Shown here one piece after another: positions 1 through 64,000 of a DNA stretch of 64,000 bases. Under the pieces are notes generated by a model. It did not search any database and was not told where the DNA came from. It saw only the letters and a program-made list of their open reading frames with translations. Positions within the stretch are counted from its first letter, which is position 1, and each line of letters opens with the position of its first letter. The stretch lies in the IMG/VR virus record IMGVR_UViG_3300031576_000001, positions 186,001 to 250,000 of that record; one strand, 5' to 3'. The position numbers were made by a program, and so were the translations under genes.

Positions 1-66
1 TTCAGACTCAGAAAGTACACCGAGGTAGCCTCTTCGCCTGAGAGGGGGTAGCCTTAGCCTTTAGCC

Positions 67-663
67 ATGAGATACCGAGTCCTCCTTGCTGTTACCCTCT
101 TCGCCCCCACCGTGCTCGCCCAAGACCCTGTGCAAACCGAGAACCCCGCGGCTTGTACGTCGGACAGTGTTTGCATACCCAGGGAGGATCTAGCTGTTTT
201 CGTTCAACTTTTGAAAGAGCGGCAGTGCTTGGTACGCACCAAGCCTGAGATTACCCTCTCGCCCATCCCGCTGGTCATTGACCGACAGGGTAGAGTCTAC
301 GGAGAGACAAAGACCACCCTACTCATACAATGGTGTAACTTTGAGATTACAGGGGGTGGGCCCGTCAAGATTGACGTGGCGGTACAGGATGAGCCCGTGC
401 CCCCACCACCCAAGCCGTCCCTCTGGCAGCCCGCGCTAAGGCTAGGCGTGGGCTACACAGTGCAAGCCTCTTGGGATGCTTTCTTGCTAGTCTCCCCTCT
501 GGCGTACCGGGGCGTGAGTCTCAACGGTCACGCTGGGGTGCGCTCCATAGGTGGCGGTTTGGGCTACGGTGTAACCTCTTACGGAGGCTTTTACGCTGGG
601 TACAGCTACAGCTACGAGGGTAAGCACGGGGCTACGCTGGGCGTATACGGCCGGCTCTGGTTA
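67..663 (+). CDS. Secreted / outer-membrane protein with C-terminal beta-strands
   Basis: N-terminal signal peptide MRYRVLLAVTLFAPTVLAQ, Pro-rich linker, Gly/Tyr-rich amphipathic strands. Ends GATLGVYGRLW (beta-signal-like) at in-frame TTA 661-663; the standard-code end is 717. Confidence 0.6.
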
Positions 664-674
664 GTCCACCCCGC

Positions 675-1298
675 TAAGAGGGTGCTACCGACTAGAAAAG
701 CGTCTTCACCAAGGTAGCGCTCGTACAAGGCGCTTAGCTCGTCGCAGGTTTGCTGGACTTGACTCTGGTAACTCTCGTCGATGCGACAACCCCAGAGGTA
801 CAGCGACTTGTAGAGACCGTCCCTTGTCACGTTGTGGAGTGTGTTAGCCAGCGCTCCGTGCCCCAAGGAGTTACCAACCCCACCAAAACCGCGGGTAACC
901 CCCCTACCCAGCGTCAACTCGCAACGGTACACGGCACCCTCTTTGGTGACCGTCACTTTGGAACCCAGCCTGTCCCTATCGCCCTTAGCCCAGAGGGTAG
1001 CCAGACTTATCGCCAGGTGCTCCATCCCAGGCACGTTTCTCTTTTTGTCCAAGAGAACCCGTCGCAGTCTGTTCCATTGGCTTTCACTGATACGGTCGGA
1101 CCAGAAGTTGTCTGCATAAAACCTGTCCCCCAGGTGCTCAAGGAACGCCTCTCGGTAGGACGCCCCGTTGGTTTTCCGCACCGGACCCTCTGCAAACCGA
1201 GCCGTGAGCGAGAAAAGCCCGTTTCGTTCCTGGCAGGTTAGCTGCCAGTCCCTCTTGACGTTGTTTATCACGATGGCTGTGCTCAAGTAATCCAGCAT
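675..1298 (-). CDS. Hypothetical protein
   Basis: ORF 612..1316. ATG at 1298; the first in-frame TTA (675-677) removes the overlap with the convergent gene. Confidence 0.6.
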
Positions 1299-1339
1299 GG
1301 CGTGTGGGGTCTCCAAAAGGGGTTCTGCACGGCTTTGCC

Positions 1340-1657
1340 ATGGTGGTACACCTTTTCCCGGCAGCTAGGGCTGTGCAACGCCGTATCGTAGCAAGATGGG
1401 TAGACAAGGGCACGCGAAAGCTGTCACGAGAGGTATACCGTCGCATCGGGGAAGACCCGCAAAGCGCTCAGTACCTCTCCGGGCTTCTACGGCGTCAAGC
1501 TGGTGACGTAGTGTCACTCCCCCCCTACGACCCCGCCCCGTTCAAGGAGATCGTAGACACTTGCCTCATGGTGACTGACCGTGACCCGGCGCGACTAAGA
1601 GACCTTGGATCAGCCTTGGACAGCCTGGCGCAAGCTGGGGCTAAAGCTACCGGGTGA
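1340..1657 (+). CDS. Hypothetical protein with RIVARW leader-like motif
   Basis: ORF fills the gap between two minus-strand genes; N-terminal QRRIVARW resembles the RVAxRY motif. Confidence 0.5.
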   Translation: MVVHLFPAARAVQRRIVARWVDKGTRKLSREVYRRIGEDPQSAQYLSGLLRRQAGDVVSLPPYDPAPFKEIVDTCLMVTDRDPARLRDLGSALDSLAQAGAKATG

Positions 1658-1702
1658 CAGCGGTGACGGGTGACAGCACGGTTTGCGGTATCTGCCGCGA
1701 GC

Positions 1703-2911
1703 TAAGCTCCAGATGTAGCTGAGGAGCCGGAAGAACATGCGCGAGACAAAGCCCTCTTCCTCGACGGGGCTTGGCGTCACGGGCGAGGGGGCGTCGTACA
1801 CGACCGGGGGTTCCTCTTCGGGTTCAGTCTGGACGCTGGGTTCCGTGGTCGTCACGCTCGGGGCAACCAAGGTGACGTGGCTCACGTAGAGTTTGCCGTC
1901 CCTACGGACCTCTTTGTTGGACACGGCGGCACCGAGGCGGGTACCGATGATGTGCGGGTGCGTACCGAAATGTGACGCCATACCCTCGACCGTGCTACCC
2001 TTCTCGCCCAGCGTGGAGAGGTAGGCAACGAGGTCATTCTTGGTGGGCGTGGGGAGTACGACGCCCGGGAGGTGACAGACGCCCGACGTGACCACGATGG
2101 TGCCCTTTTCGGTCAACGATTGTACCGCCGAGAGGTAATCGTTGCCGCACACGCCGAGGACAGCGACCGAGGAAGGCTGCTTGGTGATGAGGTTAAGCAC
2201 GTTGCACTCCGTCTTGGTCATGACCGGCTCACCCTTCGGGTCCCTCGTCGGGCTGGCGACGGTGAGGGACCACAGTTTGCCCTCGACGGTGACCTGACCT
2301 TCACGCTGCATGGCTCGCAGTTCCGTGAGGACGACGGCGCGGGCGCGGTGGACGCACTTGTTGATCTGGATCACGGAGAGGGCGTATGGCTGCGCCATGG
2401 TCAGCGCTTCCGTGATCTTGGTACGGAGCCACGCTGGTTTGGTGGCCGCCTTGGGCGCAGAAGTCTTTGGGCTCACGGAAGGCGCCGGCTTCTTGGGTGC
2501 TTCGGGCTTCCAGCCGATCCGACCGTTCCGCACGAGGAGACCCTTCAAGACCAGCAGCGTGGTGGCGACATACCGCTGGCTCTGGGTCGCCAGGGGTGCC
2601 TTGTTGAGGACGCGCACCTTGCCACCCACCCAAGCCAGCACGGTCAGCTCGTTGGGGGTGAGGTAGGGGGCGGGTACCCGGTCACCCTTGCTGCGGTAGT
2701 ACTCGGCAAGTTGGTCCAGGGTACACTCTCCCTTCTCCCGCCTGCGGTGCGACACCCCGTCATAGGTGCAGGGGATGCCCTCCTTGTGGAGGTTGTAGAC
2801 GAGGGTGAGCAGCGGGGCGCTGTCCGCGATCAAGGTTACCGGCCTCTCCTGGGGGGGCGCCTCGGTCCCTGGGGTGATGTCGTGGATGATGTGTGTGCGG
2901 GGGTTGTCCAT
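1703..2911 (-). CDS. Hypothetical protein, probable tandem winged-helix DNA-binding domains
   Basis: Repeated wHTH-like units (e.g. LSVIQINKCVHRARAVVLTELRAMQREGQVTVEGKLW). ATG 2911 lies 11 nt from GGTGTA; ends at TTA 1703-1705 (standard end 1610). Confidence 0.55.
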
Positions 2912-2922
2912 GCCTTGTTCTG

Positions 2923-2949
2923 TACACCATCGCTCCATTAAAAGGTGTA
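2923..2949. promoter_or_regulatory. Back-to-back divergent GGTGTA promoter elements
   Basis: TACACC 2923-2928 is 11 nt from the minus-strand ATG 2911; GGTGTA 2944-2949 is 12 nt from ATG 2962. Confidence 0.6.
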
Positions 2950-2961
2950 GGTTACCCTGGC

Positions 2962-5900
2962 ATGACTGAGAAACCGTCCGTGTACGACAGGCTCAAGCTA
3001 GCCAGGCAAAACCCGCAGTTCAGCCTGAAACCTACCCCCACCCTCACTGTTGCTGTCACCCCTACTTGTGAGCAGAAAGCCGCCGTTACCCTTCGTCCGT
3101 ACCAAGCCGTGGGCGCCTATCACCTCTTGGTGCAACCACGGATGGTCCTCGGGGATTGCTGCGGCTCCGGCAAGTGCGTCACGGAGGACACCCTTCTCCG
3201 TACCGACCGGGGCTGGCTACCCATAGGGGCACTGGCACCCCCCCAAGAGGTAGACGAGGGATTTGCCTCGTTTACCCAGGTACCCCCCGCAGTCTTGGAC
3301 GGCATGAACCTGACCCCACCTAAGAGGTTCTACCACGGGGGACTACAGGCGTGCCTCACGGTCACGACCGCTTACGGTTACCGTGTCACTGGAACCAAGG
3401 CTCACCCCGTTCTGGTCTGGCGGGACGGCTCCCACCAGTTCGTACCCCTTGGGGAACTAGAGCCTACAACGGACTACCTCTGCGTGGATCGTACCCCCGT
3501 ACCCTTTCCCCCCGACCCGGCGCTACCTGCCCCGGTACAGAAGCACCTCCAGGCGCCGACGCACCTTGACCCGGATCTTGCCTCTCTCCTGGGTTTTTGC
3601 GTGGCAGAGGGACACCTGAACGGTACCAGTTTGCGCCTGCGCGTCTCCTCTCCTTTTAAGAGGGGTGTGGTAGCCAGGCTCATGGACCGCCTCTTTGGGT
3701 GGCGTGAGCCTGGCTACCACCCCCAAGAGATCCGAATCTGTCGCAGGGGCGTGGTCCGTTTCCTAGAGGCTTGTGGGTTGGATTTGACCTGTAATCAAGA
3801 CCGAGTGGTCCCCTGGTCTGTCTTGCAGGGGAGCCAGGCGTCGGTGTCTGCCTTCCTCGCTGCTATTTTCGAGGGTAAGGCCAGTATCAGCCCCGAGGGG
3901 AGGATTGAGCTACGTACCTCTTCGCGCCCGCTAGCTCAGACGTTGCAAGTGATGCTGCTAGGGTATGGCATTGTGTCGAGTCTGCGTGAGAAGACCGCCA
4001 TACACGCCAGCAAGTACAGCTTGAAGATCGGCGGACCCTCGTCGCGCATTTTCCGAGATGAAATTGGGTTTTTGTCCTTTGAGAAGCAAGACTACCTCCG
4101 GGCAAAGACCAACCGAGGGGAGCATTGCAACCGCGACCTTGTGCCTGGCTGCGAGGGGCGCCTCCCTGAGTTGGTCGCCCTTCTACGCGAGAGAGACCCC
4201 CAGTGGCTCAACAAGAACGTGGTACTCAGAACCCGTGTTCAAACGATAAAGACCGGGAAGAGTCACCCCTCTTATGCCTTCCTCGACCGATTCTTGGCTG
4301 AGTGCCGGGCTCATGGGTTGCAGGACACGGAAAGCTACATCGAGCTAGAGAGTCGGGTGGAGGCTCACTACTTCTACGACCGGATCGAGACGGTAACGCC
4401 GGGGACCGCGGACGTGGTGGACCTGGAAATGCCCGACCCGTGTCACTCCTTCGTGGGTAACGGGCTGGTGTGTCACAACACGGTGCAAACGGTGGCGGCG
4501 CTGTCTTACCTGTGGGACCGCCTAGAGCCCACCCACAAGGTCATCGTGGTCTGCCCCAAGTCCGCCCTCTACCAGTGGCAAAGTGAAGTCGCCAGGTTCA
4601 CAGCGGGCGTTACCGTGTACGTAGCCTCCGGTCCAAACCGCAAGAAAGCCTACGAGGCGTTCTTCTCTGCGGACCCTACCAAGAGCAAGTCTCTTTTGCT
4701 GGTAGGGTACGCCTCGCTAGCTCGGGACTGGCACCAAGGCGCAGGCTCCGTCAAGGTCAACGGTAAGCTCACGGTCACGCAGGGCTACCTGGAGGGTCTG
4801 GTCACCAAAGCCGTTACGGCTTACCCCCTCTCTTTGGTGCTTGATGAGTGTTTTGAGTACCACACCCCCGTCTTGCTCGCTGATGGCACAAAGCAGCTTA
4901 TTGGGCAGATCGCAACCAATAAGTTGGCTGTGCGTGTGCTGTCGTGGGACTTCAGTACAGGGCAAGTCGTACAAAAGAATGTGATCGGCTGGTACCGGCG
5001 TCCTCTGCACTCTAAAGGTTCACTGTTGCGTGTGGACTTTCGGTTTGCAGGTACAGTCAATGTTACAAAGAATCATAACTTCTACCGCACCAACGGAGAG
5101 AAAGTACCAGCGGTTAAACTTAAGGTGGGAACCAAAACCGCCGCCTATCTGTGCAACACCCCTTCCGACGTGCAAGCGCAAGTGGTGTACGGTGGACTCC
5201 TTGGGGATGCTTCAGTAGCAGGGCGAAAGACCCTGCTATGGGGGATCGTGTTTGGGCACAGCTCAAAACAAAAGGAGTACCTCCAGTTCAAGAAGACAGT
5301 TTTGCAAAGTCTGGGTGTGTCAGAGGACACGCACCACCAAACAGAGTACCAAACCGGAGAACAGCAAATGGTGCATTTCCGTTTGAACGGAAATGCCGCG
5401 ATAACCTCAAAGCTATGTGACGCAGGAATTTGGTCTCAGGATTGCAAAACCATAACTGCGTCATTCCTTGACATGGTGAACCCCTGGGGACTCGCTATCT
5501 GGTATGGGGACGACGGTAGCCTGTCCACATTTACTAGGTCGGATGGGAGTAAGCGCTACAACATAACCCTCCATACAGAGGGTTATCACCGGTTTGAGGT
5601 GGAATTGCTTGCAGGTTGGCTCCGGTGGCGATGGGGGGTGTCAGCGTTGGTGAAGATTAGAAAGAACAAGAGGTCTGCTTGCAAACCGTATTACGTGCTA
5701 TACTTGCCTCACGAAGCGGCTCAGAACTTTCTGAACTTGCTTCCTGGTGCCTTGCCTGGGGTAGCTTACAAGTTTCCTGGTAAGAAGGTCATCGATCCTG
5801 CAATTCTTGACTTGACCCCTAAAGCGTCAATTGTGGTGGATGAAGTGATTTCCGTCTCAACGTGCCTCCCCCCTGTTAACCCCAAGCTGAAGACACAGTT

Positions 5901-7050
5901 TGTTTACGACCTGGAGGTGGAGGGTACTCACAATTACTTTGCCAACGGCGCGCTTGTTTCCAACTGCACCGCTGTGAAGAACCCTCAGACCAAAACCCAT
6001 GAGGTCTGCAAGCAGCTAGCCGGACAAGCCAAGAGGGCTTACGGGTTGACGGCCACCCTCTTGCGCAACTCACTCATGGATGGGTACGGGATCTACAAGG
6101 TCATTCTCCCTGACCTCTTTCGCAACAAAACCCGGTTCATGGAGGACTATTGTGTAACCCGCACCATGTTTCTGGGGCGTAAGCAGGTGCCCCTCATCGT
6201 GGGGTACAAGAACCTCTCCGTATTTCGCAGCACGATTGACCCGTACTTTCTGGGGCGTCGCAAGGAGGACATATCCAAAGACCTACCCGTGCTCACCTCA
6301 CGCGATGTCGAGGTCACCCTGTCCAGCGAAGAGGCTACCAAGTACGACGAGGCGTTGACGGGCGTACTGGACTTGATGAGCGGGGAGCGCAGGGATTACA
6401 CGGAAACCGTGGCCATGACCTCTTTGCTTTACTGCCAGCAAATTGCTAACAGCCTGGCTCTCATTGACGCTGACCCTACAGGTTGCACGCTAGCGGTTTC
6501 CTCCAAAGAGGAGGCTCTCATTGACCTCTTGACCGAAGGGCTCGACGGAGAGAAGGTCATTGTGTACACCCGCTTTGAGAAGGGTATCGAGCGTCTACGC
6601 GCTCTCCTCCAGAAAGCCGGAGTCAAGACCACGCGCATCACGGGCAAGGAGAAAGACCACGAGAGGCAGAAGAACCGGCTAGCCTTCCAAGAGGGGGACA
6701 CGTCGGTCATTGTCATCACGGACGCCGCCAGCGAGGCACTTAACCTCCAAGCCGCTGCCGCCATGGTCTTCTTTGACTCCCCGTGGTCCTGGGGGCATCT
6801 CGTGCAGCTTATTGGCCGGATGGTGCGTATCGGTTCCCCTCACCGGGGGGTTGTGGTGTATCACCTCCTGGCTACGCTGCCTGGCAAGAAAAAGAAGACG
6901 ATTGACCATTACGTGGTAGACACGCTACGCCGCAAGAAAGGACTGATTGACCAAGTGATCGGGGAAGCTGCCGTGGGCGCCTTGGTTTTCGAGGGTGACA
7001 TGGGGGTCGTGCATGACCTCATGGGGAAGATCCGTGACGACAGCCTGTGA
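2962..7050 (+). CDS. SNF2-family helicase with two inteins
   Basis: LRPYQ, Walker A GDCCGSGK|T, VVCPKS, Walker B LVLDE|CT, LTATLLRN, C-terminal EALNLQAA and QLIGRMVRIG. Confidence 0.9.
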   Translation: MTEKPSVYDRLKLARQNPQFSLKPTPTLTVAVTPTCEQKAAVTLRPYQAVGAYHLLVQPRMVLGDCCGSGKCVTEDTLLRTDRGWLPIGALAPPQEVDEGFASFTQVPPAVLDGMNLTPPKRFYHGGLQACLTVTTAYGYRVTGTKAHPVLVWRDGSHQFVPLGELEPTTDYLCVDRTPVPFPPDPALPAPVQKHLQAPTHLDPDLASLLGFCVAEGHLNGTSLRLRVSSPFKRGVVARLMDRLFGWREPGYHPQEIRICRRGVVRFLEACGLDLTCNQDRVVPWSVLQGSQASVSAFLAAIFEGKASISPEGRIELRTSSRPLAQTLQVMLLGYGIVSSLREKTAIHASKYSLKIGGPSSRIFRDEIGFLSFEKQDYLRAKTNRGEHCNRDLVPGCEGRLPELVALLRERDPQWLNKNVVLRTRVQTIKTGKSHPSYAFLDRFLAECRAHGLQDTESYIELESRVEAHYFYDRIETVTPGTADVVDLEMPDPCHSFVGNGLVCHNTVQTVAALSYLWDRLEPTHKVIVVCPKSALYQWQSEVARFTAGVTVYVASGPNRKKAYEAFFSADPTKSKSLLLVGYASLARDWHQGAGSVKVNGKLTVTQGYLEGLVTKAVTAYPLSLVLDECFEYHTPVLLADGTKQLIGQIATNKLAVRVLSWDFSTGQVVQKNVIGWYRRPLHSKGSLLRVDFRFAGTVNVTKNHNFYRTNGEKVPAVKLKVGTKTAAYLCNTPSDVQAQVVYGGLLGDASVAGRKTLLWGIVFGHSSKQKEYLQFKKTVLQSLGVSEDTHHQTEYQTGEQQMVHFRLNGNAAITSKLCDAGIWSQDCKTITASFLDMVNPWGLAIWYGDDGSLSTFTRSDGSKRYNITLHTEGYHRFEVELLAGWLRWRWGVSALVKIRKNKRSACKPYYVLYLPHEAAQNFLNLLPGALPGVAYKFPGKKVIDPAILDLTPKASIVVDEVISVSTCLPPVNPKLKTQFVYDLEVEGTHNYFANGALVSNCTAVKNPQTKTHEVCKQLAGQAKRAYGLTATLLRNSLMDGYGIYKVILPDLFRNKTRFMEDYCVTRTMFLGRKQVPLIVGYKNLSVFRSTIDPYFLGRRKEDISKDLPVLTSRDVEVTLSSEEATKYDEALTGVLDLMSGERRDYTETVAMTSLLYCQQIANSLALIDADPTGCTLAVSSKEEALIDLLTEGLDGEKVIVYTRFEKGIERLRALLQKAGVKTTRITGKEKDHERQKNRLAFQEGDTSVIVITDAASEALNLQAAAAMVFFDSPWSWGHLVQLIGRMVRIGSPHRGVVVYHLLATLPGKKKKTIDHYVVDTLRRKKGLIDQVIGEAAVGALVFEGDMGVVHDLMGKIRDDSL
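3175..4479 (+). mobile_element. Intein 1 in helicase Walker A, LAGLIDADG-type endonuclease
   Basis: Starts CVTEDT after GSGK and ends VCHN before T; TKAHP block; LLGFCVAEGH and FLAAIFEGKA motifs. Confidence 0.9.
4849..5964 (+). mobile_element. Intein 2 in helicase Walker B, LAGLIDADG-type endonuclease
   Basis: Starts CFEYHT after LDE and ends LVSN before C; VYDLEVEGTHNYFANG, GGLLGDAS and LAIWYGDDGS; lower GC than flanks. Confidence 0.9.
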
Positions 7051-7822
7051 GCGTTGTAAAGGCACGGGTTTCATACCGGTCACCCCTGACCTGAGCAAGG
7101 AGTGCATTTGCGCGTACTCTCGCAGGGTAGAGAAGCACCTTGGGCTAGAGCTTGCCTCAGCCGCAAACCACCCCAACGGTCCCCTTTATCAGTACGAGGC
7201 GGGCGTAGTGACGGTGGACCGGACCCGGGACAACCTCATGCTCTCTGGGGCGTGGGAGGCTATTCTGCCGCACTTGAAGTGGTGCTTTCTGTGCAAGGGG
7301 CTGGGTTTTCGCTTCCTTGAGGTCACGGACGAGCGGATCAAGTCGGTATGGTTGGGCAGCGAGGCATACCACAAGAAACAAGCCAAGAAGCGGGAGGACG
7401 GGGACACCTATAACGGGCTAAGAGACCTCTTGGAGCCTCCCGACTTGGTGCTCTTGCGTTTGGGCTTTCTGGGTTATGCCAACGTGGCGATGCCGGGCGT
7501 GCTCAAGGAGTCCTTGCTTCTCCGGTACGCTCAGAAGAAGCCTACGTGGCTTGTAGAAGACCCCACGATAGCCCCCTTTGCGCCAGGGCACCACGCCTAC
7601 AGTGATGACGTGGGTACGTACATCGCACAGCACTTTCAGACGGTGACGTTCAAGGCTGCACGTACAACGCCCACGGAGATAACCCTCTCCGAGGCTAGCG
7701 CCAAGGTGTTTGACCGTCCTCTCCCACAGAGCCCACAACGCAAGCCCAAGGCACAGCCCACGGAAGACCTGGCGGATATGTCTCAGTTTGGTGGTGGCAG
7801 CAAGAAGAGGAAGTGGAAATGA
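7034..7822 (+). CDS. Zn-finger plus degenerate DnaC/IstB-like protein (putative helicase loader)
   Basis: CERCKGTG...ECIC N-terminus; NLMLSG and PDLVLLRLG fall at P-loop and Walker B positions without the catalytic residues; directly upstream of DnaB. Confidence 0.5.
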   Translation: MTTACERCKGTGFIPVTPDLSKECICAYSRRVEKHLGLELASAANHPNGPLYQYEAGVVTVDRTRDNLMLSGAWEAILPHLKWCFLCKGLGFRFLEVTDERIKSVWLGSEAYHKKQAKKREDGDTYNGLRDLLEPPDLVLLRLGFLGYANVAMPGVLKESLLLRYAQKKPTWLVEDPTIAPFAPGHHAYSDDVGTYIAQHFQTVTFKAARTTPTEITLSEASAKVFDRPLPQSPQRKPKAQPTEDLADMSQFGGGSKKRKWK

Positions 7823-9273
7823 AACGTCTTCTTCGTGGTGTGATCCGTTGGACGGCTGAAGAGACCTCCGCCGTAGTGACCCGGAACTACCGGGCGCTCA
7901 TGGAGTCGCGTATCAAGTGGGAGAGGCATGACGACGCGGCGCTCCTGGCCTATGTGACGCAGTATTACCGCTCACACCTTGAGGTTCCGGGGCTGCAATC
8001 GGTCACGGACTACTTTACCGCGTCCAACGACGTGGAAGTCATCGAGCGCCTCAAAGACCTTGGGTCCGCAGAGGTTTACCAGGGGAGCGCCTTTGATGAA
8101 TTGATTGCCCGTGTGCAAGAGGCTCAGATCAAGCAAGCCTCTCTGGCGCTGGTGGACACCACGCGAGCCATCATCACCAAGGGGGTCAAGATTGACAAGG
8201 AGGAGCTTCTTGGACCCACGGACGGTATCCGTTACTTTACCAGGGAGGCGCCTAACGTCATCATTGCCAGTCACGGTGCCAAGGTCAGGGGCAGCGTCAA
8301 GCAAGACGCACAAGAGGAGATCGACCGGTACTACCGTGCCAAGTATGACCCTAATGGCGCGTATGGCGCTCTCACCGGGCTTGTTGAAATGGACAAGATC
8401 ATCCACGGGGGCAAGAAGGGTGAGCTTTGGATACACGCGGCTTTTGTGGGGGGGCTCAAGTCTACTTTCGCTCGTAACTGGTGCTACCACCTGGCTACGC
8501 GGGCTGGTGCGAACAGCCTGTACTACTCGCTGGAAATGCCCTTTGAGCAGGTACAGACCCTCTTTTGTGTACTTCACACAACGCACGTCAAGTGGACCTC
8601 TCAGGGGCGCACCCCGCTTGCCTACGATAGCGTGAAGTACGGGTTGCTGACCCCAGAGGAGGAAGCCTTTTACGAAGAGGTTTGCCTTGACTGGAAAAAC
8701 AACCCGGAATACGGCGACGTTTTCATAGAGAGCCCAGATGAGATCGACGTTACCATAGAGGAGGTCAAGGCTACCGCGGAAGTCAGGCACCACGAGAACA
8801 AGCTAGCCATGTTGGTTCTTGACCACGGGGGGCTTATCAAGCCAAGGGTGCGCAACAAGGACTACGTGATCGAGTTCAACAGCGTGGTCAGGGACGCCAA
8901 GAAGCTAGCCCTCTCGTTCAACAAGGGCGAAAAGATATTCGTGCTTCTCCTGGCGCAGATAAACCGGGACGGTTACGACACGGCGGTAAAGAACGCCGGG
9001 CGCTATCAGCTACGGGCGCTAGGCTACGCCAACGAGCTAGAGCGCAGCGCCGACGAGGTAACCACCTCCTTCCTGGACGATGAGCACCGGAAGAACGGTA
9101 CGGCTTTCTTTGATCACTTGAAGCGCCGGGACGGTCAACTTTACCAACCGTTTACCGCACGGATCGACTTTGCCTCTCAGCGGCTCTACAACATGGAGCG
9201 CTTCGGTGGCGAGGATGGTCCCTCTTACGACGATAACCGTAGCGTGCTGGACCTCGTACTGGGGGGCGTGTTA
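7819..9273 (+). CDS. dnaB: Replicative DNA helicase, DnaB family
   Basis: GELWIHAAFVGGLKST (Walker A variant), YSLEM, LVLDH, LLAQINR, ELERSAD. First in-frame TTA at 9271-9273 (standard end 9378). Confidence 0.85.
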
Positions 9274-9323
9274 GTTCAGATGGGCAGGCCAGAGACACTC
9301 CCAATCAAGAGGACACTACCTTT

Positions 9324-9869
9324 ATGCCCATGCCCCCCTGGATTACAGCCCGCGTTGAACGTGCCAGAGAGGTCGTAACCGCCTTTGACCTCCTCTCCCG
9401 GTACGGTGTCACACTGCCTAGAGGGTATGATTCCACCCAGCAGATACCGTGTCCGTTTCACGGGGACAAGAGGCCATCCTGTAGGGTGTATGACAGCACG
9501 GCGGGGCAACCGTCGCATGTTTGGTGCTACGTGTGCAATGAGCGCTGGGATGTTATCCGCCTGTTCAGCAAGTTTGAGAACATAGAGAGCGACAAGTTTA
9601 CCCGGGTGCTCACCCTCTTGGAGAAGGCATTTGACTTGCCCCCCTTGCCGGAGGGCGCAGGGGTCAAGCCCGAGAAGGAGCTAACCCCTTACGAGAAGCT
9701 ACTGCCCAAGGTGGAGCTAAGGCTGTCTTTCTTCCGGGGGGAGGTAGACGCTGCCCAGTTTATGGGGCTTGTTGACGCCTTGGACGAGGCAATCCACGTC
9801 GGGGAGACCGCGGGTCACCAAGAGGGGGAGGTACAGCTACAGCACGTCCTAGACCTCTTGAGGGTCTTA
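9324..9869 (+). CDS. CHC2 zinc-finger protein (primase Zn-binding domain only)
   Basis: CPFHGDKRPS...WCYVC, no TOPRIM domain. Ends at TTA 9867-9869, 2 nt before the next GTG. Confidence 0.75.
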
Positions 9870-9871
9870 CC

Positions 9872-10246
9872 GTGCGCGCAGTCACGCTACCTGTAAAGGA
9901 GAGGGGTGGCGACGTGAAGTTTGCCTTGCTGCCCTGTGCCACCACCCTGCCGCCCTCTTGGCTAGCGCTGGTGACCCTTGTGCCCGAAGAGGTCTGGAAT
10001 CATGCGCTGTATGGGTACACGGAGCCCTTGAACAAGCTGCTAGGGCGGGCTCCGCTGGTTTGCTTGCGCAAGGTACCCGAGCAAAGGTGCGACAAGAGGG
10101 GGGCTTGCGCAATGCACGACCCTAATGTGTGCCTAGCCCGGCACGATGCTCGTCCTTGGTGCTTTGAGGTCTCCGCCTACCCTGGGGCTACTGAGGTTTT
10201 GAAGGCGTGGTCAGAGGGGGTGTATGTGCTACTGCTCACCCCATGA
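9872..10246 (+). CDS. Cys-rich hypothetical protein
   Basis: ORF in the replication operon; ATGA overlap with the polymerase start. Confidence 0.6.
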   Translation: MRAVTLPVKERGGDVKFALLPCATTLPPSWLALVTLVPEEVWNHALYGYTEPLNKLLGRAPLVCLRKVPEQRCDKRGACAMHDPNVCLARHDARPWCFEVSAYPGATEVLKAWSEGVYVLLLTP

Positions 10247-12948
10247 TCCATGACGACGTAGACGCCGCAGACTTCCTTGCGACTTCAGGGATAAAGCAGC
10301 AAATCCCAGCCTGCAACACCCCGCGAGCGTGGATGCTCAACGGTCACAGGTTCCGAGTCGTTGACTCCCTCTCAGAGGTTGCAGCCATCGTTGACGGCGC
10401 CATTGCACAAGGGGAGGTCGCACTTGACCTGGAGTGTGAGGGTCTCGACAACCGGATCTACTACAAGAAGGGCAAGCCGTACACGGTTCACAAGATCGTA
10501 GGCTACTGCCTCTCAATAGACGGGGTGACAGGGTACTACATCCCCGTGGGGCATGGGGGGGACGGGTGGGAGAGCAACCTCCCTGCGGAAGAGGTAGCCA
10601 AAGAGATAGCCCGTTTGTGTTTTGAGGCTCAGCCTGTCATCAAAGAGGGTGAGGCTTTTCCGCTAACAAGCCGGAACTACACCCCTGGCGTAGTTAAGAT
10701 ATATTTCTGGAACGCCAAGTATGACCAGGAAATGCTGTTCCCTGTCATCGGGCTTGATTGGTGGCACCCCGACTCCTTTGAGGACGGGATGCTCAAGTAC
10801 TTCGCCGTCCACGCTGGCGGTGAGCTAGGGCTAAAACCCAGGGCGCACGAGGACTTGAAGTACGAGGGTCCAGAGATTGTAGACTCCTCTCAGCTAAGGC
10901 TGGATTACGAGTCGGACCCTGGCTTTATTCGCGTCAAGTACACGGGCGAAGTGACCGGACGGACGGTCAAGCACCCCTATGCGATGCTTGAGCTTACGGA
11001 CATTTTCAAGGGAAGAGAGATCCGGTTCTCTACTCTCATTCCTAAAGACGCTGCTCTTTACGCCGCCTCCGACGCTATTTGCACGCTGAGGTTGTGTTCC
11101 GCCAAGTACAACCGTGATCTGTGCGAAGAAGTGCGGTATCGAGGCGCCGAGTGGACGTACCGTCTAGAGCGCAGCACGGTTCAAGTAGTCAGAAGGATGG
11201 AGCGTAACCGAGTCTACCTGGACCGTAAGGTCATCGAAGAGGTCTCTCAGCAAGCCGACGATGAGGCGAACCAGCTAGCGCAGAAGATCAAGGACATTGC
11301 CAGCGCCGCCGGGTTTGGAGCGATTGACCCTAACTCCGCAAAGCAAATAGGCGACTTCCTCTTTGACGAAAAGCCAGGGTGTTTGCACCTCACGCCCAGT
11401 CCCGGGAAGAATGAGGCTTCCGGTCAGTGGAAGACCGGGGGTGACGAGCTAGAAGCTCTCTCCGAAGAGCTAGGCGAGGCTGCCCCAGAGATCCTGACCC
11501 TGATCGTCAAGTACCGCAGCGCCGCCAAGGTCAAGGGCACCTACATCGACAACATGCTCAAAGGCATGGACCCCAACGGCGAGATACGGATCAACTTCAA
11601 GCAGGTGGGCGCTGCTACGGCTCGGTTTGCAACCCCCAAGGGTAAGCACAGCCAGGGCTTCTGCGGGTTTACCACCCACGGAATCCCCAAGTCGGACAAG
11701 AAAGACGCCCCCGAAACGGCAAAGGCGCTCAGGAAGACGTTCAAGGCTCGACCTGGCTACGTCATGGTCAAGATTGACTATGCCGGCGAGGAGCTACGTA
11801 TCGCGGCTAACCTCTCCGGCGAGCCGTTGTGGGTCAACGAGTTTCTCCATGGTACAGGGGACTTGCACACCATTACGGCGATTGCTTTCTTTGGCGATAA
11901 GCGAGATAGCCCTGACTGGCCGACCTTGAGGGGTATGGCGAAAGCCGGGAATTTCGCGATGCTTTTCGGTGGTGGTGCGGGTGCCATCATGCGCGCCACG
12001 GGTTGCAGCAAAGAGGAGGGTATACGTAAGAAGAAGTCCTTTGACGCTACGGTTACAGCCTGGGCAAAGTGGGTCAAGATGCAGCACGCCAAGGTCAAAG
12101 CGGACGGGGGCGTGCGTAACGCCTTTGACCGCTGGATAGAGATCCCCAACGCTAACGCAGAGGAAAACTTTCTCAAGGCGGAAGCAGAGCGCCGGAGTCT
12201 CAACTTCGCAATCCAGGGCAGCGGGGCGGACATTATTCGCATTTCAAAGGTCATTTGCCACCAAGAGGCACAGCGTAGGGGGTGGCTCCGTGACTGGATG
12301 CTACCAGAGAGCGAAGCCAACCGAGACCTCTTGCGTATTTTGCTGACGGTACACGACGAGCTAGTTTTTGAGGTCCACGAGAGCATTGCCTTTGAGGCTA
12401 CCACGCTAATGAAGGAGGTCATGGAGCGTCCTACGCATCTAACCCGCTTTGGTCCCAAGTGGCGCGTGCCCCTCGTTGCTGAGGCACTCATCGGAGAGTC
12501 CTGGGATGCAAAGTACGGGTGGGAGGAGCTAACCCACGGCAAGCCTTACAAAGAGGGTACGCCTGTCAGCCCGAAGCATTACGTGCATGAGGGGCGCCTC
12601 TACCGCGTACCTCCCTCTGGGCTCATCGGTAAGCCTGGGTTCATTTTCGACCCAGCGGTACACCAACCCGGGGTGGTGGTAGGTGTCTCCGACGCGCCCG
12701 CCTCTGCGCCGGAGGCTGCCCTTCCTCCCTCAGTTAACAAGGGGCCAGAGCCGGTGACGCTCACGCTGGGGGAGGCGTCTGAGTTTTCAGCGTGGGTTAT
12801 GGGGGCGATAGTCCAGGTTGCGCACGACCCCGAGGGTACGCCCTTGGTAGTTACGGGACCGGGGGGCGAGGTACTTCTTAGCCAAGAGGAGGGGTTTCGT
12901 GTGGACCCTGCCAAGGTGAGATTTTTCCACATGCTTTTCAAGCTATGA
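10243..12948 (+). CDS. polA: DNA polymerase, family A, with 3'-5' exonuclease
   Basis: ExoI ALDLECEG, ExoII NAKYD, ExoIII YAASDA, motif A KIDYAGEELR, motif B RGMAKAGNFAMLFGG, NFAIQGSGAD, motif C TVHDELVFE. Confidence 0.92.
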   Translation: MIHDDVDAADFLATSGIKQQIPACNTPRAWMLNGHRFRVVDSLSEVAAIVDGAIAQGEVALDLECEGLDNRIYYKKGKPYTVHKIVGYCLSIDGVTGYYIPVGHGGDGWESNLPAEEVAKEIARLCFEAQPVIKEGEAFPLTSRNYTPGVVKIYFWNAKYDQEMLFPVIGLDWWHPDSFEDGMLKYFAVHAGGELGLKPRAHEDLKYEGPEIVDSSQLRLDYESDPGFIRVKYTGEVTGRTVKHPYAMLELTDIFKGREIRFSTLIPKDAALYAASDAICTLRLCSAKYNRDLCEEVRYRGAEWTYRLERSTVQVVRRMERNRVYLDRKVIEEVSQQADDEANQLAQKIKDIASAAGFGAIDPNSAKQIGDFLFDEKPGCLHLTPSPGKNEASGQWKTGGDELEALSEELGEAAPEILTLIVKYRSAAKVKGTYIDNMLKGMDPNGEIRINFKQVGAATARFATPKGKHSQGFCGFTTHGIPKSDKKDAPETAKALRKTFKARPGYVMVKIDYAGEELRIAANLSGEPLWVNEFLHGTGDLHTITAIAFFGDKRDSPDWPTLRGMAKAGNFAMLFGGGAGAIMRATGCSKEEGIRKKKSFDATVTAWAKWVKMQHAKVKADGGVRNAFDRWIEIPNANAEENFLKAEAERRSLNFAIQGSGADIIRISKVICHQEAQRRGWLRDWMLPESEANRDLLRILLTVHDELVFEVHESIAFEATTLMKEVMERPTHLTRFGPKWRVPLVAEALIGESWDAKYGWEELTHGKPYKEGTPVSPKHYVHEGRLYRVPPSGLIGKPGFIFDPAVHQPGVVVGVSDAPASAPEAALPPSVNKGPEPVTLTLGEASEFSAWVMGAIVQVAHDPEGTPLVVTGPGGEVLLSQEEGFRVDPAKVRFFHMLFKL

Positions 12949-13412
12949 CTGAGCGAACCCAAGACTACCTCTCAGAGTGTAACGACCCCTCGCTGGGACC
13001 GCCCCTTACGGAGGAGGAGTTCAAGCTGGCGTTTTGTGACCGGTGCGTCAACGCTGAGTGTAAGCGAGCCATCCGGGGTGACCCTTACCAGGCTCGTACC
13101 TCTACGTGGGAGAAGAGACTGTTTTTGGAGGTACCTCGACTGAAGCCTACGGACCCACGGTACGAGGGGATACGTCACCAGCGGTTTGAGAAGGTCAACC
13201 CCCCCTTGGGCAACGTGACTCTCAACCCCAAGCCGCCCCAAGAGGCAGGGGCACCCCCAGGGAGACCCCCCCTCCTCTTGGCGAACACGGTGTATACAGG
13301 ACCGGTGACGCTAGCGGGCGCTACAGAGAAAGCGCCTGTCTGGCGAGAACCTTTGCCAGAGGCTACGGTAGTCCAACCTGGCGCCAAGGTGCGCCTCGGA
13401 AAGAAGGGTTGA
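12945..13412 (+). CDS. Hypothetical protein
   Basis: ATGA-coupled ORF with CxxCxNxxC. Confidence 0.6.
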   Translation: MTERTQDYLSECNDPSLGPPLTEEEFKLAFCDRCVNAECKRAIRGDPYQARTSTWEKRLFLEVPRLKPTDPRYEGIRHQRFEKVNPPLGNVTLNPKPPQEAGAPPGRPPLLLANTVYTGPVTLAGATEKAPVWREPLPEATVVQPGAKVRLGKKG

Positions 13413-13415
13413 TAA

Positions 13416-13604
13416 ATGCGAGTCAAAGCCAGAATCTTGCAGGATGGTACGGTGGTAACAGAGGTTCTCGACCGTGGGGAGCACCTTTGCGACGCGATCT
13501 ACCAGATCACAAACAAGATGGGCACCCAAGTCTCCGACGAGGAGCTACCTGATTGCCCAGGTAACCAGGCTCAAGAGTACCAGGGGACCGGAGGCAGTCA
13601 GTGA
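13416..13604 (+). CDS. DUF2997-like small protein
   Basis: I-x-x-DG-x-V...C pattern, size and position upstream of DUF1257-like and AAA genes. Confidence 0.5.
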   Translation: MRVKARILQDGTVVTEVLDRGEHLCDAIYQITNKMGTQVSDEELPDCPGNQAQEYQGTGGSQ

Positions 13605-13930
13605 GTCACCGGGTAACCACACAGGTCAACATCACGGACAGCGCGCTAGCGATAGCCACGCTACGCGAGCTAGGGCTACCGTTCACGCAAACGGGGGACG
13701 TGATTGAGATCACGGGGGGCTCAGGCTATAAGCACGCCCGGATCAACCTGAAAAAGGGCACCATCACGGGTGATAGTGACCACGGGCACAACTCCAAGAA
13801 GTTTGGGCTTCTCCGTCAGGCGTACTCCCGCACCAAGTACCGCGCTACGCTAGCCGCCGAGGGTGCTATCATAGAGTCCGAGGAGGTCATGCGGGACGGT
13901 GTGGTCGAGTTCATTTACACGAAGGCGTGA
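13601..13930 (+). CDS. DUF1257-like protein
   Basis: MSH...I-x-D-x-x-L-x-x-x-x-L-x-E-LG N-terminus, L-x-Q-x-Y and EG..I..EE...DG C-terminus. Confidence 0.55.
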   Translation: MSHRVTTQVNITDSALAIATLRELGLPFTQTGDVIEITGGSGYKHARINLKKGTITGDSDHGHNSKKFGLLRQAYSRTKYRATLAAEGAIIESEEVMRDGVVEFIYTKA

Positions 13931-13943
13931 CTCTCTAGCCCAA

Positions 13944-15512
13944 ATGGAATCGGTCTTTCAGCACATTCGCAGCCACAAGTCCGCCATCCTTTACGTGACG
14001 GATGCGGAAGACCGCTTTCTTTTGCGCTTTCTCGCTGAGGCGACCCTACCCGAGACCAAAGCCAACACCTTCGTCTACAACGCCAGCCTTGGGCTAAGAG
14101 GTATCGTGGAGTACCTCCGTGACTGGGAAAGCCGGGAGTACAAGGCGGACCCTGCAACCCTTAGCCTCGCTGACACCCTGACCCACATTTACAAGGCGGA
14201 AAACGACAAGCCATCGTATTACATCATCACCGACGCGCACCGTATCTTCACGGAGCACGTTTTGATGCGCCGCCTCTTGAACATCCTGCTTCAAGTGCAG
14301 AACAACAAGGCGAGCCGAAAAACACTTGTGCTCCTGACGACGAGCGCAGGCGTGCCAGACGCGCTAGCGCGCCATGTTGACGTGGTGGTGGACCCTGGCC
14401 CCGAGGAGGCTGAGCTTACCCAAGAGGTAAAGACCCTGGCTTCCAAGACGGGGCTAACGTGTTCCGCCAAGAGGGCTAGCTTTCGAGGGTTGTCCCTTGT
14501 CGAGATAACCAACCTCTTCAAGGAAGCCAGAGTTACCGGAGACAGGGACATCACAGACAGCGCGCTTTTCAAGTACAAGCTACGGCGCATCAAGACTAGC
14601 GGGATCGTGGAGCACGTAGACACGTCGGGCTTTGACTTCTCGCTGGTGGGCGGTCTGGACCGTTTCAAGCTCTGGGCTGAGAAGACACGGCACGCCTGGA
14701 CCCCAGCCGGTCAAGCGTTTGGTCTCGTACCCCCCCGAGGTGTGCTCAATGTGGGAATATATGGATGTGGGAAATCACTCTCCGTAAAAGCCTTGGGTAA
14801 GACCTGGGGTTTGCCCGTCTTGCAAATGGAGTTTGGTAAGCTGCGCTCGTCCCTGGTAGGTGACTCAGAGCGTAACCTGTACCGACTGACACGCACCCTT
14901 GAGGGCATAGGCTCCTGCATCCTTTATTGTGACGAGGCTGAGAAGGGATTCTCTGGCTTGGGCTCGTCCGACAAGAGCGATAGTGGTACGCAGGCCAGAC
15001 TGATCGGCATACTGTCCACCTGGCTACAGGAAACCAAGTCACACGTTTGCCTGGCGCTCACGGCTAACTCCCTGAGAGGGCTCCCACCTGAGTTTGTCAA
15101 CAGGATGGACGCCCGCTTCTTCTTTGACCTCCCTACCGAAGAGGAGCGTACCGCAATAATCAAGATTCACCTGGCCAAGCTGAAGCTAGACCCCGAGAAG
15201 TACCCCTTGTATCACTGCGCGCTCGCCTCGGAGGGCATGGTGGGACGCGAGATAGAGCAAGCCCTCCGCTGGGCGATGGTGGAGTCCTTTGCCGCTGGCA
15301 AGGCTACGCTGGACAGCGCTGACTTGATAAACGCCCTGAAGAACAAGCCCAGGATCTCTCACACCCTCAAAGACGAAATAGCTGAGATTACCTCTTGGGT
15401 GGGTTATGACCCTGACCGGGATGATGGGGTACGCGCGTTGCTGGCGTCCTCTCGCCGCCCGCCCGCAGCGCCGAAGGCAACAGCCTCTATCCCACAGGGA
15501 GGGAAGCCGTGA
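13944..15512 (+). CDS. AAA+ ATPase, Ycf46-like
   Basis: VGGLDRFKLW, Walker A GIYGCGKS, VGDSE, Walker B LYCDEAEK, TAN, FFFDLP. Confidence 0.85.
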   Translation: MESVFQHIRSHKSAILYVTDAEDRFLLRFLAEATLPETKANTFVYNASLGLRGIVEYLRDWESREYKADPATLSLADTLTHIYKAENDKPSYYIITDAHRIFTEHVLMRRLLNILLQVQNNKASRKTLVLLTTSAGVPDALARHVDVVVDPGPEEAELTQEVKTLASKTGLTCSAKRASFRGLSLVEITNLFKEARVTGDRDITDSALFKYKLRRIKTSGIVEHVDTSGFDFSLVGGLDRFKLWAEKTRHAWTPAGQAFGLVPPRGVLNVGIYGCGKSLSVKALGKTWGLPVLQMEFGKLRSSLVGDSERNLYRLTRTLEGIGSCILYCDEAEKGFSGLGSSDKSDSGTQARLIGILSTWLQETKSHVCLALTANSLRGLPPEFVNRMDARFFFDLPTEEERTAIIKIHLAKLKLDPEKYPLYHCALASEGMVGREIEQALRWAMVESFAAGKATLDSADLINALKNKPRISHTLKDEIAEITSWVGYDPDRDDGVRALLASSRRPPAAPKATASIPQGGKP

Positions 15513-16468
15513 CAGACCTAGCTAACGTAGAAGCACTCCAGGGGTTTCTGGCGACGAGACGCTCGCCCCCCCGCCTTGAAAACCAGCCGTTTGTCAGGCT
15601 GGTACGCCTCTTGGTTGAAGAAGACGCTGGTTTTCGTGAGGCTTTTCTTGCAAACGACACGGGCGAGCTAGCCTCCTTGATAACCCAACGCTGGCCAGAG
15701 GCGCCTACCGAGCAAGCGCAAGAGGTCTCTGCGTACCTCTTGGAGGAGAAGGCTTGGCTGGTTACGCAGCCTGCGGGGCTGACGGTCACGGCGCCTGATG
15801 GGTCCGTGCTGGGGATACTCCCCCCGGAGGCCATCACCAAGCTACCCGCGGTTTACCGTGAGGACGGAACGCTGGTAGAGAGGGGCTACGGTGTGCGCCC
15901 TTCGGTGGAGGCGGCTCTGGGGTACGCTTGGTACCAGCGCCAGCGAGAAGAGGCTCAGCTAACCAGGGTGCCCGAAAGCGCGAAGTTTTTGGCTACCGAG
16001 GGGCAGCGCGCCCAGTTCCTCGGGGGTTTGGCTAGCCTTGAGGCTCTTTTCAAGGCTAGCAAGCTGGTCATGTTCAAGCCTGGACCCCTGGCTCAGTACG
16101 GGGAGAGCTACTCCGTCAAACACAAAGCCCCCATTGAGAACCTACAGTCTTTCTCTGGGCGGTATGATTTTCAGGGGGACGTGGCGCGTGCTGTGACCCG
16201 TGAGCTTGTGGACGGAGCGCTACAAAGAGGCATGTGGTCCGTGCCTACCTCTCGGTGGTGCGACGTACTGTATGACGCGAACGCCTGGGTACTCAAGGAC
16301 GGAACCCGGGTAGCGTACACGGGCGACGTACTTCTACGGTACAACCCCAACGCAAGCCTGAAGTGGACCACGGCGACCTACGGGGGGTCGTGGCTACTGC
16401 ATCTCTCCGTAGAGGGCTTGACTGTCGCGTACAATCCCTCTCTGGTCCGGGTGGTGGACGGAACATGA
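15509..16468 (+). CDS. Hypothetical protein
   Basis: 319-aa ORF with GTGA coupling to the upstream gene. Confidence 0.65.
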   Translation: MTDLANVEALQGFLATRRSPPRLENQPFVRLVRLLVEEDAGFREAFLANDTGELASLITQRWPEAPTEQAQEVSAYLLEEKAWLVTQPAGLTVTAPDGSVLGILPPEAITKLPAVYREDGTLVERGYGVRPSVEAALGYAWYQRQREEAQLTRVPESAKFLATEGQRAQFLGGLASLEALFKASKLVMFKPGPLAQYGESYSVKHKAPIENLQSFSGRYDFQGDVARAVTRELVDGALQRGMWSVPTSRWCDVLYDANAWVLKDGTRVAYTGDVLLRYNPNASLKWTTATYGGSWLLHLSVEGLTVAYNPSLVRVVDGT

Positions 16469-16716
16469 ACCTGTGGGCCATACGCACCCGGCAAGCAGAG
16501 ACCGCCCCGCCCCTGGCACTGTTTGGTGTCGTGGTGGGCTCAGGTGCGGACTGCTTGACTTACGACGGGGACCAGATCGAGGGGCTACTAGAGGCTCTTC
16601 GCAAAGAGGGTGTGGCGTACCGTGCAGAGTCCTTGGTGGACCCCAGGGTGAATGGTGTACCCCTTCTGGAAAATCAACAATTTTACACCCCACCGGGAGC
16701 CAACCATGGTGCGTAA
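16465..16716 (+). CDS. Hypothetical protein
   Basis: ATGA-coupled ORF starting MNLWAIR. Confidence 0.5.
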   Translation: MNLWAIRTRQAETAPPLALFGVVVGSGADCLTYDGDQIEGLLEALRKEGVAYRAESLVDPRVNGVPLLENQQFYTPPGANHGA

Positions 16717-17089
16717 CACGTTTGCTTGCCAGATTCTCCGTGGGGAGACCATGCACGACGTTGTAGCCGCGGTTTACCAGGAAGCCTCTGCGTGCTCTTG
16801 TGCCTTCCCGGCACTCACTATACTAGGTAGGCTCCCTCTGGGTAAGGCGTGTTACGTCAGGCTCACCTTGGACTGTCACCCTGAGAGCTTCTCGGCGCTG
16901 GTCAACGCCCTTCTCACCAAGAGGGGGGTTGTAGCCTCTGAGCCTGGGAAGGGCTACGTGAGACGTGAGGGGGGCGAGGAAAGGGGCACGTTGCGTGTTG
17001 GTTTGATGCACGCGACACCCTTGGAATCTGACCACCGTGTCTATGTGGGCACGACACACCCCCACTGGCAACGACAGTTCCAAAGGTAA
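16706..17089 (+). CDS. Hypothetical protein
   Basis: ORF starting MVRNTF within the operon. Confidence 0.5.
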   Translation: MVRNTFACQILRGETMHDVVAAVYQEASACSCAFPALTILGRLPLGKACYVRLTLDCHPESFSALVNALLTKRGVVASEPGKGYVRREGGEERGTLRVGLMHATPLESDHRVYVGTTHPHWQRQFQR

Positions 17090-17091
17090 CC

Positions 17092-17817
17092 ATGCTTCGC
17101 GTAGCCGCTGTCCAAATGGCCCCCGTGTTCCTCAACAAGGAGGCTAACCTGATGAGCATGGACCGCCTGATGCGCCAAGCCAAGGGCAAGGCAGACCTGA
17201 TCGCCTTCCCCGAACTTTGTACCACTGGCTATAGCCTCATGAGTGACAAAGAGGCTCGCAGCGTGGCGGAACCTGTCGAGGGTCTAACTTTTCAAGCCAT
17301 GCTCAGGCTAGCCCGTGCCTACGACATGACCGTGGTGTGGGGCATGGTCATCGAAGAGAAGGGCAAGCTGTACAATGGTCAAGTCTATATTGAGCCCAAC
17401 GGCAAGTGGGAGAAGGTCTACAAAATTAACCGATTCGGGCAGGACTGGATCTGGGCTACTGCCGGCGACGAAAGCCCCCCGATCATTACCCTCGATGACG
17501 GTACCAAGGTAGGCTTGCTTATCTGCCGCGACGTGCGTGACAAGTGGGGCAGATCCGAGAAGACGCTCTACAGCAAGGGGGATGCTGATATAGTTGTGCT
17601 GTCAACGGCCTGGGGTGACGGTGGCTTCCCAGCGGTAGCCTGGATGGACTTTGCAGAGCAAAACAAGACGGCGCTCGTCGTTTCAAACCGTTACGGCAGA
17701 GAGCGCAACAACAACTTCGGGGAGGGTGGTGTATGCGTGATCTCAAAGGACGGCAAAGTCTCCTGTGAGGGGCTACGGTGGAACATGGACTGCATTGTGT
17801 ACGCCACCATTGACTAA
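17092..17817 (+). CDS. Carbon-nitrogen hydrolase (nitrilase superfamily)
   Basis: RVAAVQM; Glu-Lys-Cys triad in FPEL, YKIN and LICRD; VSNRYG. Confidence 0.88.
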   Translation: MLRVAAVQMAPVFLNKEANLMSMDRLMRQAKGKADLIAFPELCTTGYSLMSDKEARSVAEPVEGLTFQAMLRLARAYDMTVVWGMVIEEKGKLYNGQVYIEPNGKWEKVYKINRFGQDWIWATAGDESPPIITLDDGTKVGLLICRDVRDKWGRSEKTLYSKGDADIVVLSTAWGDGGFPAVAWMDFAEQNKTALVVSNRYGRERNNNFGEGGVCVISKDGKVSCEGLRWNMDCIVYATID

Positions 17818-17840
17818 GACCCTCTTTGCCGTGAGACTTC

Positions 17841-18317
17841 ATGGACTTTCGAGATTGGCTACCTGGCCCTGGCGAGTACCTTCACGACACGGGCGCCAAG
17901 AATCGGTATGAGGAGCGCAGGAAGCTGTGGGCGTGGTCGTATTACGGGCGATACAAGCACGACCTACACTGGTTGCTTCACAATTGCGTGGTGCATCCCA
18001 AGCTAGGCGCCGCTGCTGTGCTTGATTGGTACATTGTTATCGCGCCGGGCAAGCTGAACGTGAGTAGGACGGACAACCGGATGACCAGGGCGGTACGTGA
18101 GCATGGTATCTCTTCGGCGTGGCTCCATAACCGGGACACCAGCCGAGAGACGGATGAGGACGTGGAGAAGCCCAAGGTCAAGGGCGTGGCCCGCACGGCG
18201 TGGTGGGTTCTGCACAACTGCGTAGCTCACCCTCTCATCGGATTGTTTCCGAAAGACTGGGCGTTTGCGCTACACGACCGGACAGCAGCCAAGATGGACG
18301 TGGACGGGTGGGTCTAG
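17841..18317 (+). CDS. Hypothetical protein with duplicated WxLHNCVxHP motif
   Basis: HWLLHNCVVHPKLG and WWVLHNCVAHPLIG. Confidence 0.6.
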   Translation: MDFRDWLPGPGEYLHDTGAKNRYEERRKLWAWSYYGRYKHDLHWLLHNCVVHPKLGAAAVLDWYIVIAPGKLNVSRTDNRMTRAVREHGISSAWLHNRDTSRETDEDVEKPKVKGVARTAWWVLHNCVAHPLIGLFPKDWAFALHDRTAAKMDVDGWV

Positions 18318-18354
18318 GAGACTCGACCCACTACGCCCTCTCTGCTAAGAGGGC

Positions 18355-18912
18355 ATGGCCATGTGGGACTGTTCAATACCCAAGCCTACAAACCAGACGT
18401 TCTCTGACGCACACTCTTGCTTCTCCGTTCAAGAGCTTATCGACCTGAACCAGGACAACCCTGTCGAGGAACGCCCCATAACGGACTTCAACGGGGAGCT
18501 AGAGTGTAGCCCCTGGGGCAGCCTGTCTACCCTCCGCAAGTTCTTGCACCACGCCAACCGGGTCAACTGCGCGGACACGAGCCACCCCATCCTTGTCAAC
18601 CAAGAGGGCCTAGTGCTGGACGGGTTGCACCGACTGGCTTACGCCTTCTTGAAGGGGTACCAGACCGTGAGGGTCCGTGTGGTCACAAAGTACCCACCAA
18701 ATCTCTGGGAAGAGAAAGACCTGGCAAGGCTGGCAGCTTTTGGGCTGATTACCCTGTCTCAGATAGAGGCACGCATAGTGCCGCCCGTTCCGGTGACACA
18801 ACAGGGTAATCTTTGCCCCACCCTGTCTACGGTGTGCGCCTCTTTGCTCTGTGCGGTTACCAACCCCTCCGTTAAGAGGGACGCGCCCCAGGACGAGCCA
18901 GAGCCAGCGTTA
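18355..18912 (+). CDS. ParB/Srx-like domain protein
   Basis: HPILV...VLDGLHRL motif. In-frame TTA at 18910-18912 (standard end 18981 runs over the next promoter). Confidence 0.6.
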
Positions 18913-18985
18913 TGGGAGGTCAAGAGTGACCCCGTCGTCTCGGTTTCCTTTAGCCTTAATCGGCTTGGTGGTGTAGGCTAGGGGT

Positions 18986-20089
18986 ATGACCTACCCGAAC
19001 CTGGACGATAGATTTCAGCCGATCTACACCAAGCCCCTCACGGGGATTCCCACGGCAAAGCGTGCGCGAGCGGACGCTTCTAGCGCGGGGCTAGCGGGTC
19101 CAGCGCTAGACAGGGTGGTGAGGTTGGAGGGTGCAGAGAGGCACTGGGCGAGAACGACCGCTACCCTGGAAATGGCATTGTGGGCTGCTTTCTCGGTACG
19201 CCACCGGGACTGGCAAGAGGACACGGAGCACCGCAAGGGGTTTGCACGAGACGCGGCGAGCCTGGTCAGCGGGGGAGCCTCTGAGTTGCACTTCCTCACG
19301 GACGTGCTGGCGCTAGCCTGGGCGCACCTCACGTTGGACATCAACTACCACGGCGGCGGGAACGAGGACCAACCCGCCGTGCGCCTGCCCCCGTTCCGCT
19401 CTCTTGGGCTGGGCAAGTGGAACAAGATCGACACGGAGAGCTACGCCAGTGCCGGCAAGTCAGCCCTGGTCATCCTGGGCGAAGAGCTTGACGCTGAAGC
19501 CGAGAGGTACGCCCAAGAGGCGAGCGGGGCGACCGTTACTCAGTTTCAAGCCAGGGACGGTGAGTTGTACGTAGAGGTACGGGTAGGCTCCGTGCTTGCC
19601 GTGTCCACGCACGTTCCCCTGGCGTGGTACAGGGGGAGCGACCTCTGGGGGATTGACCCCTGGGTTGACCGTCTTTGCCTCGCCAAGCTGTCAGCCTGTC
19701 TCAAGTCTGGTTTCAAAGAGGGGATGTTGCCCTGGGCTACGTTGTACAACCGGCTGCAAGCCAGGCGCCGTGTCTTCCGGGCTGCACATTTCTGGTATGA
19801 CTTGCTGCAAAAGTTCCCCGAGTACATGGAGCCCGCCCGTACTGCTGAGCCTGGTTCGCCCCTTCACGCGGTGTGGCAGCTAGCGTGTTTGCCTTACGAG
19901 AGTGACCTCCTGGCGGCGGACCTGTGGCTCAAGAGTGTAGCCGAGGAGGGCGCTTCCATGTCACAAGCGCTAGCCTGGCTAGAGTCCCTCCACCACCTAG
20001 AGGGGGCTCTTGTCCCCCCGGACAGGGTAACCGACCATGACCTCAGTTTCCTCTCCAGCGCGTCTCCCTGCGAGGGTAGCCCAGCGTTA
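18986..20089 (+). CDS. Hypothetical protein
   Basis: GGTGTA-N10-ATG; first in-frame TTA at 20087-20089 (standard end 20146). Confidence 0.6.
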
Positions 20090-20798
20090 CGCTGCAAAGA
20101 CGAAAGCCAAAGCGCCGCCGTCAGCCCCGGAGCCCACGGGGATTGAGAAGGCAATCAAGGACGCCTTTGCTTCTCTGGGGGGCGAGTTGGGCTCTACGCT
20201 GGCTAGTGAGTTCGTCTCTGTTCTTGACAGCAAGCTAGAGAGCGCCCGTGAGCGTGTGCTCAACTTGTCTGCGAAGTCCTGGGCGGTGGCACGCAAGGGG
20301 ACAGAGACCTCCTCTTGGGAATCTGACGAGACAGGATACCACTACTCGGTCGAGCTAGACTACCCAGAGGTTGTAACGGCTACCGTGAAGGCGCCGTTGT
20401 CGTGGGACACACTAGTCACTGAGGTTGCCCAAGGGGTAGACACAAAGCACCGTGGTCTCGCCGTAGAAGTTATGCGTACCCCGGCAGTAAAAGCAGCTTG
20501 CCTCAAGGTGGCGGAAGAGCGGGTGGCGCTACAGACCATTGAAGCAGGAGAGCTACGGACCTCACCTCTGGGTGCGTCCGCGGTAGAGTTCGCTGAGGAC
20601 AAGTCACAAAGGTCCATCGACTCCGACGACGACCCCAACTACGAGATACCCTGGGGTAAGCACGAGATTACGGTACACGGGGGCAGCGTGACCGCAAAGC
20701 TAACCTCCTCTGGCGCGCTGGACGTACTCTTTACCGCGAGCGTCGGGCTAGAGGTTGAGTTTTTCTGGCCCGGTGACCGTGGGTACAACGATTGGTTA
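20037..20798 (+). CDS. RVAxRY-leader protein (putative virion internal protein)
   Basis: N-terminal LPARVAQRYAAK; ends at TTA 20796-20798. Confidence 0.6.
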
Positions 20799-20843
20799 CT
20801 TAGAGGCTCCCTGGCTTCTATCCCTCACAAACAGGGAGAAGCC

Positions 20844-21998
20844 ATGCCCAAAGACGTTGACCGCTACCACGACGAAGTATTGAAAAGCAACCCTGACTAC
20901 TCAGAGGCTCAAGCATGGGCTACGGCGTGGTCAATTTTCTGCCGGAATAAAGACCCTGGGTCGGAGCACTGCAAGAAGCCCACGTCGGAGTACCTCTCAG
21001 GCAAAAATGCGGGGCTACTGGTCAGGGTCGCCTCTGCCTACCTCGACAAGCACGCAGCGCAAGACCCTGAGTATACCTCGCACCTCAAGCACTTCCTGGT
21101 AGCCCTGGACAAGGAGGTCAACAAGCTGGCGGGTCACCGAAGCGAGCCTTTGACGGTGACGACCAAGGACTTTGGTGGTGCGAGGGGTCTGCCGCGCGTC
21201 ATTGTCCAGGGACCGAAGGCACAGCACTACCTCTTCGTGGTCGAGAAAGGTAACCCCAAGAAAGCCTACGGGTGGCAAATTTCGCTGTGCGACGCAGAGA
21301 GCGGCGCCCCTCTGAAGGGTAAGAAGCCTGTGGGTACGCTGAACCCTCGCCCTGAGAAGCGCTGGGCAAAAGACCCCATTGGGTGGCACGACGCCTTTGC
21401 TAGCCTGCGGTCACTTGACCTTGACGCACTCTACGGCAAAGAGGACTTGACCGAGGAGGAGCTAGCCCCTGGGTCTACACGGTGGGACGCCCTTGAGGAG
21501 CTACCTCCCATGGAGACTGAGATTCCTGGGGACGACGCTAGCTGGTCTGACCTGGAACAAGTCAAGAATGCAGCAAAAGCTAAACCGTCTAGCAAGTGGA
21601 AAGACCTTGGCAGCTACAGTCGCGAGGCCACAGCGGTTGAAGAGGCTATTGCTAGTCTGGACGCGGTAGAGAAGGAAGTGAGCCAGGGTATCGAAGAGGC
21701 TACCTCCAAGCTCAGACCTACGTGGGTTGGGGACGCAAAGAAAGTGGTGGGTGAGGTTTACAACAAGCTCCAAGCTGCCTTGAGGAGTGCGGACTTGACG
21801 TTGGGGGCTATGGGTCCAGCACTCCGAAAGTTGCCCCTACACTCCAAGCTAACCCAAGAGGCTGTCGCCATGGTGTCTACTCTGGAGAGCGCGGTTACGC
21901 GGCTCACCGCAGTGCGAGCGGCTTTGAGTCGTGCCACGGTTGGGGACACCCCGGCGGTAGAAGCTGCTTTGGCAAAGACAAAAGCACTTCTAGGTTAG
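20844..21998 (+). CDS. Putative virion protein with ChaB-like N-terminal motif
   Basis: Has its own GGGAGAAGCC-ATG start; SEAQAWATAWS, LLVRVASAY, KNA/KHA sites. Confidence 0.55.
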   Translation: MPKDVDRYHDEVLKSNPDYSEAQAWATAWSIFCRNKDPGSEHCKKPTSEYLSGKNAGLLVRVASAYLDKHAAQDPEYTSHLKHFLVALDKEVNKLAGHRSEPLTVTTKDFGGARGLPRVIVQGPKAQHYLFVVEKGNPKKAYGWQISLCDAESGAPLKGKKPVGTLNPRPEKRWAKDPIGWHDAFASLRSLDLDALYGKEDLTEEELAPGSTRWDALEELPPMETEIPGDDASWSDLEQVKNAAKAKPSSKWKDLGSYSREATAVEEAIASLDAVEKEVSQGIEEATSKLRPTWVGDAKKVVGEVYNKLQAALRSADLTLGAMGPALRKLPLHSKLTQEAVAMVSTLESAVTRLTAVRAALSRATVGDTPAVEAALAKTKALLG

Positions 21999-22006
21999 AA
22001 CACGCC

Positions 22007-23440
22007 ATGCTTTCCGAGAGAGTCGCGACCCGTTACCGTTGTGCGCAGCTAGCCAAGACGGCGGGCAGTGACCTTTGGGCGTCCGTGGTAGCCGCCCTGA
22101 CCCAAGCGGCTAGCGAGGCTAGTGCTTTGAAGGGCGCCGAGCCTGACACTGAGGAGGGTAAGCGTACTCTGCTCAACATGGTTCTACTGGGGACCGGGAA
22201 GCCCCTAGCCTCCTTGGCGGAAAACCCTACCTTCGTAAAGTGGGTCACGCTAGGTTTCCCTTCGGGTCAGGGTGCGGCTACGCTTGAGCAACTCACCGCC
22301 CTTTACGAGAACGCTAGGGAGGAAGCCAAAGCGGTACGCAATGGCGACCCAGTGTTTGAGTTCCGGCAAGCCGTGACCGCCTTTGAGCGCGTGGTCAATG
22401 ACCTCTTGGCAGAGCTAGCGCCTGAGCGTTTGACCTACCAAGGCTTTACGGTCACCAACTATGACCACATGAGCGATGCCGTGGTCCGTGGGCTCCTAGA
22501 GGGTGTGGATTACGTGGTAGCCCTGTTCAAGCGCAGAGGGCTAGAGAAGCTGTTGCACTCTGGGGTAACCGAGATTCACCTGGATATTGAGAACTACATT
22601 AGCGACAAACCTAGCACTCTAGGGCACTACCGTCCTTCTCAGAGGGCGATCCATATGTACCCTAATGGGCTCAGAATAGCCAACACCCCCAGAATGCTGA
22701 GCAAGTGGGTCAACGAGATATTCCTGCATGAGTTTGGGCATTACATTCACCTGGCGTACCTGCCCAAAGAAGCCATGGAGGCGTGGAACGCTACGTGGGA
22801 CGATTTCAAGGTCAAGTGTGAGGTTTTTACACAGGCGACCACAAACATTAGCGTGGAGGAACGTGCGCTATTCTGGTCATTGTTGCAGAAGAATGGCTAT
22901 CAACCGTCCAAGGTAGCACCCAAACTGAAGCCTTTCCTCAGATTGAAATTTGGTGCGTGGCTACGCCAGTACTACTCTGGTCCCCTCATTACAGCGGGGC
23001 AGTTCAAGCTGACCGAGAAGGGTAAGAACTTCTTTGCCCTCTTTGTGGACCCTGAGAAGTACATGCTGGAAGAGCGCGGTTACTATGTGGACGAGCCAGG
23101 GTACGCCAAGGAGTATCAGAAGCTAGAGCGTACCAGACTGACGGACATAGGACTCGTTAGCCCTTCGACCTTCCCGATCCCCAACGAAACGGTAGAAGAG
23201 ATCAAGAAGGCCAACCCTGAGCTAAAGGCTGAGGTTTCAGCGGAGCTAGACAAGTTGCAACCCGTATCGACCTACGGGCGCACCGACGAGATGGAGGACT
23301 TTGCAGAAGCCTTCGTGGCTTTCGTAGGGGCGCCTGAGAAGCTAACCCACATGGCGAAGTTCCGTATGCAGCGGGCGCTCTCTCTTGCTGGGCTGTACGG
23401 CAAAGAGGTCATGAAGCTAGCCCAGCACCCTGAGCAGTGA
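22007..23440 (+). CDS. Zincin-like metallopeptidase (HExxH) with RVAxRY leader
   Basis: MLSERVATRY; FLHEFGH; VSTYGRTDEMEDFAEAF. Confidence 0.75.
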   Translation: MLSERVATRYRCAQLAKTAGSDLWASVVAALTQAASEASALKGAEPDTEEGKRTLLNMVLLGTGKPLASLAENPTFVKWVTLGFPSGQGAATLEQLTALYENAREEAKAVRNGDPVFEFRQAVTAFERVVNDLLAELAPERLTYQGFTVTNYDHMSDAVVRGLLEGVDYVVALFKRRGLEKLLHSGVTEIHLDIENYISDKPSTLGHYRPSQRAIHMYPNGLRIANTPRMLSKWVNEIFLHEFGHYIHLAYLPKEAMEAWNATWDDFKVKCEVFTQATTNISVEERALFWSLLQKNGYQPSKVAPKLKPFLRLKFGAWLRQYYSGPLITAGQFKLTEKGKNFFALFVDPEKYMLEERGYYVDEPGYAKEYQKLERTRLTDIGLVSPSTFPIPNETVEEIKKANPELKAEVSAELDKLQPVSTYGRTDEMEDFAEAFVAFVGAPEKLTHMAKFRMQRALSLAGLYGKEVMKLAQHPEQ

Positions 23441-25126
23441 GGGATTCTCATCAGGCGCGAGGCTGGACAGCACGGACCTGAAACTCTCTAGCTGGTCTCT
23501 GTTGAGGCTCTCCTCCATGACGTAACGCTCAAAGACTTCTGCAAAGGCTTCCTCGATTGAGCCTGCCCCGTAATCAGACACGGCACTGACGGGCTTGATC
23601 TCACCTTGCGTGTCGGATACCTTGTCAAGATACTGGGTAACGAGAAGGTAAGCGTCCCAATGGTCCTTGCTCCAATCCAGGTACCACCTCGTTACACTCA
23701 AAGAGGCGAGTTCCTCCTTGCTGTAGAGCGCTATACCCTCCAGTGTGGCGAGGGTGCTGTAGATTGCGGTCTCAGCCTCCGAGAAGTCTACCCCGGGTAC
23801 GGTGGGTAGTATAGCTCTCAGGCTTCTCTCAAAGGCGTCCCTCAGTCCGTCTAGCTGCGAAACCAATGCTTTCAACAAGTCATCGCCCTCTTGGAAGAGC
23901 AGCTTGTAAATCTGAGTCTGAAAACTGTCAAATGCCTGTTGGGCTTCTTTCTTGACCTTACCTATATTGACAAGGGGAGCCTCTGGGTTGTACCTAACGC
24001 GGTATGGTCCAGAGGGGTACTCCCTGGTTTTCTCAGAGGTATTGGTGCGTACTAGGTCATTGAACCGAGCGCGTTGGTCTGACCGCATAAACTTGTACCA
24101 ATAACGGTGCCCCATTTCGTGAACAATGGTGTCCACCACCGATTGTCGAGGGGGTATGGTGAGCTTTACCGTGTCATCACCATCGTGGTACGTGCCTGCT
24201 GTACTCTCCAAAGAAGTGTAACCGTATTGCTGGTACGCCTCTTGAGCCGCGGGGCTCAGCTTGTCGTAGGACGTGCTACCTAGAAAGAACACCCCATACC
24301 ACAACTTGCCAAAACCCTTACGCTCCAAGAGAGACTTGGCTTCCATGAAGTATTGTGCGTAGGCTTCAGCGTTCGCTATCAGCTCAACCCCATAGCCCTC
24401 TTTGACGATGACTCTCAGTTTGCCAATGCTGAAGTCACGGTACCAGAGTAGGTCACCCTCCTCTTTGGCCTTCTCCGTATATTTAGCTGCCAGGATCTTG
24501 TAAATAAAATCAATCCTGGCGGGCACGTCCACCACGCGAGGGTGCTTCACCTTGACCCAGAGGCGCGGTATGGCGTTCTCGACCATGGCACGAGCCTTGG
24601 CGTTCAGGTTGTACAACCAAGGCTCGTCCTCCTTGACAAGCGCGTCCTTGTCCTCTTGGGGCATTCTGTTGGCTAGCCGGCTGGCCGTCGCCAGCAAAGC
24701 CGGTATGTCTACGTCAGGGTAGCTCTTTAGTTGAGCCGGTACGTTTCGACCGTAGACCTTCCAAGAGGCGTCTTCGATCAGGCGCCGGAACAGGCTGGCT
24801 AGCTTGGCGCTGGGCGAGTTATCGCCCTTGTACGGGATGGTCGCTAGCTTGGCGTCAAAGGCTAGCTGTCGTTTGTTAGCCTCCTCTAGGTCGTCGCGTA
24901 TGTCCTTGACGTACTCCTTGACAGCTTGCGCGGCTACCGGGTGGAGCCCCATCGCCTTTAGCTCGCGCTCAAAGGTCTCTAGCCAGTAGTAAAGGTCATG
25001 GATGTAGCTGAACGTATTCTTGTTCTTCAAGCCCTCGACAAGCTCTTTCTTCTTGGCTTGGAAGAACTTGATCGGCACAAAGCCGGCGTGTTTGGCGCGA
25101 TACCTGGCGACAAGACGGTCAATCAT
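23417..25126 (-). CDS. Zincin-like metallopeptidase (HExxH) with RLVARY leader
   Basis: MIDRLVARYRAKHA; IVHEMGH; VSDYGAGSIEEAFAEVF. Confidence 0.75.
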   Translation of the reverse strand: MIDRLVARYRAKHAGFVPIKFFQAKKKELVEGLKNKNTFSYIHDLYYWLETFERELKAMGLHPVAAQAVKEYVKDIRDDLEEANKRQLAFDAKLATIPYKGDNSPSAKLASLFRRLIEDASWKVYGRNVPAQLKSYPDVDIPALLATASRLANRMPQEDKDALVKEDEPWLYNLNAKARAMVENAIPRLWVKVKHPRVVDVPARIDFIYKILAAKYTEKAKEEGDLLWYRDFSIGKLRVIVKEGYGVELIANAEAYAQYFMEAKSLLERKGFGKLWYGVFFLGSTSYDKLSPAAQEAYQQYGYTSLESTAGTYHDGDDTVKLTIPPRQSVVDTIVHEMGHRYWYKFMRSDQRARFNDLVRTNTSEKTREYPSGPYRVRYNPEAPLVNIGKVKKEAQQAFDSFQTQIYKLLFQEGDDLLKALVSQLDGLRDAFERSLRAILPTVPGVDFSEAETAIYSTLATLEGIALYSKEELASLSVTRWYLDWSKDHWDAYLLVTQYLDKVSDTQGEIKPVSAVSDYGAGSIEEAFAEVFERYVMEESLNRDQLESFRSVLSSLAPDENPSLLRVLG

Positions 25127-25188
25127 GGTGGTAGCCCGGTGTATAAGGCGGGTAGACTAAGAGCCCTCTTTTCCACAGGTTCTTCTGT

Positions 25189-26355
25189 ATGACCGTCAAG
25201 CAAGCCGCCTCTATGGGTGACCCCGCGGTACTTCTATCGCAACTTTCCAGTCTTAGCTTCGACCTGGACCGCAACGTGGCGGATCTCAAGGAGTACCACG
25301 CCAAGCTAGAGCGCCGCGACCCAGACCGTTACCGTAACAGTTCTATCGTAGATGCTGCTTGGAAGCAATTCGGAGACATTCTCGGGTCACGTAAGGTGCG
25401 CGACCTTGGTTTTGCGCTCCTACAGGATTACGATATGACGGTAGCCCACCGAAAGGCTGTCGAGGTGGGGGTACACTTGCTCAGTCACGGCGCCCGTCCC
25501 AAGGCGCCAAGGACGGGTGACCGCGCGTTGGCAATGGCTAGCTTCGTCTTGGACCGGTGCATCACGGTGCAGAACCTTCTCAGCTCCGCAAAGGTGGTCA
25601 TTGAGTCAGGCAAGAAGCACAGCACAGAGGGTGTGGGTGCTACAGCCAACGCAACGAAGTTTCCCGCAGGCAGCTTCACAGTAGTCAACTCTGGCGGGTT
25701 CCCTGAGAAGACCATCAGAACGGTCGTGGACCTTGTAAAGAAGGCGGACCAGGCTCTAAAGCGCAGTGGATTCCCGCAGGTTTGCTATGGCCCCGTGTTC
25801 ATCACGAAGACAGTGGGTCGCTCGTCCAGTGTGCTGGCGTTCTACGATCTGAAGACGGATGATATGTACGTCCGCGCTAACCTGAAAGGCTCGGGCAACA
25901 GCATCCTCCTGAACTTCTTGCATGAGGTAGGGCACCGCTTTGACTTCAAGTTTCTAAAGGATAACCAGGGTAAGCAACGCCTCTACAATGAGGTTTCCAG
26001 GCAAGAGGGTCAACGTGAATTTATCGCACCCATCGTGGGTACACAGTTCAAAGACCACAAAGGTCTGAACTGGGAGGTTCTACGTGTAAGCGGCTCTTCC
26101 CTCTATGTGCAAGACGCAGAGGGGCGCACGGGGACAATGAGTGTGCGTGGGTACTATGAGCAGACCGGCAAACTAAGGGACACGGCTAACCCTAAGCACC
26201 TTGGGTTTGTGTCTGCTTATGCCAAGACTGACCCCGATGAGAACTTCGCTGAAATGTTCTCTCTGTACTGTGATGATACGCTCCCCGTCATGCAAAGCCT
26301 CTCCTTTGAGGAAGTGTGCTTTGGTAAGCAGGACACGTCACGCAAGACCGCGTTA
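25189..26355 (+). CDS. Zincin-like metallopeptidase (HExxH)
   Basis: FLHEVGH; VSAYAKTDPDENFAEMF. TTA at 26353-26355 (standard end 26367). Confidence 0.75.
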
Positions 26356-26364
26356 GCTCAGAGC

Positions 26365-26841
26365 TAAGGCGCCCATTAGCTCGCCCCAGTCCGAGGCTAG
26401 TAGGAAGTCGGCACAGAGGTGTACACCCTCAGTCAGCCTCGGGAGCTTGCGGTAGGCACACCCAAGAGGCGCTGTCCCTGCAAGGCAGGGGGGCTCAGGC
26501 GTGTCCTCCTCGCGCAGCCGCGGACCTTCGTAGCACTGGCTACCCAGGCGAGACCCGTAGGTGTACGCCTCGCTGTAGTACGGGCAGTGGTTAGCGGAGA
26601 CCTCTTCGGGGGTAAACTCGACCGTGATCCGCCAGTGTCCCCTTATAGGCTTCTGACCTGACCAGTTCTTGGGGAGGGGCAACAGGGTGCTCAGGTAGGC
26701 TCGCCCCTGTGCCTGACTGCAACGGTAGTTAGGGCAGTCAAGGTAAGCGTCCGGGTGGCGGTCAAAGAAGCTTGTGTCGCCGTCGCCTGTAAAGTAGCGG
26801 TCAACGAGCACGGTCTCTTTACGGAGGGGGGGTGACGGCAT
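26365..26841 (-). CDS. Cys-rich hypothetical protein
   Basis: GGTGTA-N12-ATG; TTA at 26365-26367 (standard end 26353). Confidence 0.5.
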
Positions 26842-26880
26842 GGGGGCTCATGGTACACCTCTTTTCCTCGCACGTCTACC

Positions 26881-27960
26881 ATGACGAGCACGCTAACCGA
26901 GCGAGTGGTAGCCAGACACCTCTCAGCCTACGTAGAGGTGCCGGACTACGACGAGCCCGAGGAAAACGACTTTGAGGCTGCCAAGAGGGAAGACCTTGCC
27001 TATTGGGACAAGGTGGAGGCGGTCTTCTTCAAGTTCGCCAAGACCTACGTGAAGCCTCTGGTAGCCAACCCCAGCTTTGAGCCGGAGTTTCGCTCTGCGG
27101 TGTCTGACTGCTTCTTCAAGGCGAAGGGCTCTCACACACAGTTCAACATTGCATTGGCTTTGCACACCCGCTCCCCCCGAGGGTGCTATCAGTCGCCCTT
27201 GGAGCACTCGTGGAACTACCGTAACAAAGAGGCCATTGCCTACGCTAATAAGCTGCGCACCGGGAAGAAGCTAGACCGGGCACACCGGCAGATTGAGTCT
27301 GTCGAGGGTTGGTTCCGTAGCCTGGCAGAGTTCAAGGCGTACAGTGAGGGCACCGAGATCATGGAGGCGCTAGAGGCTACGGCTGACGTTTCCGGGTGGT
27401 CTCAAAAGTGCCTGGACGTAGCTAACGCCCTCTCCGACCACGTACACAAACTCAAGTACGCCTCGTCCATGTGGGGTAGCCCTACCATTCTCAAGAACTT
27501 CCAAGAGGCATGGGACGTGGCGCGTCAGGGCTACAAGACGATAAAGCCCATCTTTGAGAAGGCGTGGCTACAGTTTTGTGGGGCTGACCGGCAGCTAGAC
27601 AAGTTCACAGACGCTTGGTGGAAGGTACGCCAGATTACCCTAAAGGCTTACGAGGATTTCCGAGTGGGGGACAAGTCCGCCGTCGTAAAGCTCTACGCTG
27701 TCCGTGTCGAGACGTGCCTCCGTCAGTACCACGAGGTCATGGACCGGGGGCGAGAGGCTTTCGACCGTGACCTCTTCGTCAAGGCGACCAAGTGGAGCGA
27801 CATGCAGTCCGAGTACCAAAACGCTCAGAGGAAATTCTTGATAGACTTGATAGACTGGGATCTGCCATGGCCTTGGACGGAGCACCACCCAAAATCCTGC
27901 ATACTCAAGGCGGTCACTCAGCTTGAAGCCTTGGACCGCAAGCGTGGCACACTGTTCTGA
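26881..27960 (+). CDS. RVVARH-leader hypothetical protein
   Basis: MTSTLTERVVARHLSA; 359-aa helical ORF. Confidence 0.65.
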   Translation: MTSTLTERVVARHLSAYVEVPDYDEPEENDFEAAKREDLAYWDKVEAVFFKFAKTYVKPLVANPSFEPEFRSAVSDCFFKAKGSHTQFNIALALHTRSPRGCYQSPLEHSWNYRNKEAIAYANKLRTGKKLDRAHRQIESVEGWFRSLAEFKAYSEGTEIMEALEATADVSGWSQKCLDVANALSDHVHKLKYASSMWGSPTILKNFQEAWDVARQGYKTIKPIFEKAWLQFCGADRQLDKFTDAWWKVRQITLKAYEDFRVGDKSAVVKLYAVRVETCLRQYHEVMDRGREAFDRDLFVKATKWSDMQSEYQNAQRKFLIDLIDWDLPWPWTEHHPKSCILKAVTQLEALDRKRGTLF

Positions 27961-27986
27961 ACGTCTCCCCGGTGTAGAACCACCCC

Positions 27987-28328
27987 ATGCGTCGAGAAGC
28001 CAAGAAAACCACGGGGAGTGTAGCAAAGCAGCGCAGTAAGCACCTACTTGCCCAGCGCCAGCGCGACGCCATGCAAGCACTACACGAGGGTAAGGAAACC
28101 CGCCTCTTGGTGGTACCCTACTTCGGCGGCAAAAGGCAGTGGATGGTAGTCACTCCCATTTCTAGTGACACCGCGCCCCAGAGTGGAGTGACAGTAGTGG
28201 CTCTAGCCGGGGGCGTTATCCAAGAGGGTGTAGTCATCGACAAGGACGGGCGCACCTTTGCTACCAACAGGCGAGACTATTACGACAGCACAGTCAAAGT
28301 GCTAGGCTCCGTCAAGTTGACCACGTAG
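27987..28328 (+). CDS. Hypothetical protein
   Basis: GGTGTA-N10-ATG. Confidence 0.55.
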   Translation: MRREAKKTTGSVAKQRSKHLLAQRQRDAMQALHEGKETRLLVVPYFGGKRQWMVVTPISSDTAPQSGVTVVALAGGVIQEGVVIDKDGRTFATNRRDYYDSTVKVLGSVKLTT

Positions 28329-28352
28329 CCCCCCAAAGCTACACTCCCTACC

Positions 28353-28703
28353 ATGGACGTTTGCAGCGTTGTCCCTGCCAACCTGAGTGAAGCCCTCGTC
28401 TACATAGACGACACCTGGCCCGACATGCGCGAAGAGCTAATCGAGCATGGTCCTGTGGCGTATCACAGCACCATGGGGATGCACCTTCGGAACATCTTTG
28501 GGCTGTGGTACAAGAGCCCCCTCGCTCAACACCTAGAGAAGCACTGGGGCGTTTCCCACCCAGACGACATGAGCGGGCTTCTCTTGGAGCAATGGGTCAC
28601 CTGGCTCAAGAAAGCCAAGCCCGCCCTCCCATGGGAGCCTGGTTACGTACCGCCCTGGGTCGAGCCTCCCACCTGTTTGACTCTGGCGACCGAGATTGCT
28701 TTA
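28353..28703 (+). CDS. DUF6794-like protein
   Basis: H...GMHLRNIFGLW...HPDDMS signature. TTA at 28701-28703, two codons before TAG. Confidence 0.6.
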
Positions 28704-29029
28704 TCGTAGAGGCTAAGCACGTCCTCTTTGGTGCGCTTCGGGTCGTCATTCCATTCACCCATGTGAAGCTCAGTGGGGTCGATGTTCAGCACACACGCAA
28801 AAAGGGCGTGTATGTGGTAGGCGGTACGCTTCTTATCGCTCTTGGGGATGTACCGGTACACTGCACCCATACTGCAAAAGCACACGGCGTACTCGTCGTC
28901 GGGGGTGACCTGGCTATGGCTGGCGTCCCTAGCGTAGAGCCCTTGCGTCCACCCTTTCCGTACCAGGGCCTCCCGCGCCCTGGTGAGTATACTTAGAATG
29001 AGCACCCAATCCGAGGCGTAGTCGGTCAC
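28643..29029 (-). CDS. DUF6197-like protein (paralogue 1)
   Basis: GWTQG..FCSMGA..WNDDPKRTKEDVL; GTGA-coupled start. Confidence 0.6.
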   Translation of the reverse strand: MTDYASDWVLILSILTRAREALVRKGWTQGLYARDASHSQVTPDDEYAVCFCSMGAVYRYIPKSDKKRTAYHIHALFACVLNIDPTELHMGEWNDDPKRTKEDVLSLYDKAISVARVKQVGGSTQGGT

Positions 29030-29373
29030 GACCCCACCCAGTCTGTCTGAGAGATAGCTCGGTCGTACAACGCCAAGACTTCCTCTTTGGTTGTGCTCGC
29101 CCGGTCGTTCCACATCGAAATGCGCATATTTGTCAGCCTTTCCAAGCTGTGGATGCAATCGCCGCGAAGGTTGATGGCTTCACCCGTGACCCGCATGATT
29201 GCCCCCAGCGCACAAAAGCCCACAGCCGTCTCGTCCGCAGGGTGTACCGGAACCCCAGAGGGTGACAGGGCATAGGCCCCCTGGACCCAACCTGAGCGAG
29301 CCAGCAAGTCACGCGCATCTTGCAGGGCTGCTTTGATCTCTTCCTTGGTGGGTTCTTCCTCGTCGTCGTGCAT
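29026..29373 (-). CDS. DUF6197-like protein (paralogue 2)
   Basis: GWVQG..FCALGA..WNDRASTTKEEVL; GGTGTA-N10-ATG. Confidence 0.6.
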   Translation of the reverse strand: MHDDEEEPTKEEIKAALQDARDLLARSGWVQGAYALSPSGVPVHPADETAVGFCALGAIMRVTGEAINLRGDCIHSLERLTNMRISMWNDRASTTKEEVLALYDRAISQTDWVGS

Positions 29374-29415
29374 AGCGTGCCTTTACACCAAGAGGCGGGT
29401 AGACTCCCCGCTACC

Positions 29416-30420
29416 GTGATCAAGTACCTCGGGTCAAAGCGTACCCTGTTGCCTACCATCCTCAACGCCCTCTCGGGGTGTGACTCAGTGCTCGACCTGT
29501 TCTCGGGTACCTCTCGGGTGAGCGTGGCGTGCAAAGCAGCCGGCAAGAGGGTGGTCTCTGCGGACTACGCCAATTACGCTCACACGCTGGCGACCTGTTA
29601 CGTTCAGACAGACAGTGACCGCGCAGAGGAGGCTGGTAGAATTATCACGGAGCTAAACCAGCTTCCCGGTCGGGCGGGCTACTTTACCGAGACATTCTGC
29701 CGGAAGTCACGGTTTTTGCAGCCGTTCAACGGAGAGCGCGTTGACGCCATCCGAGAGGCTATTGAGCAGAAGGGGCTCGACCCGGAGCTAAAGGCCGTCG
29801 CGCTCACCAGCCTCTTGGAAGCCGCGGACAAGGTAGACTCCACGGTGGGTCTACAAATGGCGTACCTCAAGGAGTGGGCGAAGAGGTCGTACAATCCGTT
29901 GACCCTCGCGCTCCCGGCGCTCTTGCCAGTGAGCCCTCACGGTAAGGGTCTCGCGCTACAAGGGGACGCTAGAGCGCTAGCGGGGGAAGTTGAGGTTGAC
30001 GGGGTATACCTAGACCCCCCCTACAACCAGCACTCCTACCTTGGAAACTACCACGTTTGGGAGTCTTTGGTCCTCTGGGACGCGCCCGAAGTGTACGGGG
30101 TGGCGTGTAAGAGGGTGGACACCCGAGAGAAACGGAGCCCGTTCAACTCCCGGCGGTGGGCACGGCAAGCCTTCTCAGAGGTAGTCCAGCGGTGCCGCGC
30201 CAGGAAGAGGATCGTGGTCTCATTCAGCGACGAGGCTTTCCTGGTCAGACAGGACGTAGAAGCCATTCTACGGGAGAGGGGCACTGTGTCCGTGGTCACG
30301 CTCCCCCACAAGCGGCACGTCGGTAGCCAGCTTGGGGTCTTCAACCCCGATGGGTTGCGTGTGGGTACCCCCGGTAAGACAGAGTGCCGTGAGTATCTCT
30401 TCGTTACTGAGGTTGGGTAG
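29416..30420 (+). CDS. DNA adenine methyltransferase (D12 / FokI-like class)
   Basis: KYLGSK, DLFSGT, YLDPPYN. Confidence 0.85.
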   Translation: MIKYLGSKRTLLPTILNALSGCDSVLDLFSGTSRVSVACKAAGKRVVSADYANYAHTLATCYVQTDSDRAEEAGRIITELNQLPGRAGYFTETFCRKSRFLQPFNGERVDAIREAIEQKGLDPELKAVALTSLLEAADKVDSTVGLQMAYLKEWAKRSYNPLTLALPALLPVSPHGKGLALQGDARALAGEVEVDGVYLDPPYNQHSYLGNYHVWESLVLWDAPEVYGVACKRVDTREKRSPFNSRRWARQAFSEVVQRCRARKRIVVSFSDEAFLVRQDVEAILRERGTVSVVTLPHKRHVGSQLGVFNPDGLRVGTPGKTECREYLFVTEVG

Positions 30421-30918
30421 GGCAACGTGACGCTGCTTTTGGCTAGGTGCCAGCCTGAGCGTTACGGATTCCACGACACGGTTGAGGTCGTCAACGTAGC
30501 GGTAAGGGTTCTGGCTGCCCCAGGAGTGAAGGCTAGCCAGAGCATCTTTACCCTTGGCTAGCGCCCGGTAGTCCTTGGCTCGCTCCCGGGCAGCGATCCG
30601 CACGCTGGCAAACCGAGTGTAGAATTGCTTGGCGGTGGCGTCTATCACGGTACGGGGGGAGCCGGGTAGCTCTAGCCAGCAATGCCCTGTGGGGGTACTC
30701 CTACAGAACATCCCGGTTGCCAGGTCAACCTCCGTGTAGCCCTTGGCGTAGAGGACTTGACCCAGGGCGAAGGATACCACGGCGCAGAGTCCCCCGAAGG
30801 TCGTGTAGTTCGGTGGTCCCCCTTGGTAGATCACAGGGAGCCGGAGGGCAGCGACCTCTTCGCGAACCAAGAGGGCAGCCCGGATGACAAACTGACGGTC
30901 AAGCCCCGTCACGGACAC
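30268..30918 (-). CDS. Putative transglutaminase/papain-like fold protein
   Basis: GLC...GHCWLE...VIDATAKQF Cys-His-Asp pattern. The 3' end overlaps the MTase and is uncertain. Confidence 0.45.
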   Translation of the reverse strand: MSVTGLDRQFVIRAALLVREEVAALRLPVIYQGGPPNYTTFGGLCAVVSFALGQVLYAKGYTEVDLATGMFCRSTPTGHCWLELPGSPRTVIDATAKQFYTRFASVRIAARERAKDYRALAKGKDALASLHSWGSQNPYRYVDDLNRVVESVTLRLAPSQKQRHVALPNLSNEEILTALCLTGGTHTQPIGVEDPKLATDVPLVGERDHGHSAPLP

Positions 30919-31288
30919 GGCTGACCTCGGTAGCCACCCAGAGGGGGTCGTCGGTACGGTACGGCTTGGGAGGCGCCACGATGCCAGCCTCTTGGTAGAG
31001 GAGGGAGAGCACTTCCTCTTGGGTCCGCTGGGGGTTGTCGTTCCAAACCGAGGGTGCGGTCCTCAGCACACTGTCAAGGTGTCCCCTGACCGCCAGGAAA
31101 CCGTCCAGGGAGGGTAGCGCCTTTATCACGGCGCCCATGAGGCAGAAGGCGTAAGCGTCCGGGCGGTCGGGTTGGCTCACCTTAGTCCCCTCTTGGGTGC
31201 GGGCGTAGCTCCCCTGGCACCATGGGTTTTGTAGGAGGACCAAGAGTGTGCCCCGTAGGGTCTCTTTGACTTCGGGTGTGGGTGGCAT
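30899..31288 (-). CDS. DUF6197-like protein (paralogue 3)
   Basis: PWCQG..FCLMGA..WNDNPQRTQEEVL; GGTGTA-N12-ATG. The longer upstream extension contains two TTA codons. Confidence 0.6.
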   Translation of the reverse strand: MPPTPEVKETLRGTLLVLLQNPWCQGSYARTQEGTKVSQPDRPDAYAFCLMGAVIKALPSLDGFLAVRGHLDSVLRTAPSVWNDNPQRTQEEVLSLLYQEAGIVAPPKPYRTDDPLWVATEVSRVRDGA

Positions 31289-31386
31289 CGTTTCTGTGGG
31301 TACACCAGCGCCAGGGGGGTTTAAGGCTAAGCGGGGGTGTAAACTAACCCTCATGTTCGGAGAGCCTCTTTGGTGTAGGCTAGGGT

Positions 31387-33942
31387 ATGACCGTGCCACC
31401 CCCCGTGAACACCGTGCTCCTTGGCGACTGCCTCTCACACCTACGCACCCTGGACAGTGATTCCGTTGACGCTGTAGTGACCGACCCCCCTTACGGGTTG
31501 GGTACCAAGGAACCCACGGGTCAAGAAATTGTAGACTACATACAGGGTAAAGCGCTCGACACAGGCGGCGACTTCATGGGGCGCGAGTGGGCCATACCCT
31601 CTGTGGAAACGTGGAAAGAGGTCTACAGGGTGCTCAAACCAGGGGCACATTGTTTGGTATTTGCTGGGACTAGAGCCTGGGATTTGATGGCTCTCGGGCT
31701 AAGGGTAGCTGGCTTTGAGTTTCGAGACACCATAGCTGATTTGCACCCAGCGCTTGTTTGGCTACAAGGGAGCGGGTTTCCCAAGGGGCTGGACGTGGGA
31801 AAAGCCATTAATAAGAAGAAGGGTGCAGAGAGAGCAGTGGTTGGGATTGATCCCAACCACCGAAGCGTTTCAGGTGTAAGTTATCAGGGAGCTTACGCGG
31901 GTGGAAACACAGGAGCGCCTGTACTCACAGCACCAGCAACACCCGAAGCTAAGCAATGGGATGGCTGGAATGTAGCTCTAAAACCCTCTTGGGAGCCCAT
32001 CCTTGTTTGCCGCAAGCCCCTCTCTGAAAAGACCGTAGCGGCTAACGTCTTGAAGCACGGTACAGGGGCGATTCACATAAACGCCTGCCGTGTAGGTACA
32101 GCTAAAAATGTACCGACCTCCGCGGGTCGGAGCACCCACAGCAACGCTTGGGGAGGTGATAGTCTAAGGCACGAGACAGGCGAAGAGGGTGGGCACAACC
32201 CTAACCTTGGACGCTGGCCACCTAACGCTACCTTTACGCATAGCGAGGAGTGCCAGCCTATCGGTACCAAGAGAGTCAAACTTGTGGGCGCTACGGCACA
32301 CAGAACGGGTCAGGGTAGTGGTGGGACGTTTGTGCCCCAAGGCTCCCCTCATGCAGGCTACAAAGACGACGACGGCACGGAAACAGTAGAGGCGTGGGTT
32401 TGTACTGAGAACTGCCCTGTGTGTTTGCTGGATGCACAGAGCGAGGCTTTGGGTATACACCCTGCGGGCAACACAGCCGTTTCAGAGTGCCACCACAATG
32501 GAAGTGTAGCCTTTGGTAATATAGGGTCGATAGCACACAACCCTAACACCTACAAGGACGAGGGTGGTGCTTCCAGGTTCTTCCCTCAATTTGAGCCGTT
32601 CAAGTACGTTCCTAAAGTACATACCAAGGAACGCACCCAAGATGGCAGGCTGACCAACCCTCACCCTTGTTTGCACCCGGATGCTCTGGTTTTGACGGAG
32701 GATGGGTACAGACAGATTTCTGCGATTGAGGTAGGTAACCGTGTTTACGCTGCTGACGGGCGGTTTCATCTCGTCTCACACACCACCCGCCACACGTACA
32801 CTAAAGAGCATCTTTACAGGATACACGTAAAAGGACTTTCTGACGATACCCTTGTCACCAACAACCACCCATTTCTAGTTTGGCGCCCTACTCGCCAAGG
32901 CGCCAGGGTAGTATCAGGTCAAGTCGCCTGGGTTAGAGCTGAGGATCTTAGGGTGGGGGACTATACCATGACCCCACGATTGGCTGAATCGGTCGAGACC
33001 CCGATTGACCTCCCTACTGATCCTGAGCTTTGGTTTCTGTTCGGTTTGTACCTTGCCGAAGGCAGCCTAGATACGAAGGGTTACCTTGTTTTTTCGCTAC
33101 ACCAAAAAGAAACGTACTTTGTGGATAAAATGAGACAATGTTACGGTGCTAGTACCGTTAGGACGTACCCCTCCAAACAATCACTAAGTATGAACGTGTT
33201 TGTGTTTAGTAAACAAGCTGGTGCCTGTTTCAAGGCTTGGGGGGGCTCTGGGGCTTCTAAAAAAAGGTTGGCTCCTGTCATCTGGAGTTTGCCTCAGCCC
33301 CTTCGACGCATGATATTTCAAGGCTGGATGGCTGGCGACGGTGGGTTGATTCGCAACCACTGGCAAGCAAAAACAGTGTCACCGGACCTGGCTGTACACA
33401 TGATGCTGCTAGGCGAGTCCTGCGGTTACAAGGCGCGGGTCTACCGTTCCATGGGTACAACCAAGGGTATCGGTACCAGGCTCTTCAAGAAAACACTACC
33501 CGTGTACCAACTAGACTTCAGTAAGTCAGATCGACTAGCGGGGCCCGTAGCCGTGAGGTACGAGGATACGGATTACACACTTCGGTATGTGGATAGCGTC
33601 GGTAAGGAATCGTATTGTGGAGAGGTCGTCAACCTCTCCGTTGAGGGTAGCCCTACGTTTATGACTGCCATAGGTATGAGCCATAACACCCTCAAGCCAC
33701 TCGCACTTCTCCGTTGGCTCGTAACGCTCGTGACCCCCCCTAACGGGCTCGTACTGGACCCCTTCTGTGGCTCTGGTACAACGTTGCAAGCGGCTATCGA
33801 GCTAGGCTTCTCTGCCTTGGGTTGCGAGAAAGACCCTGAGTTTCACAAGCTGAGCCAGGACCGCTTGGCACTGGTTCTCCAAGCACAGCAAGACAAAACG
33901 GACGCCCGTAGAGGGTTGTCTATGCTGGACGACATGGAGTAA
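31387..33942 (+). CDS. DNA methyltransferase (N4/N6, beta class) with intein
   Basis: GDCL, VTDPPYG, HP|intein|TLKP, LDPFCGSGTT. Confidence 0.9.
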   Translation: MTVPPPVNTVLLGDCLSHLRTLDSDSVDAVVTDPPYGLGTKEPTGQEIVDYIQGKALDTGGDFMGREWAIPSVETWKEVYRVLKPGAHCLVFAGTRAWDLMALGLRVAGFEFRDTIADLHPALVWLQGSGFPKGLDVGKAINKKKGAERAVVGIDPNHRSVSGVSYQGAYAGGNTGAPVLTAPATPEAKQWDGWNVALKPSWEPILVCRKPLSEKTVAANVLKHGTGAIHINACRVGTAKNVPTSAGRSTHSNAWGGDSLRHETGEEGGHNPNLGRWPPNATFTHSEECQPIGTKRVKLVGATAHRTGQGSGGTFVPQGSPHAGYKDDDGTETVEAWVCTENCPVCLLDAQSEALGIHPAGNTAVSECHHNGSVAFGNIGSIAHNPNTYKDEGGASRFFPQFEPFKYVPKVHTKERTQDGRLTNPHPCLHPDALVLTEDGYRQISAIEVGNRVYAADGRFHLVSHTTRHTYTKEHLYRIHVKGLSDDTLVTNNHPFLVWRPTRQGARVVSGQVAWVRAEDLRVGDYTMTPRLAESVETPIDLPTDPELWFLFGLYLAEGSLDTKGYLVFSLHQKETYFVDKMRQCYGASTVRTYPSKQSLSMNVFVFSKQAGACFKAWGGSGASKKRLAPVIWSLPQPLRRMIFQGWMAGDGGLIRNHWQAKTVSPDLAVHMMLLGESCGYKARVYRSMGTTKGIGTRLFKKTLPVYQLDFSKSDRLAGPVAVRYEDTDYTLRYVDSVGKESYCGEVVNLSVEGSPTFMTAIGMSHNTLKPLALLRWLVTLVTPPNGLVLDPFCGSGTTLQAAIELGFSALGCEKDPEFHKLSQDRLALVLQAQQDKTDARRGLSMLDDME
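32668..33687 (+). mobile_element. Intein in the MTase HPTxKP motif, LAGLIDADG-type endonuclease
   Basis: CLHPDALV...TNNHPF...LFGLYLAEGS...FQGWMAGDGG...MSHN|T. Confidence 0.9.
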
Positions 33943-34230
33943 GTCCCCACGCCACACCTCACGCCAAGAGCCTACGTCCGTGTCACTGAACCCGTAATCC
34001 GAGGGGTCTTTGTGGCGCGGACACCTCACGTCGAGAACACTATCAGCGCCCCCTCTTCCCTTGAGGGGTCTCCCGTAGAGGTGACCATTAAGCCAGCCCT
34101 CGCCTCTAGGTGGCTCCTTGGGTTGGACTACAGCGGTGCCGCAGAGGGAGCACACCCCGGGGCGTCGGTAAGGGTGGTTATGTGTAGGCAAGACACACCC
34201 TGTATCGTACTGGCAGACCCTTGTGGTCAT
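33940..34230 (-). CDS. Small Cys/His hypothetical protein
   Basis: Its in-frame TTA coincides with the TAA of the convergent MTase (standard end 33802). Confidence 0.45.
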
Positions 34231-34540
34231 CCTTGGCTCTCCACTAAGAGGTCATACACAGTAACGGGCCACCCTCGGTCTACAAGCTCTTGCTGCACAA
34301 GGGGCTCGACTCTGAACCACTGCCCGCCCCCGTGGTTTACGATGAGCCTGACTGTTTCGAGCTTCTCGCGGGGACAGCCGGTGGTCGCGGGGCATTACGA
34401 GGTCAAACGGGGCGTGGGGGGCTTTGACGTTCTCATGGGGGGGTCAGGTCGTACCTCTCCGTGACAGGTCAGCCTTTGGCGCTGCCCTGTACCTCGTTGA
34501 GAGGGTACCCCTGGCTATGGCGTCTAGCCCCTGGAATGTT

Positions 34541-34888
34541 TTAGTGGGGGGTGAGTGTGTGGGCTGGCGTGGGTTCCGGCTCGACAAGGATTTCGCAGCC
34601 CTTGAGCAAGGCGCCCCCACCCAAAGCCACGAGGAAGGCAAGGGGCACCCAGAACACCCACGGTTTGCTTTTTGCTTGTGCCCCTACCTGTGTCCCTAGT
34701 CCCCATGCCGGCGAGGTCAAGGAAAGGCGACCCCCCTCTACGTTGATCACGTAAGGGAGGGAGGCAATCTTGAGCCCCTCTACGCTGGCCCCGTTGTCCG
34801 CGACGATACTGATTGTCTCGCCCCCATTCTTGATTTCCACAATGAGCGCGGGGGCAGGGGCTTCTTGGTAGTTTTCGTGCGTAGTCAT
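34541..34888 (-). CDS. Membrane protein
   Basis: ATG with upstream GGTGTA; C-terminal hydrophobic helix WVFWVPLAFLVALGGGALL. Confidence 0.55.
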   Translation of the reverse strand: MTTHENYQEAPAPALIVEIKNGGETISIVADNGASVEGLKIASLPYVINVEGGRLSLTSPAWGLGTQVGAQAKSKPWVFWVPLAFLVALGGGALLKGCEILVEPEPTPAHTLTPH

Positions 34889-35083
34889 GCTTCGTCCGTA
34901 CGCTACACCAATTAAAGGAGCGATGCTGTGCTGTGCCACCACGCGGCAAGGTAGTAACCAACTGTGAACGCGAAGAGGCACCACCCTGACCAGAGGCGCC
35001 AGCGGGACAGCCTCTTTACCTCGCGGGGCTGAAGGGACCACCCTTGGGTGTCTTGGTCCATGCCGGTGTAGGCAGAACAAGAC

Positions 35084-35926
35084 ATGCCCCCTCCCCCCTC
35101 AGAGAACCTACGCAGTGGTCAACGTGAGCGGTTGCCCTACAGCCTCTCACGCTACACGGACATTCCAGCCTCACTGGACAAGTGGCAGTGGTGGTGTAAC
35201 GCCTTGCACCAGGGCTACATGCAAGGCTTTGACCCAAGGACCGCTACGCCCTCTTGGTGGTCCCTGGCGCCGGAGGACACACTGTCCCTGGAGTTCTGGA
35301 CCAAGAACCCGGAGCGGCTCATTCAGACCGAAGAGTCTCTACGCCCTTACTCTTCTCTGCACGTCCACGTTACCCTTACCGGGTGGGCTGAGGTTGAGCA
35401 TGGCGCCCCTTGCCTAGAGGAGGGCATCGCTTTGCTCAGGCGCACGATAGCTACCTTTGGGGAGTGTGCCGTGTCGTGGCGGTTCTCGCCCGTCCCCCTC
35501 TTGGAAGAGGGGGTGGTCACCGAGCGTTTTGCCCAGATCCTTGACGGTTTGATGCCCCATGTGCCACGGGTGGTCTACGTGGGTTTCCTGCAAGAGAACC
35601 TCTCTACGCTCAAGGAAACCCGCACCGTCGAGGAGCGCGCTCGTTTGCTGTGGGGGCTAGCTAGGCTAGGTCGGGTAGCGGGGTGCAAGGTGCTGGTTTG
35701 CAGCGACCTGGCTACGTGGACACCCCTGCTCAACCCCCACCCCAACCTGACCCACGGGGTTTGCGTCCCCACTACGCGCTACCCTTTCTCTGTGGAAACC
35801 GAGGAGTGTGGGTGTGCTTTGATGGCGGACCCTTTCACAATGAATGAAAGTTGCCAGCTAGCTTGTGTATTTTGTTACGTAGTTACAACCCGCAAACACA
35901 ACACAACGAGGCTCCCCCTCCTATGA
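35084..35926 (+). CDS. DUF1848-like (radical SAM-related) protein
   Basis: SLSRYTDIPA, FWTKNP, WRFSP, CGC and CxxxCxxCY. Confidence 0.7.
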   Translation: MPPPPSENLRSGQRERLPYSLSRYTDIPASLDKWQWWCNALHQGYMQGFDPRTATPSWWSLAPEDTLSLEFWTKNPERLIQTEESLRPYSSLHVHVTLTGWAEVEHGAPCLEEGIALLRRTIATFGECAVSWRFSPVPLLEEGVVTERFAQILDGLMPHVPRVVYVGFLQENLSTLKETRTVEERARLLWGLARLGRVAGCKVLVCSDLATWTPLLNPHPNLTHGVCVPTTRYPFSVETEECGCALMADPFTMNESCQLACVFCYVVTTRKHNTTRLPLL

Positions 35927-36210
35927 ATCCCTTTCAGCCCCTCGCCCACCCCGAAGAAGACTCCCCCGACCTCTACGAAGAGGAAGTAGCTGGCGCTATC
36001 CATCGGTCACCCGTAGCGGACGACATGGTAGCCTGCCCCGTCTGTGAGACGCGCCACCAGAAGACAAACCATCGCTTGCTCACCAAAGAGGGTAGGCACT
36101 TCTGGCGCATAACGTGGGCGTGCTGCCCTAGCGCCAGGAAGACCTTCGTTTACAACACGACGCCCCCTAACAAGCCAGGCAGAACACCTCTTAGTTGTCC
36201 CCCGGCGTAA
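35923..36210 (+). CDS. Small Zn-ribbon protein
   Basis: ATGA-coupled start; CPVC. Confidence 0.45.
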   Translation: MNPFQPLAHPEEDSPDLYEEEVAGAIHRSPVADDMVACPVCETRHQKTNHRLLTKEGRHFWRITWACCPSARKTFVYNTTPPNKPGRTPLSCPPA

Positions 36211-36214
36211 GAAC

Positions 36215-36562
36215 ATGACGTGCCCCGCCGTAGATCCTTGCGCTCCCTCGACCCGGTGTGACCGCGATACCGCTAACAATGTGTGGGTCGAGCACGGGGT
36301 CGGACCCGGAGACTGCCTGACCCCCGGCGTTTGCCTCTTGGACAGCATGAATGATTGCGACATCATTTACGTCCTGGAACGCAATGAGCGCGCCCGCGCA
36401 GACCTCCTACGGGTCACCTCAGACCCTCACCTGATTGACCTGGCAAACCAAGTGCAGAGACTACCTCTTGGCGAAGAGGAGGACGCCTTGATGAATATGC
36501 TCAATAATGAACCCCTGCCCCTCTACACGCACTTTCACGGACAACCCCCATGGAACCAGTAA
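36215..36562 (+). CDS. Hypothetical protein
   Basis: ORF within the operon. Confidence 0.45.
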   Translation: MTCPAVDPCAPSTRCDRDTANNVWVEHGVGPGDCLTPGVCLLDSMNDCDIIYVLERNERARADLLRVTSDPHLIDLANQVQRLPLGEEEDALMNMLNNEPLPLYTHFHGQPPWNQ

Positions 36563-36759
36563 TCAAGCTGCCCCGTTCGCCCCGCGAGTGGGACGCTCTA
36601 GCCAGGAAAGCCATTGCCAGAGCCACCCTCCTAGACGACCGCAGGCTGCACGGACTAAAGGCTGCCATCGTAGCCGGGAAGACCGCAGAGCACCTACGCA
36701 AGATGAGCATTGTGAGCGAGGCTGACGTACTGAGAGAGTTCCCTAGCAAGGCTACCTGA
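36550..36759 (+). CDS. Hypothetical protein
   Basis: Short ORF within the operon. Confidence 0.4.
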   Translation: MEPVIKLPRSPREWDALARKAIARATLLDDRRLHGLKAAIVAGKTAEHLRKMSIVSEADVLREFPSKAT

Positions 36760-36935
36760 CAGTCCCTCCCTGCGCGACTTCTACTCAGGAGTTGCGCCTC
36801 ACTGTCGAATGGGTTAGAGTTACAAAGTTCTTGCAGGCTTGAGGTCCGAAAGGAAAACGGTGGGAACCCCCACTTAGCTCGCCGGAGAAGTTCTCAAACT
36901 CGCACCCCTCTCTTTGGGTGTGCGTGGAGGGTCTC

Positions 36936-37235
36936 ATGTACGGCGACTGTATGAAATGGTGCCCTGTCTGCGACAAGTACTACGAGGACTTGTCCCCTCG
37001 CAGTTACTCGCGTGCCCCCGAGTGTCCTGTATGCCCTAAGAAGTCCACCAATGCTCAAACCCCGCGCACGTCGCGGTGCAATTGGCATGGTGGGTCGGGA
37101 CCGAAGAGTGACGAGTGCCCCGACTGCGTGGAGTTTGAGCGTTGGCGGGACGAGAAGATCCGGGAGGAGCGCAGGAACCCCCCGGAGCGCCCCCCGTACA
37201 GCGAGGAGCAGGACAGGCAATGGTGGCGGTGGTAA
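36936..37235 (+). CDS. Cys-rich Zn-finger protein
   Basis: GGAGG before the ATG; three CPxC motifs. Confidence 0.5.
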   Translation: MYGDCMKWCPVCDKYYEDLSPRSYSRAPECPVCPKKSTNAQTPRTSRCNWHGGSGPKSDECPDCVEFERWRDEKIREERRNPPERPPYSEEQDRQWWRW

Positions 37236-37314
37236 GTGTGCGCGTTTGAGGTACGCACAGGGAAACCCCGTAGGACGCACAGGCCCTTTGACTACACGCT
37301 AGGGTTGGGGTGCT

Positions 37315-37364
37315 TAGTCTTAGGTGGTGTGAAGCACAGGAGCCTCCAAGCCCACCTAAGACTA
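37315..37364. repeat. 13-bp perfect inverted repeat (hairpin)
   Basis: TAGTCTTAGGTGG 37315-37327 pairs with CCACCTAAGACTA 37352-37364. Confidence 0.8.
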
Positions 37365-37375
37365 GACACCTCAGT

Positions 37376-37431
37376 CTGTCATGACAGGCGCATTTTCTTA
37401 CCTTGACAGTATTCCGGGGCTGGTGTACGCT
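37376..37431 (+). promoter_or_regulatory. Sigma70-type promoter with upstream palindrome
   Basis: CTGTCATGACAG palindrome 37376-37387; TTGACA 37403-37408, 17-nt spacer, TACGCT 37426-37431. Confidence 0.7.
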
Positions 37432-37445
37432 GGCACCCAGACCCG

Positions 37446-38069
37446 ATGAATACAATACAAGTAAAGAAAGCCCTACAAAAGGGCGTCGAGCAAGCCAAGC
37501 AAGACCTTCAACGGTGGGAGGAGAGCGTAGCGGCTTTCGAGAAGATCGAGCGCACCTTCTCGAACACCCCAGCGAAGAAGACGCCCCGTAAGCCCGCGAA
37601 ACCCGCGAAGCGCAAGCCGGCGGCGTACCGGACGGCTCGCAACACGAAGATCAAGACGACAACGCCTCGTCAGCACACGCGCAAGCCCGCGCCCTCTACC
37701 GCCCTGACCCAGGCGAGCAAAGGCAAGGGGGGGCGTAAGCCTCGTCAAGAGACGGTCGAGTTGGTGGACGCTATCCGTGGCACCCTGGGTAGCCAGTCGA
37801 TGAACTGCAAAGAGGTTTTCGACGCTCTCAAGGCAGGCGGGCGCAAGATCAACAGCAATGACCCTTCGGGCTTCATTCGCTACTTGCTCTCGACCAACAA
37901 GGCGTTCACTCAGGACGCCAGCAAGGGTCGGGGGTACTACAAGACCAGCACCCCCGGGGTGGTACCTGCGCAGGCGAGCACGGCGAGCACAGCCAAGCCA
38001 ACCGCGAGGAAGAAGCTGAGCAACGGGCTCAACCACCCCACGGTGGGCGCCGCGAACCCCTTCTCCTGA
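37446..38069 (+). CDS. Basic DNA-binding protein (Lys/Arg-rich with wHTH-like domain)
   Basis: Coiled-coil N-terminus, histone-like KxP repeats, LVDAIRGTL...GRGYY winged helix. Confidence 0.6.
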   Translation: MNTIQVKKALQKGVEQAKQDLQRWEESVAAFEKIERTFSNTPAKKTPRKPAKPAKRKPAAYRTARNTKIKTTTPRQHTRKPAPSTALTQASKGKGGRKPRQETVELVDAIRGTLGSQSMNCKEVFDALKAGGRKINSNDPSGFIRYLLSTNKAFTQDASKGRGYYKTSTPGVVPAQASTASTAKPTARKKLSNGLNHPTVGAANPFS

Positions 38070-38142
38070 AACGCACCCTCCTCCCCTGACCTGGCCCCGA
38101 GTGTACAACCTCTCGGGGCTTCGGTGTTTAATAGCCCTGACC

Positions 38143-38664
38143 ATGCCCAACTTGCGAGACGAGCAACACCGAAAGATAGGGTGGGTCGTGATCCTCCCTG
38201 ACGGGGCTTACGGGGAGGTAGTCTCCTGGGACAGGACTCTCCGGCTCGCCAAGGTGAAGACCCTCTCTGGGGTAACGGAGCACCCAGAGGAGGATTGCGT
38301 GACCTACGCTTACCCAGCGGAGGAGTACGCTGCTCTCAGCCTGCCCCCGGTAGCTACCGCCAAGAGGGGTACGGTGGTGAATGTCGAGGTACGGCGGTCG
38401 CCCCGGGTGGGCGTGGTTCAGCGTGACACACTCGCGCCTTACCAGGGGTGGGTCTATCGTGCGCCCCGAGGGTTGTACCTTCACCCCAACGTGAGGGTGC
38501 GTTTTGGTGAGACAGTGTGCGTGGTGTGGACCGATGGTTCGCTCACGTCCATGCTGGTACCCAAGAATTACGGAACTGTGGCGAGCAAGCGAGCGCTACG
38601 CGAGACAGCGGAAGCTACTGCCAGGAACGCCTCTTGGTGGGACGACAAGAAAGGTGAGTTTTAG
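38143..38664 (+). CDS. Hypothetical protein
   Basis: ATG 38143; an in-frame TTA lies just upstream of this start. Confidence 0.55.
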   Translation: MPNLRDEQHRKIGWVVILPDGAYGEVVSWDRTLRLAKVKTLSGVTEHPEEDCVTYAYPAEEYAALSLPPVATAKRGTVVNVEVRRSPRVGVVQRDTLAPYQGWVYRAPRGLYLHPNVRVRFGETVCVVWTDGSLTSMLVPKNYGTVASKRALRETAEATARNASWWDDKKGEF

Positions 38665-39551
38665 TGCAACCACAAGCCAAGGTCATCCTCGATAGCGTCA
38701 CTCCGGGGGGTTATCGCCTCACCACGTTGGAGGTCACCTACCACCGATTCGTGCTCGCAGAATTGAATACCCACAGAACCCTGTCGCGTAACTCGGGTAG
38801 CTCGCGGGCTATCCCTCTCAGTAAGACGCTGGACTTTGTGCGTAACAACACGGCGTTGCCGGTTCACTGGGGTAAGAACCAGAAGGGGATGGTAGCCGAA
38901 GAGGAGATTAGCCCAGAGGATCAACGCCAGGCGGCTACCGTGTGGATGCGAACCATGAGCGCGGCGGCTAGTGGGTCAGAACAGCTAGCGGCTCTTGGGG
39001 TACACAAGCAGCTAACTAACCGACTCATCGAGCCCTACTCCTGGCAACGCAGCATTTTCACGGCGACCGAGTGGGATAACTTCCTGGGGCTACGGGTGGA
39101 CAAGGACGCTCAGCCCGAGTTTTACGCTCTGGCGCTAGCTATACAGCAAGCCCTGGTTACCAGCACCCCTACGCTTCTCTCAGAAGGTCAGTGGCACCTT
39201 CCCTACGTGGACGGAGCTACCCGCGCCGCCTTCTCTGAGGCGGACTGCATCAAGGTCAGCGCCGGACGGTGCGCCAAGGTCTCGTACCTCACCCACGAGA
39301 CCAGTGCCGACCCTTGCGATGACATCGACCGGTGCAACCGTATTCTTGAGGCTGGACACTTCTCGCCCGCCGAGCACCAAGCCATGAGCTTGACCAAAGA
39401 GGGTTGGGTAGAGTACGCCACCGAAGCGTTCTGCCGGTTTCTCTCTGACCGTATACCGCTGGGTAACCTGCAAGGGTGGGTTCAGTACCGCAAGCTACTC
39501 ACGGACGAGCACGACTTCTCACGGGTCAAAGCCAAGAGGCGGGTTGGCTTA
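38664..39551 (+). CDS. thyX: FAD-dependent thymidylate synthase
   Basis: RFVLAELNTHRTLSRNSGSSRAIP, HKQLTNR, AQPEF, HFSPAEH. Ends at TTA 39549-39551. Confidence 0.85.
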
Positions 39552-40136
39552 GTGCCTGTATCCTTGCCCCTCTTGGAACGTGAGGAAGCCCGGCTCGTCG
39601 CCAGCCGGAGCTTGCTTGGTAAGCCTAGCCCGGGTGTGTCGTGTCGCCGGGGGTGCTCCTCTTGCTGCTACCGCCCCGTGTACGCCACCGTCCTAGAGGG
39701 CGCCGCCGTGTACCGCTCTCTTAAAAGGAGGGGCATGGGTGACCTTGTACCCCCCCTCAAAGCCCACGGGGAGAACCTACGTAGCCAAGACCCCCTAGTA
39801 TGGTTCTTGTCGCGGCAATCCTGTCCCCTCCTCACGAGCACCCGGGAGTGCTCTGTGTACGACGGGCGCCCCATGGCGTGCCGCGCACATGAGGTCACTT
39901 CTGACCCGTACCTGTGTGACCCGCACCAGCTATCAAAAGGATTGTCTGTTGTTGACCGAGAGGCGGATCTACAGGGGTTTGCCAAGCAGGCGCGCAGCGG
40001 GGAGCTAAGGCTAGGATGGCGTCTACCCACGCTCCCTCTTGGGTTGGCGGTCTGGCTAGCCGGCGAGGTTATCGAGGGTCGTGTCCCTACGGAAGAGGTG
40101 CCCCAGAGGGTGTTCCTCTTGCTGGCTAGGGGCTGA
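39552..40136 (+). CDS. YkgJ/FliB-like Cys-cluster protein
   Basis: CRRGCSSCC...CPLL....CSVYDGRPMACR; GTG immediately after the TTA. Confidence 0.75.
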   Translation: MPVSLPLLEREEARLVASRSLLGKPSPGVSCRRGCSSCCYRPVYATVLEGAAVYRSLKRRGMGDLVPPLKAHGENLRSQDPLVWFLSRQSCPLLTSTRECSVYDGRPMACRAHEVTSDPYLCDPHQLSKGLSVVDREADLQGFAKQARSGELRLGWRLPTLPLGLAVWLAGEVIEGRVPTEEVPQRVFLLLARG

Positions 40137-40261
40137 GGGTTGGGTGGTGTCCTGATTAGGGCAATTTGGCTCAAACTCGGGTGCCACTAAGGGTTGTCCC
40201 TGACCGGGGTGTTGCGCGTGGTGTGCAACACGGTGCAATCAGGCAACACGTAGGTAAAGCT

Positions 40262-40588
40262 ATGGCAAAGTGTGCTGTGTGCGAGCGTAACTGGGAAAAG
40301 GGGGTCACCTTGACCCTCTCCGAAGCAGAGCGAGCCGTCTTCCGAAAAGTGGGACTCGACCCGGTAACCACGCTCTTCTACTGCAACCCGTGTTACCGCC
40401 TCCTCTCAGAGAACCAAGCGCAAGCGGCGTCCTTCATGAAGGGGGTCTATCAGGTGGGGGCGCGGGCTCAGGGCGTAGCTCCGGCGTTGGTAGCCCAGAG
40501 GGGAGACGCCTTGTACACCAAGCTACTCCCCGGCGCTGCTTTGCCAGGCGGGCTCCGTGGGCGCAAAGACAAGCTCAAACCAAGCTAG
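40262..40588 (+). CDS. Zn-finger protein
   Basis: CAVC...YCNPC. Confidence 0.5.
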   Translation: MAKCAVCERNWEKGVTLTLSEAERAVFRKVGLDPVTTLFYCNPCYRLLSENQAQAASFMKGVYQVGARAQGVAPALVAQRGDALYTKLLPGAALPGGLRGRKDKLKPS

Positions 40589-40708
40589 CCCCAGGATGAG
40601 CGCAAAGAGCGCCAAGATTCGCAAAGCGCCGTAAGCCTTCCGGGTAAAGCGTCGCATCTTGCTCGGCATGGTGTAGGGTACACCACGCTTTCTGACACGG
40701 CGCCACCC

Positions 40709-41251
40709 ATGAGAAAGATCCTGTTTCTTGACATAGACGGCGTGGTCAACAGCCACGCTTACAGGAAAGAGCCCAAGCACTCCAGGGGTGCCTACGGAAC
40801 GATGTGCTCCTGCGGTGAGATTGACCCCCTCTTGGTGGAGAAGCTGAACGCCATCCTACAGGGGCACCCTGACACGGAGGTTGTGCTGTCGTCAGCGTGG
40901 AGGTACGACGAGACCCCCCCGAGCATGACCATGACGTTGCAGCACCGGGGGTTTCGGTACGTGGTCACGGACAGCACCCCCAGAACCTCGGACGAGCGCC
41001 TGACCGAGATTGCCCTGTGGTGGGCAACGCCTTTCTACCCAAGCGAACCTGTTGCCTTCGTGGTGTTGGACGACTTGATACCCACGGTAGACGCCCCGTG
41101 GTGTGTCTGTACGAGTGCCTGGGTAGGGCTCACGGACGAGGATGTGGTGAAAGCCAAAGCCGCCCTGGGTACGCCCGTGACTCAAGAGGACTGGGCGCTG
41201 TTTATTGCCGCTGCCTTCCCTGAGAAGGATGAGGAAGACCCTGATGCGTAA
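40709..41251 (+). CDS. HAD-superfamily protein (Swiss Army Knife RNA-repair-like HAD)
   Basis: ILFLDIDGV, VLSSAWR, FVVLDD, GLT. Confidence 0.8.
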   Translation: MRKILFLDIDGVVNSHAYRKEPKHSRGAYGTMCSCGEIDPLLVEKLNAILQGHPDTEVVLSSAWRYDETPPSMTMTLQHRGFRYVVTDSTPRTSDERLTEIALWWATPFYPSEPVAFVVLDDLIPTVDAPWCVCTSAWVGLTDEDVVKAKAALGTPVTQEDWALFIAAAFPEKDEEDPDA

Positions 41252-41272
41252 GCCGGAAATAAGGAGAGATCC

Positions 41273-41878
41273 GTGTCAATACCGCTGATAACACCCCTGT
41301 CCCCTGAAGACCGTATCCAGGTGAGGAACCAGCTAGAGAGGCTCCCTGTGGAGCTACGGCTAACGGTTCTCAGTCACGAGTTTTACAACTCCCCGCCAGA
41401 GGACCGCATGTTCTGGCTTGAGGCTGCCGGAGATTACGGTTTCAACCACGCTGACCTTGAAAGGGCTACCACGACGAGGGAAGGCATGGTTGCCTCTCTG
41501 CAAGACCTTGTACCGTCCTGCAAGACCGAGGCTCAGCAACGGGCGCTCCTCAAGGTGTTTGCTGGCGTGATCCTGGTAGCCGAGGGGGTTTGCAAGGGCG
41601 ACCCCAACTTTGAGCTAGCCGGGAGGGATGTTTACGCTGCGGCGCTCACGGCTCTTCGTGACGCCTCTCCTCAGAGGGAAACCCAGCCTGTCATCACCGG
41701 AGAGGTACTCGACGCTTTGACTGCTGAGCTTACCAAGGTGACCACCCGCGAGGATTTGCTAGCCTGGTACGTCCAGGTAGGCGCGGACGTGGACAGCCTC
41801 TCCGTTGTCGAGCGTAATCACCTGTTTGCAGCGATCCGCGCAAAGAAGGCTAGCCTCACAGGGGGTAGACAACCGTGA
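41273..41878 (+). CDS. Hypothetical protein
   Basis: AAGGAG ribosome-binding site before the GTG. Confidence 0.6.
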   Translation: MSIPLITPLSPEDRIQVRNQLERLPVELRLTVLSHEFYNSPPEDRMFWLEAAGDYGFNHADLERATTTREGMVASLQDLVPSCKTEAQQRALLKVFAGVILVAEGVCKGDPNFELAGRDVYAAALTALRDASPQRETQPVITGEVLDALTAELTKVTTREDLLAWYVQVGADVDSLSVVERNHLFAAIRAKKASLTGGRQP

Positions 41879-42411
41879 AGATCCTGGTCACGGGCTCGCG
41901 AAAGTGGACCCGCCGAGAGGTCATCCTGTCCGCCCTGACTGGGTTTCCCGCAGGGTCCACGGTCATCCACGGAGCCGCCACGGGGGCAGACACCCTTGCC
42001 GGGGAGGTCGCCGTGTCTCTGGGCTACTGGGTCAGGGAGTACCCCGCTGACTGGTCCCTACACGGCAAAGCAGCGGGACCGATGCGTAACACCTTCATGT
42101 TGGAGAGGGAGAGCCCCTTTGACATTTGCCTGGCTTTTCCCCTACCAGGCAGCAAGGGGACGCTGGACATGATGCGAAAGGTGCAGAGAGCCCGTGTTCC
42201 CCTTGTCGTTGCGGACGAGGCAACAGGGGTGCCCGTGTTCCGCAGGCTGTACACGGTAGCCTCCCTCACGGAGCCTGCCCGTGAGTACGACACCCACGAA
42301 GAGGCTCTAGCGGCGTGGCGCCTGGACGAGGGGTGTTGTGCGCTGTACTCCCCCGGCATGGATGACGCTACCCTGACCCGAGGCATGAATGTCAACTACT
42401 CCAGGCGCTAG
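41875..42411 (+). CDS. SLOG / YspA-like (DUF2493) protein
   Basis: ILVTGSR, IHGAATGADTLA, ADW..HGKAAGPMRN, AFP...SKGT. Confidence 0.85.
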   Translation: MKILVTGSRKWTRREVILSALTGFPAGSTVIHGAATGADTLAGEVAVSLGYWVREYPADWSLHGKAAGPMRNTFMLERESPFDICLAFPLPGSKGTLDMMRKVQRARVPLVVADEATGVPVFRRLYTVASLTEPAREYDTHEEALAAWRLDEGCCALYSPGMDDATLTRGMNVNYSRR

Positions 42412-42471
42412 CCCCAGGGAACCTACAGACATCAACAGAGGACTACTCACCTTGGAAAGGATGCCTGCCGA

Positions 42472-42681
42472 ATGAGCCGCGAAGATGCAATGAATCGGTA
42501 CTGGACAGAGCAGGCTGCTGTCAGCGCGAGCACTCGTGACGCAGCTCAGAAAGAGCGCACTCGTTTGCTCGCTGCAATACGGGAGCATTTGGTAGAACGC
42601 AAGGCTTACCTGGCGAAGGACGAGACGGAGCGCAAGGCAGAGCTAGACGGTGTGCTTCTCTATCTAGACACGCTCAAATGA
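42472..42681 (+). CDS. Hypothetical protein
   Basis: Short helical ORF. Confidence 0.45.
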   Translation: MSREDAMNRYWTEQAAVSASTRDAAQKERTRLLAAIREHLVERKAYLAKDETERKAELDGVLLYLDTLK

Positions 42682-42866
42682 CAGCCCTCAGCACAAAACT
42701 GCTCACCTTGGAAGAGGCGATTGAGCACTGCCAGGAGAACGCTGTCGGAGACACCCCCTGTGCCAGGAACCACCGCCAGCTAGCCGAATGGCTTCTTGAG
42801 CTACAAGCTAGGCGCTACAACAAGGCCCCCACCGTCGCGTGGGGTCAGGGTCAGGGTCAGGTATTA
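42678..42866 (+). CDS. Hypothetical protein
   Basis: TLEEAIEHC...HRQLAEWL. TTA 42864-42866 is shared with the TAA of the convergent gene. Confidence 0.55.
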
Positions 42867-43307
42867 GAGGGTACCGTAGGCTTCCTCTTCGCTCACTTCC
42901 CGACCAAGCTCGCGGAAACACGCCTTGAGCCGGGCGTTTAGAGCGCTCGCCCGCCGCCGCACCTGAGCGTAGGAAAGCTCACCGTCACAAGAAAGATTTT
43001 CAGGGCTTAGCTGGCAGTACAACCCCAGGATCTCCCGCTTGACCTCAGCCTCGCTCCGGGGCGCCTTCGGAGCAGAAGGCTCCGTGGCGGGAGGGGGCGC
43101 TGTGGTGGCACCCTGCGGGGCGAGAGTCACCAGCGAGCGCGCCACGTTCCACACGGACCCCACGGCGTAAGCCTTGAACGTGCCGCGAGACTCCAACTGC
43201 CTGACCTTGATGGTCTTGCTGTTGACCTTGACGAACACCCCGAGGGTCTTCTCCCCGTTGGCGCGTCCGAAGAAAACCTTGTCACCAGCCTTGATATTCT
43301 GTTCCAT
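42864..43307 (-). CDS. Hypothetical protein
   Basis: GGAGG site then ATG (MEQNIK); LSPENLSCDGE motif. Confidence 0.65.
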   Translation of the reverse strand: MEQNIKAGDKVFFGRANGEKTLGVFVKVNSKTIKVRQLESRGTFKAYAVGSVWNVARSLVTLAPQGATTAPPPATEPSAPKAPRSEAEVKREILGLYCQLSPENLSCDGELSYAQVRRRASALNARLKACFRELGREVSEEEAYGTL

Positions 43308-43355
43308 GGTCACTTGCCTCCGTGTCGTGCGTCGTTGTTGAAAAGGCAGCCTGCC

Positions 43356-43763
43356 TAACGTCCAGTAGGGGGGTTTAGCGTTACCCTTACGTGTGCCCGT
43401 GATCTCGACGAATTTCACGGTTTTCTCGACGCGGGCGCCGTTCTTCCGAGAGAACTGAACCACCACCCCCGTGCCGGTGACACGCTGCACCGTGCCGTTG
43501 TACGTGCCGCACCCCCCGGGGCAGGGGTAAGCCCACGACACCACCGCACCGGGGTAGAGGTAGACGCCGCGGGACCAGCAAAACTCGACCCACTGGTCCA
43601 GGGCGTCCTTGTGTGAGCCGTGGGCGGGCATCACGGGGACCGCAAACAAGCCTTCCTTGTCGCGGCTGTCCACGCAGAGACCTTCCACCACGGAGAGGGT
43701 GAATTCCTTATGGGTGCCGCGGTTACCGACGATGACGAGGTTTTTGAGGTTGAGGGGGCGCAT
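43356..43763 (-). CDS. Hypothetical protein
   Basis: Starts at a CGTA-class promoter; ends at in-frame TTA 43356-43358. Confidence 0.6.
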
Positions 43764-43772
43764 AACCCCTCT

Positions 43773-43797
43773 TACGCTCAGAGGCTACCGCGATTCA
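43773..43797 (-). promoter_or_regulatory. ECF-type promoter TGAATC-N15-CGTA
   Basis: Followed by AGAGGGGTT-ATG. Confidence 0.7.
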
Positions 43798-43805
43798 CGA
43801 GAAAG

Positions 43806-44369
43806 TTAGGGCTCGGACGTGAGGCAGTTTAGACCTACAGGGTCAAGGGGACACGCCAGGAGGCGATGGTTCGTGCGTAGGTTCATCCACAAGTGCCCCA
43901 GCACGTTTCTACCTCTCAGGTAGCCGTTTCCTGAGTCTACAGCGCCCCAGAACGTGTCCTTGTGACTCTTCTCGACAATGTACTGAGAGGTCGCACGCAG
44001 AACCACCCCAAGGCGGTCGTAATGGTCAAAGAACTTGTGAGCCAAGCACCAAGCCATGACCTCGACCTTGACCTGTTCCCAGTCAGGGCGGGTCGATGCA
44101 GTGTGTTGCTTGCTCAACATCTTGGCTTGCATGGGGTTCTTTTGCGAACGGATAGCCTCTTGGACGTGGGGTAGGTGGGGGTAGCGGCACGCCTGATAGA
44201 GGCCCTCTGTGTGATACCAGAGCTTACCAGTCTCGCGTTCTAGCGCCAAGAGGGGGAAGTCTGCCGCCATGTTGCTTAGCTCGCCCCAGGGCTCGCGTGT
44301 CTTGCAGAAGAACACGCTTTCGCTGGGGTACCACCGACACTCCCGCATACTGTCAAGGTCGAGAGGCAT
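43806..44369 (-). CDS. NADAR family protein
   Basis: LSNM, TEGLYQA, RPDWEQVKVEVM, IVEKSHKDTFWG, GRNVLGHLWM. Confidence 0.85.
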   Translation of the reverse strand: MPLDLDSMRECRWYPSESVFFCKTREPWGELSNMAADFPLLALERETGKLWYHTEGLYQACRYPHLPHVQEAIRSQKNPMQAKMLSKQHTASTRPDWEQVKVEVMAWCLAHKFFDHYDRLGVVLRATSQYIVEKSHKDTFWGAVDSGNGYLRGRNVLGHLWMNLRTNHRLLACPLDPVGLNCLTSEP

Positions 44370-44373
44370 GGGG

Positions 44374-44694
44374 TCAGTCCTGCCCCGTACCGGAGTACCC
44401 AGGAGCCCCTTTAGCTACGGAGTACCCGAAGTAGGTCTTGGGCGGGTTCCACGACTCCCAAGCCTTATCGTCGAGCTGTACGGGGTCATCGTCCCGGTTA
44501 GGGTAACCTCGGGGCCCCTGGTAGGTCGGGTTGGTGGCGCAATGCGAGCAAAGATACTGCGGGCTGGTGTTCTTCCAGGCTTCCTTTCCCTTGGTGATGA
44601 CAACAGAGCCGGGGGAGAGCACCAGCCCCTCCGTGAAGCACTGCTTGCACCGGTCGCACCGGAAGACTTCTGTGACTTGGGTTTCTTTAGCCAT
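44374..44694 (-). CDS. Zn-finger protein
   Basis: CDRC...LCSHC; GGTGTA-N10-ATG. Confidence 0.5.
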   Translation of the reverse strand: MAKETQVTEVFRCDRCKQCFTEGLVLSPGSVVITKGKEAWKNTSPQYLCSHCATNPTYQGPRGYPNRDDDPVQLDDKAWESWNPPKTYFGYSVAKGAPGYSGTGQD

Positions 44695-44739
44695 GTGCGG
44701 GCTATACACCGGGGGCTTTTCTCCCCGGGGGCTTTGGTT

Positions 44740-46524
44740 ATGACGCTATGTGACCGGGTAGCCGCGAAGTACAAAGAGAAGAAGAAGGTCAAGACCCAGA
44801 AGGGCGAGTCTACGGTCTACCTCTACTCGGAACGCCAGGTCAAGAACCGCAACAAGGAAAAGGCCAAGAGGCTAGAGTCTCTTCGCAAGAACATTGGTGA
44901 CCTTATGGGTCGCGTCAAGCGTGACCTAAAGTCTGAGGACGTGGACACCAAGCTAACCGCGCTCGCCGTTGCGCTTGTTGACTCTACGTATGAACGAATT
45001 GGAAATGAGGAATCTGCGGACGAGCGTGGGCACTACGGGGTTACCGGGTGGCTCAAAAGTCACGTCAAGTTCAGCAAGAGCAAGGCGGTTATCAAGTACA
45101 CGGGCAAGGCTGGCGTCGAGCACACCAAGGAAGTAAAAGACAAAGCCATTCTCTCCGCGCTACGTGACGCTTGCGAGGCGGTTGAGAAAGACGACCCGAT
45201 CTTTGAGTACGACGGGGGCACCGTGACCCCTGAGAAGGTCAATGCTTACCTGAAACCGTCCAAGATAACAGCCAAGGACTTGAGGGGCTATCATGCTAAC
45301 GATACGATCAAGGCCATTCTGAGGACTCTACGCGGTAAGGGCGGCAAGCTCCCCAAAGACAAGGAGGAGCGCAAAGCTAAGCTCAAAGAGGAATGGAAAC
45401 AAGCCCTCGCAGAGACGGCTGAGATTATTGGGCATGAGTCCATTACATTGAAAAAAAGCTACCTTGTGCCCGGGCTTGAGGCAGACTTCATGAAAAACGG
45501 CACGGTAAACGATAAGATGGCTTCCCTACAAAGCTCCCGGTACTCTTCTATTGCTCAGCGAGTAAGCCAGCGATGGGCGCACCTTCACGATTGCGTGATC
45601 CACGCGGGCTGCCCTGTGTGTGGCTTCACGGTGGACGAGGCTACCGGAGAGGTATACGACCCTGGCTACCCCTGTCCTGTGTGTGGCGTGGGTGGCGCCG
45701 TTGTGCTTTCCGCTGAGGACTCCCTGGGTCGACAGAAGATAGCCTCTGAGGCGGACTCTGAGGTTACGCTAGCGGCTCGCGTGATGGTAGCGGCTTATCA
45801 AGGCTCCCCGGGGATAGACAAGACTGCCAACATGGCGGGTCGTGTCAAAGACCTACTTGCCCTTTGGAAGCGGGCACCCTCCGTGTGGGAGAAGATCAAA
45901 GAGGCTATTGGTTTGCCCGACGACTTCGACAGCCTCTCGATGCTGGGCAAGGCGCACGCCCTCATGGGAGCCTTCAAGGAGTTTGCGGCGCAGGGGAAGA
46001 AGGCAGTCGCCCACATTTTCCACCAGCTACCGACGACCTTCCCTCTCAGCATGTTCTTCGTGCCGCGTAAGAAGGTGCCAGGCATCACGGACCTTTTGGC
46101 AAGACTGGTTGACGAGGTACCCTGGCTCAAGTCCGCGCTAGGCAAGGCGAGCGCTCACCTGGGGAAGCTGGACGACTTGCTCGACAAGTACGTGCCCATA
46201 ACCAGCAAGGTCATCAAGGCTGCCGCCTTTATCTGGGTCTGGTTTGCGGCAGCCGAGCTATCGTGGGACATACCGTTTCTGGTCAGGGGTTTTACGGGGC
46301 TCATCGGGCTAGGGGAGCTTTTCGGCTCCATGCCAGAGAGCGCCCTGGGTCTGATAGCCAGCATGTTTGGGCTAGGGTACGGCGCCCTCCCGGTTACCTT
46401 GGTTATCCGGCTTGTCTGGCTTGTCGCAGAGGATTACCTCTCTTGGGTACCCGGCAAGGGGCTCAAGGTTCACTGGGACAAGCTAGGCATACAACGCCAC
46501 GATGAGCTAGTGGTGACTGCGTTA
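44740..46524 (+). CDS. DNA topoisomerase IB fused to a Zn ribbon and a hydrophobic C-terminal domain
   Basis: RIGNE, YTGKAGVEH, TAKDLRGYHAN, IGH...KKSYL give the R-K-R-H-Y pentad; CPVC twice; TM-like tail. Ends at TTA 46522-46524. Confidence 0.8.
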
Positions 46525-46525
46525 G

Positions 46526-46753
46526 TCACCCCACCCCGGGCACGTTCTCTTTAGCGAGCGCGATGACGAGACGGAAGAGCGGAGCACCATCCTTGTTATA
46601 GACGGCGCTGTGGTTGTAACCACCGGGCTCCCCGGTGAGTGCCGCAAGAAGCTCGCTCATGATCCGGTACGCCTCTCCCCTGGTCAGAAGGAGGATCTTG
46701 GTGTCGGCGTCCCCGGAGACAGGGGTTTCTGCACTGAGAGTGATCAGTTTCAT
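46526..46753 (-). CDS. Hypothetical protein
   Basis: Preceded by a CGTA-class promoter. Confidence 0.5.
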   Translation of the reverse strand: MKLITLSAETPVSGDADTKILLLTRGEAYRIMSELLAALTGEPGGYNHSAVYNKDGAPLFRLVIALAKENVPGVG

Positions 46754-46764
46754 GGTGGTTCTCT

Positions 46765-46789
46765 TACGTCGAGCCCTGTTTACCGTTCA
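46765..46789 (-). promoter_or_regulatory. ECF-type promoter TGAACG-N15-CGTA
   Basis: 11 nt upstream of ATG 46753. Confidence 0.65.
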
Positions 46790-46832
46790 CGAGGAAAGAA
46801 ACGGGTCTTTTCAGACCTTGCCCTGAGACCCC

Positions 46833-47354
46833 TAACCGGGCGCTCTCAAACTGGTTCAGCTTTTGGGTGACCTCCTCTTCGGTGAGGGGGAGGGTGACGT
46901 TGAACGTGTCCGTCTTGGCGCTGTACTTGACGGCGAGCCCGTACTGGCGGCACTTCCTGGCTAGACCGAGCGCCTGGCTCGTCTTGCTGGTAGCCTGTCG
47001 GAGGTTCGCCTTGTGGGTAGCGACCCCCTCCTTGTAGGAGGTGGTGAGGTCGCGGGCTACGGTGTGGGCGTTGAGGGGAGAGAGCCCCATTCCGTAGTAC
47101 CGGCTCTCAGGTTTGGTGCCTGGGTAGATGACTTGCGCCAAGAGGTTGTCCTTGGTGGGCTTGGCGGTCCACGACACCACGAGTGAGGGCAACAAGGACG
47201 CCGGAGTGTGCCTGTTGCCCGTGGGGGTCAAGGTGACCTTCTTAACCCCGTCAAAGACCGTGATGGAGGAGAGGGTGAAGTTGAGCCCTTCGAGAAGAAG
47301 CTCGGCTTGCACTGAGGCGAGAAACCACCGTACAGGGAGGGGGTAGCGTGCCAT
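46833..47354 (-). CDS. Hypothetical protein
   Basis: GGTGTA upstream; TTA at 46833-46835 (standard end 46764 runs over the next promoter). Confidence 0.55.
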
Positions 47355-47393
47355 GTTCCTTTGACCGGTACACCGTTCCCCGCCTCTTGGCGT

Positions 47394-47663
47394 ATGGGTA
47401 TGACGGATTACATCCAGCCTGGGGAAACCGTTCTCTACGGAAAATTCAAGAACCGCCCCGCTCTGGTGGTGCGCTTCTTCCGAGATGACCGTGGGGTACC
47501 CATGGTCGAGCTAGAGCCCGTCCCCAAGGGTCGCAAGTCAAACCGGATTATGTCCCTCTTTACCGTGTGGAAGCTACCCGCCAACCGTGCTGAGGCTACC
47601 GCGACCAAGATTGCAGGGCGCTATGTGGGTAGGTATGAGGTATCACCCGATAGCGACGACTTA
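47394..47663 (+). CDS. Small SH3-like hypothetical protein with KIAGRY motif
   Basis: GETVLYGKFKN; TTA at 47661-47663. Confidence 0.5.
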
Positions 47664-48289
47664 GCTTTCCTGGGTCTGCGGCAAATGTAGGAGCCCCCCG
47701 GTGGCGCCGGGCGCCAACGCAACCAAGAGGCTATCTCCGGGTGCGCGTGTTCTAGCCAGGTCATGGTGCGTTCTTTTCGTTTCCACAACGCCTCTAGGCT
47801 AAGAAATGTGGTGCGACCGATGTCCGCATAGCTCTCCCCTTTACCTAGACGGTAAAGAAGAAGGGCGTCTACGCCCGGAGGTTGGTTGACCACGATAACC
47901 GCTAGCTGAGGGAGTACCTCATCGTAAAACGTATTCTCCCGGGCTAGCTCTTCGCGTTGCTCTTTCTCTAGCTGGCGTTGTTTCTGGTCACGTCTGCCCA
48001 TGACCGCCATTTTGCGGCTGTGGTCAATGGCACGGTTTTTTCCGCAGCACGCGGCGTAGTTGAGGGCTGACCAACCCGTCAAACCCTTGGCTAGAACCAG
48101 GGCGACCACCTTGTCAGCGCCCTCTGCCCACTTGGGAAACAAGACCCTCAAAGCGGGAAAGTCTTGCGACGTGCGAAAACCTCTCTCAAAGCCCTCTCGC
48201 ACCCTTACCTCTAGCTCTGGGGGTAGTTTAGCCTCGCCCTGAGAGGGTTCTGAGGTGGCTACGGGCGGCAGCGTCGAGGGCGTTTCCAT
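47621..48289 (-). CDS. ECF-like RNA polymerase sigma factor
   Basis: Region 2-like KNRAIDHSRK and region 4-like HTH GESYADIGRTTFLSLEALWKRKER. Confidence 0.7.
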   Translation of the reverse strand: METPSTLPPVATSEPSQGEAKLPPELEVRVREGFERGFRTSQDFPALRVLFPKWAEGADKVVALVLAKGLTGWSALNYAACCGKNRAIDHSRKMAVMGRRDQKQRQLEKEQREELARENTFYDEVLPQLAVIVVNQPPGVDALLLYRLGKGESYADIGRTTFLSLEALWKRKERTMTWLEHAHPEIASWLRWRPAPPGGSYICRRPRKAKSSLSGDTSYLPT

Positions 48290-48408
48290 TGGGCTCTGTA
48301 CTCAAGTTAGGTGTGAGTAGTCCTGTGTACAATAGTTGACTCGCGCCCGCCAGCCACAAGCACAACGAGCTAGTTGGCACTCAGTAAGGGCACCACTGTT
48401 GGACACAC

Positions 48409-48741
48409 TTACTGAGTGTACCGCTCGAAAACCACGGAGTACCCCGTCTCAGGGGGGTACGTGTGCGACACCCAAGAGGCCGTGTTGCCGTCCAGCGTGA
48501 CGTACCCACACTCGTGAGGGTACGCCGCTCCAGGCTTCGTATCCACGAAGAGACTGACGCCGCCCACAGGGCACGGGTCAACAGGCACCCTCTTTCCCAG
48601 GGTGTCGGTCACTGGCTCTTCATGGTGCTCCGCAGCACGCAGCGAGACGGCGAAGAGGGGGTGGCGTTTCCGTTTCTTGAGGGTAGAGAGGCGCCCCCCA
48701 AAGTTACGGAGAACCGATTCGCGAATTTGGTCGTGGTTCAT
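48409..48741 (-). CDS. Hypothetical protein
   Basis: GGTGTA-N12-ATG; FVD..P.A.Y.H.C.Y motif. Confidence 0.55.
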   Translation of the reverse strand: MNHDQIRESVLRNFGGRLSTLKKRKRHPLFAVSLRAAEHHEEPVTDTLGKRVPVDPCPVGGVSLFVDTKPGAAYPHECGYVTLDGNTASWVSHTYPPETGYSVVFERYTQ

Positions 48742-48768
48742 GCAGTGTGCCCTTACACCAATGGTGAC

Positions 48769-49644
48769 TCAAGAGACCACACCCTCTTGGCTGAAAAGGA
48801 GAAGCTCATCCACCGGACCCCGTGCCGCGCCATCCCGGTTGACGCGACGTGACGCTTGGACCACCACGCCCGCAAAACCCTTGTAGACCCGCCGAGTCTC
48901 TTCGGTGTCCGACTGGCTAAGAAGAGCAGGTATGCCGCGGTGCGTCAACTCTCGGAGGAGTCCTGCCAGTGCGTCGTGGCCAAGCTTGTTTGCCGTGTAC
49001 CCCTCGAACGTACCCAGGTAGGGGGGGTCCAGGTATACAAAGTCAGACTCCCCCAAGAGGGGCATCGTCTCGGCTAGGAGCCTCAAGGCGTCCCCGCACC
49101 GGAGCACGGCGGGCGCAAGGGCTCTTGAGGCTTCCGTCAAGGCGTCCTCCGCAGGTACCAAGAGGGTGTCTTCTTTACCCCAGGACACGTTGTACCTCCC
49201 TCTCTGGTTGACGCGCCAGAGTCCATTGAAGCCACAACGGTTCAGCCCGTAGAAAAAGCTAGCCTGACTTACGCCCTCTCCTCGGGTAGAGTTCAGCATG
49301 GACGCCCAGTGAGCGTAGGTCTCTTGGGGTGCCCCTTGGTAGAGCCGGCGTTGCTCCTTTAGCTCCAAGAGGAGACAGGTGGGGTTAGCCCTCACCTGTT
49401 GGTAGAAGTTGACCAGGGCGGGGTTGGCGTCGGAGAGAAAGGATACCAGCGGGGGTTGCCGCCTCTTGGACAGGGCGAAGAAGACAGCGCCGCCCCCCAT
49501 GAAGGGTTCCACGTAGACCCTCACCCTCTCAGGGGCACGGGGTAGGATCTTACCCAGGAGTTGACCTTTGCCGCCGACCCACTTTAGCAAGGGTTCTGAG
49601 GCTACGGGAGCAGGGTCGGGGTACTCCTCGTCGTCATCTATCAT
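48769..49644 (-). CDS. dam: Dam-like DNA adenine methyltransferase
   Basis: LKWVGGK, YVEPFMGGGAV, NRCGFNGLWRVN, FVYLDPPY. Confidence 0.88.
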   Translation of the reverse strand: MIDDDEEYPDPAPVASEPLLKWVGGKGQLLGKILPRAPERVRVYVEPFMGGGAVFFALSKRRQPPLVSFLSDANPALVNFYQQVRANPTCLLLELKEQRRLYQGAPQETYAHWASMLNSTRGEGVSQASFFYGLNRCGFNGLWRVNQRGRYNVSWGKEDTLLVPAEDALTEASRALAPAVLRCGDALRLLAETMPLLGESDFVYLDPPYLGTFEGYTANKLGHDALAGLLRELTHRGIPALLSQSDTEETRRVYKGFAGVVVQASRRVNRDGAARGPVDELLLFSQEGVVS

Positions 49645-49648
49645 GGGC

Positions 49649-50047
49649 TCAGCACTCGCGTATGAAGGCACTCAGCCCGTGAGAGACCAGTCGGTGCCTC
49701 TCAGCCTGAACCGCGTCCAAGAGGGGCGACGTGAAAACTGGACAAGGCGTTTTGTGATCCAGGGTGTCTACACCCTCTTCGGTCAGGTAGTAGAACGCGT
49801 TCTTGATGCAGGCGCGGTACGCCCGGTAAGCGTCTGCGGTAGGCGTACCAGCGCAAAGCAATACGACTTCCCACGTTTTCTCTTTTGGCTTTAGCGAAGC
49901 CGTAGCGGCTGTGGTTTGCTTGGTGGACTCCAGCGTGACGGCGAGACGTAGCAAGGTGATGCACGCGGCGTCCACGTCGGAGGGCTCGGTTACGCCCTCG
50001 ACCACGGAGAGGAGGTGTTGCAGCTTGGCTTTGATGTCGTTGTTCAC
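49649..50047 (-). CDS. Hypothetical protein
   Basis: GTGA-coupled ORF. Confidence 0.5.
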   Translation of the reverse strand: MNNDIKAKLQHLLSVVEGVTEPSDVDAACITLLRLAVTLESTKQTTAATASLKPKEKTWEVVLLCAGTPTADAYRAYRACIKNAFYYLTEEGVDTLDHKTPCPVFTSPLLDAVQAERHRLVSHGLSAFIREC

Positions 50048-51024
50048 GGGGAGCCTTTCTTGGTGGGGTTGTGTACGTTACCGATCCAGACCACGCCGTC
50101 ACGCTCTTCGGCTTGCAGACCGAAATCAGGGTGGAGGCGCAGCTTGTTCTGAAGGGCTTGATCCAGGGCAGCCGCCACACGCGGGACAGAGACACCCCCG
50201 AGGCGGGTCACGTTCAGCTTGGAGACTTCCTGGGCGATGGTCATGAGAGCCCTGGGCTCCGTGTAGCCGTGCATCGCCAGCTTGAGGATGCCGGGTAGCG
50301 TGTCGCGTTGAACGTCCACATGACGGAGGGTCATGGAACAGGGCGACCGCCGGTCGTAGTGTACGATGCCGTACATTCCCAACTTGAGTTCTTCCTGCGG
50401 CTGGGTTTCGTTGGTCTCGACGTAGCCCGGATTGACTTGGTAGAGCCTCTCGGGTCTGCCAGGGAGGCTCGTGGGTTTCAGCCCGGGGTGCCCCTGTAGC
50501 ACATCCTCCACCGCGTCCTTCTTGAGGGTCTTACCGTGTGACGCCAACAACTGTAGAATCTCTGGGACACTCAGGGGCTTTCCAGCCTCCGTGAGAATGC
50601 GCAGTACCGCTTGGCGCGTGAGGGAGACCGGGTTGCCCTTGTTCTTGAGCTTCTTGAACACGTCGGTCTCGTCCACATCAGACCCTTGGGGTGGCACGGT
50701 ACCTGGAACAATGGGCTCTGCCGCTGGGGGGTCTACCGGGAGCGTGGTGTCCGCTGCAACAGGAGAGGGGGTGGGGGTGGGGTCTTTGGTTTCAACAGGG
50801 GTTGCACCGCTCGCAGGCGTGGTAGAGTCAGGCTGTTGGGTTGCACGACCCAACAAGGGGTCGATGTCAAAGGTTCGCCCCCAGAGCGTCCCCAAGAGGG
50901 TTTGAAAACCTTGAAGAAACTCCTTGTCCCGCCTGGTTACGACAACCACGCCCTCCGCAAGCGCCCAGAGGCGCAGTACATGACGACGAAACTCGTTTTG
51001 CTTCATGACGGTCTTTTTGCTCAT
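50044..51024 (-). CDS. wHTH-containing DNA-binding protein
   Basis: RQAVLRILTEAGKPLSVPEILQLL winged helix after a Pro/Thr linker. Confidence 0.55.
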   Translation of the reverse strand: MSKKTVMKQNEFRRHVLRLWALAEGVVVVTRRDKEFLQGFQTLLGTLWGRTFDIDPLLGRATQQPDSTTPASGATPVETKDPTPTPSPVAADTTLPVDPPAAEPIVPGTVPPQGSDVDETDVFKKLKNKGNPVSLTRQAVLRILTEAGKPLSVPEILQLLASHGKTLKKDAVEDVLQGHPGLKPTSLPGRPERLYQVNPGYVETNETQPQEELKLGMYGIVHYDRRSPCSMTLRHVDVQRDTLPGILKLAMHGYTEPRALMTIAQEVSKLNVTRLGGVSVPRVAAALDQALQNKLRLHPDFGLQAEERDGVVWIGNVHNPTKKGSP

Positions 51025-51301
51025 GGCGTCTAGATGGCACATACACCAGAAACGCAGGGCTCTGCGCGAAAGAGCCGTTGCCTACAAGGGGGGTGCGTGT
51101 GTGCTCTGTGGGTACAACCACTGTCACGCTGCCCTTGATTTCCACCACCCCGACGCCTTGACCAAGGACTTCAACGTGTCGTCACGCACGGCGTGGACCC
51201 CGGCGCTAAAGCGGGAGCTAGACAAGGTGGTCTTGCTTTGCGCCCGCTGCCACCGAGAGGTTCACGATGGTCTCCACCCCTCTTTGCTAGAGCTTCACTG
51301 A
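51023..51301 (+). CDS. HNH endonuclease-like protein
   Basis: GGACVLCGY..ALDFHH...LLCARCHREVH. Start is uncertain. Confidence 0.75.
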   Translation: MASRWHIHQKRRALRERAVAYKGGACVLCGYNHCHAALDFHHPDALTKDFNVSSRTAWTPALKRELDKVVLLCARCHREVHDGLHPSLLELH

Positions 51302-51383
51302 ACCCAGCGGCAGGTTCGCTAACTCAGGCTCAAGCTAGCCCGCCGACAGACACCCCCATTGCAAACCCTAGCCCAAGACGCAC

Positions 51384-51686
51384 CTAGATTTCCTGCAAGA
51401 CGCGGGCTGCTTCGCCCATGCTGCGCAGGATGTTGACAAGCGGTTGGCAGACGAAGTACGGGTCTGCCACGTCAAGGCGTATATACTCCGACGTGATGGT
51501 ACCCCGAATAGCCCCCATCCGGTCCCCTGCGACCTTGGAAACCAGGAAGGTGCCCTCCTCCCCGGTGACCAAGTTCCCAGCCGCTCCGTCTACCTCGTAC
51601 CCCCCGGAGACCAAGAGGGAGGTGAGCGCTCCCCACACGGACTCGCGAAAGTCCTGTGTATTTGGCAGTACGATCAGGTTTTTCAC
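51384..51686 (-). CDS. Hypothetical protein
   Basis: GTGA-coupled start (MKNLIV). Confidence 0.5.
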   Translation of the reverse strand: MKNLIVLPNTQDFRESVWGALTSLLVSGGYEVDGAAGNLVTGEEGTFLVSKVAGDRMGAIRGTITSEYIRLDVADPYFVCQPLVNILRSMGEAARVLQEI

Positions 51687-52276
51687 CGGGTGGTCTCGTC
51701 GGTCTCGACCGTGTTTTCGAGGTTGGTGCGGAAAGCACGCCCCGCGTTGAACCATTCCAGGGAGTCTCCCCAGTGCGCCTCTGGGTAGAGCTTGGGATCG
51801 TCGTACCCACGGGCAAACGCCCCGATGCACGCCGGCATCGCGGTACCAAGGTCTTCGTAGTACGGCACCTTGAAGGCTTTGCTGATAACCGCCTCGTAGC
51901 CATAAGGGCTCTCCCCCATGACGCTCTTGTAGTCAGGCTGGTTTTGCAAGAGCCAGGCGCCCAACGGGTCTACGCCCTCCCGTGATGTATCCCTGAGAAA
52001 CTTATCGTCGCTGTAGCTGTACAGCACCCCAAAGTGCCCCTGGCTAAGAGGAATGTTCTCCCTCTTAGCCCACGCTACCGCGGCTGTCATGGCGTCGAGA
52101 AACGGAGCCGGGCTGGGTACCCCATCGGTTTTCCACTTGAATGTGTCGAGCTGCGCTTGCTTTTTCTTGGCTTTCTGTCGGTTCTTGAGCAAGTCAAAAA
52201 CGCTCATAATACCGTAACCGTAGGCACACAACGCAGCGATGAAAGCCGCACTTTTCAGGATGTAGGGGGTATCCAT
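51683..52276 (-). CDS. Membrane-anchored hypothetical protein
   Basis: GGTGTA-N11-ATG; N-terminal TM helix. Confidence 0.6.
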   Translation of the reverse strand: MDTPYILKSAAFIAALCAYGYGIMSVFDLLKNRQKAKKKQAQLDTFKWKTDGVPSPAPFLDAMTAAVAWAKRENIPLSQGHFGVLYSYSDDKFLRDTSREGVDPLGAWLLQNQPDYKSVMGESPYGYEAVISKAFKVPYYEDLGTAMPACIGAFARGYDDPKLYPEAHWGDSLEWFNAGRAFRTNLENTVETDETTR

Positions 52277-52326
52277 GAGAGGTAGCGTACACCGCCGCCC
52301 CCTGACCCGCACCCATTAAACGCCAA

Positions 52327-52358
52327 GAGGCTCCCCTGTAGTCACACAAGGGAGCCTC
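52327..52358 (-). terminator. Stem-loop downstream of the vWA gene
   Basis: GAGGCTCCC 52327-52335 pairs with GGGAGCCTC 52350-52358, 24 nt after the TTA. Confidence 0.55.
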
Positions 52359-52382
52359 CCCGGTCGCGGTACCGGCAAGGGG

Positions 52383-54665
52383 TAAGATGGCGATCTTGAC
52401 CTCGGAGAGGGCGAACGTGGCTTGTACGTCCCCCAGCTTGGCGGTCTTCAACGTCAGCTTGCAGTTGTCCAGGGAGGTAAACTCCGAGAACCATACCTGC
52501 CCAAGCACGGTGGCGAGCTTGATCTGTGCGATTTCCCTGAGAAGCTCCCTCGTCTCACGGGTCGCCTCCTCGGCGCGGGCGCGTAGCCAGGTCAACCCTT
52601 CCTCGGGGTACTGGAGGGCAACGTCCTTGATGGCAGGCTCCATCAGCAAGGCGCCAGCGTTACCCTTACCCTTGGCCAGCTTCTCCACAGCCTCTTTGAG
52701 GGAGGGCAACGCTGAGAGCCCCTTGAGACTCACGGTAAGCTCGCTTCCGATGTAATGGTCCGTGGACTCCTTGGTCAGCGCCTTGGGTGCGAACCCGCCG
52801 TAATCCGTGATCCCTTGCTCTTTCAACCAAGATGAAACCTCTTCGCCGTGGATAGCGCTGTACCCCAGGCTGGTCTTGCCCCCACCGTAGTCCTTGAGGT
52901 ACCCCTGGTAGACCTTCTGCCGGGCGCGAGCCTCGGTAAGCTGCATGACCTTCTCGCCCAACGTCTTGGCTGAGAGGGTCTTGGTCATGGAGCGGTTGAC
53001 CACGGCAAGGGAACCCAGGTCAAGAACCGCCTCGACCTCAAAGTCCAGCTTGGTCTCGGAGAGAACCGGTACCCCTTTGGCTTTCAGGTTGGCTAGCGTC
53101 TCGTGCGAGACCTTGACCGGCAAGCTCTTGACATTGACCAGACCGTCACGGATGATGCTGTAGTTCCGGTGAATGTAAGTAGGGAACTTCTCGGGGAGGT
53201 TGCCCACCATGGACGGGGGGAGCCGCTTGGAAAGGTCCACGGTCCCCCACACCTTGACCTGTAGGCTCACGTTCGGGCGATCCTCGTTGTAAACGAGGTT
53301 TTCGATGGTCGAGCCCGCTTCCTTCTCAGCCTCATCGGGCACGAACGTGAGAGGCTCTGGCTTGCTGGCGACAATGCTTGCAATCTTCTCTTGCAAGGTT
53401 TTGACAGCGGCTACCGTGATCTTGGGCTTGCTCATCTGAGCTTGCAACGAGGCGATCTCAGCCGTCTCCTCGTCCGTGAACCGCGAAGAGGCATCCTCCC
53501 GTGCGCGCCCGATCCGGGTGTACTTCCACTCGGGGTGGTACGGCAGAACCCGGTTGGTGCTGTCCGAGGCGAGGATACTGAGCACGTCCAGCACGGTCAC
53601 GGCGTTGTCGTCGGGTACCTTGGTGGGGTCGTAACCCTCTTGGTAGCGAGCGCCCGCGTCAAAGGCTGCCTTGGTCACGTCCGCCTGAAACTCGCTGTAC
53701 TTCTGCTTTCCGAAGCACTTGGCAAACCGGGTAATGAAGCGCACGTCACCCGTGAACTTCAACAAGGGGAGCACCACGTCGGGCTGCATCCGGCTTGAGA
53801 ACAGGCTAATCGCCGCGTACACGGGGGGCAGTACCGCCTCGTCAGGCTTCCCCGTGGTCGGCGCACCCCCCTTGCTCGCAGAGAGGTAGTACACGGTGGT
53901 CACGTCGGGGGGTACCGTGACGGAGCCCCCCTCTACGCCAAACGTCAGCACGTCACCCTGAGAGAGGGCAAAGGCCACGTTACCTACCGCGTCCCCGGAG
54001 AGGGTCAGCGTCTTCTTGGGGGTCGCCGCGACCTTGCGCCCGAAAACCTTGGTGATTTGTGGCTCGTAAGCCGAGAAGTCCTCCGTGAAGAGGAGGGCAC
54101 CCCCCAGCTTGGCTGCCATCGCAGAGAGGAGGGAGCGGTCAGCGTAAAACCCCCACTCGACCACGGCGGCACTATCCGCCTCAATCTTGCCCAGGGTAGC
54201 CAGGATCTTCTCTCGGCTCCCCTGGTTGTCGTAACCGTCGCTGAGGAACAGGAGGGCTACTGCCTCCCCGGGGTGCGCCTTCCTTAGCCTGGCGATCACG
54301 CGCGCCGCTTCCTCCAAGGGGTCTTGGAAGCCTGTGAGCCCTACCGGCTTGAGCCAGCGGTCCACCGCAGCGTTGACCTTGGCCAGGTCTTTGAGGTTAC
54401 GTAGCGCCACGTCCTCGAAGATGACCCCACACTCCCCCCTGCCGGAGAACCAGATCAGGCTCACGGTGTCCTTCTCGCCCACCAGCGAGGGAAACTTGCC
54501 CTTGATCTGCGCTCGCATGTCGGGCAGCGCACCGCTCATTGAGCCGCTGCAATCGACAACCAGCAAGTGATTCGTCGGGGGCGCTTTCGCTGGGGTGCTG
54601 TCTTTGCCCGCGCTAAAGGCTACCAGCGCGAGTCCGTTACCAAGAGGCGTTGTTGTCGGTTTCAT
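52383..54665 (-). CDS. vWA-domain protein
   Basis: MIDAS VVDCSGSM, GLT, FLSDGYDN. The only in-frame TTA follows EVKIAI (standard end 52194). Confidence 0.85.
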
Positions 54666-54726
54666 CGTTGGGCTAAGGTACACCCCAAACGGTAGGACCG
54701 TAGACCCAAACTATGTCCTACCCTCG

Positions 54727-55053
54727 TCAGTCGTTGTTGAGGGCGTCTGGCACGCACCCCAGCTTCTTGTACACTCTGGCAAAGAAGGCTTCCACCTCTT
54801 CGATGGTGTTGCCCTCCTGGGTTGCCAGGCGAAACGACATCGGGTTTCCCGCGTCAGACGGGAGGTAGAACGTGACCTCCCACGCGAAAGAGGTAGACAT
54901 CCCAAAAAACTGCCATTGCTGGCACTGTAGGAAGTAGAGCTTCTTGTCGTCACCCCACACAGTCTTCAGAAACAGAGCGACCTTGAAGGCATCCCGGTCA
55001 TAGTATACCCGGTAGCCCGTGGCTTTGAGGTTTTCTGGCGTAATAGGGGTCAT
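54727..55053 (-). CDS. Hypothetical protein
   Basis: GGAG then ATG (MTPITPEN). Confidence 0.55.
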   Translation of the reverse strand: MTPITPENLKATGYRVYYDRDAFKVALFLKTVWGDDKKLYFLQCQQWQFFGMSTSFAWEVTFYLPSDAGNPMSFRLATQEGNTIEEVEAFFARVYKKLGCVPDALNND

Positions 55054-55087
55054 GTGTGTCTCCGTAGGTGCCACTCTTGGCGAGGCG

Positions 55088-55390
55088 TCAGGGTACAACG
55101 CAGAAGTTGTCTGGCTCAGAGGGGCACGTCTCTAGGACCAAGGTGTGAAAGACCCCTACCTTGTCTTGGTAGGTCAGGGTCGCCGCAGTCTTGCTGACGG
55201 GGGTGACCTGTGGCTTGTCGATACCATTGGTTGCCGCCCAAACCAGCACCCGCTCTTTGGTGACGGAGAGTACCTCTGGGGTCCGGATAGCCTCCCAATC
55301 TCGGTTTGTTCGCGAGATTTTGCGCACCGCTAGCCCGGTAACCAACAGGGTGCCTGCGCAAACGAGCAGCAGGACTGCACGATCTATCAT
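55088..55390 (-). CDS. Membrane-anchored hypothetical protein
   Basis: GGTGTA-N10-ATG; N-terminal TM helix. Confidence 0.55.
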   Translation of the reverse strand: MIDRAVLLLVCAGTLLVTGLAVRKISRTNRDWEAIRTPEVLSVTKERVLVWAATNGIDKPQVTPVSKTAATLTYQDKVGVFHTLVLETCPSEPDNFCVVP

Positions 55391-55420
55391 GCCCGGAGCT
55401 TACACCCTCTTGGTCTTCTG

Positions 55421-55639
55421 TCAGGGCTTAGGGGGAAGGCGCCGCACGACCCTGCGAAGCGCCTCTACCGTGGCGCTAGCGGGATTGTTGGGGTCAAAGC
55501 CGCTCTCGGTTTTCATCCAGGGGTAGGGTCGCCCGTTCTCTTCGTGGTACCCGAAGGTCAAAGTGACGCTGTTCAAGGCGGACAGCCCGAGGCTCTCGCG
55601 AGCCTCTTCAATCAACTCGCGCATTTGCAGGGGAGTCAT
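55421..55639 (-). CDS. Hypothetical protein
   Basis: AGGAG ribosome-binding site. Confidence 0.5.
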   Translation of the reverse strand: MTPLQMRELIEEARESLGLSALNSVTLTFGYHEENGRPYPWMKTESGFDPNNPASATVEALRRVVRRLPPKP

Positions 55640-55657
55640 GGTTATCTTCTCCTAGGC

Positions 55658-56011
55658 TCAGGGGAACTGGGCGACGCCCTTGAAGGTGTAGATCGGACCC
55701 TCGACGGCGCCCACCGTCACGGTCGCGGGCTTGCTCAGCTTGCGCAACACGACCCGGTTGAGGGGGTCGCCCGTGTTGAGGCTCACCTTGTCGCCGCTCA
55801 GGCGAGCCGAGGACATCGCCCACATGACGTGGGCGGGGGTGCCGAAGACCTTGAAGGTCACCCGGTAACCCATGCCAGGCTCGAAGGTGGCGCCCTTGAT
55901 GGTGCCTCGCATACCCTTGCGGGTCGAGACGGCTTCGCAGCCCTTTTCCACGATGAAAAGGGTGCCGACGAGGCGCGCGGGGTCAAACTTGGGGGTTTTG
56001 GAGGTGGTCAT
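55658..56011 (-). CDS. Hypothetical protein
   Basis: Starts at a CGTA-class promoter. Confidence 0.6.
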   Translation of the reverse strand: MTTSKTPKFDPARLVGTLFIVEKGCEAVSTRKGMRGTIKGATFEPGMGYRVTFKVFGTPAHVMWAMSSARLSGDKVSLNTGDPLNRVVLRKLSKPATVTVGAVEGPIYTFKGVAQFP

Positions 56012-56020
56012 AACCCCTCT

Positions 56021-56045
56021 TACGCTCACCCTGGCGGGCGACTCA
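56021..56045 (-). promoter_or_regulatory. ECF-type promoter TGAGTC-N15-CGTA
   Basis: Followed by AGAGGGGTT-ATG; 3' half identical to the 43773 copy. Confidence 0.7.
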
Positions 56046-56116
56046 CGGAAAAGATGTCGGGAGGGGACACCTTTTAATAGAAAGGACTCGACGATGGGAG
56101 TCACCCTTTACCCTTG

Positions 56117-57709
56117 TAACCGAGAGGAGGCTAGGTGAACGATGTCCCACGCGGGCTCGCCTGTGTAGACCTCAGCCTCTAGGGGTGTGAAGTGCCCCAG
56201 TAGGAGCCTTGCCTTCTTGCTGGCAGAAACCTCCAAAGACTCGATGGCTGCCATGAGGTTCAGCAAGACCTCTGACGACTCGTTCTTGAGGGGACCGTCA
56301 ACAAGGTGGTTCAGCAAGTCCAGCGCCTTGGGGTTGAGGGAATAATGCGACCGCCCCCCTTTGAGCGCCGTGAGGTTGATCTTTACCCCGAGAGGCTTGC
56401 TGGTGATGGGGGTCAGTCGCCAGTCGTCGCGCAGGGCGACAACGGATTCTGGTTTGAGGGCTACCGCCTTACCGTTGAAAAACATGGTTGCCGTGTACTG
56501 TGTGGGTCTCACGCCCTGAGCCACGTCAAACATGATTTCCACCTGGATCTTGCGACCCGCACCTTCAGCCTCAGCAAGGAAGCCCGCGCCAGCCAGGGCG
56601 TCTTTCAAAGAGAGGGTCTCTTTCTCGGTCCTCACGTCCTTTGCGGTGAGCGTAGTCTTGGTGGGGCTAAGGACGGCAAACTTCTTAGGTACCTCGAAGT
56701 CCCCAGGTAGACTCTTGGCGAGCGCCAGCATGACTTTCGGAATCGCTGAGAGGTTCTTGGCTACCCCGGAGACTGCGAGAAAGGACTCCTCGGCTACGGT
56801 CTTTAGCCCCGTGGCGCTAACACTGGGGGTTTCATTGTATCGCACCCCACAGAGCACGCCGTACTGTTCGCCCTTCTTACCCACCGCTACGAAGATTTGC
56901 GCGGTTTGGTCCACGGTTGAGCCCTCCCTTCTCAGCGTTTTCCAGCCGTGGTCGGCTACCACGCCCCATTCCACCCCGGAGGGGGGGTTGTAGAAGGGCA
57001 CCCCTGGAATGGTGGTGGGTGGCTTCTTACTGTTGCGATAGTGGTTGACGGGTACCGCAAAGAGAGCCACTGTATCCTGCAACGCGTCAACCACACCCTC
57101 TTTGGTTGTAAAAGTGCGGACTACCTGTGGGACTGACGACAATTTACCTGAGCCTTGGAGGGAGTAAGCCCATTTGGACAGATCCCCTCTTGGCTGAAAC
57201 ACTTTGAGGAATAGATTCCCGTCGTAGGTATTACCAGCGATGCGACAGGCTACACCTTCGTTGATCAGTTCGATCTTGAAAAGCGACCACGGCACAAGGT
57301 CTGGCATTTGTGCCGTAAGATAGCGTAGCCAGTGGGGGGAAGCCTCTTGGCATACCCTTAGAAGATCCGTAGCTGGGGGCGGTTGCTGGGGTCGCGGTGC
57401 GGGGCGCGTGTACGGTGACTGTGGACGGGGAGCGTAACCACCCCCACCCCCGCTGTACTCGGGCGTAGCGCGCTGTACCCCCGTTAGTACGTCCTTGGCC
57501 ACGTTGACCTGGACCATCTTGCTTGGGTCACCACCCCGGTCAGGGTGGTTCTCAATCGCCTTGCGCTTGTACGCCTTCTTGATGTCCTCTTCGGTGGGTG
57601 TACCCGTCAAACCTAGCAAAGCCAGCGCTTCGCTACGCTTCATGGCTTGGACCAGGCGAGCATAGAGGGTTCTCTTGTAACGGCGAACAAGTTCGTTTGG
57701 GTCAAGCAT
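56117..57709 (-). CDS. J-domain (DnaJ N-terminal) protein, long
   Basis: IKKAYKRKAIENHPDRGG...VNVAKDVL. TTA three codons before the TAA at 56108. Confidence 0.8.
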
Positions 57710-57814
57710 GGCTTCTCATCACAGAGGGGGATAAAAACTACCTTTTTCCCCGAGAGTCTAAAGTAAGATGCCGCGCTACCTCTTGGCTATCGGCGTGCTA
57801 CACTCCTGCACACC

Positions 57815-58114
57815 ATGAAAGCTCTATTGATCCTGTTGGTTCTGCTCACGGCGTCGAGCACGGCTTACGCTGACATTATGCCAGGGAGGTTCCCCCGCTA
57901 CAACCCGCCACCCCGTTATATACTGTGGCAGGAGCCCCCGGCGTGGGATGACCACTCGCCGGTCCCTAGTGCGCCTCTACCTGGCACGCCTCAACCCTGG
58001 GAAGTACCGGTACCTGCAACGCCCCCTGCCCCTGCGGGGGCGCTGGCGCTGGTCATGCTGGCTCTAGGTGCTACCGCCCTCTTGGTTACCAGGCGCAACG
58101 CAAAAGCAGCCTGA
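57815..58114 (+). CDS. Small secreted Pro-rich protein with C-terminal TM anchor
   Basis: Signal peptide ending AYA-D, Pro-rich body, TM helix followed by RR. Confidence 0.65.
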   Translation: MKALLILLVLLTASSTAYADIMPGRFPRYNPPPRYILWQEPPAWDDHSPVPSAPLPGTPQPWEVPVPATPPAPAGALALVMLALGATALLVTRRNAKAA

Positions 58115-58150
58115 CACAGAGGGTGTCCTTCTATTCCCTACCTGACAGGT

Positions 58151-58531
58151 ATGCACCATCGGGTTGTCGCACAGTACGTTCGCAAGCTCTACGCCCGCCT
58201 CGTCCTGGCAATGACCACCCAGGAAGCCAAGAGGCTCTTGGGGTTGACCTCAGCCTACCCGACCCAAGAGGAGGTAAGCAAAGCCTGGAAACAGAAGGCG
58301 CGTGAGAACCACCCCGACCTGGGGGGTAGTGACGCGGTGATGGCTCAGATCAACGCAGCCAAGGACGTACTTCTCGGGCTAAACCAGCGATTCACCCCGG
58401 ACCCTACGTGGTCTACTGGGGGTCCGCAACAGGCTCAAGCCACGCCAGCGCAGGGGTGGTCATGCAGAACCGCCCTCCAGCACGACCCACAGGGGATAGC
58501 CAGAGAGAACAGTTTCAATACCTCCGGGTTA
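58151..58531 (+). CDS. J-domain protein, short
   Basis: VSKAWKQKARENHPDLGG...INAAKDVL. TTA at 58529-58531; 3' end uncertain. Confidence 0.7.
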
Positions 58532-58887
58532 GAGAGCGCCGCAACCTCTTCCTCTGAGAGGTTAGCCAGGGGCAGCGCCATCGCGGAGCCCCACGGAGCC
58601 GTCACGACAAGGTTGGCACCCTCCAGCGTCACGGTAGGGTCAGGTTGGCTTGTGTCGTAATTGTAAGCGTCGTGGCAGTAGTCTCGGGCGAGGTCGTCCA
58701 GCGAAGTGTACCCCCCGGCGCCCGCACACTTCTCGACCCACCACCCCAGGTCCGTCGCGTGCAGCCGGAAAGCCGTACCGTTGCCCAGCGTCAACTTGAC
58801 CATCGCCTCCCTCGCGTTAGGTGGGTCTACAGAGACCACCACCTGACCCACCAAGAGACCCCTTAGCTCCTCTAGCGCGTTGCTCAT
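58435..58887 (-). CDS. Hypothetical protein
   Basis: GGTGTA-N11-ATG. Confidence 0.55.
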   Translation of the reverse strand: MSNALEELRGLLVGQVVVSVDPPNAREAMVKLTLGNGTAFRLHATDLGWWVEKCAGAGGYTSLDDLARDYCHDAYNYDTSQPDPTVTLEGANLVVTAPWGSAMALPLANLSEEEVAALSNPEVLKLFSLAIPCGSCWRAVLHDHPCAGVA

Positions 58888-59108
58888 GCCGCCTGCCTTA
58901 CACCAACCACCCCCGAAGAACCACCACGTACCCTCTTGGTTTCCATACAGACCCATATGGAACTTCCGGGTAGGTCTAAGATGACCCTGCCACTTTTTAC
59001 GATGTTTTTATCACTGAGCCCCGAGGGGAGGACTCCAGTGTGCATCGACAGAATTTCTCCATACACTTGTAGGTCGAGGTGGGTGCAAGGAGACCCGGAA
59101 GAAAGTTG

Positions 59109-59133
59109 TGAATCGTGAGGCTAGCCAAGCGTA
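59109..59133 (+). promoter_or_regulatory. ECF-type promoter TGAATC-N15-CGTA
   Basis: Followed by GGAGGGGTT-ATG 59143. Confidence 0.7.
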
Positions 59134-59142
59134 GGAGGGGTT

Positions 59143-59442
59143 ATGAACGCCACCGAAACCTGCCGCTGCCCCCTCTGCTGTACCCCCTTTGACAACCACG
59201 ACGGGTTGTTTGACCTTTGCGAGGGTTGCTCCGGGGTGGTGACCTCCGACCTGGACAGCATCGCCCTCTTCGCGGCTGAGGGGGTCTCCGATTACCTCTA
59301 CGAAGAGGTTCCCGCCCTGTGCCCCTGCCTCTCGGTGTGCCCGGAGTGCGCGGAGCCTACCGCTCCCGACGAGTGGTCCCCGCACAGCGTGGCGCCGCTG
59401 TGCATCAACTGCGACCACTACCCTTTCGCGGCGGACGCCTGA
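59143..59442 (+). CDS. Cys-rich Zn-finger protein
   Basis: Multiple CxxC pairs. Confidence 0.55.
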   Translation: MNATETCRCPLCCTPFDNHDGLFDLCEGCSGVVTSDLDSIALFAAEGVSDYLYEEVPALCPCLSVCPECAEPTAPDEWSPHSVAPLCINCDHYPFAADA

Positions 59443-59469
59443 CCGCTCCGCTCAGCGAGGAGAACCCCC

Positions 59470-59682
59470 ATGGACATCACGATTCGCGTTTCCACGCTGG
59501 ACGGGTCTAATCGCACCCGCAAGTTCAAGACCCTCGCGGGGGCTCGCAAGTTCGCACAGAACCGGGTTGGGGAGCACCCCGAGGTCAGCGAGTTCTTTCG
59601 GTACGCGGTAGGCGCCTGGGGTGACGTGAAGGTGAGCGTGACGGGTTGCACGCTCGCTGACCTCTTTCCGCCCAAGCCCTGA
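59470..59682 (+). CDS. Hypothetical protein
   Basis: GAGGAG site; RKFKTLAGARKFA. Confidence 0.6.
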   Translation: MDITIRVSTLDGSNRTRKFKTLAGARKFAQNRVGEHPEVSEFFRYAVGAWGDVKVSVTGCTLADLFPPKP

Positions 59683-59706
59683 GCCGGGCGGGTGTATCTA
59701 CGCCCC

Positions 59707-60072
59707 ATGCCCGAATTCGTAACCAAAACGTGGACCCCCGTGGACCACAGTTGCCGCCAGGGGCGTTCCCTGGCTGGCCACTGGGAGGTCCACACCACGG
59801 ACAGTCCAGAGAAGGTCCATCTGGACCAAGACGCCTCGTTTCCCTGGCAGGGGTTCCGTGAGCCTGTGGTGCGCTCCTACAGCATACAGATCCCCGAGAA
59901 GCTCGCCTATGCCTTCGAGGAGGCAATCAACAAGCACTTTCCAGGGACACTGGACGTGCTCTACGTTTGCCCGATTTACACCAAAGAGGAGGTCCGGTAC
60001 GATTACGACCCCTCCAACGTGAGGCTAGCTTGGTTTTGCCAGGGTTTTGGAGCAGCGGTATCGAGCTACTGA
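59707..60072 (+). CDS. Hypothetical protein
   Basis: GGTGTA-N10-ATG. Confidence 0.55.
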   Translation: MPEFVTKTWTPVDHSCRQGRSLAGHWEVHTTDSPEKVHLDQDASFPWQGFREPVVRSYSIQIPEKLAYAFEEAINKHFPGTLDVLYVCPIYTKEEVRYDYDPSNVRLAWFCQGFGAAVSSY

Positions 60073-60075
60073 TAC

Positions 60076-60097
60076 CGCTATCGCGTTTTCGATAGCG
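60076..60097. terminator. Stem-loop between convergent genes
   Basis: CGCTATCG-N6-CGATAGCG. Confidence 0.55.
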
Positions 60098-60114
60098 TGT
60101 CACCTAACCTGGCG

Positions 60115-60564
60115 TAAGCCCTTGACAATCAAGGTAAAAGAGCCAAGCGGAGAGGTAACCTGCATGGTGCGCTCTCCTGGGGGGGTGTAGACATCGAGGG
60201 GGTAAGCACCCTTGGGTAGGAGGTTACCCAGGTGGTAGTGAAGCTCACCCCACACCCAAGAGGCAAGGCTAATCTCGGGGGGCTTCTCGGTCTTGGTACT
60301 GTCCTCTTCCCAGACTTGCACCGTGGGCTCAGGGTTGAAGGTGGGTGGGGGGTTTATGGTGACCTGGAACCGGTAGAGGTGGGAGCCCTCTGGGTAGCCC
60401 TGTGGGCTAAGGGGGAGGTCACGCTCCAAGTAGAGGTTCTTCTCCGTGGTTGCCCAGTTGTAGGCGAGCCAGGCGGTCATCACGCGGGGAGTGTACTTCT
60501 CTGGGTCTTCTCCGGGTTGGGCGACTCTCATGCGGTGTGGGTGCTGTGTGCTCGTATCGGTCAA
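60115..60564 (-). CDS. Hypothetical protein
   Basis: TTA at 60115-60117, five codons before the TGA at 60100. Confidence 0.5.
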
Positions 60565-60593
60565 GGTGGGCTTTCTTTACCCTCAAATTCTTG

Positions 60594-60618
60594 TGAAGGG
60601 TAGCCCCACCTTAACGTA
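60594..60618 (+). promoter_or_regulatory. ECF-type promoter TGAAGG-N15-CGTA
   Basis: 9 nt upstream of ATG 60628. Confidence 0.6.
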
Positions 60619-60627
60619 ATATTGGGT

Positions 60628-60948
60628 ATGTCCCCTAATCGCCCCACCCCACCCTCTCGTAATACCGCCGCCCGCCTGGCTCGGAAATGGGCGCTTGCTA
60701 TGCCCTCCGCGGGCGACCGTCTGTCCCGCGCCGTGCCCCTCATCGATGGGGTCAACACCTGGGACGGCGAGAAGTTCACCATCGTCGGCAGCAAGGGTAC
60801 GGTCTACAGCATCGTGGTGGACCGTACCAAGCAGGGCGGTTCCCGCTGTACCTGCCCGGACCACACCGAGAAGGGCAACCGCTGCAAGCACTTGTGGGCT
60901 TGCGCGCTCTGGGAAGTTGGGCGTAAGGTGGACTACCTCGACTTCTGA
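60628..60948 (+). CDS. SWIM zinc-finger protein
   Basis: CTCPD......CKH. Confidence 0.75.
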   Translation: MSPNRPTPPSRNTAARLARKWALAMPSAGDRLSRAVPLIDGVNTWDGEKFTIVGSKGTVYSIVVDRTKQGGSRCTCPDHTEKGNRCKHLWACALWEVGRKVDYLDF

Positions 60949-61031
60949 GCCTGGAGGCTATGACGGTGCCACACGACTAGAGGTCAGTGCAAGCCCTCCC
61001 GTGGTACCAGACCCGTGCTAGGCTCGCCACC

Positions 61032-61271
61032 ATGAGTGACCTCTCAGTGTGCATGGGGTGCGGGGACGACGGCACCCGGTACGACCCCGAATGGGGAGGG
61101 TATCTTTGTACCGTGTGCAAGGTCGTGCCCCCGGACAACCTTGAGAAGCCCGCGGGGCTTTGTGAGGGGTGCGCTCAGCCATTTAGCCGGGAGAGACCGC
61201 TTGTGTACTCCCCCGGGTGGTCCATCCCTTACCACGGGGAGTGCCTCTCGGGTGCGGGGCTAACGACCTGA
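61032..61271 (+). CDS. Zn-finger protein
   Basis: CxxC repeats. Confidence 0.45.
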   Translation: MSDLSVCMGCGDDGTRYDPEWGGYLCTVCKVVPPDNLEKPAGLCEGCAQPFSRERPLVYSPGWSIPYHGECLSGAGLTT

Positions 61272-61310
61272 AATTTCCACCCTCCTTCTCTCTGGTGTAT
61301 CCTAGACACC

Positions 61311-61721
61311 ATGTCAGACGACGCTGTACTGTACGGGCTTCTTGGGTTGTGCGCTGTGCTGGTGGTTCTTGAAGCCTGGCGTAACCACCAGATACTCAAG
61401 AACATTGCCAAGCTCAACGACGACTTGAGCGCCAGGCTCAACGCTATAGGGACGCACAAGCCACCGGAGAGGGTTGTTGAGCCGGCGCCCTCGACGACAA
61501 CCGAGGCTAAAGGTGTTGAGCGCCCGTCGTGGGAGTTTCCGTTGTCCCCCTCACAGTACACCCACGTCAGCGTCAAGGGTAACCCGGCTGACGTGCAGAA
61601 GGTTCTCGACGAAGTGGTGGCGCTAACACAGGCCGTTCAAAAGGTGGGCTCTGTGTCCCACCAAGGGTCAGCCGGCGAGGCGTCCTCTACCAAAGAGGGC
61701 TCTACTAGCCGCAATGAGTTA
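61311..61721 (+). CDS. Membrane-anchored protein
   Basis: GGTGTA-N11-ATG; N-terminal TM helix; TTA three codons before TGA. Confidence 0.55.
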
Positions 61722-62035
61722 ACAGGTTGAGGGGGTGTGTCGGTAGGCTCCCATTCGTCTACCTCGTCGCTGACCCCCGTGGTGCGAAGCGTGCGCGGGA
61801 TAATGGCGGGTAGTCCCCTGGACAGGGACCGGCTTGCTGCGTGAAGTTGACGCCTGGTTTCCGCCACGCGAGCCGTAGAAGCCTCGGTACTGCGCAGACC
61901 CGACTTGATCCCCTTGGGCGTGACCAGCGTGCGGGTAGCCTCTCGGTTTCTGGCGATAACGTCTCGGATCTCAGCCTCGGAGAGCCCTGCGGCGTTACCG
62001 AGTCGCCGGATCTGTTCTTCCACGGGTAGTGGCAT
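61637..62035 (-). CDS. Hypothetical protein
   Basis: ORF filling the gap; 3' end overlaps the convergent gene. Confidence 0.4.
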   Translation of the reverse strand: MPLPVEEQIRRLGNAAGLSEAEIRDVIARNREATRTLVTPKGIKSGLRSTEASTARVAETRRQLHAASRSLSRGLPAIIPRTLRTTGVSDEVDEWEPTDTPPQPVNSLRLVEPSLVEDASPADPWWDTEPTF

Positions 62036-62077
62036 GGTGAGCCTATCCTACCCTAAGAGGAAAGGAGCGTCTACAGC

Positions 62078-63154
62078 ATGGCTACCCTCGCAGAAGTCAA
62101 AAAAGGCACCTATAAAAGCTATTGTGGTCCCGTTTTCTGGGGTTCGGTCAAGGTTTCCGACCCAGGGGTCACTGAGGGCGGCAAGTTCTTGGTTGTCACT
62201 TCCACAACCGAAGGGGGGCGCTGGGACTCGGGGCAAGCCTACGATTCTTGCCGTTTTACCGCGGGCGGTATTCAATACTGCGAGCGCTTCTTCCTGGTCT
62301 CAGGCTTGCTAAACGCCATCGGTAACCGTAGCCAGGCACTTCTCACCCCGTTGCAAGACACCCTGGCTAACTTTGGGGCTGAGTTCAAGAAGGGTAGGTT
62401 TCACCTGAACGGCAAAGAGGTAAAGACCGACAAGGACCAGTGTAACCTGTTCTTCAAGGGGGGCACAGGGCTACAAGGCTCTTGGACGGACGACGCTTGG
62501 CAACAAGGATCTGAAATCGTGGTCGCCGTGGCTAACGTGCTGGCACAGCCCGAAGCGATTGACGTTCAGAAGGCGTACACACTCCCCAGGCTCAAGGGTT
62601 TTGCGATCAAAGAGGCTGCCAAGGTGCTCTTTGGGGGTGGCGAGCCTAGCGTAGGTTGGGTAGGGGCTATCAGGGCAGCCTACATTAGCTTTGCAGCCAA
62701 CAACCCCACGCTCGCCTACAACGCATTTACCAGGGTTTTTCAGGAGTCAGGCGAAGAGGTATTCAGCGAGGCGTGGTGCGTGAGGCTGCTAGAGGCGCTT
62801 ACCTTTAGCTCCGGGGTGGTCATCTACCCCGAGCGGTACAACAAGATACGCCCCGTCATTGAGCGCCTCTTCGGGGTGGACCTCCCCGACCACGCAAGCC
62901 AGTTGAAGACCTGGGAAGAGGGGATGGGCTCTACGCGCACCCTGACGACGCCCGTCGAACTACAAGAAGCCCTTATCACTCTAGGTTACGACCTTGGACC
63001 CGCAGGCGCTGACGGTAAGGTGGGCAAGAAGACCACGGAAGCAGTCAAGGCGTTTCAGAGTCAGCGTGGCTTGGTGTCGGACGGTCTTGTGGGACCGCAG
63101 ACACGGACAGCTCTGCTACAGGCTCTTGAGGCTGTGCAACCCCCGTCGCAGTGA
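62078..63154 (+). CDS. Endolysin-like protein with C-terminal peptidoglycan-binding domain
   Basis: LQEALITLGY...DGKVGKKTTEAVKAFQ...DGLVGPQT; N-terminal TEGG.WD...AYD...AGGIQ is lysozyme-like. Confidence 0.75.
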   Translation: MATLAEVKKGTYKSYCGPVFWGSVKVSDPGVTEGGKFLVVTSTTEGGRWDSGQAYDSCRFTAGGIQYCERFFLVSGLLNAIGNRSQALLTPLQDTLANFGAEFKKGRFHLNGKEVKTDKDQCNLFFKGGTGLQGSWTDDAWQQGSEIVVAVANVLAQPEAIDVQKAYTLPRLKGFAIKEAAKVLFGGGEPSVGWVGAIRAAYISFAANNPTLAYNAFTRVFQESGEEVFSEAWCVRLLEALTFSSGVVIYPERYNKIRPVIERLFGVDLPDHASQLKTWEEGMGSTRTLTTPVELQEALITLGYDLGPAGADGKVGKKTTEAVKAFQSQRGLVSDGLVGPQTRTALLQALEAVQPPSQ

Positions 63155-63566
63155 GGGTGACCTCTGGCAAGGGCGCAGGCTCAGGGGGCGCTTGTACCGC
63201 GGGGGCAGGCGTAGGGGGCAACGCTACCGGCGCGGGCTCTGGGGTGTTAGCCGCTTGCAGCACCTTACGAAGAGCCTCTTTGGAGGCTTTCTTGGTAGGC
63301 GTAGCTTTGACCGGAGCGGGCGGCGGGGTCTCCGCTACGGGCGTGGTCGCTGGCCCAGACTCTTCAGGGGGAGCGTGGTCCAAGACGCCCAGCGCCAGGT
63401 TACAAAGGTCGTACAGGTCAGCCGCCTTGTTACCCGCGTAACGCATAGCGTTAGGGAGCGTGACTAGGAGGCGGGCTCGGTAGTGTTGACTATGTGCCAC
63501 GTCCGCCCCGATGAGCTTTGCGGAGAGGCAGCGGTCGCGAAGGTCGAGAATCTCTTGTCTCTTCAT
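63045..63566 (-). CDS. Pro/Ala-rich hypothetical protein
   Basis: ATG (MKRQEIL); 3' end overlaps the endolysin. Confidence 0.45.
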   Translation of the reverse strand: MKRQEILDLRDRCLSAKLIGADVAHSQHYRARLLVTLPNAMRYAGNKAADLYDLCNLALGVLDHAPPEESGPATTPVAETPPPAPVKATPTKKASKEALRKVLQAANTPEPAPVALPPTPAPAVQAPPEPAPLPEVTLTATGVAQPQEPVAELSVSAVPQDRPTPSHADSETP

Positions 63567-63636
63567 GGTGCGGGGTAACTTAGCACACCACAAGGGCTCC
63601 GCACGCTTTGGCGCTAGAAGGGCGTACCGAGAGGGT

Positions 63637-63867
63637 TAAGGGGTACTGGCTACGCTTCAGGTACCAGACCCACCTTGCGTCAAAGGGGCCAGACTGAGGG
63701 GGTACGACCACGGCGGGCTTTGCGGGTGGCTTGTTGCAAGCGCAGTCATTGTTCTGGTGGAGCCCAAAGAGCTTGACCTTGACGATGCCCACCGTGTACA
63801 GCGGTACCGTGAGGGCGAGCACACGCCCGACGTGCAAAGCTCCCATCACGTTTTGCGCGAGACCCAT
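63637..63867 (-). CDS. Small hypothetical protein
   Basis: ATG 3 nt after the upstream in-frame TTA (63871-63873); ends at TTA 63637-63639. Confidence 0.45.
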
Positions 63868-64000
63868 GGCTAAGCCATTAGCCTCTTTGCGGAGACTCCG
63901 CTCACTGGCGCCAAGGTAGGCGATCTGAGAGTGGTCCACCGTGCCAGCCTTGCCTGCCTCAAGGCTCGTTGCCCGAGGGACTACCCTCATGCTCACGTCC

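What the first reader, a model, noticed from the sequence alone, without database searches (positions are those of the whole stretch)
612..717. Two convergent genes both end on TTA, exposing an outer-membrane beta-signal
Under code 11 these ORFs overlap by 106 nt. With TTA as stop the plus gene ends at 661-663 and the minus gene at 675-677, leaving an 11-nt gap. Neither TTA is the complement of the other gene's in-frame stop. The plus protein then ends GATLGVYGRLW, with alternating hydrophobic residues and a terminal aromatic as expected for BAM substrates, matching its signal peptide. This is independent support for the code change and a candidate phage outer-membrane (receptor-blocking or lysis) protein.
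Basis: partly seen in the sequence, partly recalled or inferred. Interest (0 to 1): 0.6.

Follow-up and report, generated by a model that had tools for sequence, protein, structure and literature searches.

The report
Giant phage uses TTA as stop
In this 323-kb phage genome, and at least four related giant-phage contigs, the leucine codon TTA ends genes like a fourth stop codon; read that way, the two facing genes at 612-717 stop 11 bases apart, and one is a secreted protein whose true end looks like an outer-membrane insertion signal.

Summary
The + ORF 67..717 has an in-frame TTA at 661-663. The - ORF 1316..612 has one at 677..675. The table-11 overlap is 106 nt; with TTA as stop the gap is 11 nt.

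Genome-wide, TTA behaves as a terminator:
- 46% of in-frame TTAs lie in the last 30 codons of ORFs, against 7-15% for every other codon.
- ORF cores hold 18 TTAs in 61,365 codons, against 939 in the two off frames.
- Coding signal drops after TTA as it does after TAA, TAG and TGA.

Homologues agree. In the + protein's family, 30 of 35 standard-code members end on an aromatic residue (last or next to last) at or next to W198. The only four with extensions all read TGG-TTA there. The LVHPAKR tail is not conserved. For the vWA gene in the window, 117 of 120 homologues end exactly before its TTA.

Five contigs from different samples share the trait; two relatives of similar G+C do not.

I found no report of a sense-to-stop change outside organelles. 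The mechanism is unknown: no phage tRNA-Leu(UAA) and no release-factor gene were found.

The outer-membrane reading of the + protein is plausible but unproven. The - gene is an ORFan, so its TTA end rests on genome-wide evidence.

The parts
67..663 (+). Gene for a 198-aa secreted protein of a conserved phage family, ending on TTA
   Evidence: ORF under table 23. Coding score is 0.31 in the body and -0.36 in the tail. About 40 homologues were found, and they end at W198 or the residue before it.
67..123 (+). Signal-peptide-like N-terminus (residues 1-19, MRYR + hydrophobic run + VLA|QD), no lipobox
   Evidence: Read from the translation. The same layout appears in the homologues. No signal-peptide predictor was available.
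424..660 (+). C-terminal beta domain (residues 120-198): six amphipathic Gly/aromatic strands ending ...GVYGRLW
   Evidence: AlphaFold2 pLDDT is 94-98 over this part. The best structural match is a designed six-stranded barrel, Z 9.9; outer-membrane barrels score Z 4-6.
661..663 (+). TTA that ends the + gene
   Evidence: It is in frame. Homologues end here; four genomes have TGG-TTA at this column.
664..674 (.). 11-nt intergenic gap between the two TTA stops
   Evidence: No significant hairpin (z -0.99) and no terminator-like site.
664..717 (+). Table-11 read-through tail of the + ORF (LVHPAKR...), not coding
   Evidence: The tail is not conserved in any homologue. Its coding score is -0.36. 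In the 216-aa model it is a coil with pLDDT 58-65.
675..677 (-). TTA that ends the - gene (TAA on the + strand, out of frame for the + gene)
675..1316 (-). ORFan gene, 213 aa from TTG 1316 (207 aa from ATG 1298), ending ...GSTL then TTA
   Evidence: Coding score is 0.37 and GC3 is 0.70, against -0.7 in the other frames. No homologue was found in 5.8 billion proteins, in the relatives or in the Atlas.
612..674 (-). Table-11 read-through tail of the - ORF, not coding
   Evidence: Coding score is -0.39 over 20 codons. It is antisense to the conserved C-terminus of the + gene.
1703..2938 (-). Next gene (411 aa, ORFan), also ending on TTA; this removes a 48-nt table-11 overlap with 1304..1657
   Evidence: Coding score is 0.46 in the body and -0.35 in the tail.
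52383..54683 (-). vWA-domain gene ending on TTA at 52383-52385: the best homology anchor for the code in this window
   Evidence: The PHROG profile ends (736/736) three residues before the TTA. Of 120 homologues, 117 end at the column before it, and the three others carry TTA there. A hairpin follows the TTA in this phage and in the relative.
38664..39551 (+). ThyX gene ending on TTA at 39549-39551, followed in frame by a separate CxxCxxCC-domain gene (39552..40136)
   Evidence: Pfam and PHROG domains lie on either side of the TTA. The relative's ThyX ends on TGA at the aligned position.

Best explanation
The window belongs to a 322,633-bp phage genome in which TTA (UUA) is not read as leucine. 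It ends translation alongside TAA, TAG and TGA, which is formally the same table as NCBI code 23.

At the finding, both convergent genes stop on TTA: 67..663 on the + strand and 1316..675 on the - strand. They are separated by 11 nt and do not overlap by 106 nt.

The + gene encodes a 198-aa exported protein of a conserved giant-phage family. It has a signal peptide, a Cys-bridged N-terminal alpha/beta domain, a proline linker and a six-strand amphipathic beta domain. Its last residue is an aromatic in a beta-signal-like motif. It is most likely inserted in the host outer membrane, possibly as an oligomer or together with the N-terminal hairpin. The - gene is a lineage-specific ORFan of unknown function.

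Shown: termination at TTA at the level of gene ends, by statistics, coding signal, and homologue and orthologue ends in five contigs.

Inferred: the mechanism. The most likely picture is that no tRNA reads UUA in the infected cell, since the phage supplies tRNA-Leu GAG, UAG, CAG and CAA but not UAA. The empty A site would then be resolved by a release or rescue factor that has not been identified. Whether the host shares the code is unknown.
For: Genome-wide position. 45.5% of in-frame TTAs fall in the last 30 codons of stop-to-stop ORFs and 24% in the first 30. Every other codon has 7-15% in the last 30.

Depletion in frame. ORF cores hold 18 TTAs in 61,365 codons, against 558 and 381 in the two off frames.

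Coding signal. The coding score and GC3 fall after TTA just as they do after TAA, TAG and TGA. As first stops the counts are TGA 124, TTA 112, TAG 53 and TAA 48. In the window 22 of 82 genes end on TTA.

Orthologues. The comparison was with a 205-kb relative (G001:C1, about 45-60% protein identity). It gave 53 reciprocal-best pairs with a TTA after the end of the alignment. Their C-terminal lengths agree within 2 residues in 4 pairs under table 11 and in 32 under table 23; the median difference falls from 23 to 1. TTA replaces TGA, TAA or TAG at the same end in 38 pairs.

vWA gene. 117 of 120 homologues end at the column before the window's TTA. The three exceptions all have TTA there.

The + gene's family. 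Homologues end at or next to W198. The four that extend (window, G001:C1, L026, L028) read TGG-TTA.

Relatives of similar G+C (L030, L031) show no in-frame depletion of TTA.

tRNAs. Of 39 phage tRNAs, four are Leu and none has anticodon UAA.

Assembly. An independent assembly gives the same sequence.

Protein. AlphaFold2 mean pLDDT is 87.9, and 94-98 over strands 120-196. The tail of the 216-aa version is a coil at pLDDT 58-65. 30 of 35 family members end with an aromatic at the last or next-to-last position.
Against: There is no protein-level or ribosome-level evidence; everything is inferred from DNA.

No release-factor (RF-1, PCRF) or peptidyl-tRNA hydrolase domain was found in the record, so the agent of termination is unknown. 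The record is estimated to be 68% complete and the host is unknown.

The phage tRNA set also lacks Cys and Trp, so the missing Leu(UAA) is only suggestive.

There is one exception. An in-frame TTA at genome 305307-305309 lies inside a conserved domain and aligns with CTG-Leu in the relative.

The - gene has no homologue, so its end cannot be tested directly.

For the outer-membrane claim: the window protein has no Pfam or PHROG match. Only 1 of 38 family members touches OMP_b-brl, weakly (E 4e-4). The model has six strands rather than 8 or more. Foldseek found nothing at E <= 0.001.
Confidence: 0.85

Rival explanations
1. Standard code. TTA is simply a very rare leucine codon, the two ORFs truly overlap by 106 nt, and both proteins carry the extra tails (216 and 234 aa).
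For: Table 11 gives uninterrupted ORFs. Public gene calls list the 216-aa and 228-aa versions. One in-frame TTA aligns with a Leu codon in a relative.
Against: A rare codon would not pile up in the last 30 codons; TTA does so at 46%, against 7-15% for the others. The tails lose coding signal. They are not conserved in any homologue. Orthologue lengths agree only if TTA is a stop. CTA (325) and TTG (348) are common in the window while TTA is 45, mostly at ORF ends. A relative at 51.7% G+C shows the same depletion.
Confidence: 0.03
2. TTA is not a true stop codon recognised by a release factor. It is an unassigned ('hungry') codon at which ribosomes stall. The nascent chain would be freed by a rescue pathway, or the ribosome would slip +1 onto a nearby TAG or TAA. 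In this reading the trait is imposed by the phage (for example by removing the host tRNA-Leu(UAA)) on a host with the standard code.
For: No class-I release factor was found in the phage. The phage carries 38 elongator tRNAs but none for UUA. 48 of 112 stop-TTAs are followed by G, which gives TAG in the +1 frame. Bacterial contigs binned with the relative use TTA as an ordinary sense codon.
Against: More than half of stop-TTAs are followed by C or T, so a +1 TAG or TAA cannot be general. By general knowledge, tmRNA rescue tags proteins for degradation, which would be costly for a third of the phage's genes. No ArfB-type (RF-1) domain was found. The bin is not evidence of who the host is.
Confidence: 0.3
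3. Sequencing, assembly or base-modification artefact: true TAA, TGA or TAG stops are miscalled as TTA.
For: Single-sample metagenome at modest depth (about 12x).
Against: An independent assembly is identical. The same TTA positions occur in five contigs from different samples and pipelines: IMG/VR, NCBI, Logan, JGI and ENA. Off-frame TTA is abundant, so the effect is specific to reading frame, which no sequencing error is.
Confidence: 0.01
4. The + protein ends at W198 but is a soluble periplasmic or secreted small beta-barrel protein, not an outer-membrane protein. On this view the terminal aromatic residue is structural rather than a BAM signal.
For: The best structural match is a soluble designed six-stranded barrel (9xzt_A, Z 9.9, rmsd 2.4 over 79 residues). 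No natural outer-membrane barrel with six strands is known to me. There is no Pfam outer-membrane-protein hit for the window protein. The conserved cysteines suggest an oxidised periplasmic domain.
Against: The strands alternate hydrophobic/aromatic with Gly/Ser/Thr, the reverse of a soluble barrel with a hydrophobic core (read). The family ending GxxFxF / LxLW / SLSFN is typical of beta-signals. Weak fold and profile hits are almost all outer-membrane barrels: OmpW, KdgM, CarO, NspA, PagL, OprH, OMP_b-brl.
Confidence: 0.4

Closest known systems
NCBI genetic code 23 (Thraustochytrium aureum mitochondria): TTA = stop in addition to TAA, TAG and TGA
   Same: The codon table is the same. TTA terminates while TAA, TAG and TGA stay stops. 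No tRNA-Leu(UAA) is encoded in the genome itself.
   Different: That code belongs to a small organelle genome with its own ribosomes and a nucleus-encoded release factor. Here it is a clade of giant double-stranded-DNA phages that must use a bacterial host's ribosomes. I found no report of it outside organelles.
Other sense-to-stop reassignments in green-algal mitochondria (UCA and UCG in Sphaeropleales, code 22; UUR in Pycnococcus), linked to altered mtRF1a (PMC6821328)
   Same: The direction of change (sense to stop) is the same. A cognate tRNA is lacking, and codon disappearance probably came before capture.
   Different: In those cases changes in the release factor correlate with the new stops. 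Here no release-factor gene is present in the phage record, and the host factor is unknown.
Stop-codon recoding in phages (TAG or TGA read as an amino acid; codes 15 and 4; crAss-like and Lak phages; bioRxiv 10.1101/2021.08.26.457843, PMC11210395)
   Same: This is a phage lineage whose code differs from the standard one. It has a large tRNA set that includes a suppressor-type tRNA(CUA). Standard gene callers mis-annotate it.
   Different: The direction is opposite: a sense codon becomes a stop. Table 11 therefore lengthens and fuses genes instead of fragmenting them. TAG still behaves as a stop here.
TTA/bldA control in Streptomyces (general knowledge)
   Same: UUA is nearly absent from coding sequence and depends on a single tRNA species.
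   Different: In Streptomyces TTA is still leucine, lies inside regulatory genes, and is not concentrated at gene ends.
Small outer-membrane beta-barrels with a C-terminal beta-signal (OmpX/Ail/Lom, OmpW, PagL, NspA, Pfam OMP_b-brl)
   Same: It has a signal peptide and amphipathic Gly/aromatic strands. The ending is G-x-x-aromatic-x-aromatic with the aromatic as last residue. Fold hits to these families are weak.
   Different: Only six C-terminal strands are modelled. There is no significant sequence or profile match. An extra disulfide-type N-terminal domain is present.

Membership tests
Four-stop code (table-23 type, TTA = stop) | In-frame TTA absent from conserved coding bodies but present at normal frequency off frame | tested here: met
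   18 TTAs in 61,365 core codons against 558 and 381 off frame. Across about 38,000 aligned residues of orthologues, real genes carry TTA only at the aligned ends, with one exception.
Four-stop code (table-23 type, TTA = stop) | Genes end at TTA where homologues with the standard code end | tested here: met
   vWA: 117 of 120 homologues end at that column. The + gene's family ends at or next to W198. Orthologue ends agree within 2 residues in 32 of 53 pairs, against 4 of 53 under table 11.
Four-stop code (table-23 type, TTA = stop) | TAA, TAG and TGA remain stops | tested here: met
   Coding signal drops after each of them. They interchange with each other and with TTA at orthologous ends.
Four-stop code (table-23 type, TTA = stop) | No tRNA able to read UUA in the translating system | tested here: inconclusive
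   The phage's 39 tRNAs include Leu GAG, UAG, CAG and CAA but not UAA. The host's tRNAs are unknown.
Four-stop code (table-23 type, TTA = stop) | A release factor that recognises UUA | not testable with these tools
   No RF-1, PCRF or Pth domain in the phage record. The host is unknown and biochemistry is needed.
Four-stop code (table-23 type, TTA = stop) | Proteins shown to end at TTA (peptides, ribosome footprints) | not testable with these tools
   The only runs that hold this sequence are DNA runs of one cave metagenome.
BAM-dependent outer-membrane beta-barrel protein | Cleavable Sec signal peptide | tested here: inconclusive
   MRYR + hydrophobic run + VLA|QD by inspection. The same layout appears across the family. 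No predictor was available.
BAM-dependent outer-membrane beta-barrel protein | C-terminal beta-signal ending in an aromatic residue | tested here: met
   The protein ends ...LGVYGRLW once TTA is read as stop. 30 of 35 homologues have F, W or Y at the last or next-to-last residue.
BAM-dependent outer-membrane beta-barrel protein | Closed transmembrane barrel of 8 or more strands, or an oligomeric barrel | tested here: inconclusive
   The model has six confident C-terminal strands plus an N-terminal hairpin, with pTM 0.53. The trimer test gave no verdict.
BAM-dependent outer-membrane beta-barrel protein | Sequence membership in a known outer-membrane-protein family | tested here: not met
   No Pfam or PHROG hit for the window protein. 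1 of 38 members hits OMP_b-brl at E 4e-4. The PDB profile search gave nothing below E 0.5.
Stop-to-sense recoded phage (codes 4 and 15) | In-frame TAG or TGA inside conserved genes | tested here: not met
   There is no coding signal after TAG or TGA. In-frame junctions are no more common for TAG than for the other stops. A tRNA(CUA) is nevertheless present.

The most novel reading that the evidence does not exclude
A clade of giant phages has evolved the first sense-to-stop codon reassignment known outside organelles. It imposes it on a host that uses the standard code, by leaving UUA without a reader (or by destroying the host's tRNA-Leu(UAA)) and ending translation there through a factor unrelated to RF1 and RF2. 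This would make phage messages and host messages mutually incompatible.
Probability: 0.3. Interest if true: 0.95.

Novelty: new variant of a known kind. Interest (0 to 1): 0.85.

Why it matters
All known code changes in phages and bacteria turn stops into sense codons or swap amino acids. Sense-to-stop changes are known only from a few mitochondria. A phage clade that ends about a third of its genes on a leucine codon raises a directly testable question. How does a bacterial ribosome terminate at UUA, and is this a host property or a phage takeover of translation?

It also has a practical side. Under table 11 these genomes are silently mis-annotated: extended C-termini, false gene overlaps and in-frame gene fusions such as ThyX with its neighbour. 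Current code-detection tools look for stop-to-sense changes and would miss it.

At this locus the corrected end exposes a conserved C-terminal aromatic motif. That turns a nameless ORF into a candidate phage-encoded outer-membrane protein.

Tried and rejected
- **+1 slip onto TAG or TAA.** Both TTAs at the finding are followed by G. Genome-wide, though, the next base is G in 48, C in 41, T in 19 and A in 4 of 112 cases, so the idea was rejected as a general rule. The lack of A reflects genome-wide rarity of TTAA.
- **TAG read as sense through the tRNA(CUA).** No support.
- **Close relatives by DNA or a single protein.** Nothing in the phage collection or the viral contigs.
- **Word-based protein search for the + protein.** It found only the protein itself. 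The exhaustive HMMER search was needed.
- **The - gene.** No homologue, no match in relatives or paralogue in its own genome, and an Atlas score of 0.77, which is uninformative.
- **Similarity of the P0125 tail (SAKRVL) to the window tail (PAKRVL).** The convergent gene is not shared, so I treat it as chance.
- **Apparent similarity of the vWA tails after the TTA.** Explained by G+C-rich hairpins in the intergenic region of both phages.
- **Terminator or hairpin at the 11-nt gap.** Not significant.
- **Structure and profile searches.** Foldseek against the PDB gave nothing at E <= 0.001. The PDB profile search gave nothing.
- **Complex prediction with three copies of residues 112-198.** No verdict; this is no evidence either way.
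- **Release-factor, PCRF and Pth domain searches of the phage.** Negative.
- **RF genes in the relative's bin.** They lie on contigs that use TTA as an ordinary sense codon. This says nothing about the host.

Full report
**Observation**

The window is bases 186001-250000 of a single 322,633-bp virus record with 58.6% G+C. Under table 11 the + ORF 67..717 (216 aa) and the - ORF 1316..612 (234 aa) overlap by 106 nt. The + ORF has an in-frame TTA at 661-663. The - ORF has one at 677..675. Read as stops, they give genes 67..663 (198 aa, ending ...GATLGVYGRLW) and 1316..675 (213 aa), separated by 11 nt. Neither TTA is the in-frame complement of the other gene's stop. An independent assembly of the same cave-metagenome reads is identical over window 1-3000.

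**Is TTA a stop in this genome?**

I tested this on the whole genome with stop-to-stop ORFs, which need no gene model.

- Position. Of 202 in-frame TTAs in 337 ORFs, 92 (45.5%) lie in the last 30 codons and 48 in the first 30. For all other 60 sense codons the share in the last 30 codons is 7-15% (binomial P about 1e-39).
- Depletion. In ORF cores TTA occurs 18 times in 61,365 codons, but 558 and 381 times in the two other frames (Fisher P about 4e-137). This is not a G+C effect: CTA and TTG are each used more than 300 times in the window.
- Coding signal. The coding score and GC3 (0.69 to 0.59) fall after TTA exactly as after TAA, TAG and TGA.
- Usage. As the first of four possible stops, TTA ends 112 of 337 ORFs, against TGA 124, TAG 53 and TAA 48. 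It ends 22 of 82 genes in the window.
- Convergent pairs. Those overlapping by more than 10 nt fall from 31 to 19. Five pairs, including this one, have TTA on both sides.

**Homologue ends**

- vWA gene (54683..52383, - strand). Ackermannviridae orthologues end one to two residues before it. Of the 120 best homologues, 117 end exactly at the column before it. The three exceptions (this phage, P0046 and P0113) all have TTA at that column.
- ThyX. This ORF is an in-frame fusion under table 11. The TTA at 39549-39551 separates the Thy1 domain from a CxxCxxCC-domain gene, and the relative's ThyX ends on TGA at the aligned position.
- A 205-kb relative (G001:C1, from NCBI assembly GCA_040400085.1). 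It shows the same TTA statistics. It gave 53 reciprocal-best pairs with a TTA after the end of the alignment. Their C-terminal lengths agree within two residues in 4 pairs under table 11 and in 32 under table 23. The median difference falls from 23 to 1. TTA stands opposite TGA, TAA or TAG in 38 pairs and opposite TTA in 15.
- Inside alignments of real genes, TTA appears only at the aligned ends.
- One exception. ORF 305121..305585 of the genome has a TTA inside a conserved domain, aligned with CTG-Leu in the relative. This could be a pseudogene, a restart, or residual leucine reading.

**Spread of the trait**

The trait is present in five contigs from different sources:
- the window's genome (IMG/VR, cave metagenome);
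- G001:C1 (NCBI);
- a 150-kb Logan contig (L026);
- a 458-kb JGI contig with 62.5% G+C (L028);
- a 35-kb ENA scaffold with 51.7% G+C (L035).

Two related giant-phage contigs of similar G+C (L030, L031) show no in-frame depletion. The change therefore marks a subclade.

**The + gene**

Word-based search found nothing. Exhaustive HMMER search found about 40 homologues of 170-250 aa. In the alignment the standard-code members end at the residue aligned with W198 or the one before. Of 35 such members, the last residue is F in 13, W in 6 and N (mostly ...SLSFN) in 12, and 30 have an aromatic at the last or next-to-last position. Only four members run on under table 11, and all four read TGG-TTA at that point. 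In G001 the TTA is followed at once by TGA.

AlphaFold2 with 38 sequences gives mean pLDDT 87.9. The model has:
- a signal-peptide-like N-terminus;
- a helix at 39-57, and strands at 61-64, 77-89 and 92-105, with nearly invariant C54, W89 and C90;
- a proline linker;
- six strands at 120-196 with pLDDT 94-98.

The 216-aa version has the same fold, and its tail is a coil at pLDDT 58-65.

The C-terminal domain best matches a designed six-stranded barrel (Z 9.9). Natural outer-membrane barrels (OmpW, KdgM, CarO, NspA, PagL, OprH) follow at Z 4-6. Atlas matches are weak (TM 0.31-0.42) and mostly outer-membrane-barrel families. One family member touches Pfam OMP_b-brl at E 4e-4. The strands alternate hydrophobic or aromatic residues with Gly, Ser or Thr.

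I rate outer-membrane insertion as the most likely location (about 0.55), but it is not shown. Roles in receptor blocking or lysis are untested.

**The - gene and the neighbourhood**

The - gene has a good coding score (0.37, against -0.7 in the other frames), and the score drops to -0.39 after its TTA. It has no homologue anywhere.

This gene, 1304..1657 (+) and 1703..2938 (-, also ending on TTA) lie between the + gene and an intein-bearing SNF2 helicase gene. In L028 the + gene's homologue directly abuts the SNF2 gene. In L026 it faces an unrelated convergent gene, and none of the three ORFans has a match in any relative. The three ORFans are therefore a lineage-specific insertion. The surrounding region is a replication module: SNF2, DnaB, family-A DNA polymerase, AAA ATPase, ThyX and type IB topoisomerase.

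**Mechanism**

What is shown is that genes end at TTA. How they end there is inferred.

The phage encodes 39 tRNAs. They include Leu GAG, UAG, CAG and CAA but not UAA; Cys and Trp are also missing. No RF-1, PCRF or peptidyl-tRNA hydrolase domain is present in the record.

My preferred reading is that UUA has no reader in the infected cell and is resolved by an unidentified release or rescue activity. Whether the host shares the code cannot be told. Bacterial contigs binned with the relative use TTA as an ordinary sense codon and carry ordinary RF genes, but binning does not identify a host.

**Comparison with what is known**

The table equals NCBI code 23, that of Thraustochytrium mitochondria. 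Other sense-to-stop changes are mitochondrial: UCA and UCG in Sphaeropleales and UUR in Pycnococcus, linked there to altered mtRF1a (PMC6821328). Known phage recoding goes the other way, from stop to sense (10.1101/2021.08.26.457843; PMC11210395). Five full-text searches found no report of TTA or any sense codon used as a stop in phages or bacteria.

**Verdict**

This locus adds an independent, homology-anchored case. The beta-signal idea is reasonable at family level but remains a hypothesis.

Noticed in passing
G000:C1:307803-307877 (- strand; outside the window): A 75-nt suppressor-type tRNA with anticodon CUA (ARAGORN labels it 'Pyl'). TAG nevertheless behaves as an ordinary stop in coding-signal and orthologue tests.
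   Followed up: partly
G000:C1:21209-31256 (outside the window): A cluster of 38 tRNA genes. Leu anticodons GAG, UAG, CAG and CAA are present and UAA is absent. There is also no tRNA for Cys or Trp.
   Followed up: partly
G000:C1:305307-305309, in ORF 305121..305585 (+; outside the window): The one in-frame TTA found inside a conserved protein domain. It aligns with CTG-Leu in the relative G001:C1, with conservation on both sides. It may be a pseudogene, a restart, or residual leucine reading.
   Followed up: partly
window 2962-7050 (+) and 31387-33942 (+): The SNF2 helicase gene carries two inteins (LAGLIDADG_3 at residues 295-369; Intein_splicing plus LAGLIDADG_2 at 646-1001). A DNA methylase gene carries a Hint/intein insert. 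In relative L028 the SNF2 gene has no intein but DnaB has one.
   Followed up: partly
window 675-2938: Three ORFan genes (675..1316 -, 1304..1657 +, 1703..2938 -) sit between the + gene and the SNF2 gene. They are absent from the relatives, and in L028 the two flanking genes are adjacent. This looks like a lineage-specific insertion.
   Followed up: partly
whole genome G000: Trp is the last residue of 11 of 112 genes that end on TTA, against 4 of 225 genes that end on standard stops (Fisher P 0.0014). TGG-TTA recurs, including at the finding. This is unexplained.
   Followed up: partly
whole genome G000: The palindrome TTAA is strongly avoided: 98 of 1,808 TTA trinucleotides are followed by A. 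This may be avoidance of a restriction site.
   Followed up: no
window 52290-52382 (- strand) and L003 12310-12370: A G+C-rich hairpin followed by a T-rich stretch lies just after the TTA stop of the vWA gene, in this phage and in the relative. It looks like an intrinsic terminator. Under table 11 it would lie inside the ORF.
   Followed up: partly
G001 contigs C4 and C5 (L019, L020): The first 20 kb of two further contigs in the relative's 5.1-Mb bin also show TTA concentrated at ORF ends. Contigs C2, C3 and C6-C10 do not. The bin seems to mix phage and bacterial contigs.
   Followed up: no
window 38664-40136 (+), 20037-21998 (+), 42864-43763 (-): Under table 11 these are single ORFs. Each is two genes in the same frame separated by one TTA: ThyX with a CxxCxxCC-domain gene, and two further pairs. 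Public gene calls therefore fuse them.
   Followed up: partly

Follow-up and report, generated by a model that had tools for sequence, protein, structure and literature searches.

The leucine codon UUA very probably ends translation in a jumbo phage from a cave metagenome

In a jumbo phage with a circular genome of 322.6 kb, which comes from a cave metagenome, UUA very probably ends translation. The original prediction had read TTA as a stop beside TAA, TAG and TGA, and this core reading is supported, passing all of the proposed tests but one. We consider it very likely that UUA acts as a fourth termination signal during infection and is no longer a leucine codon.

Methods

The analysis covered 190.7 kb (59%) of the 322.6-kb genome. 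The window, i.e., the whole stretch of 64,000 nt in which the codon was originally noticed, lies within this genome and the findings extend past it. Reading of the 190.7 kb under the standard code gave 233 genes with 56,302 codons, and the window alone gave 83 genes with 20,331 codons. Positional statistics and the expected number of TTA codons were obtained from a 141-kb part holding 43,115 codons.

Results

Large genes of the phage, e.g., the SNF2 helicase with its inteins, PolA, the AAA protein, the methylase with its intein and others, were free of internal TTA, just as had been claimed from the sequence. Across the 190.7 kb, in-frame TTA was counted 82 times in 56,302 standard-code codons, and 65 of these lay no more than 65 codons from the standard stop. 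The window held 32, with 21 within 35 codons of the standard stop. Within the 141-kb part, 39 of 66 in-frame TTA fell in the final tenth of the ORF (binomial p = 1.5e-22), and position-specific base frequencies predicted approximately 215 internal TTA in its 43,115 codons. The control codons ATA, AGA, CTA, TCA, AAA, TAT, AAT, ATT and TTG were evenly spread in the same 141 kb, GTA was likewise common and evenly spread, and counts for A-ending codons reached 649 for CTA, 678 for GTA, 229 for ATA and 480 for AAA. When the 20 longest ORFs of the window were trimmed at both ends, 4 TTA were left in 9,770 codons, and these should cover the proposed gene junctions at 20796 and 39549; the same codons included 165 CTA, 167 TTG, 142 CTT, 62 ATA and 137 AAA, in line with the earlier statement that CTA, TTG and CTT are common.

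Sampled relatives of the phage use TTA internally as an ordinary sense codon, therefore the use of TTA as a stop is specific to this phage. It is highly improbable that TTA is a very rare leucine codon of the standard code, with the sequence past it translated. The 59% G+C content of the phage and the scarcity of TTA in its GC-rich relatives would fit this explanation, as would the one TTA that aligns to a hydrophobic residue (see below), but other A-ending codons (CTA, GTA, ATA and AAA) are common here, the rare TTA of relatives are scattered through their genes whereas those of the phage are clustered at ORF ends, and homologues end precisely at TTA, so that the positional and homology tests contradict it.

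Neither a sequencing or assembly artefact, with TAA miscalled as TTA, nor a change at the RNA level, with UUA edited to UAA, is credible to any real extent. TTA and TAA are one base apart, and the genome is present in one sample only, the sole run being the DNA run of that sample. However, an artefact cannot clear TTA from the frame of some 56,000 codons yet spare it off-frame, where it stands at a normal level (359 and 365 TTA trinucleotides on the two strands of the window). Furthermore, the JGI, ENA and Logan assemblies were concordant wherever they overlapped in the merge, and Logan, a second assembler, matched window positions 42601-48500 with zero differences at a depth of approximately 12.

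When the genes were called with four stops, TTA was the first in-frame terminator in 67 of 247 genes (~ 27%) in the 190.7 kb. It was thus the second commonest terminator after TGA (111), above TAA (36) and TAG (33), and these calls bear out that the three standard stops also terminate genes. Gene overlap in the window fell from 1,461 nt to 969 nt once TTA was read as a stop, a reduction that had been anticipated. All 25 sites originally listed are in frame, and independent calling placed 24 of them at gene ends; the exception is 33940 (-), where the small gene was not called. The sites are as follows, with tails being the codons between TTA and the standard stop.

Gene 67-663 (+), TTA 661-663, tail of 17 codons, non-coding-like
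Gene 675-1298 (-), TTA 675-677, tail of 20 codons scoring -0.17 per codon vs +0.28 upstream
Gene 1703-2911 (-), TTA 1703-1705, tail of 30 codons scoring -0.24 vs +0.18 upstream
DnaB-like helicase gene (+), TTA 9271-9273, at the homologue end
Gene 9324-9869 (+), TTA 9867-9869, tail of 8 codons; end of the L002 homologue up to 4 residues off, ambiguous
Gene 18361-18912 (+), TTA 18910-18912, in frame, tail of 22 codons; homology uninformative
Gene 18986-20089 (+), TTA 20087-20089, in frame, tail of 18 codons
Two genes in the standard ORF 20037-21998 (+), dividing TTA 20796-20798, from homologue boundaries
Gene 25189-26367 (+), TTA 26353-26355, four codons ahead of TAA; uninformative alone
Gene 26353-26841 (-), TTA 26365-26367, four codons ahead of TAA, mirroring 26353; uninformative alone
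Gene 28353-28709 (+), TTA 28701-28703, in frame, two codons ahead of TAG, tail of 1 codon; uninformative alone
ORF 33802-34230 (-), TTA 33940-33942, in frame by coordinates; small gene uncalled
ThyX gene (38664-39551) and CxxCxxCC-domain gene (+), dividing TTA 39549-39551, from Pfam and homologues
Gene 42678-42866 (+), TTA 42864-42866, in frame, tail of 24 codons; shares bases with the TAA stop of the convergent gene
Two genes in the standard ORF 42864-43763 (-), dividing TTA 43356-43358; 135 aa and 149 aa by four-stop calling
Topoisomerase IB-like gene 44740-46524 (+), TTA 46522-46524, Pfam Topoisom_I; tail of 9 codons scoring -0.36
Gene 46833-47354 (-), TTA 46833-46835, tail of 22 codons scoring -0.01 vs +0.40 upstream
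Gene 47394-47663 (+), TTA 47661-47663, in frame, tail of 8 codons
vWA-like gene 52383-54539 or longer (-), TTA 52383-52385, at the homologue end
DnaJ-domain gene (-), TTA 56117-56119, in frame, three codons ahead of TAA, tail of 2 codons; uninformative alone
Gene 58151-58531 (+), TTA 58529-58531, tail of 42 codons; the gene's own score is weak
Gene 60115-60531 (-), TTA 60115-60117, in frame, tail of 4 codons
Gene 61311-61730 (+), TTA 61719-61721, three codons ahead of TGA, TTAA, tail of 2 codons; could equally be a sense codon
Small gene 63637-63867 (-), TTA 63637-63639, in frame, tail of 18 codons; gene call weak
Gene starting past the window end, contig 249871-250479 (-), TTA 63871-63873; standard ORF splits

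Several of the listed sites have tails of just 1-4 codons and are individually uninformative. The genes ending at 661 and 675 (-) are convergent, and their 106-nt overlap vanishes with TTA as a stop. The TTA at 26353 (+) lies inside a near-palindrome, TTAGCTCAGAGCTAA, common to the convergent gene, and that at 33940 (-) lies opposite the TAA stop of a methylase gene on the + strand, as its reverse complement. At 63871 (-), a standard ORF of 299 aa gives way to genes of 202 aa and 76 aa, for which Pfam and PHROG profile searches found no family match; the same holds for the ORF 42864-43763 (-). Homologues of the gene 1703-2911 (-) were sought for the end test and none were found.

Homology halted at TTA in every case where this could be tested, as the original prediction would have it. 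In four cases the homologue ended directly before TTA. For the vWA-like gene, 10 of 10 aligned homologues (from 589 matches) end in ...E[IV]xIKI, corresponding to ...SEVKIAI in the window, which is followed by TTA; the homologue end falls at residue 718, TTA is codon 719, and the 62-aa tail has a counterpart in none of the homologues. The L002 DnaB (45% identity) ends 5 aa past a common VLD motif and the window TTA stands 6 aa past it, with the homologue end at residue 484 and TTA at codon 485 in a semi-global alignment; the gene downstream starts at ATG 9324, preceded by an AAGAGGA motif. The other two cases are the gene 67-663, where the L002 homologue has its final residue opposite residue 198 and TTA comes next as codon 199, and, outside the window, the contig gene 264818-265291 (-), where the homologue end is residue 142 and TTA is codon 143. 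Further domain ends were found close to TTA, i.e., a Gp80 domain ending at aa 128 with TTA at 132, phrog_13336 ending at approximately aa 338 with TTA at 335, and the AAA protein, in which the PHROG profiles end at approximately 390-410, ahead of TTA at 430 and of the standard stop at 540.

Two seeming fusion ORFs each resolved into two genes at TTA. Within the ORF 20037-21998, residue 1 of approximately 100 homologues falls at query residue 270 (ATG 20844), while residues 52-249 of P0258, a 250-aa homologue, match query residues 56-253; a 45-nt spacer with GGGAG separates TTA 20796 from this ATG. In the other, TTA is codon 296 and lies between two Pfam domains, Thy1 (aa 21-169) and CxxCxxCC (aa 327-412); homologues of the CxxCxxCC part stand alone as proteins in L006 and L007. 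GTG directly follows TTA 39549, and AAGAGG lies 12 nt upstream.

Tails past TTA had neither coding periodicity nor homologues, in keeping with the claim that they are implausible, and the coding signal ceased at TTA. GC1/2/3 values were.62/.62/.66 in the tails vs.63/.47/.74 ahead of TTA, and the post-stop coding score of -0.06 equalled that of TGA, TAA and TAG. Tail lengths (median 17.5 codons) were the same as past other stops and agreed with random expectation.

TTA inside a conserved domain, which would speak against a stop, was found once, outside the window, in a gp82-like gene (L020 10420-10809; Pfam Phage_L5_gp82, E 1e-22). This gene is seemingly intact and embedded in an operon, and where it has an in-frame TTA, at codon 38, three phage homologues align a conserved Val. 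It may represent a leaky stop, a pseudogene or a recent mutation and, being the one clear case among 82 TTA in 56,302 codons, it qualifies the claim rather than overturns it. A full gp82-like domain requires TTA to be read as a hydrophobic residue, and ThyX and CxxCxxCC share one frame with TTA as the sole divider; both would suit a conditional stop, read through as leucine whenever the host or the phage supplies tRNA-Leu(UAA), as with bldA, to give extended or fused proteins specific to a stage or host. Phages are known to time gene expression by recoding. Nevertheless, we regard a conditional stop as improbable: read-through is seemingly needed by only 1 of 233 genes, and most of its products would be junk, since the tails lack coding periodicity and homologues and have random-like lengths.

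The 59% of the genome analysed encodes about 40-41 tRNAs (38 by ARAGORN, plus Thr(UGU) and a suppressor with anticodon CUA, which forms a good cloverleaf at L020 13027-13101 (-)). These serve 13 of the 14 A-ending sense codons, UUA being the one unserved; the leucine anticodons are CAA, CAG, UAG and GAG only, and tRNA-Leu(UAA) was not found among the ~ 41 phage tRNAs in this part of the genome. The phage also encodes ClpP and, outside the window, a tmRNA (RF00023, 52.8 bits against a threshold of 47, E 7.5e-20), whose tag frame reads ANDNVEAAPLALAA, with an ...ALAA end, and then UUA, immediately ahead of pseudoknot 2. Homologues of release factors, Pth and PrmC were not found in the 190.7 kb (59% of the genome).

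The lack of a tRNA-Leu(UAA) and of a release-factor gene in this part of the genome, together with the phage's own tmRNA and ClpP, would also be expected if UUA were an unassigned, hungry codon, read by neither tRNA nor release factor. Stalled ribosomes would then be rescued independently of the codon, by tmRNA following cleavage of the mRNA in the A site, by a hydrolase of the ArfB/ICT1 type or by drop-off of the peptidyl-tRNA, and products would end at TTA by default. In E. coli, rare codons whose tRNA is scarce trigger tagging by tmRNA, and a role at mitochondrial AGA/AGG was formerly proposed for ICT1. Yet rescue by tmRNA would target one in four phage proteins for degradation, and the tmRNA message itself ends in UUA, so the rescue system would stall. 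A purely unassigned codon should vanish from gene ends too, and the rank of TTA among the terminators suits an efficient signal at mutational equilibrium, not a costly stall. A hungry codon is therefore unlikely, though it deserves some weight. The tmRNA evidence favours genuine factor-mediated release at UUA; it is a strong argument and not proof, since real tags may run a few residues past ALAA, as in the L038 tag (...ALAALVA).

Other known departures from the standard code were also considered. Recoding of TAG or TGA (code 15 or 4) was rejected on the grounds that sequence past both is non-coding-like, and one gene that stops at TAG is coterminal with its L006 homologue. Regulation of the bldA type was rejected given TTA at ORF ends, one TTA within a domain and no tRNA-Leu(UAA) among the phage tRNAs found, and an unassigned codon of the Micrococcus luteus type was rejected given the 67 genes terminated by TTA and the tmRNA tag frame.

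Discussion

We think it slightly more probable than not that the phage or its host evolved codon-specific release at UUA, making it a true fourth stop in bacterial-type translation to which the tRNA set and tmRNA are co-adapted. In such a system UUA would be decoded by no tRNA: UUG would be read by the phage tRNA-Leu(CAA), and the near-complete phage set would skip tRNA-Leu(UAA). Peptide release at UUA would be performed by a release factor with changed second-position specificity, the gene for which would lie in the host or in the remaining 41% of the phage genome. Release would be normal, efficient termination rather than a stall, since a rescue RNA ending on a stalling codon, as the phage tmRNA would, is self-defeating.

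The closest known system is the mitochondrial code of Thraustochytrium aureum (table 23), in which the same codon changed from leucine to terminator beside the three standard stops; that change, too, was deduced from where genes end and from the lack of the codon inside them. However, table 23 belongs to a small eukaryotic organelle genome and the trait described here to a 322-kb phage with bacterial-type translation (Shine-Dalgarno motifs, bacterial tRNAs and tmRNA), and common ancestry of the two is not plausible. Vertebrate mitochondrial AGA/AGG and Scenedesmus mitochondrial TCA (table 22) are similar in that a sense codon lost its tRNA and became a terminator, and AGA/AGG are read by mtRF1, a specialised release-factor paralogue, which is the mechanism that we favour for phage UUA. 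These cases are organellar, involve other codons and affect few genes, whereas in the phage approximately 27% of several hundred genes are concerned.

Phages in which TAG is read as Gln (code 15) or TGA as Trp (code 4), including huge phages, show a similarly phage-specific departure from the host-type code, and like the recoded huge phages this phage is large, with many tRNAs, a suppressor tRNA (CUA) and other translation genes. The direction is opposite, i.e., from sense to stop, and TAG is still a stop in the 190 kb. A likeness also exists with Micrococcus luteus, which is without a UUA decoder, and with Streptomyces and its bldA tRNA-Leu(UAA), where UUA is rare or absent and the tRNA missing or limiting. 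The phage trait could plausibly have begun from such a state, through codon capture, but in these high-GC bacteria UUA is absent everywhere or a true leucine codon in a few regulatory genes, not a marker of gene ends.

To our knowledge, the code changes described in phages and free-living bacteria run only from stop to sense or from one amino acid to another, and we know of changes from sense to stop solely from mitochondria. If true, the finding presented here would extend sense-to-stop reassignment beyond organelles for the first time, and it would be the first such case in phage or bacterial translation. In practice, conventional gene prediction yields wrong C-termini and spurious fusion proteins for approximately 27% of the genes here, and alternative-code screens that test amino-acid meanings alone miss a change of this kind. 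The system is directly testable, since the codon and the genes it affects are defined, as are the gap in the tRNA set and the tmRNA. If the reading holds, bacterial-type termination can gain a new codon, which would suggest a release factor, or another activity that frees the peptide, of hitherto undescribed specificity, and the phage would carry a built-in barrier against the expression of its genes in standard-code cells.

Genome and sequence analysis

The window (64 kb, 58.9% G+C) belongs to a jumbo phage and covers positions 186001-250000 of its 322,633-bp contig, IMGVR_UViG_3300031576_000001 or JGI Ga0247727_10000022, which comes from a cave metagenome. In an ENA assembly (322,662 bp) the sequence is rotated and continues across the ends of the JGI contig, so the genome is circular or circularly permuted. 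No near-identical DNA to the window was found in the phage database, and the closest relatives are other contigs, of 100-530 kb, at a protein identity of ~45-50%. A search for runs carrying the genome, RNA or independent DNA returned the source cave sample alone, stored as contigs. A second assembler gave an identical sequence, with zero differences, for 5.9 kb containing five TTA sites.

Walking both ways and merging, we read 190.7 kb of the contig (positions 1-42030 and 173988-322633). Stop-to-stop open reading frames (ORFs) were tabulated with each in-frame TTA marked, and a codon-usage gene caller was run with three stops (standard code) and with four (TTA added). The main features, those with an L number lying outside the window on the same contig, are:

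Window, 2962-7050: SNF2 helicase with two inteins (LAGLIDADG or HINT domains)
Window, 31387-33942: N6/N4 DNA methylase containing an intein (LAGLIDADG or HINT)
Window: DnaB-like helicase; PolA
Window: AAA proteins
Window: ThyX; topoisomerase IB-like protein
Window: vWA-like protein; DnaJ-domain protein
Window: peptidoglycan-binding protein
L031, 17222-20104: class II ribonucleotide reductase with an intein (LAGLIDADG or HINT)
L031, 12957-14555: GroEL-type chaperonin
L017, 8525-8743 (-): IF1-like protein (PF01176)
L019, 5965-7029: RNA ligase (PF09414)

A 1.7-kb stretch (L025, 6017-7707; contig ~4.4-6.1 kb) had no called gene, tRNA or Rfam match.

Distribution of TTA codons

In the 20 longest ORFs of the window, trimmed at both ends, TTA accounted for 4 of 9,770 codons, compared with 165 CTA, 167 TTG, 142 CTT, 62 ATA and 137 AAA. 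It is not rare off-frame, where it makes up 0.7% of triplets; because avoidance is frame-specific and off-frame TTA stands at normal levels, we rejected a UUA-specific mRNA-cleaving nuclease. The 83 standard-code genes of the window hold 32 in-frame TTA, 21 of them within 35 codons of the standard stop. The others lie mostly upstream of better starts or at 20796, 39549 and 43356(-), all three of which had been proposed as gene junctions and are indeed internal in-frame TTA. Tabulated by relative position over 141 kb, 39 of 66 in-frame TTA fall in the final 10% of their ORF (p = 1.5e-22), nine control codons show an even spread, and position-specific base frequencies predict ~215 TTA codons. 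The pattern is real, and its significance is high.

The original prediction, that TTA is a fourth stop, had listed 25 TTA sites as plausible gene ends and noted that reading TTA as a stop removes or shortens overlaps. Independent four-stop calling recovered 24 of the 25, and total gene overlap in the window fell from 1,461 nt with three stops to 969 nt with four. Across the 190.7 kb, four-stop calling yields 247 genes, ending in TGA (111), TTA (67), TAA (36) or TAG (33).

Several further features of composition were recorded. CTA (649) and GTA (678) exceed expectation in the merged 141 kb, which is unusual for 59% G+C, and the phage supplies tRNAs with anticodons UAG, UAC and UAU that match this usage. 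Genome-wide, there is a strong deficit of the palindrome TTAA (94 copies vs 250-832 for the other TTAN tetranucleotides). Two genes converge at window 26353-26367 on the near-palindrome TTAGCTCAGAGCTAA, in which the in-frame TTA of each gene is the reverse complement of its partner's in-frame TAA; the TTA(N11)TAA at 661-677 is arranged in a similar way.

Does translation end at TTA?

Three independent tests, of coding signal, homologue ends and apparent fusions, say yes at the level of sequence. Firstly, codon periodicity is lost after TTA: GC1/2/3 is.62/.62/.66 between TTA and the next standard stop vs.63/.47/.74 just before TTA, and the score per codon drops from +0.22 before TTA to -0.07 in the tails. 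The 15 codons past TTA (-0.06) are not distinguishable from those past TGA, TAA or TAG, and the median distance to the next stop, 17.5 codons, is as for the other stops, against ~140 expected for a sense codon placed at random.

Secondly, homologues end where the TTA stands, a check that had been suggested for DnaB and vWA among others. For the vWA-like protein, the ten homologues aligned out of 589 matches all terminate in ...E[IV]xIKI; the window protein reads ...SEVKIAI, followed by TTA and a 62-residue tail without counterpart in the homologues. A search with the gene at 1610-2911(-) matched the query alone.

Residue at which the homologue, domain or profile ends, and residue of the in-frame TTA

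Gene or match; end; TTA
DnaB-like helicase, homologue in L002 (a related phage); 484; 485
Gene 67-663, homologue; 198; 199
Gene at contig 264818-265291(-), homologue; 142; 143
Pfam Gp80 domain; 128; 132
phrog_13336; near 338; 335
AAA protein, PHROG profiles; near 390-410; 430 (standard stop 540)

Thirdly, apparent fusions come apart at TTA. In ORF 20037-21998, ~100 homologues begin with their residue 1 at query residue 270, which is the ATG at 20844, 45 nt past the TTA and preceded by a GGGAG motif, and residues 56-253 are matched by residues 52-249 of a 250-aa protein. In ORF 38664-40136 the TTA has ThyX on its upstream side and a CxxCxxCC domain downstream, which two relatives encode as a separate protein; the junction in the window has a GTG directly after the TTA with AAGAGG 12 nt upstream.

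Two readings based on the following base were rejected. A is found at +4 in only 2 of 50 TTA stops, but since TTAA is rare genome-wide this shortage does not signal termination; G is over-represented (26 of 50 vs ~25% of all TTAN). Against a +1 shift into TAG or TAA, 22 of the 50 sites have C or T as the following base, including the vWA site, which is the best documented. With codon position, coding signal, homologue ends and split fusions all in agreement, the central claim is well supported, and we consider it highly probable that TTA acts as a stop codon in this phage.

An internal TTA in a conserved domain

The original prediction held that TTA should not align with conserved Leu inside domains, and one codon, aligned with Val, goes against it. 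The exception is:

L020, 10420-10809 (contig 305196-305585): gp82-like gene (PF25735), TTA at codon 38

Here the TTA lies inside a Pfam (E 1e-22) and PHROG (E 2e-19) domain, where three phage homologues have a conserved Val; no other clear case of an internal TTA within a conserved domain was seen. A homologue search with this gene matched only the query itself. It does not look recently imported, judging from its GTGA start/stop overlap with the upstream neighbour and its codons (4 GTA and 1 CTA, GTA being favoured by the phage). It may be a fresh pseudogene, depend on read-through or, as its TTA is followed by A, be a sign of context-dependent UUA termination. TTA as a conditional stop is a live alternative.

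The phage tRNA set

Two tRNA loci were located:

L030, 775-10822 (reversed; contig ~21.2-31.3 kb): array of ~40 tRNA genes, with a tmRNA inside
L020, 13027-13101 (-) (contig ~307.8 kb): well-formed tRNA with anticodon CUA (amber suppressor)

ARAGORN found 38 genes in the array, which has TROVE/Ro60-like and ClpP genes at its flanks, and Rfam adds one more, whose anticodon loop CUUGUAA makes it Thr(UGU). The leucine tRNAs are paralogous, with a short variable arm and the anticodons CAA, CAG, UAG and GAG. Loss of tRNA-Leu(UAA) had been suggested as something to look for, and in the 190.7 kb read no tRNA with anticodon UAA occurs in the phage set. A cognate U34 or I34 tRNA is present for 13 of 14 A-ending sense codons, including the heavily used AUA, CUA and GUA, and UUA is the sole gap. 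The Gln, Glu, Lys and Arg(AGR) boxes each have both C34 and U34 species, whereas Leu(UUR) has only the C34 species, specific for UUG. Despite the CUA suppressor, TAG acts as an ordinary stop in the 190 kb read, and the region after it scores like that after TTA, TGA and TAA; that TAG also ends genes had been noted before.

A tmRNA tag frame that meets TTA

The tmRNA within the array is:

L030, 1398-1775 (-): tmRNA, 378 nt, Rfam RF00023

It scores 52.8 bits against RF00023 (threshold 47; E 7.5e-20), has the G3:U70 pair and a CCA end, and the alignment places its resume codon with high posterior probability. In tmRNAs the tag frame is located between pseudoknots 1 and 2. Here, read from the resume codon, it gives ANDNVEAAPLALAA, a canonical tag finishing in ...ALAA, with TTA as the codon that follows; the first standard stop comes 31 codons later, within the part that aligns to pseudoknot 3. 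A rescue RNA has to end its own translation efficiently, so this frame speaks for true release at UUA rather than a stall. ARAGORN did not detect the tmRNA, also after in-silico conversion of TTA to TAA, and is uninformative on the stop.

Scanning 185,579 species genomes for tmRNAs with ...ALAA followed by TTA gave two matches, neither a tmRNA, and no candidate host. Of six metagenome matches besides the source, one is a real tmRNA, in which TTA is Leu within a tag ...ALAALVA, so ALAA need not be terminal.

Discussion

UUA would be read by a release factor, giving true peptide release; we favour this full scenario, though with modest confidence. Stall-and-rescue at UUA is a live alternative, against which the tmRNA tag frame weighs. 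E. coli queries (tblastn) found no RF1, Pth or PrmC in the 190.7 kb.

TTA is a stop in the mitochondria of Thraustochytrium (genetic code table 23), and the behaviour of TTA in this phage matches that code; mitochondrial AGA/AGG and TCA terminators are a looser match. Known phage recoding of TAG or TGA runs in the opposite direction, and in this phage TAG still terminates. Both bldA-type regulation and merely unassigned codons differ, since here TTA marks gene ends. In a limited search of the full-text literature, no publication describing TTA as a stop in phages or bacteria came up.

The related phage L010 (a 377-kb contig, G+C 50%) carries a tRNA with anticodon UUA (ochre suppressor) at 14763-14853, adjoining a PTH2 peptidyl-tRNA hydrolase gene. 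Members of the group other than the present phage thus also appear to alter termination. In the loci of seven related phages (G+C 50-65%), of which the GC-rich ones are low in all A-ending codons, TTA occurs dispersed along genes, the vWA homologue among them, so that termination at TTA would be a trait specific to this phage lineage or its host.

Follow-up and report, generated by a model that had tools for sequence, protein, structure and literature searches.

Why does one short, asymmetric DNA word recur hundreds of times on both strands of a huge phage recovered from a cave metagenome, and what reads it? We first asked whether the excess is real, then what the true word is and how its copies are placed, and finally which known systems it resembles. 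The word appears to be a signal read by a DNA-handling enzyme, much as some phages accumulate the Chi recombination signal of the host; however, no reader protein was identified.

Excess of the word and its independence from coding

In the 64,000-nucleotide stretch analyzed here (the window, positions 186,001 to 250,000 of the IMG/VR record IMGVR_UViG_3300031576_000001), the octamer CCAAGAGG, or its reverse complement CCTCTTGG, occurs 76 times, whereas dinucleotide-preserving shuffles gave 3.84 +/- 2.06 copies (largest 9). The whole record, a virus contig of 322,633 bp encoding DnaB, PolA, inteins and 38 tRNAs, contains 262 copies, a 13-fold excess; CCAAGAGG is its most frequent octamer, it ranks first of 30,426 octamers under Markov orders 0-4 and second at order 5, and the next most frequent octamers share 7 of its bases. 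Of the 262 copies, 124 are on the plus strand and 138 on the minus strand; relative to genes, 97 lie on the sense strand, 122 on the antisense strand and 43 outside our gene calls. The window is the densest part of the contig, with the 200-240 kb bins having the highest counts.

The observation made in the sequence-only reading is thus confirmed. It had counted at least 74 copies against 2-3 expected, on both strands and in frames encoding QE, KR, LL and SW; these are the frames that we found genome-wide (QE 64, KR 30, LL 78 and SW 29, with a few PRG/PLG). A one-base-longer variant that it had listed, CCAAAGAGG, has 13 copies against 0.9 expected; the listed positions are right within one base, except that the one given as 3630 is really 3690, and three copies had been missed (6503, 36083 and 61690). 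This variant is simply CAAAGAGG, a member of the same family, preceded by C.

That reading had also named beforehand the result that would discard its claim, namely that the enrichment vanished under a shuffle preserving codons and dipeptides. We shuffled synonymous codons within each gene, which keeps protein, dipeptides and codon usage, and the excess did not disappear: 97 copies were observed against 25.3 +/- 4.2 on the sense strand, and 122 against 13.6 +/- 3.5 on the antisense strand, a 4- to 9-fold excess. In addition, the C located three bases before AGAGG was present at 52-70% in all six phase/orientation classes and at 60% in non-coding DNA, against baselines of 19-37%. The closest relative found (55% PolA identity), which shares gene order and has near-equal codon usage, reached only O/E 2.8.

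We considered whether the word could nevertheless be a by-product of composition, such that codon-pair usage, the RBS-like AAGAGG or the avoidance of restriction palindromes squeezes the sequence into a few permitted words. The genome is indeed extremely constrained, with GGCC at O/E 0.13 and 26 of 64 hexamer palindromes almost absent; the commonest frames of the word use frequent codons (CAA GAG / CTC TTG) that are reverse complements of each other; AAGAGG is the core of a conserved RBS element; and other GC-rich phages show strand-balanced codon-pair words, for example CCTCGACG in the phage labelled L003. However, besides the shuffle and the C at -3, which is enriched across a two-base gap, the relative shares both the codon usage and the heavy palindrome avoidance but lacks the motif, and only 21 of 277 genes have the word within 25 nt upstream of the called start. 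Inside called genes, the sites of the wider family described below are 526 on the sense strand and 566 on the antisense strand, unlike Shine-Dalgarno sequences, which lie 5-12 nt upstream of start codons on the sense strand. We regard this explanation as very unlikely.

Shape of the motif and distribution of its sites

The octamer is only the peak of a wider, degenerate and gapped motif, C-N-N-A-G-A-G-G (CNNAGAGG), with 1,333 copies in the contig against about 272 expected and a graded preference of CVAAGAGG over the others. Position 1 is strictly C, position 2 is C>A>G>>T, position 3 is A>>G,T,C, positions 4-6 (A-G-A) are strict, and positions 7-8 are G with A partly tolerated; one-off variants are enriched at positions 2, 3, 7 and 8 but not at 4-6, a graded tolerance as for a binding energy. 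There is no information outside the 8 positions (at most 0.16 bit in the flanks). This corresponds to roughly one site per 0.5 kb on each strand, and one strong CVAAGAGG site per 1.2 kb on each strand. The features of the window are collected in the table.

Table. Motif sites, motif-free gaps and candidate reader genes in the 64-kb window.
Position	Strand	Feature	Observations
467..60263		Exact copies of CCAAGAGG, the optimum form	37 on the + strand, 39 on the - strand; about 1 per 0.84 kb; first copy 467-474, last copy 60256-60263
1..64000		Degenerate family C-N-N-A-G-A-G-G	304 sites (about 55 expected), of which 148 are CVAAGAGG (about 10 expected)
3925..6028	+	Longest motif-free gap of the whole contig (2,104 bp)	In the intein-bearing middle of the SNF2 helicase gene (2893-7050); the extein parts on both sides carry 13 sites
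32189..33632	+	Motif-free gap (1,444 bp)	Covers most of the intein insert of the N6_N4 DNA methyltransferase gene
9324..9896	+	Candidate reader: small protein with a DnaG-type primase zinc ribbon	Directly after the DnaB-like helicase gene (7813-9378); homolog present in the relative
29320..30420	+	Candidate reader: D12-class N6-adenine DNA methyltransferase	No homolog in the closest relative
31387..33942	+	Candidate reader: N6_N4 (beta-class) DNA methyltransferase	Interrupted by an intein
44269..46554	+	Candidate reader: 761-aa protein with a type IB topoisomerase (TopIB) catalytic core (aa 193-393)	In the relative only the C-terminal part (aa 480-752) has a homolog
48769..49671	-	Second D12-class adenine methyltransferase	Shared with the relative; probably the GATC (Dam-type) enzyme (inference)

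The sites of the family are balanced between strands (654 plus and 679 minus) and evenly spread, with no switch point; the skew per 20-kb bin lies between -0.24 and +0.26, a weak drift that follows gene orientation. The record is linear and about 68% complete, so the true ends of the genome are unknown. Density is the same in coding and non-coding DNA and in genes with and without a homolog in the relative, but it drops to 1.08/kb in inteins, against 3.06/kb in their exteins (P 1.3e-4), and towards zero in low-GC islands.

Such a distribution could also be left by a molecular drive, in which a biased repair or gene-conversion process (VSP-like) or the mutational bias of the host converts near-matches into the word without any benefit per site. 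The equal density in coding and non-coding DNA and in conserved and accessory genes, low only in recently arrived DNA, looks like slow amelioration, and amino-acid identity to the relative is the same at motif codons (51%) as elsewhere (52.8%), so the sites arise by silent changes. However, a correction drive should deplete its substrates, the one-off variants, whereas the variants at positions 2, 3, 7 and 8 are enriched 2-11 fold and transition variants show no specific deficit. A Vsr-like gene was not specifically sought, and none turned up among the roughly 50 proteins scanned. Nor does a drive predict the orientation-specific repulsion of neighboring sites described next, and we consider it unlikely.

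Neighboring sites on the same strand avoid each other within about 200 bp. Same-strand pairs make up only 34% of pairs at 11-80 bp (z -5.8) and 44% at 80-200 bp (z -3.0), and reach parity beyond that, whereas control words show no such effect. Opposite-strand pairs at 11-80 bp are at or above expectation; apart from 17 overlapping divergent pairs, spacing is Poisson-like without preferred inverted pairs. The same-strand spacing rule and the intein holes are simple tests that could be applied to other genomes.

Candidate readers and possible functions

The interpretation offered in the sequence-only reading was partly supported. It was right that the signal acts on the DNA and not on the proteins, that the DNA belongs to a phage, and that the word matches no known iterated word, but the octamer that it described had to be widened to the gapped motif. 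Among the functions that it had proposed (a DNA-organising protein, modification, packaging or recombination), our evidence does not single out one; it favors a strand-read signal of recombination/Chi-like or replication type over packaging, because there is no polarity, and it argues against a symmetric architectural site, because the spacing effect is orientation-specific.

Our preferred explanation, held only tentatively, is that C-N-N-A-G-A-G-G is a protein-recognition word kept by selection throughout the resident DNA of this phage and read on one strand by an enzyme that travels along DNA. The most likely function would be Chi-like, a word that switches a helicase-nuclease, either the RecBCD/AddAB-type enzyme of the host or a phage-encoded counterpart, from degrading DNA to sparing or recombining it, such that any broken end of phage DNA, facing either way, would be protected within a few hundred bases. 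The equal and even supply of both orientations is what such protection would need, and the same-strand spacing fits diminishing returns for a second site read in the same direction. The avoidance of restriction palindromes indicates that sequence-level adaptation to host nucleases is a habit of this phage. What the analysis demonstrates is a DNA-level, strand-symmetric, graded (position-weight-like) signal with orientation-specific spacing, private to this phage among the genomes compared and scarce in mobile inserts; that selection rather than drive is the cause, that the reader translocates and that the function is Chi-like are our inferences, and none of the evidence excludes other strand-reading machines.

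Some observations do not fit this view easily. The phage has its own RecA, Rad50-like ATPase and PD-(D/E)XK nuclease, and in lambdoid phages Chi abundance goes with the lack of a recombination module (PMC12315714). No AddA/RecB-like enzyme was found in the phage, its large UvrD-family (SF1) helicase resembling Rep/UvrD/PcrA; as no host is known, the key property of Chi, recognition by a RecBCD/AddAB-type enzyme, which it attenuates, and enrichment in the host chromosome, is untested. In addition, the word is less G-rich than known Chi words.

Another strand-reading machine is the primase. In this view, the DnaG-type primase of the phage would recognize an unusually long template word (3'-G-N-N-T-C-T-C-C-5') and start a primer pppAGAGG, and the word would have to be frequent on both strands for lagging-strand synthesis. 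The zinc-ribbon protein encoded next to the DnaB-like helicase, the equal supply of both strands, the distance between strong sites, which is of Okazaki-fragment order, and a strict core that starts with a purine, as primers do, are in line with this proposal, and same-strand but not opposite-strand spacing is what redundant start sites on one template would give. However, DnaG, T7 and T4 primases read 3 bases (up to 5 with the extended T7 sites) with the cryptic base directly adjacent, whereas here the conserved C lies three bases from the core; none is known to need genome-wide enrichment, and our search on this point found nothing. The relative has a 44%-identical zinc-ribbon protein but no enrichment, and we consider this possibility unlikely.

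We also asked whether the word could be the target of a phage DNA methyltransferase or of another sequence-specific DNA-binding protein (an epigenetic self-mark, an architectural protein or a TopIB site), enriched because the bound or modified state benefits the phage. The window encodes three adenine methyltransferases, one of which, like the TopIB catalytic domain, is absent from the relative that lacks the motif; poxvirus TopIB needs a pentapyrimidine, (C/T)CCTT, and the other strand of the motif is the pentapyrimidine CCTCT; the graded tolerance fits a binding site; and HIP1 of cyanobacteria is an over-represented word tied to methyltransferases (PMC4390886). One-strand methylation of an asymmetric site could also favor nearby sites of opposite orientation, although this is an inference. 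Against this, recognition sites of modification enzymes are normally not enriched and no benefit of enrichment is known; phages with about 50%-identical TopIB (L164, L165) and a phage with a 51%-identical D12 methyltransferase (L166) lack the motif; the poxvirus pentamer is a different sequence, and no enrichment of CCCTT-type sites is known in poxviruses; and a simple architectural site should exclude neighbors of either orientation, which is not what we observed. Sequence searches of solved structures gave no informative relative for either methyltransferase, and no modification data exist. This reading seems doubtful.

A more novel possibility, which we also regard as improbable but which is not excluded, is that the word is a phage-private self signal read by the replication or recombination machinery of the phage itself, for example a primase or helicase loader with an 8-base specificity or a phage-encoded Chi-like nuclease control. 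It would let a huge phage with unmodified DNA tell its genome from that of the host, and its specificity would differ between related phages. Genome-wide iterated words are among the few cases where a short DNA sequence reveals a genome-scale mechanism; almost all those known belong to bacteria, and Chi is known experimentally for only about five species. This case, in an uncultivated huge phage, is an unusually clean one. If the word is the Chi of the host, it gives a sequence-only handle on the host and on an unknown Chi; if it is read by phage proteins, it would be a new kind of viral self-recognition.

Comparison with other iterated words

The closest precedent is the accumulation of Chi sites in phages P1, LLS and Pseudomonas phage MD8 (PMC12315714). 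There, as here, an asymmetric octamer is the single most frequent octamer of the phage, at about 1 per 1-2 kb, the next most frequent octamers differ by one base, and codon usage does not explain the excess. The over-representation under several Markov models used as a criterion for Chi (Buton & Bobay) is fulfilled in the phage genome, although a host core genome was not examined. In contrast, Chi is polarized with the leading strand in bacteria, and Chi-rich cos/pac phages show a strongly one-sided orientation towards the packaging end, whereas here orientation is balanced, and our motif has a two-base degenerate gap and about 1,300 weak and strong sites. The word is not related to any known Chi: none of the Chi words of E. 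coli, Pseudomonas, Bacillus, Lactococcus, Staphylococcus and Haemophilus is enriched beyond 3-fold, and the layout (fixed first base, free second base, strict 3' part ending in GG) resembles the Haemophilus Chi GNTGGTGG, with which it shares only this layout and the terminal GG.

As to enrichment in a host chromosome, the 5.1-Mb bin holding the relative (Actinomycetota by one marker gene) has 198 copies against 249 for the control word, and among 301 genomes of its phylum, four of them unpublished (G002, G049, G089 and G121 in our numbering), none shows a comparable density, the best having 186 copies per 1.3 Mb; as the real host was never identified, these counts do not tell whether the host chromosome carries the excess. 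More distant relatives of the phage lack the enrichment as well.

The DNA uptake sequences of Haemophilus (USS) and Neisseria (DUS) are also short asymmetric words, equally used in both orientations at about 1 per kb, inside genes in the cheapest reading frames and absent from recently acquired DNA. They belong, however, to competent bacteria and arise by uptake bias, are 9-12 bp with informative flanks, and often form inverted pairs as terminators, whereas here the carrier is a lytic-type huge phage, flanks are uninformative, inverted pairs are not preferred and the USS and DUS words are absent. The translocase-guiding octamers KOPS and SRS (GAGAAGGG) are asymmetric, purine-rich and read by a translocating motor, but they are strongly skewed towards one strand per replichore, switching at origin and terminus, and they are not enriched here. 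HIP1 (GCGATCGC) is a highly iterated octamer spread through genes and linked to orphan methyltransferases, of which this phage has several; it is a palindrome, whereas our word is not, and it has 0 copies here. Finally, no longer conserved unit of the kind found in dispersed repeats (REP/MITE-like) surrounds the core; the only longer repeats, R1 and R2, are separate elements with about 17 and 6 copies.

Gene content of the contig and positions of its features

The record, of which the window covers bases 186,001-250,000, is a single sequence of 322,633 bp with 58.6% G+C, classed as linear and about 68% complete, and the only public sequencing run that holds it is a cave metagenome. The window encodes a DnaB-like helicase, a family A DNA polymerase (PolA), an SNF2 helicase, an AAA ATPase, a DnaJ-domain protein, a type IB topoisomerase (TopIB) domain and three DNA methyltransferases lying within 20 kb, one of them split by an intein. 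Elsewhere, the contig carries 38 clustered tRNA genes, a RecA, a Rad50-like ATPase, a PD-(D/E)XK nuclease and further inteins. It is a huge phage, whose nearest relative in a search of 5.8 billion proteins has a PolA only 55% identical. At least five genes contain inteins, several of them with LAGLIDADG endonuclease domains. The tRNA genes cover most amino acids, including the codons used by the main frames of the iterated word (Gln-UUG twice, Glu-CUC, Leu-GAG, Leu-CAA, Lys-CUU and Arg-CCU), and a lone tRNA with anticodon CTA (amber-reading) was called 'Pyl' by ARAGORN.

Positions of the features considered in the window and in the contig (labels beginning with L are stretches of the contig)
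Feature	Position	Strand
SNF2 helicase gene with two inteins	window 2893-7050	
Motif-free stretch in the SNF2 helicase gene	window 3925-6028	
D12 DNA methyltransferase gene	window 29320-30420	
N6_N4 DNA methyltransferase gene with intein	window 31387-33942	
Motif-free stretch in the methyltransferase gene	window 32189-33632	
Second D12 DNA methyltransferase gene	window 48769-49671	-
Gene for the protein with the TopIB catalytic core	window 44269-46554	
Gene-start cassette	window 43761-43778, 56009-56026 (reverse complement of gene starts), 59128-59145; about 17 copies in the contig	
Element of about 70 nt with GC-rich hairpin	window 58996-59013 and five other intergenic places in the contig	- (window copy)
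Intein-containing genes for the UvrD-like helicase, the class II ribonucleotide reductase and one unnamed protein	L044:964-5772, L042:973-3855, L043:631-3567	
tRNA genes (cluster of 38; lone tRNA with anticodon CTA)	L029:1209-11256 and L040:17803-17877 (contig 21,209-31,256 and 307,803-307,877)	
Low-GC island with TnsA-like endonuclease domain	L045:1110-4362 (contig about 99.8-103.4 kb)	

Abundance, anatomy and distribution of the iterated word

The word CCAAGAGG/CCTCTTGG occurs 76 times in the window, against 3.84 +/- 2.06 in dinucleotide-preserving shuffles, and 262 times in the contig, where it is the most frequent of all octamers; it ranks first of 30,426 octamers under Markov orders 0 to 4 and second under order 5. 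The nine-base form CCAAAGAGG has 13 copies against 0.9 expected. Genes were called with a self-trained codon model, which gave 277 genes covering 82% of the contig, and on that map 97 copies lie on the sense strand, 122 on the antisense strand and 43 outside genes, in the frames that had been named in the sequence-only reading. That reading had set its own condition for failure, namely that the enrichment should disappear under a codon- and dipeptide-preserving shuffle. We ran this shuffle on synonymous codons within each gene, which keeps the protein, the dipeptides and the codon usage, and it predicts only 25.3 +/- 4.2 sense and 13.6 +/- 3.5 antisense copies. When every octamer was ranked against that null, the same family filled the top of the list in both orientations, whereas the same procedure on the closest relative gave no comparable outlier. 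The observation that the octamer is highly iterated thus held, and the enrichment is real and acts on the DNA.

The octamer is, however, the peak of a wider motif. Single substitutions show that position 2 accepts C, A or G (262, 153 and 133 copies, against 30 for T), that positions 3, 7 and 8 are partly tolerant, and that positions 1 and 4-6 are strict. A full table of the three bases preceding AGAGG shows that every word of the form C-N-N-AGAGG is enriched 2- to 13.6-fold, while words starting with A, G or T are mostly near expectation (O/E 0.3-2.7). In all, 1,333 of the 2,075 AGAGG pentamers (64%) have C three bases upstream, against about 272 expected. This C is enriched to 52-70% in each of the three codon phases and in both orientations, and to 60% in DNA outside gene calls, the baselines being 19-37%. 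A dependency across a two-base gap that ignores reading frame cannot come from codon pairs or from word avoidance; a codon or dipeptide artefact was rejected, and a pure composition artefact is excluded as far as these tests go. The flanks carry no information, and no longer repeat unit was found.

Avoidance of restriction-type palindromes is extreme in this genome. Of the 64 hexamer palindromes, 26 have 0-5 copies in 322 kb, GGCC has O/E 0.13 and TTAA 0.16, and the avoided restriction-type palindromes of the window and the contig include GGCC, CAGCTG, CTGCAG, GTGCAC, GGATCC and CTCGAG. The relative avoids a partly different set (it keeps GGCC, AAGCTT and TCCGGA) and is 5.7-fold enriched in GATATC. 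TGATCA is kept in our phage (28 copies), whereas GGATCC, AGATCT and CGATCG are nearly absent (0, 1 and 0 copies), which is the pattern expected if GATC is N6-methylated, because only BclI-type enzymes are blocked by Dam methylation. A second, weaker family of TA-containing words is enriched in both orientations, CCTGGCTA/TAGCCAGG and GGCTACC contig-wide in the phage, and CCTGGATA/TATCCAGG and GGATATCC in the contigs of the relative (L008-L024); we have no explanation for this family.

Plus and minus sites are equal, with 124/138 for the octamer and 654/679 for the gapped family, and they are spread along the whole contig with no polarity switch, so that no replication or packaging polarity was found. 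The weak drift that was seen follows gene orientation, because antisense is slightly preferred (566 vs 526). This antisense abundance, together with the position of the sites, led us to reject a ribosome-binding site (RBS) as the explanation. A conserved gene-start cassette, CGTGAATC-N13-15-AGCGTAAGAGGGGTTATG, is likely a shared promoter, 5' leader or RBS, and its RBS core AAGAGG resembles the iterated word but has G, not C, at -3. Another conserved element consists of a GC-rich hairpin (GAGTCCCC...GGGGCTC) followed by TGATAAAAACATCGTAAA and TAGTGGCAGGGTCATCTTTGACC, and looks like a terminator-promoter cassette.

The density of sites is about 4.1 per kb in coding and non-coding DNA alike, and it is also the same in genes with and without a homolog in the relative (4.08 vs 4.03 per kb). 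Amino-acid identity to the relative is the same at codons inside sites (51%) as elsewhere (52.8%), so sites are made by silent choices, and the preferred phase (xxC CAA GAG Gxx and xxC CTC TTG Gxx) fixes only two amino acids, so it costs the proteins least.

Gaps between sites are Poisson-like, without preferred spacing, and Fourier analysis shows only the 3-bp coding period. There is one exception to this pattern, since neighbours on the same strand avoid each other: only 34% of pairs 11-80 bp apart lie on the same strand (z = -5.8 by permutation of strand labels), the figure being 44% at 80-200 bp (z = -3.0) and parity beyond that. Per strand, gaps under 40 bp are 2.8% against 8% expected, and seven control words of the same shape show no such deficit. 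Opposite-strand neighbours are not depleted. Among pairs of sites 3-8 bp apart, 17 overlapping divergent pairs form short palindromes such as CCTCT-NCGN-AGAGG (7 at offset 6 and 5 at offset 8, against about 1.4 expected per offset), whereas no convergent pair occurs within 10 bp; the convergent form at offset 8 would create the avoided GGCC. Nick sites of the T5 type are unlikely, because opposite-strand sites lie close together and even overlap.

The longest motif-free stretches fall in intein-bearing parts of genes, those of the SNF2 helicase, the methyltransferase, the UvrD-like helicase, the ribonucleotide reductase and one more gene. Four Pfam-delimited inteins hold 5 sites in 4.6 kb, against 19 expected (P = 1.3e-4), while the exteins of the same genes hold 3.06 per kb. 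Another hole is the low-GC island (0.49-0.52), which has a TnsA-like endonuclease domain and a DUF7487 protein, is almost free of the motif and is probably a recent mobile insertion. Mobile or recently arrived DNA therefore lacks the word; resident DNA has acquired it.

Relatives, candidate hosts and possible readers of the word

We then asked whether the word is present in related phages. Distant relatives, with PolA 24-45% identical, show nothing: no enrichment was found in the PolA-based loci L001-L003, in Tunturiibacter phage Tunturi_5 (L004), in the uncultured 485-kb phage LR745208 (L005) or in a further locus, L007. The closest relative lies on two contigs (205 and 127 kb, 332 kb in all; C1 and C4) of an NCBI bin (G001) and shares gene order (156 of 277 genes) and nearly the same codon usage, but there CCAAGAGG is only 2.8-fold over its own dinucleotide expectation, and C at -3 of AGAGG is 35%, near baseline. 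The rest of that 5.1-Mb bin is not enriched. A partial scan of IMG/VR for two copies within 30 bp returned chance or tandem-repeat hits only, and no other motif-rich viral contig was found in it.

The host was not identified either. Look-alikes in an endolysin atlas hint at Acidobacteriota, whereas a single scan of genome contigs matched only the peptidoglycan-binding domain, in unrelated phyla. The word was counted in 301 genomes of the phylum of the bin holding the relative (Actinomycetota by a Der GTPase), and none came near the density of the phage; four of those genomes are unpublished (G002, G049, G089 and G121) and no specific claim rests on them. Known iterated words are not enriched in the phage, and in the literature no paper was found that uses CCAAGAGG/CCTCTTGG as a motif.

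The graded tolerance by position looks like a binding-energy landscape, and the equal use of both strands, the even coverage and the orientation-specific redundancy point to a reader that scans one strand in one direction and for which a second nearby site adds little. The closest known case is Chi in phages, where one-off relatives rank next and codon usage was excluded by comparison with a related phage (PMC12315714), all of which parallels the present case. Chi words are known experimentally for only about five species and differ between phyla, so an unknown word is not an objection. We therefore favour, tentatively, a Chi-like signal, although orientation is balanced, the phage has its own recombination genes, the host is unidentified and no nuclease partner was found. 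The abundance of the word, its independence from coding and its layout come from the analysis itself, whereas its function is inferred and not shown; the interpretation in the sequence-only reading, that selection or a mutational drive acts on the DNA and that the octamer could be a site for one of several functions, was partly supported. Iterated functional oligomers spread through a genome are a known class, and what is new here is the word, its gapped and graded, strand-balanced layout with same-strand spacing, and its carrier.

There are rival explanations. Primase start sites, on a template reading 3'-GNNTCTCC-5', would explain the same geometry, and a primase zinc-ribbon gene sits in the window, but no primase is known with such a long, gapped specificity. 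A repair drive fits the amelioration pattern; it does not fit the enriched one-off variants or the spacing rule. For a methyltransferase, TopIB or other binding site there are candidate genes, and the D12 methyltransferase at 29320-30420 and the TopIB domain are both absent from the relative, but there is no known reason for enrichment. When co-occurrence was tested, phages with a protein about 50% identical to TopIB or to this D12 methyltransferase lacked the motif, which is weak evidence, because specificity may differ at that distance. Sequence searches of solved structures (PDB) for the methyltransferases and the UvrD-like helicase, and PHROG scans of window proteins without a Pfam match, were uninformative about specificity. 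The TopIB catalytic core (aa 193-393) is fused to a C-terminal part (aa 480-752) that is 58% identical to a protein of the relative, which lacks the TopIB part, and this looks like a lineage-specific domain fusion.
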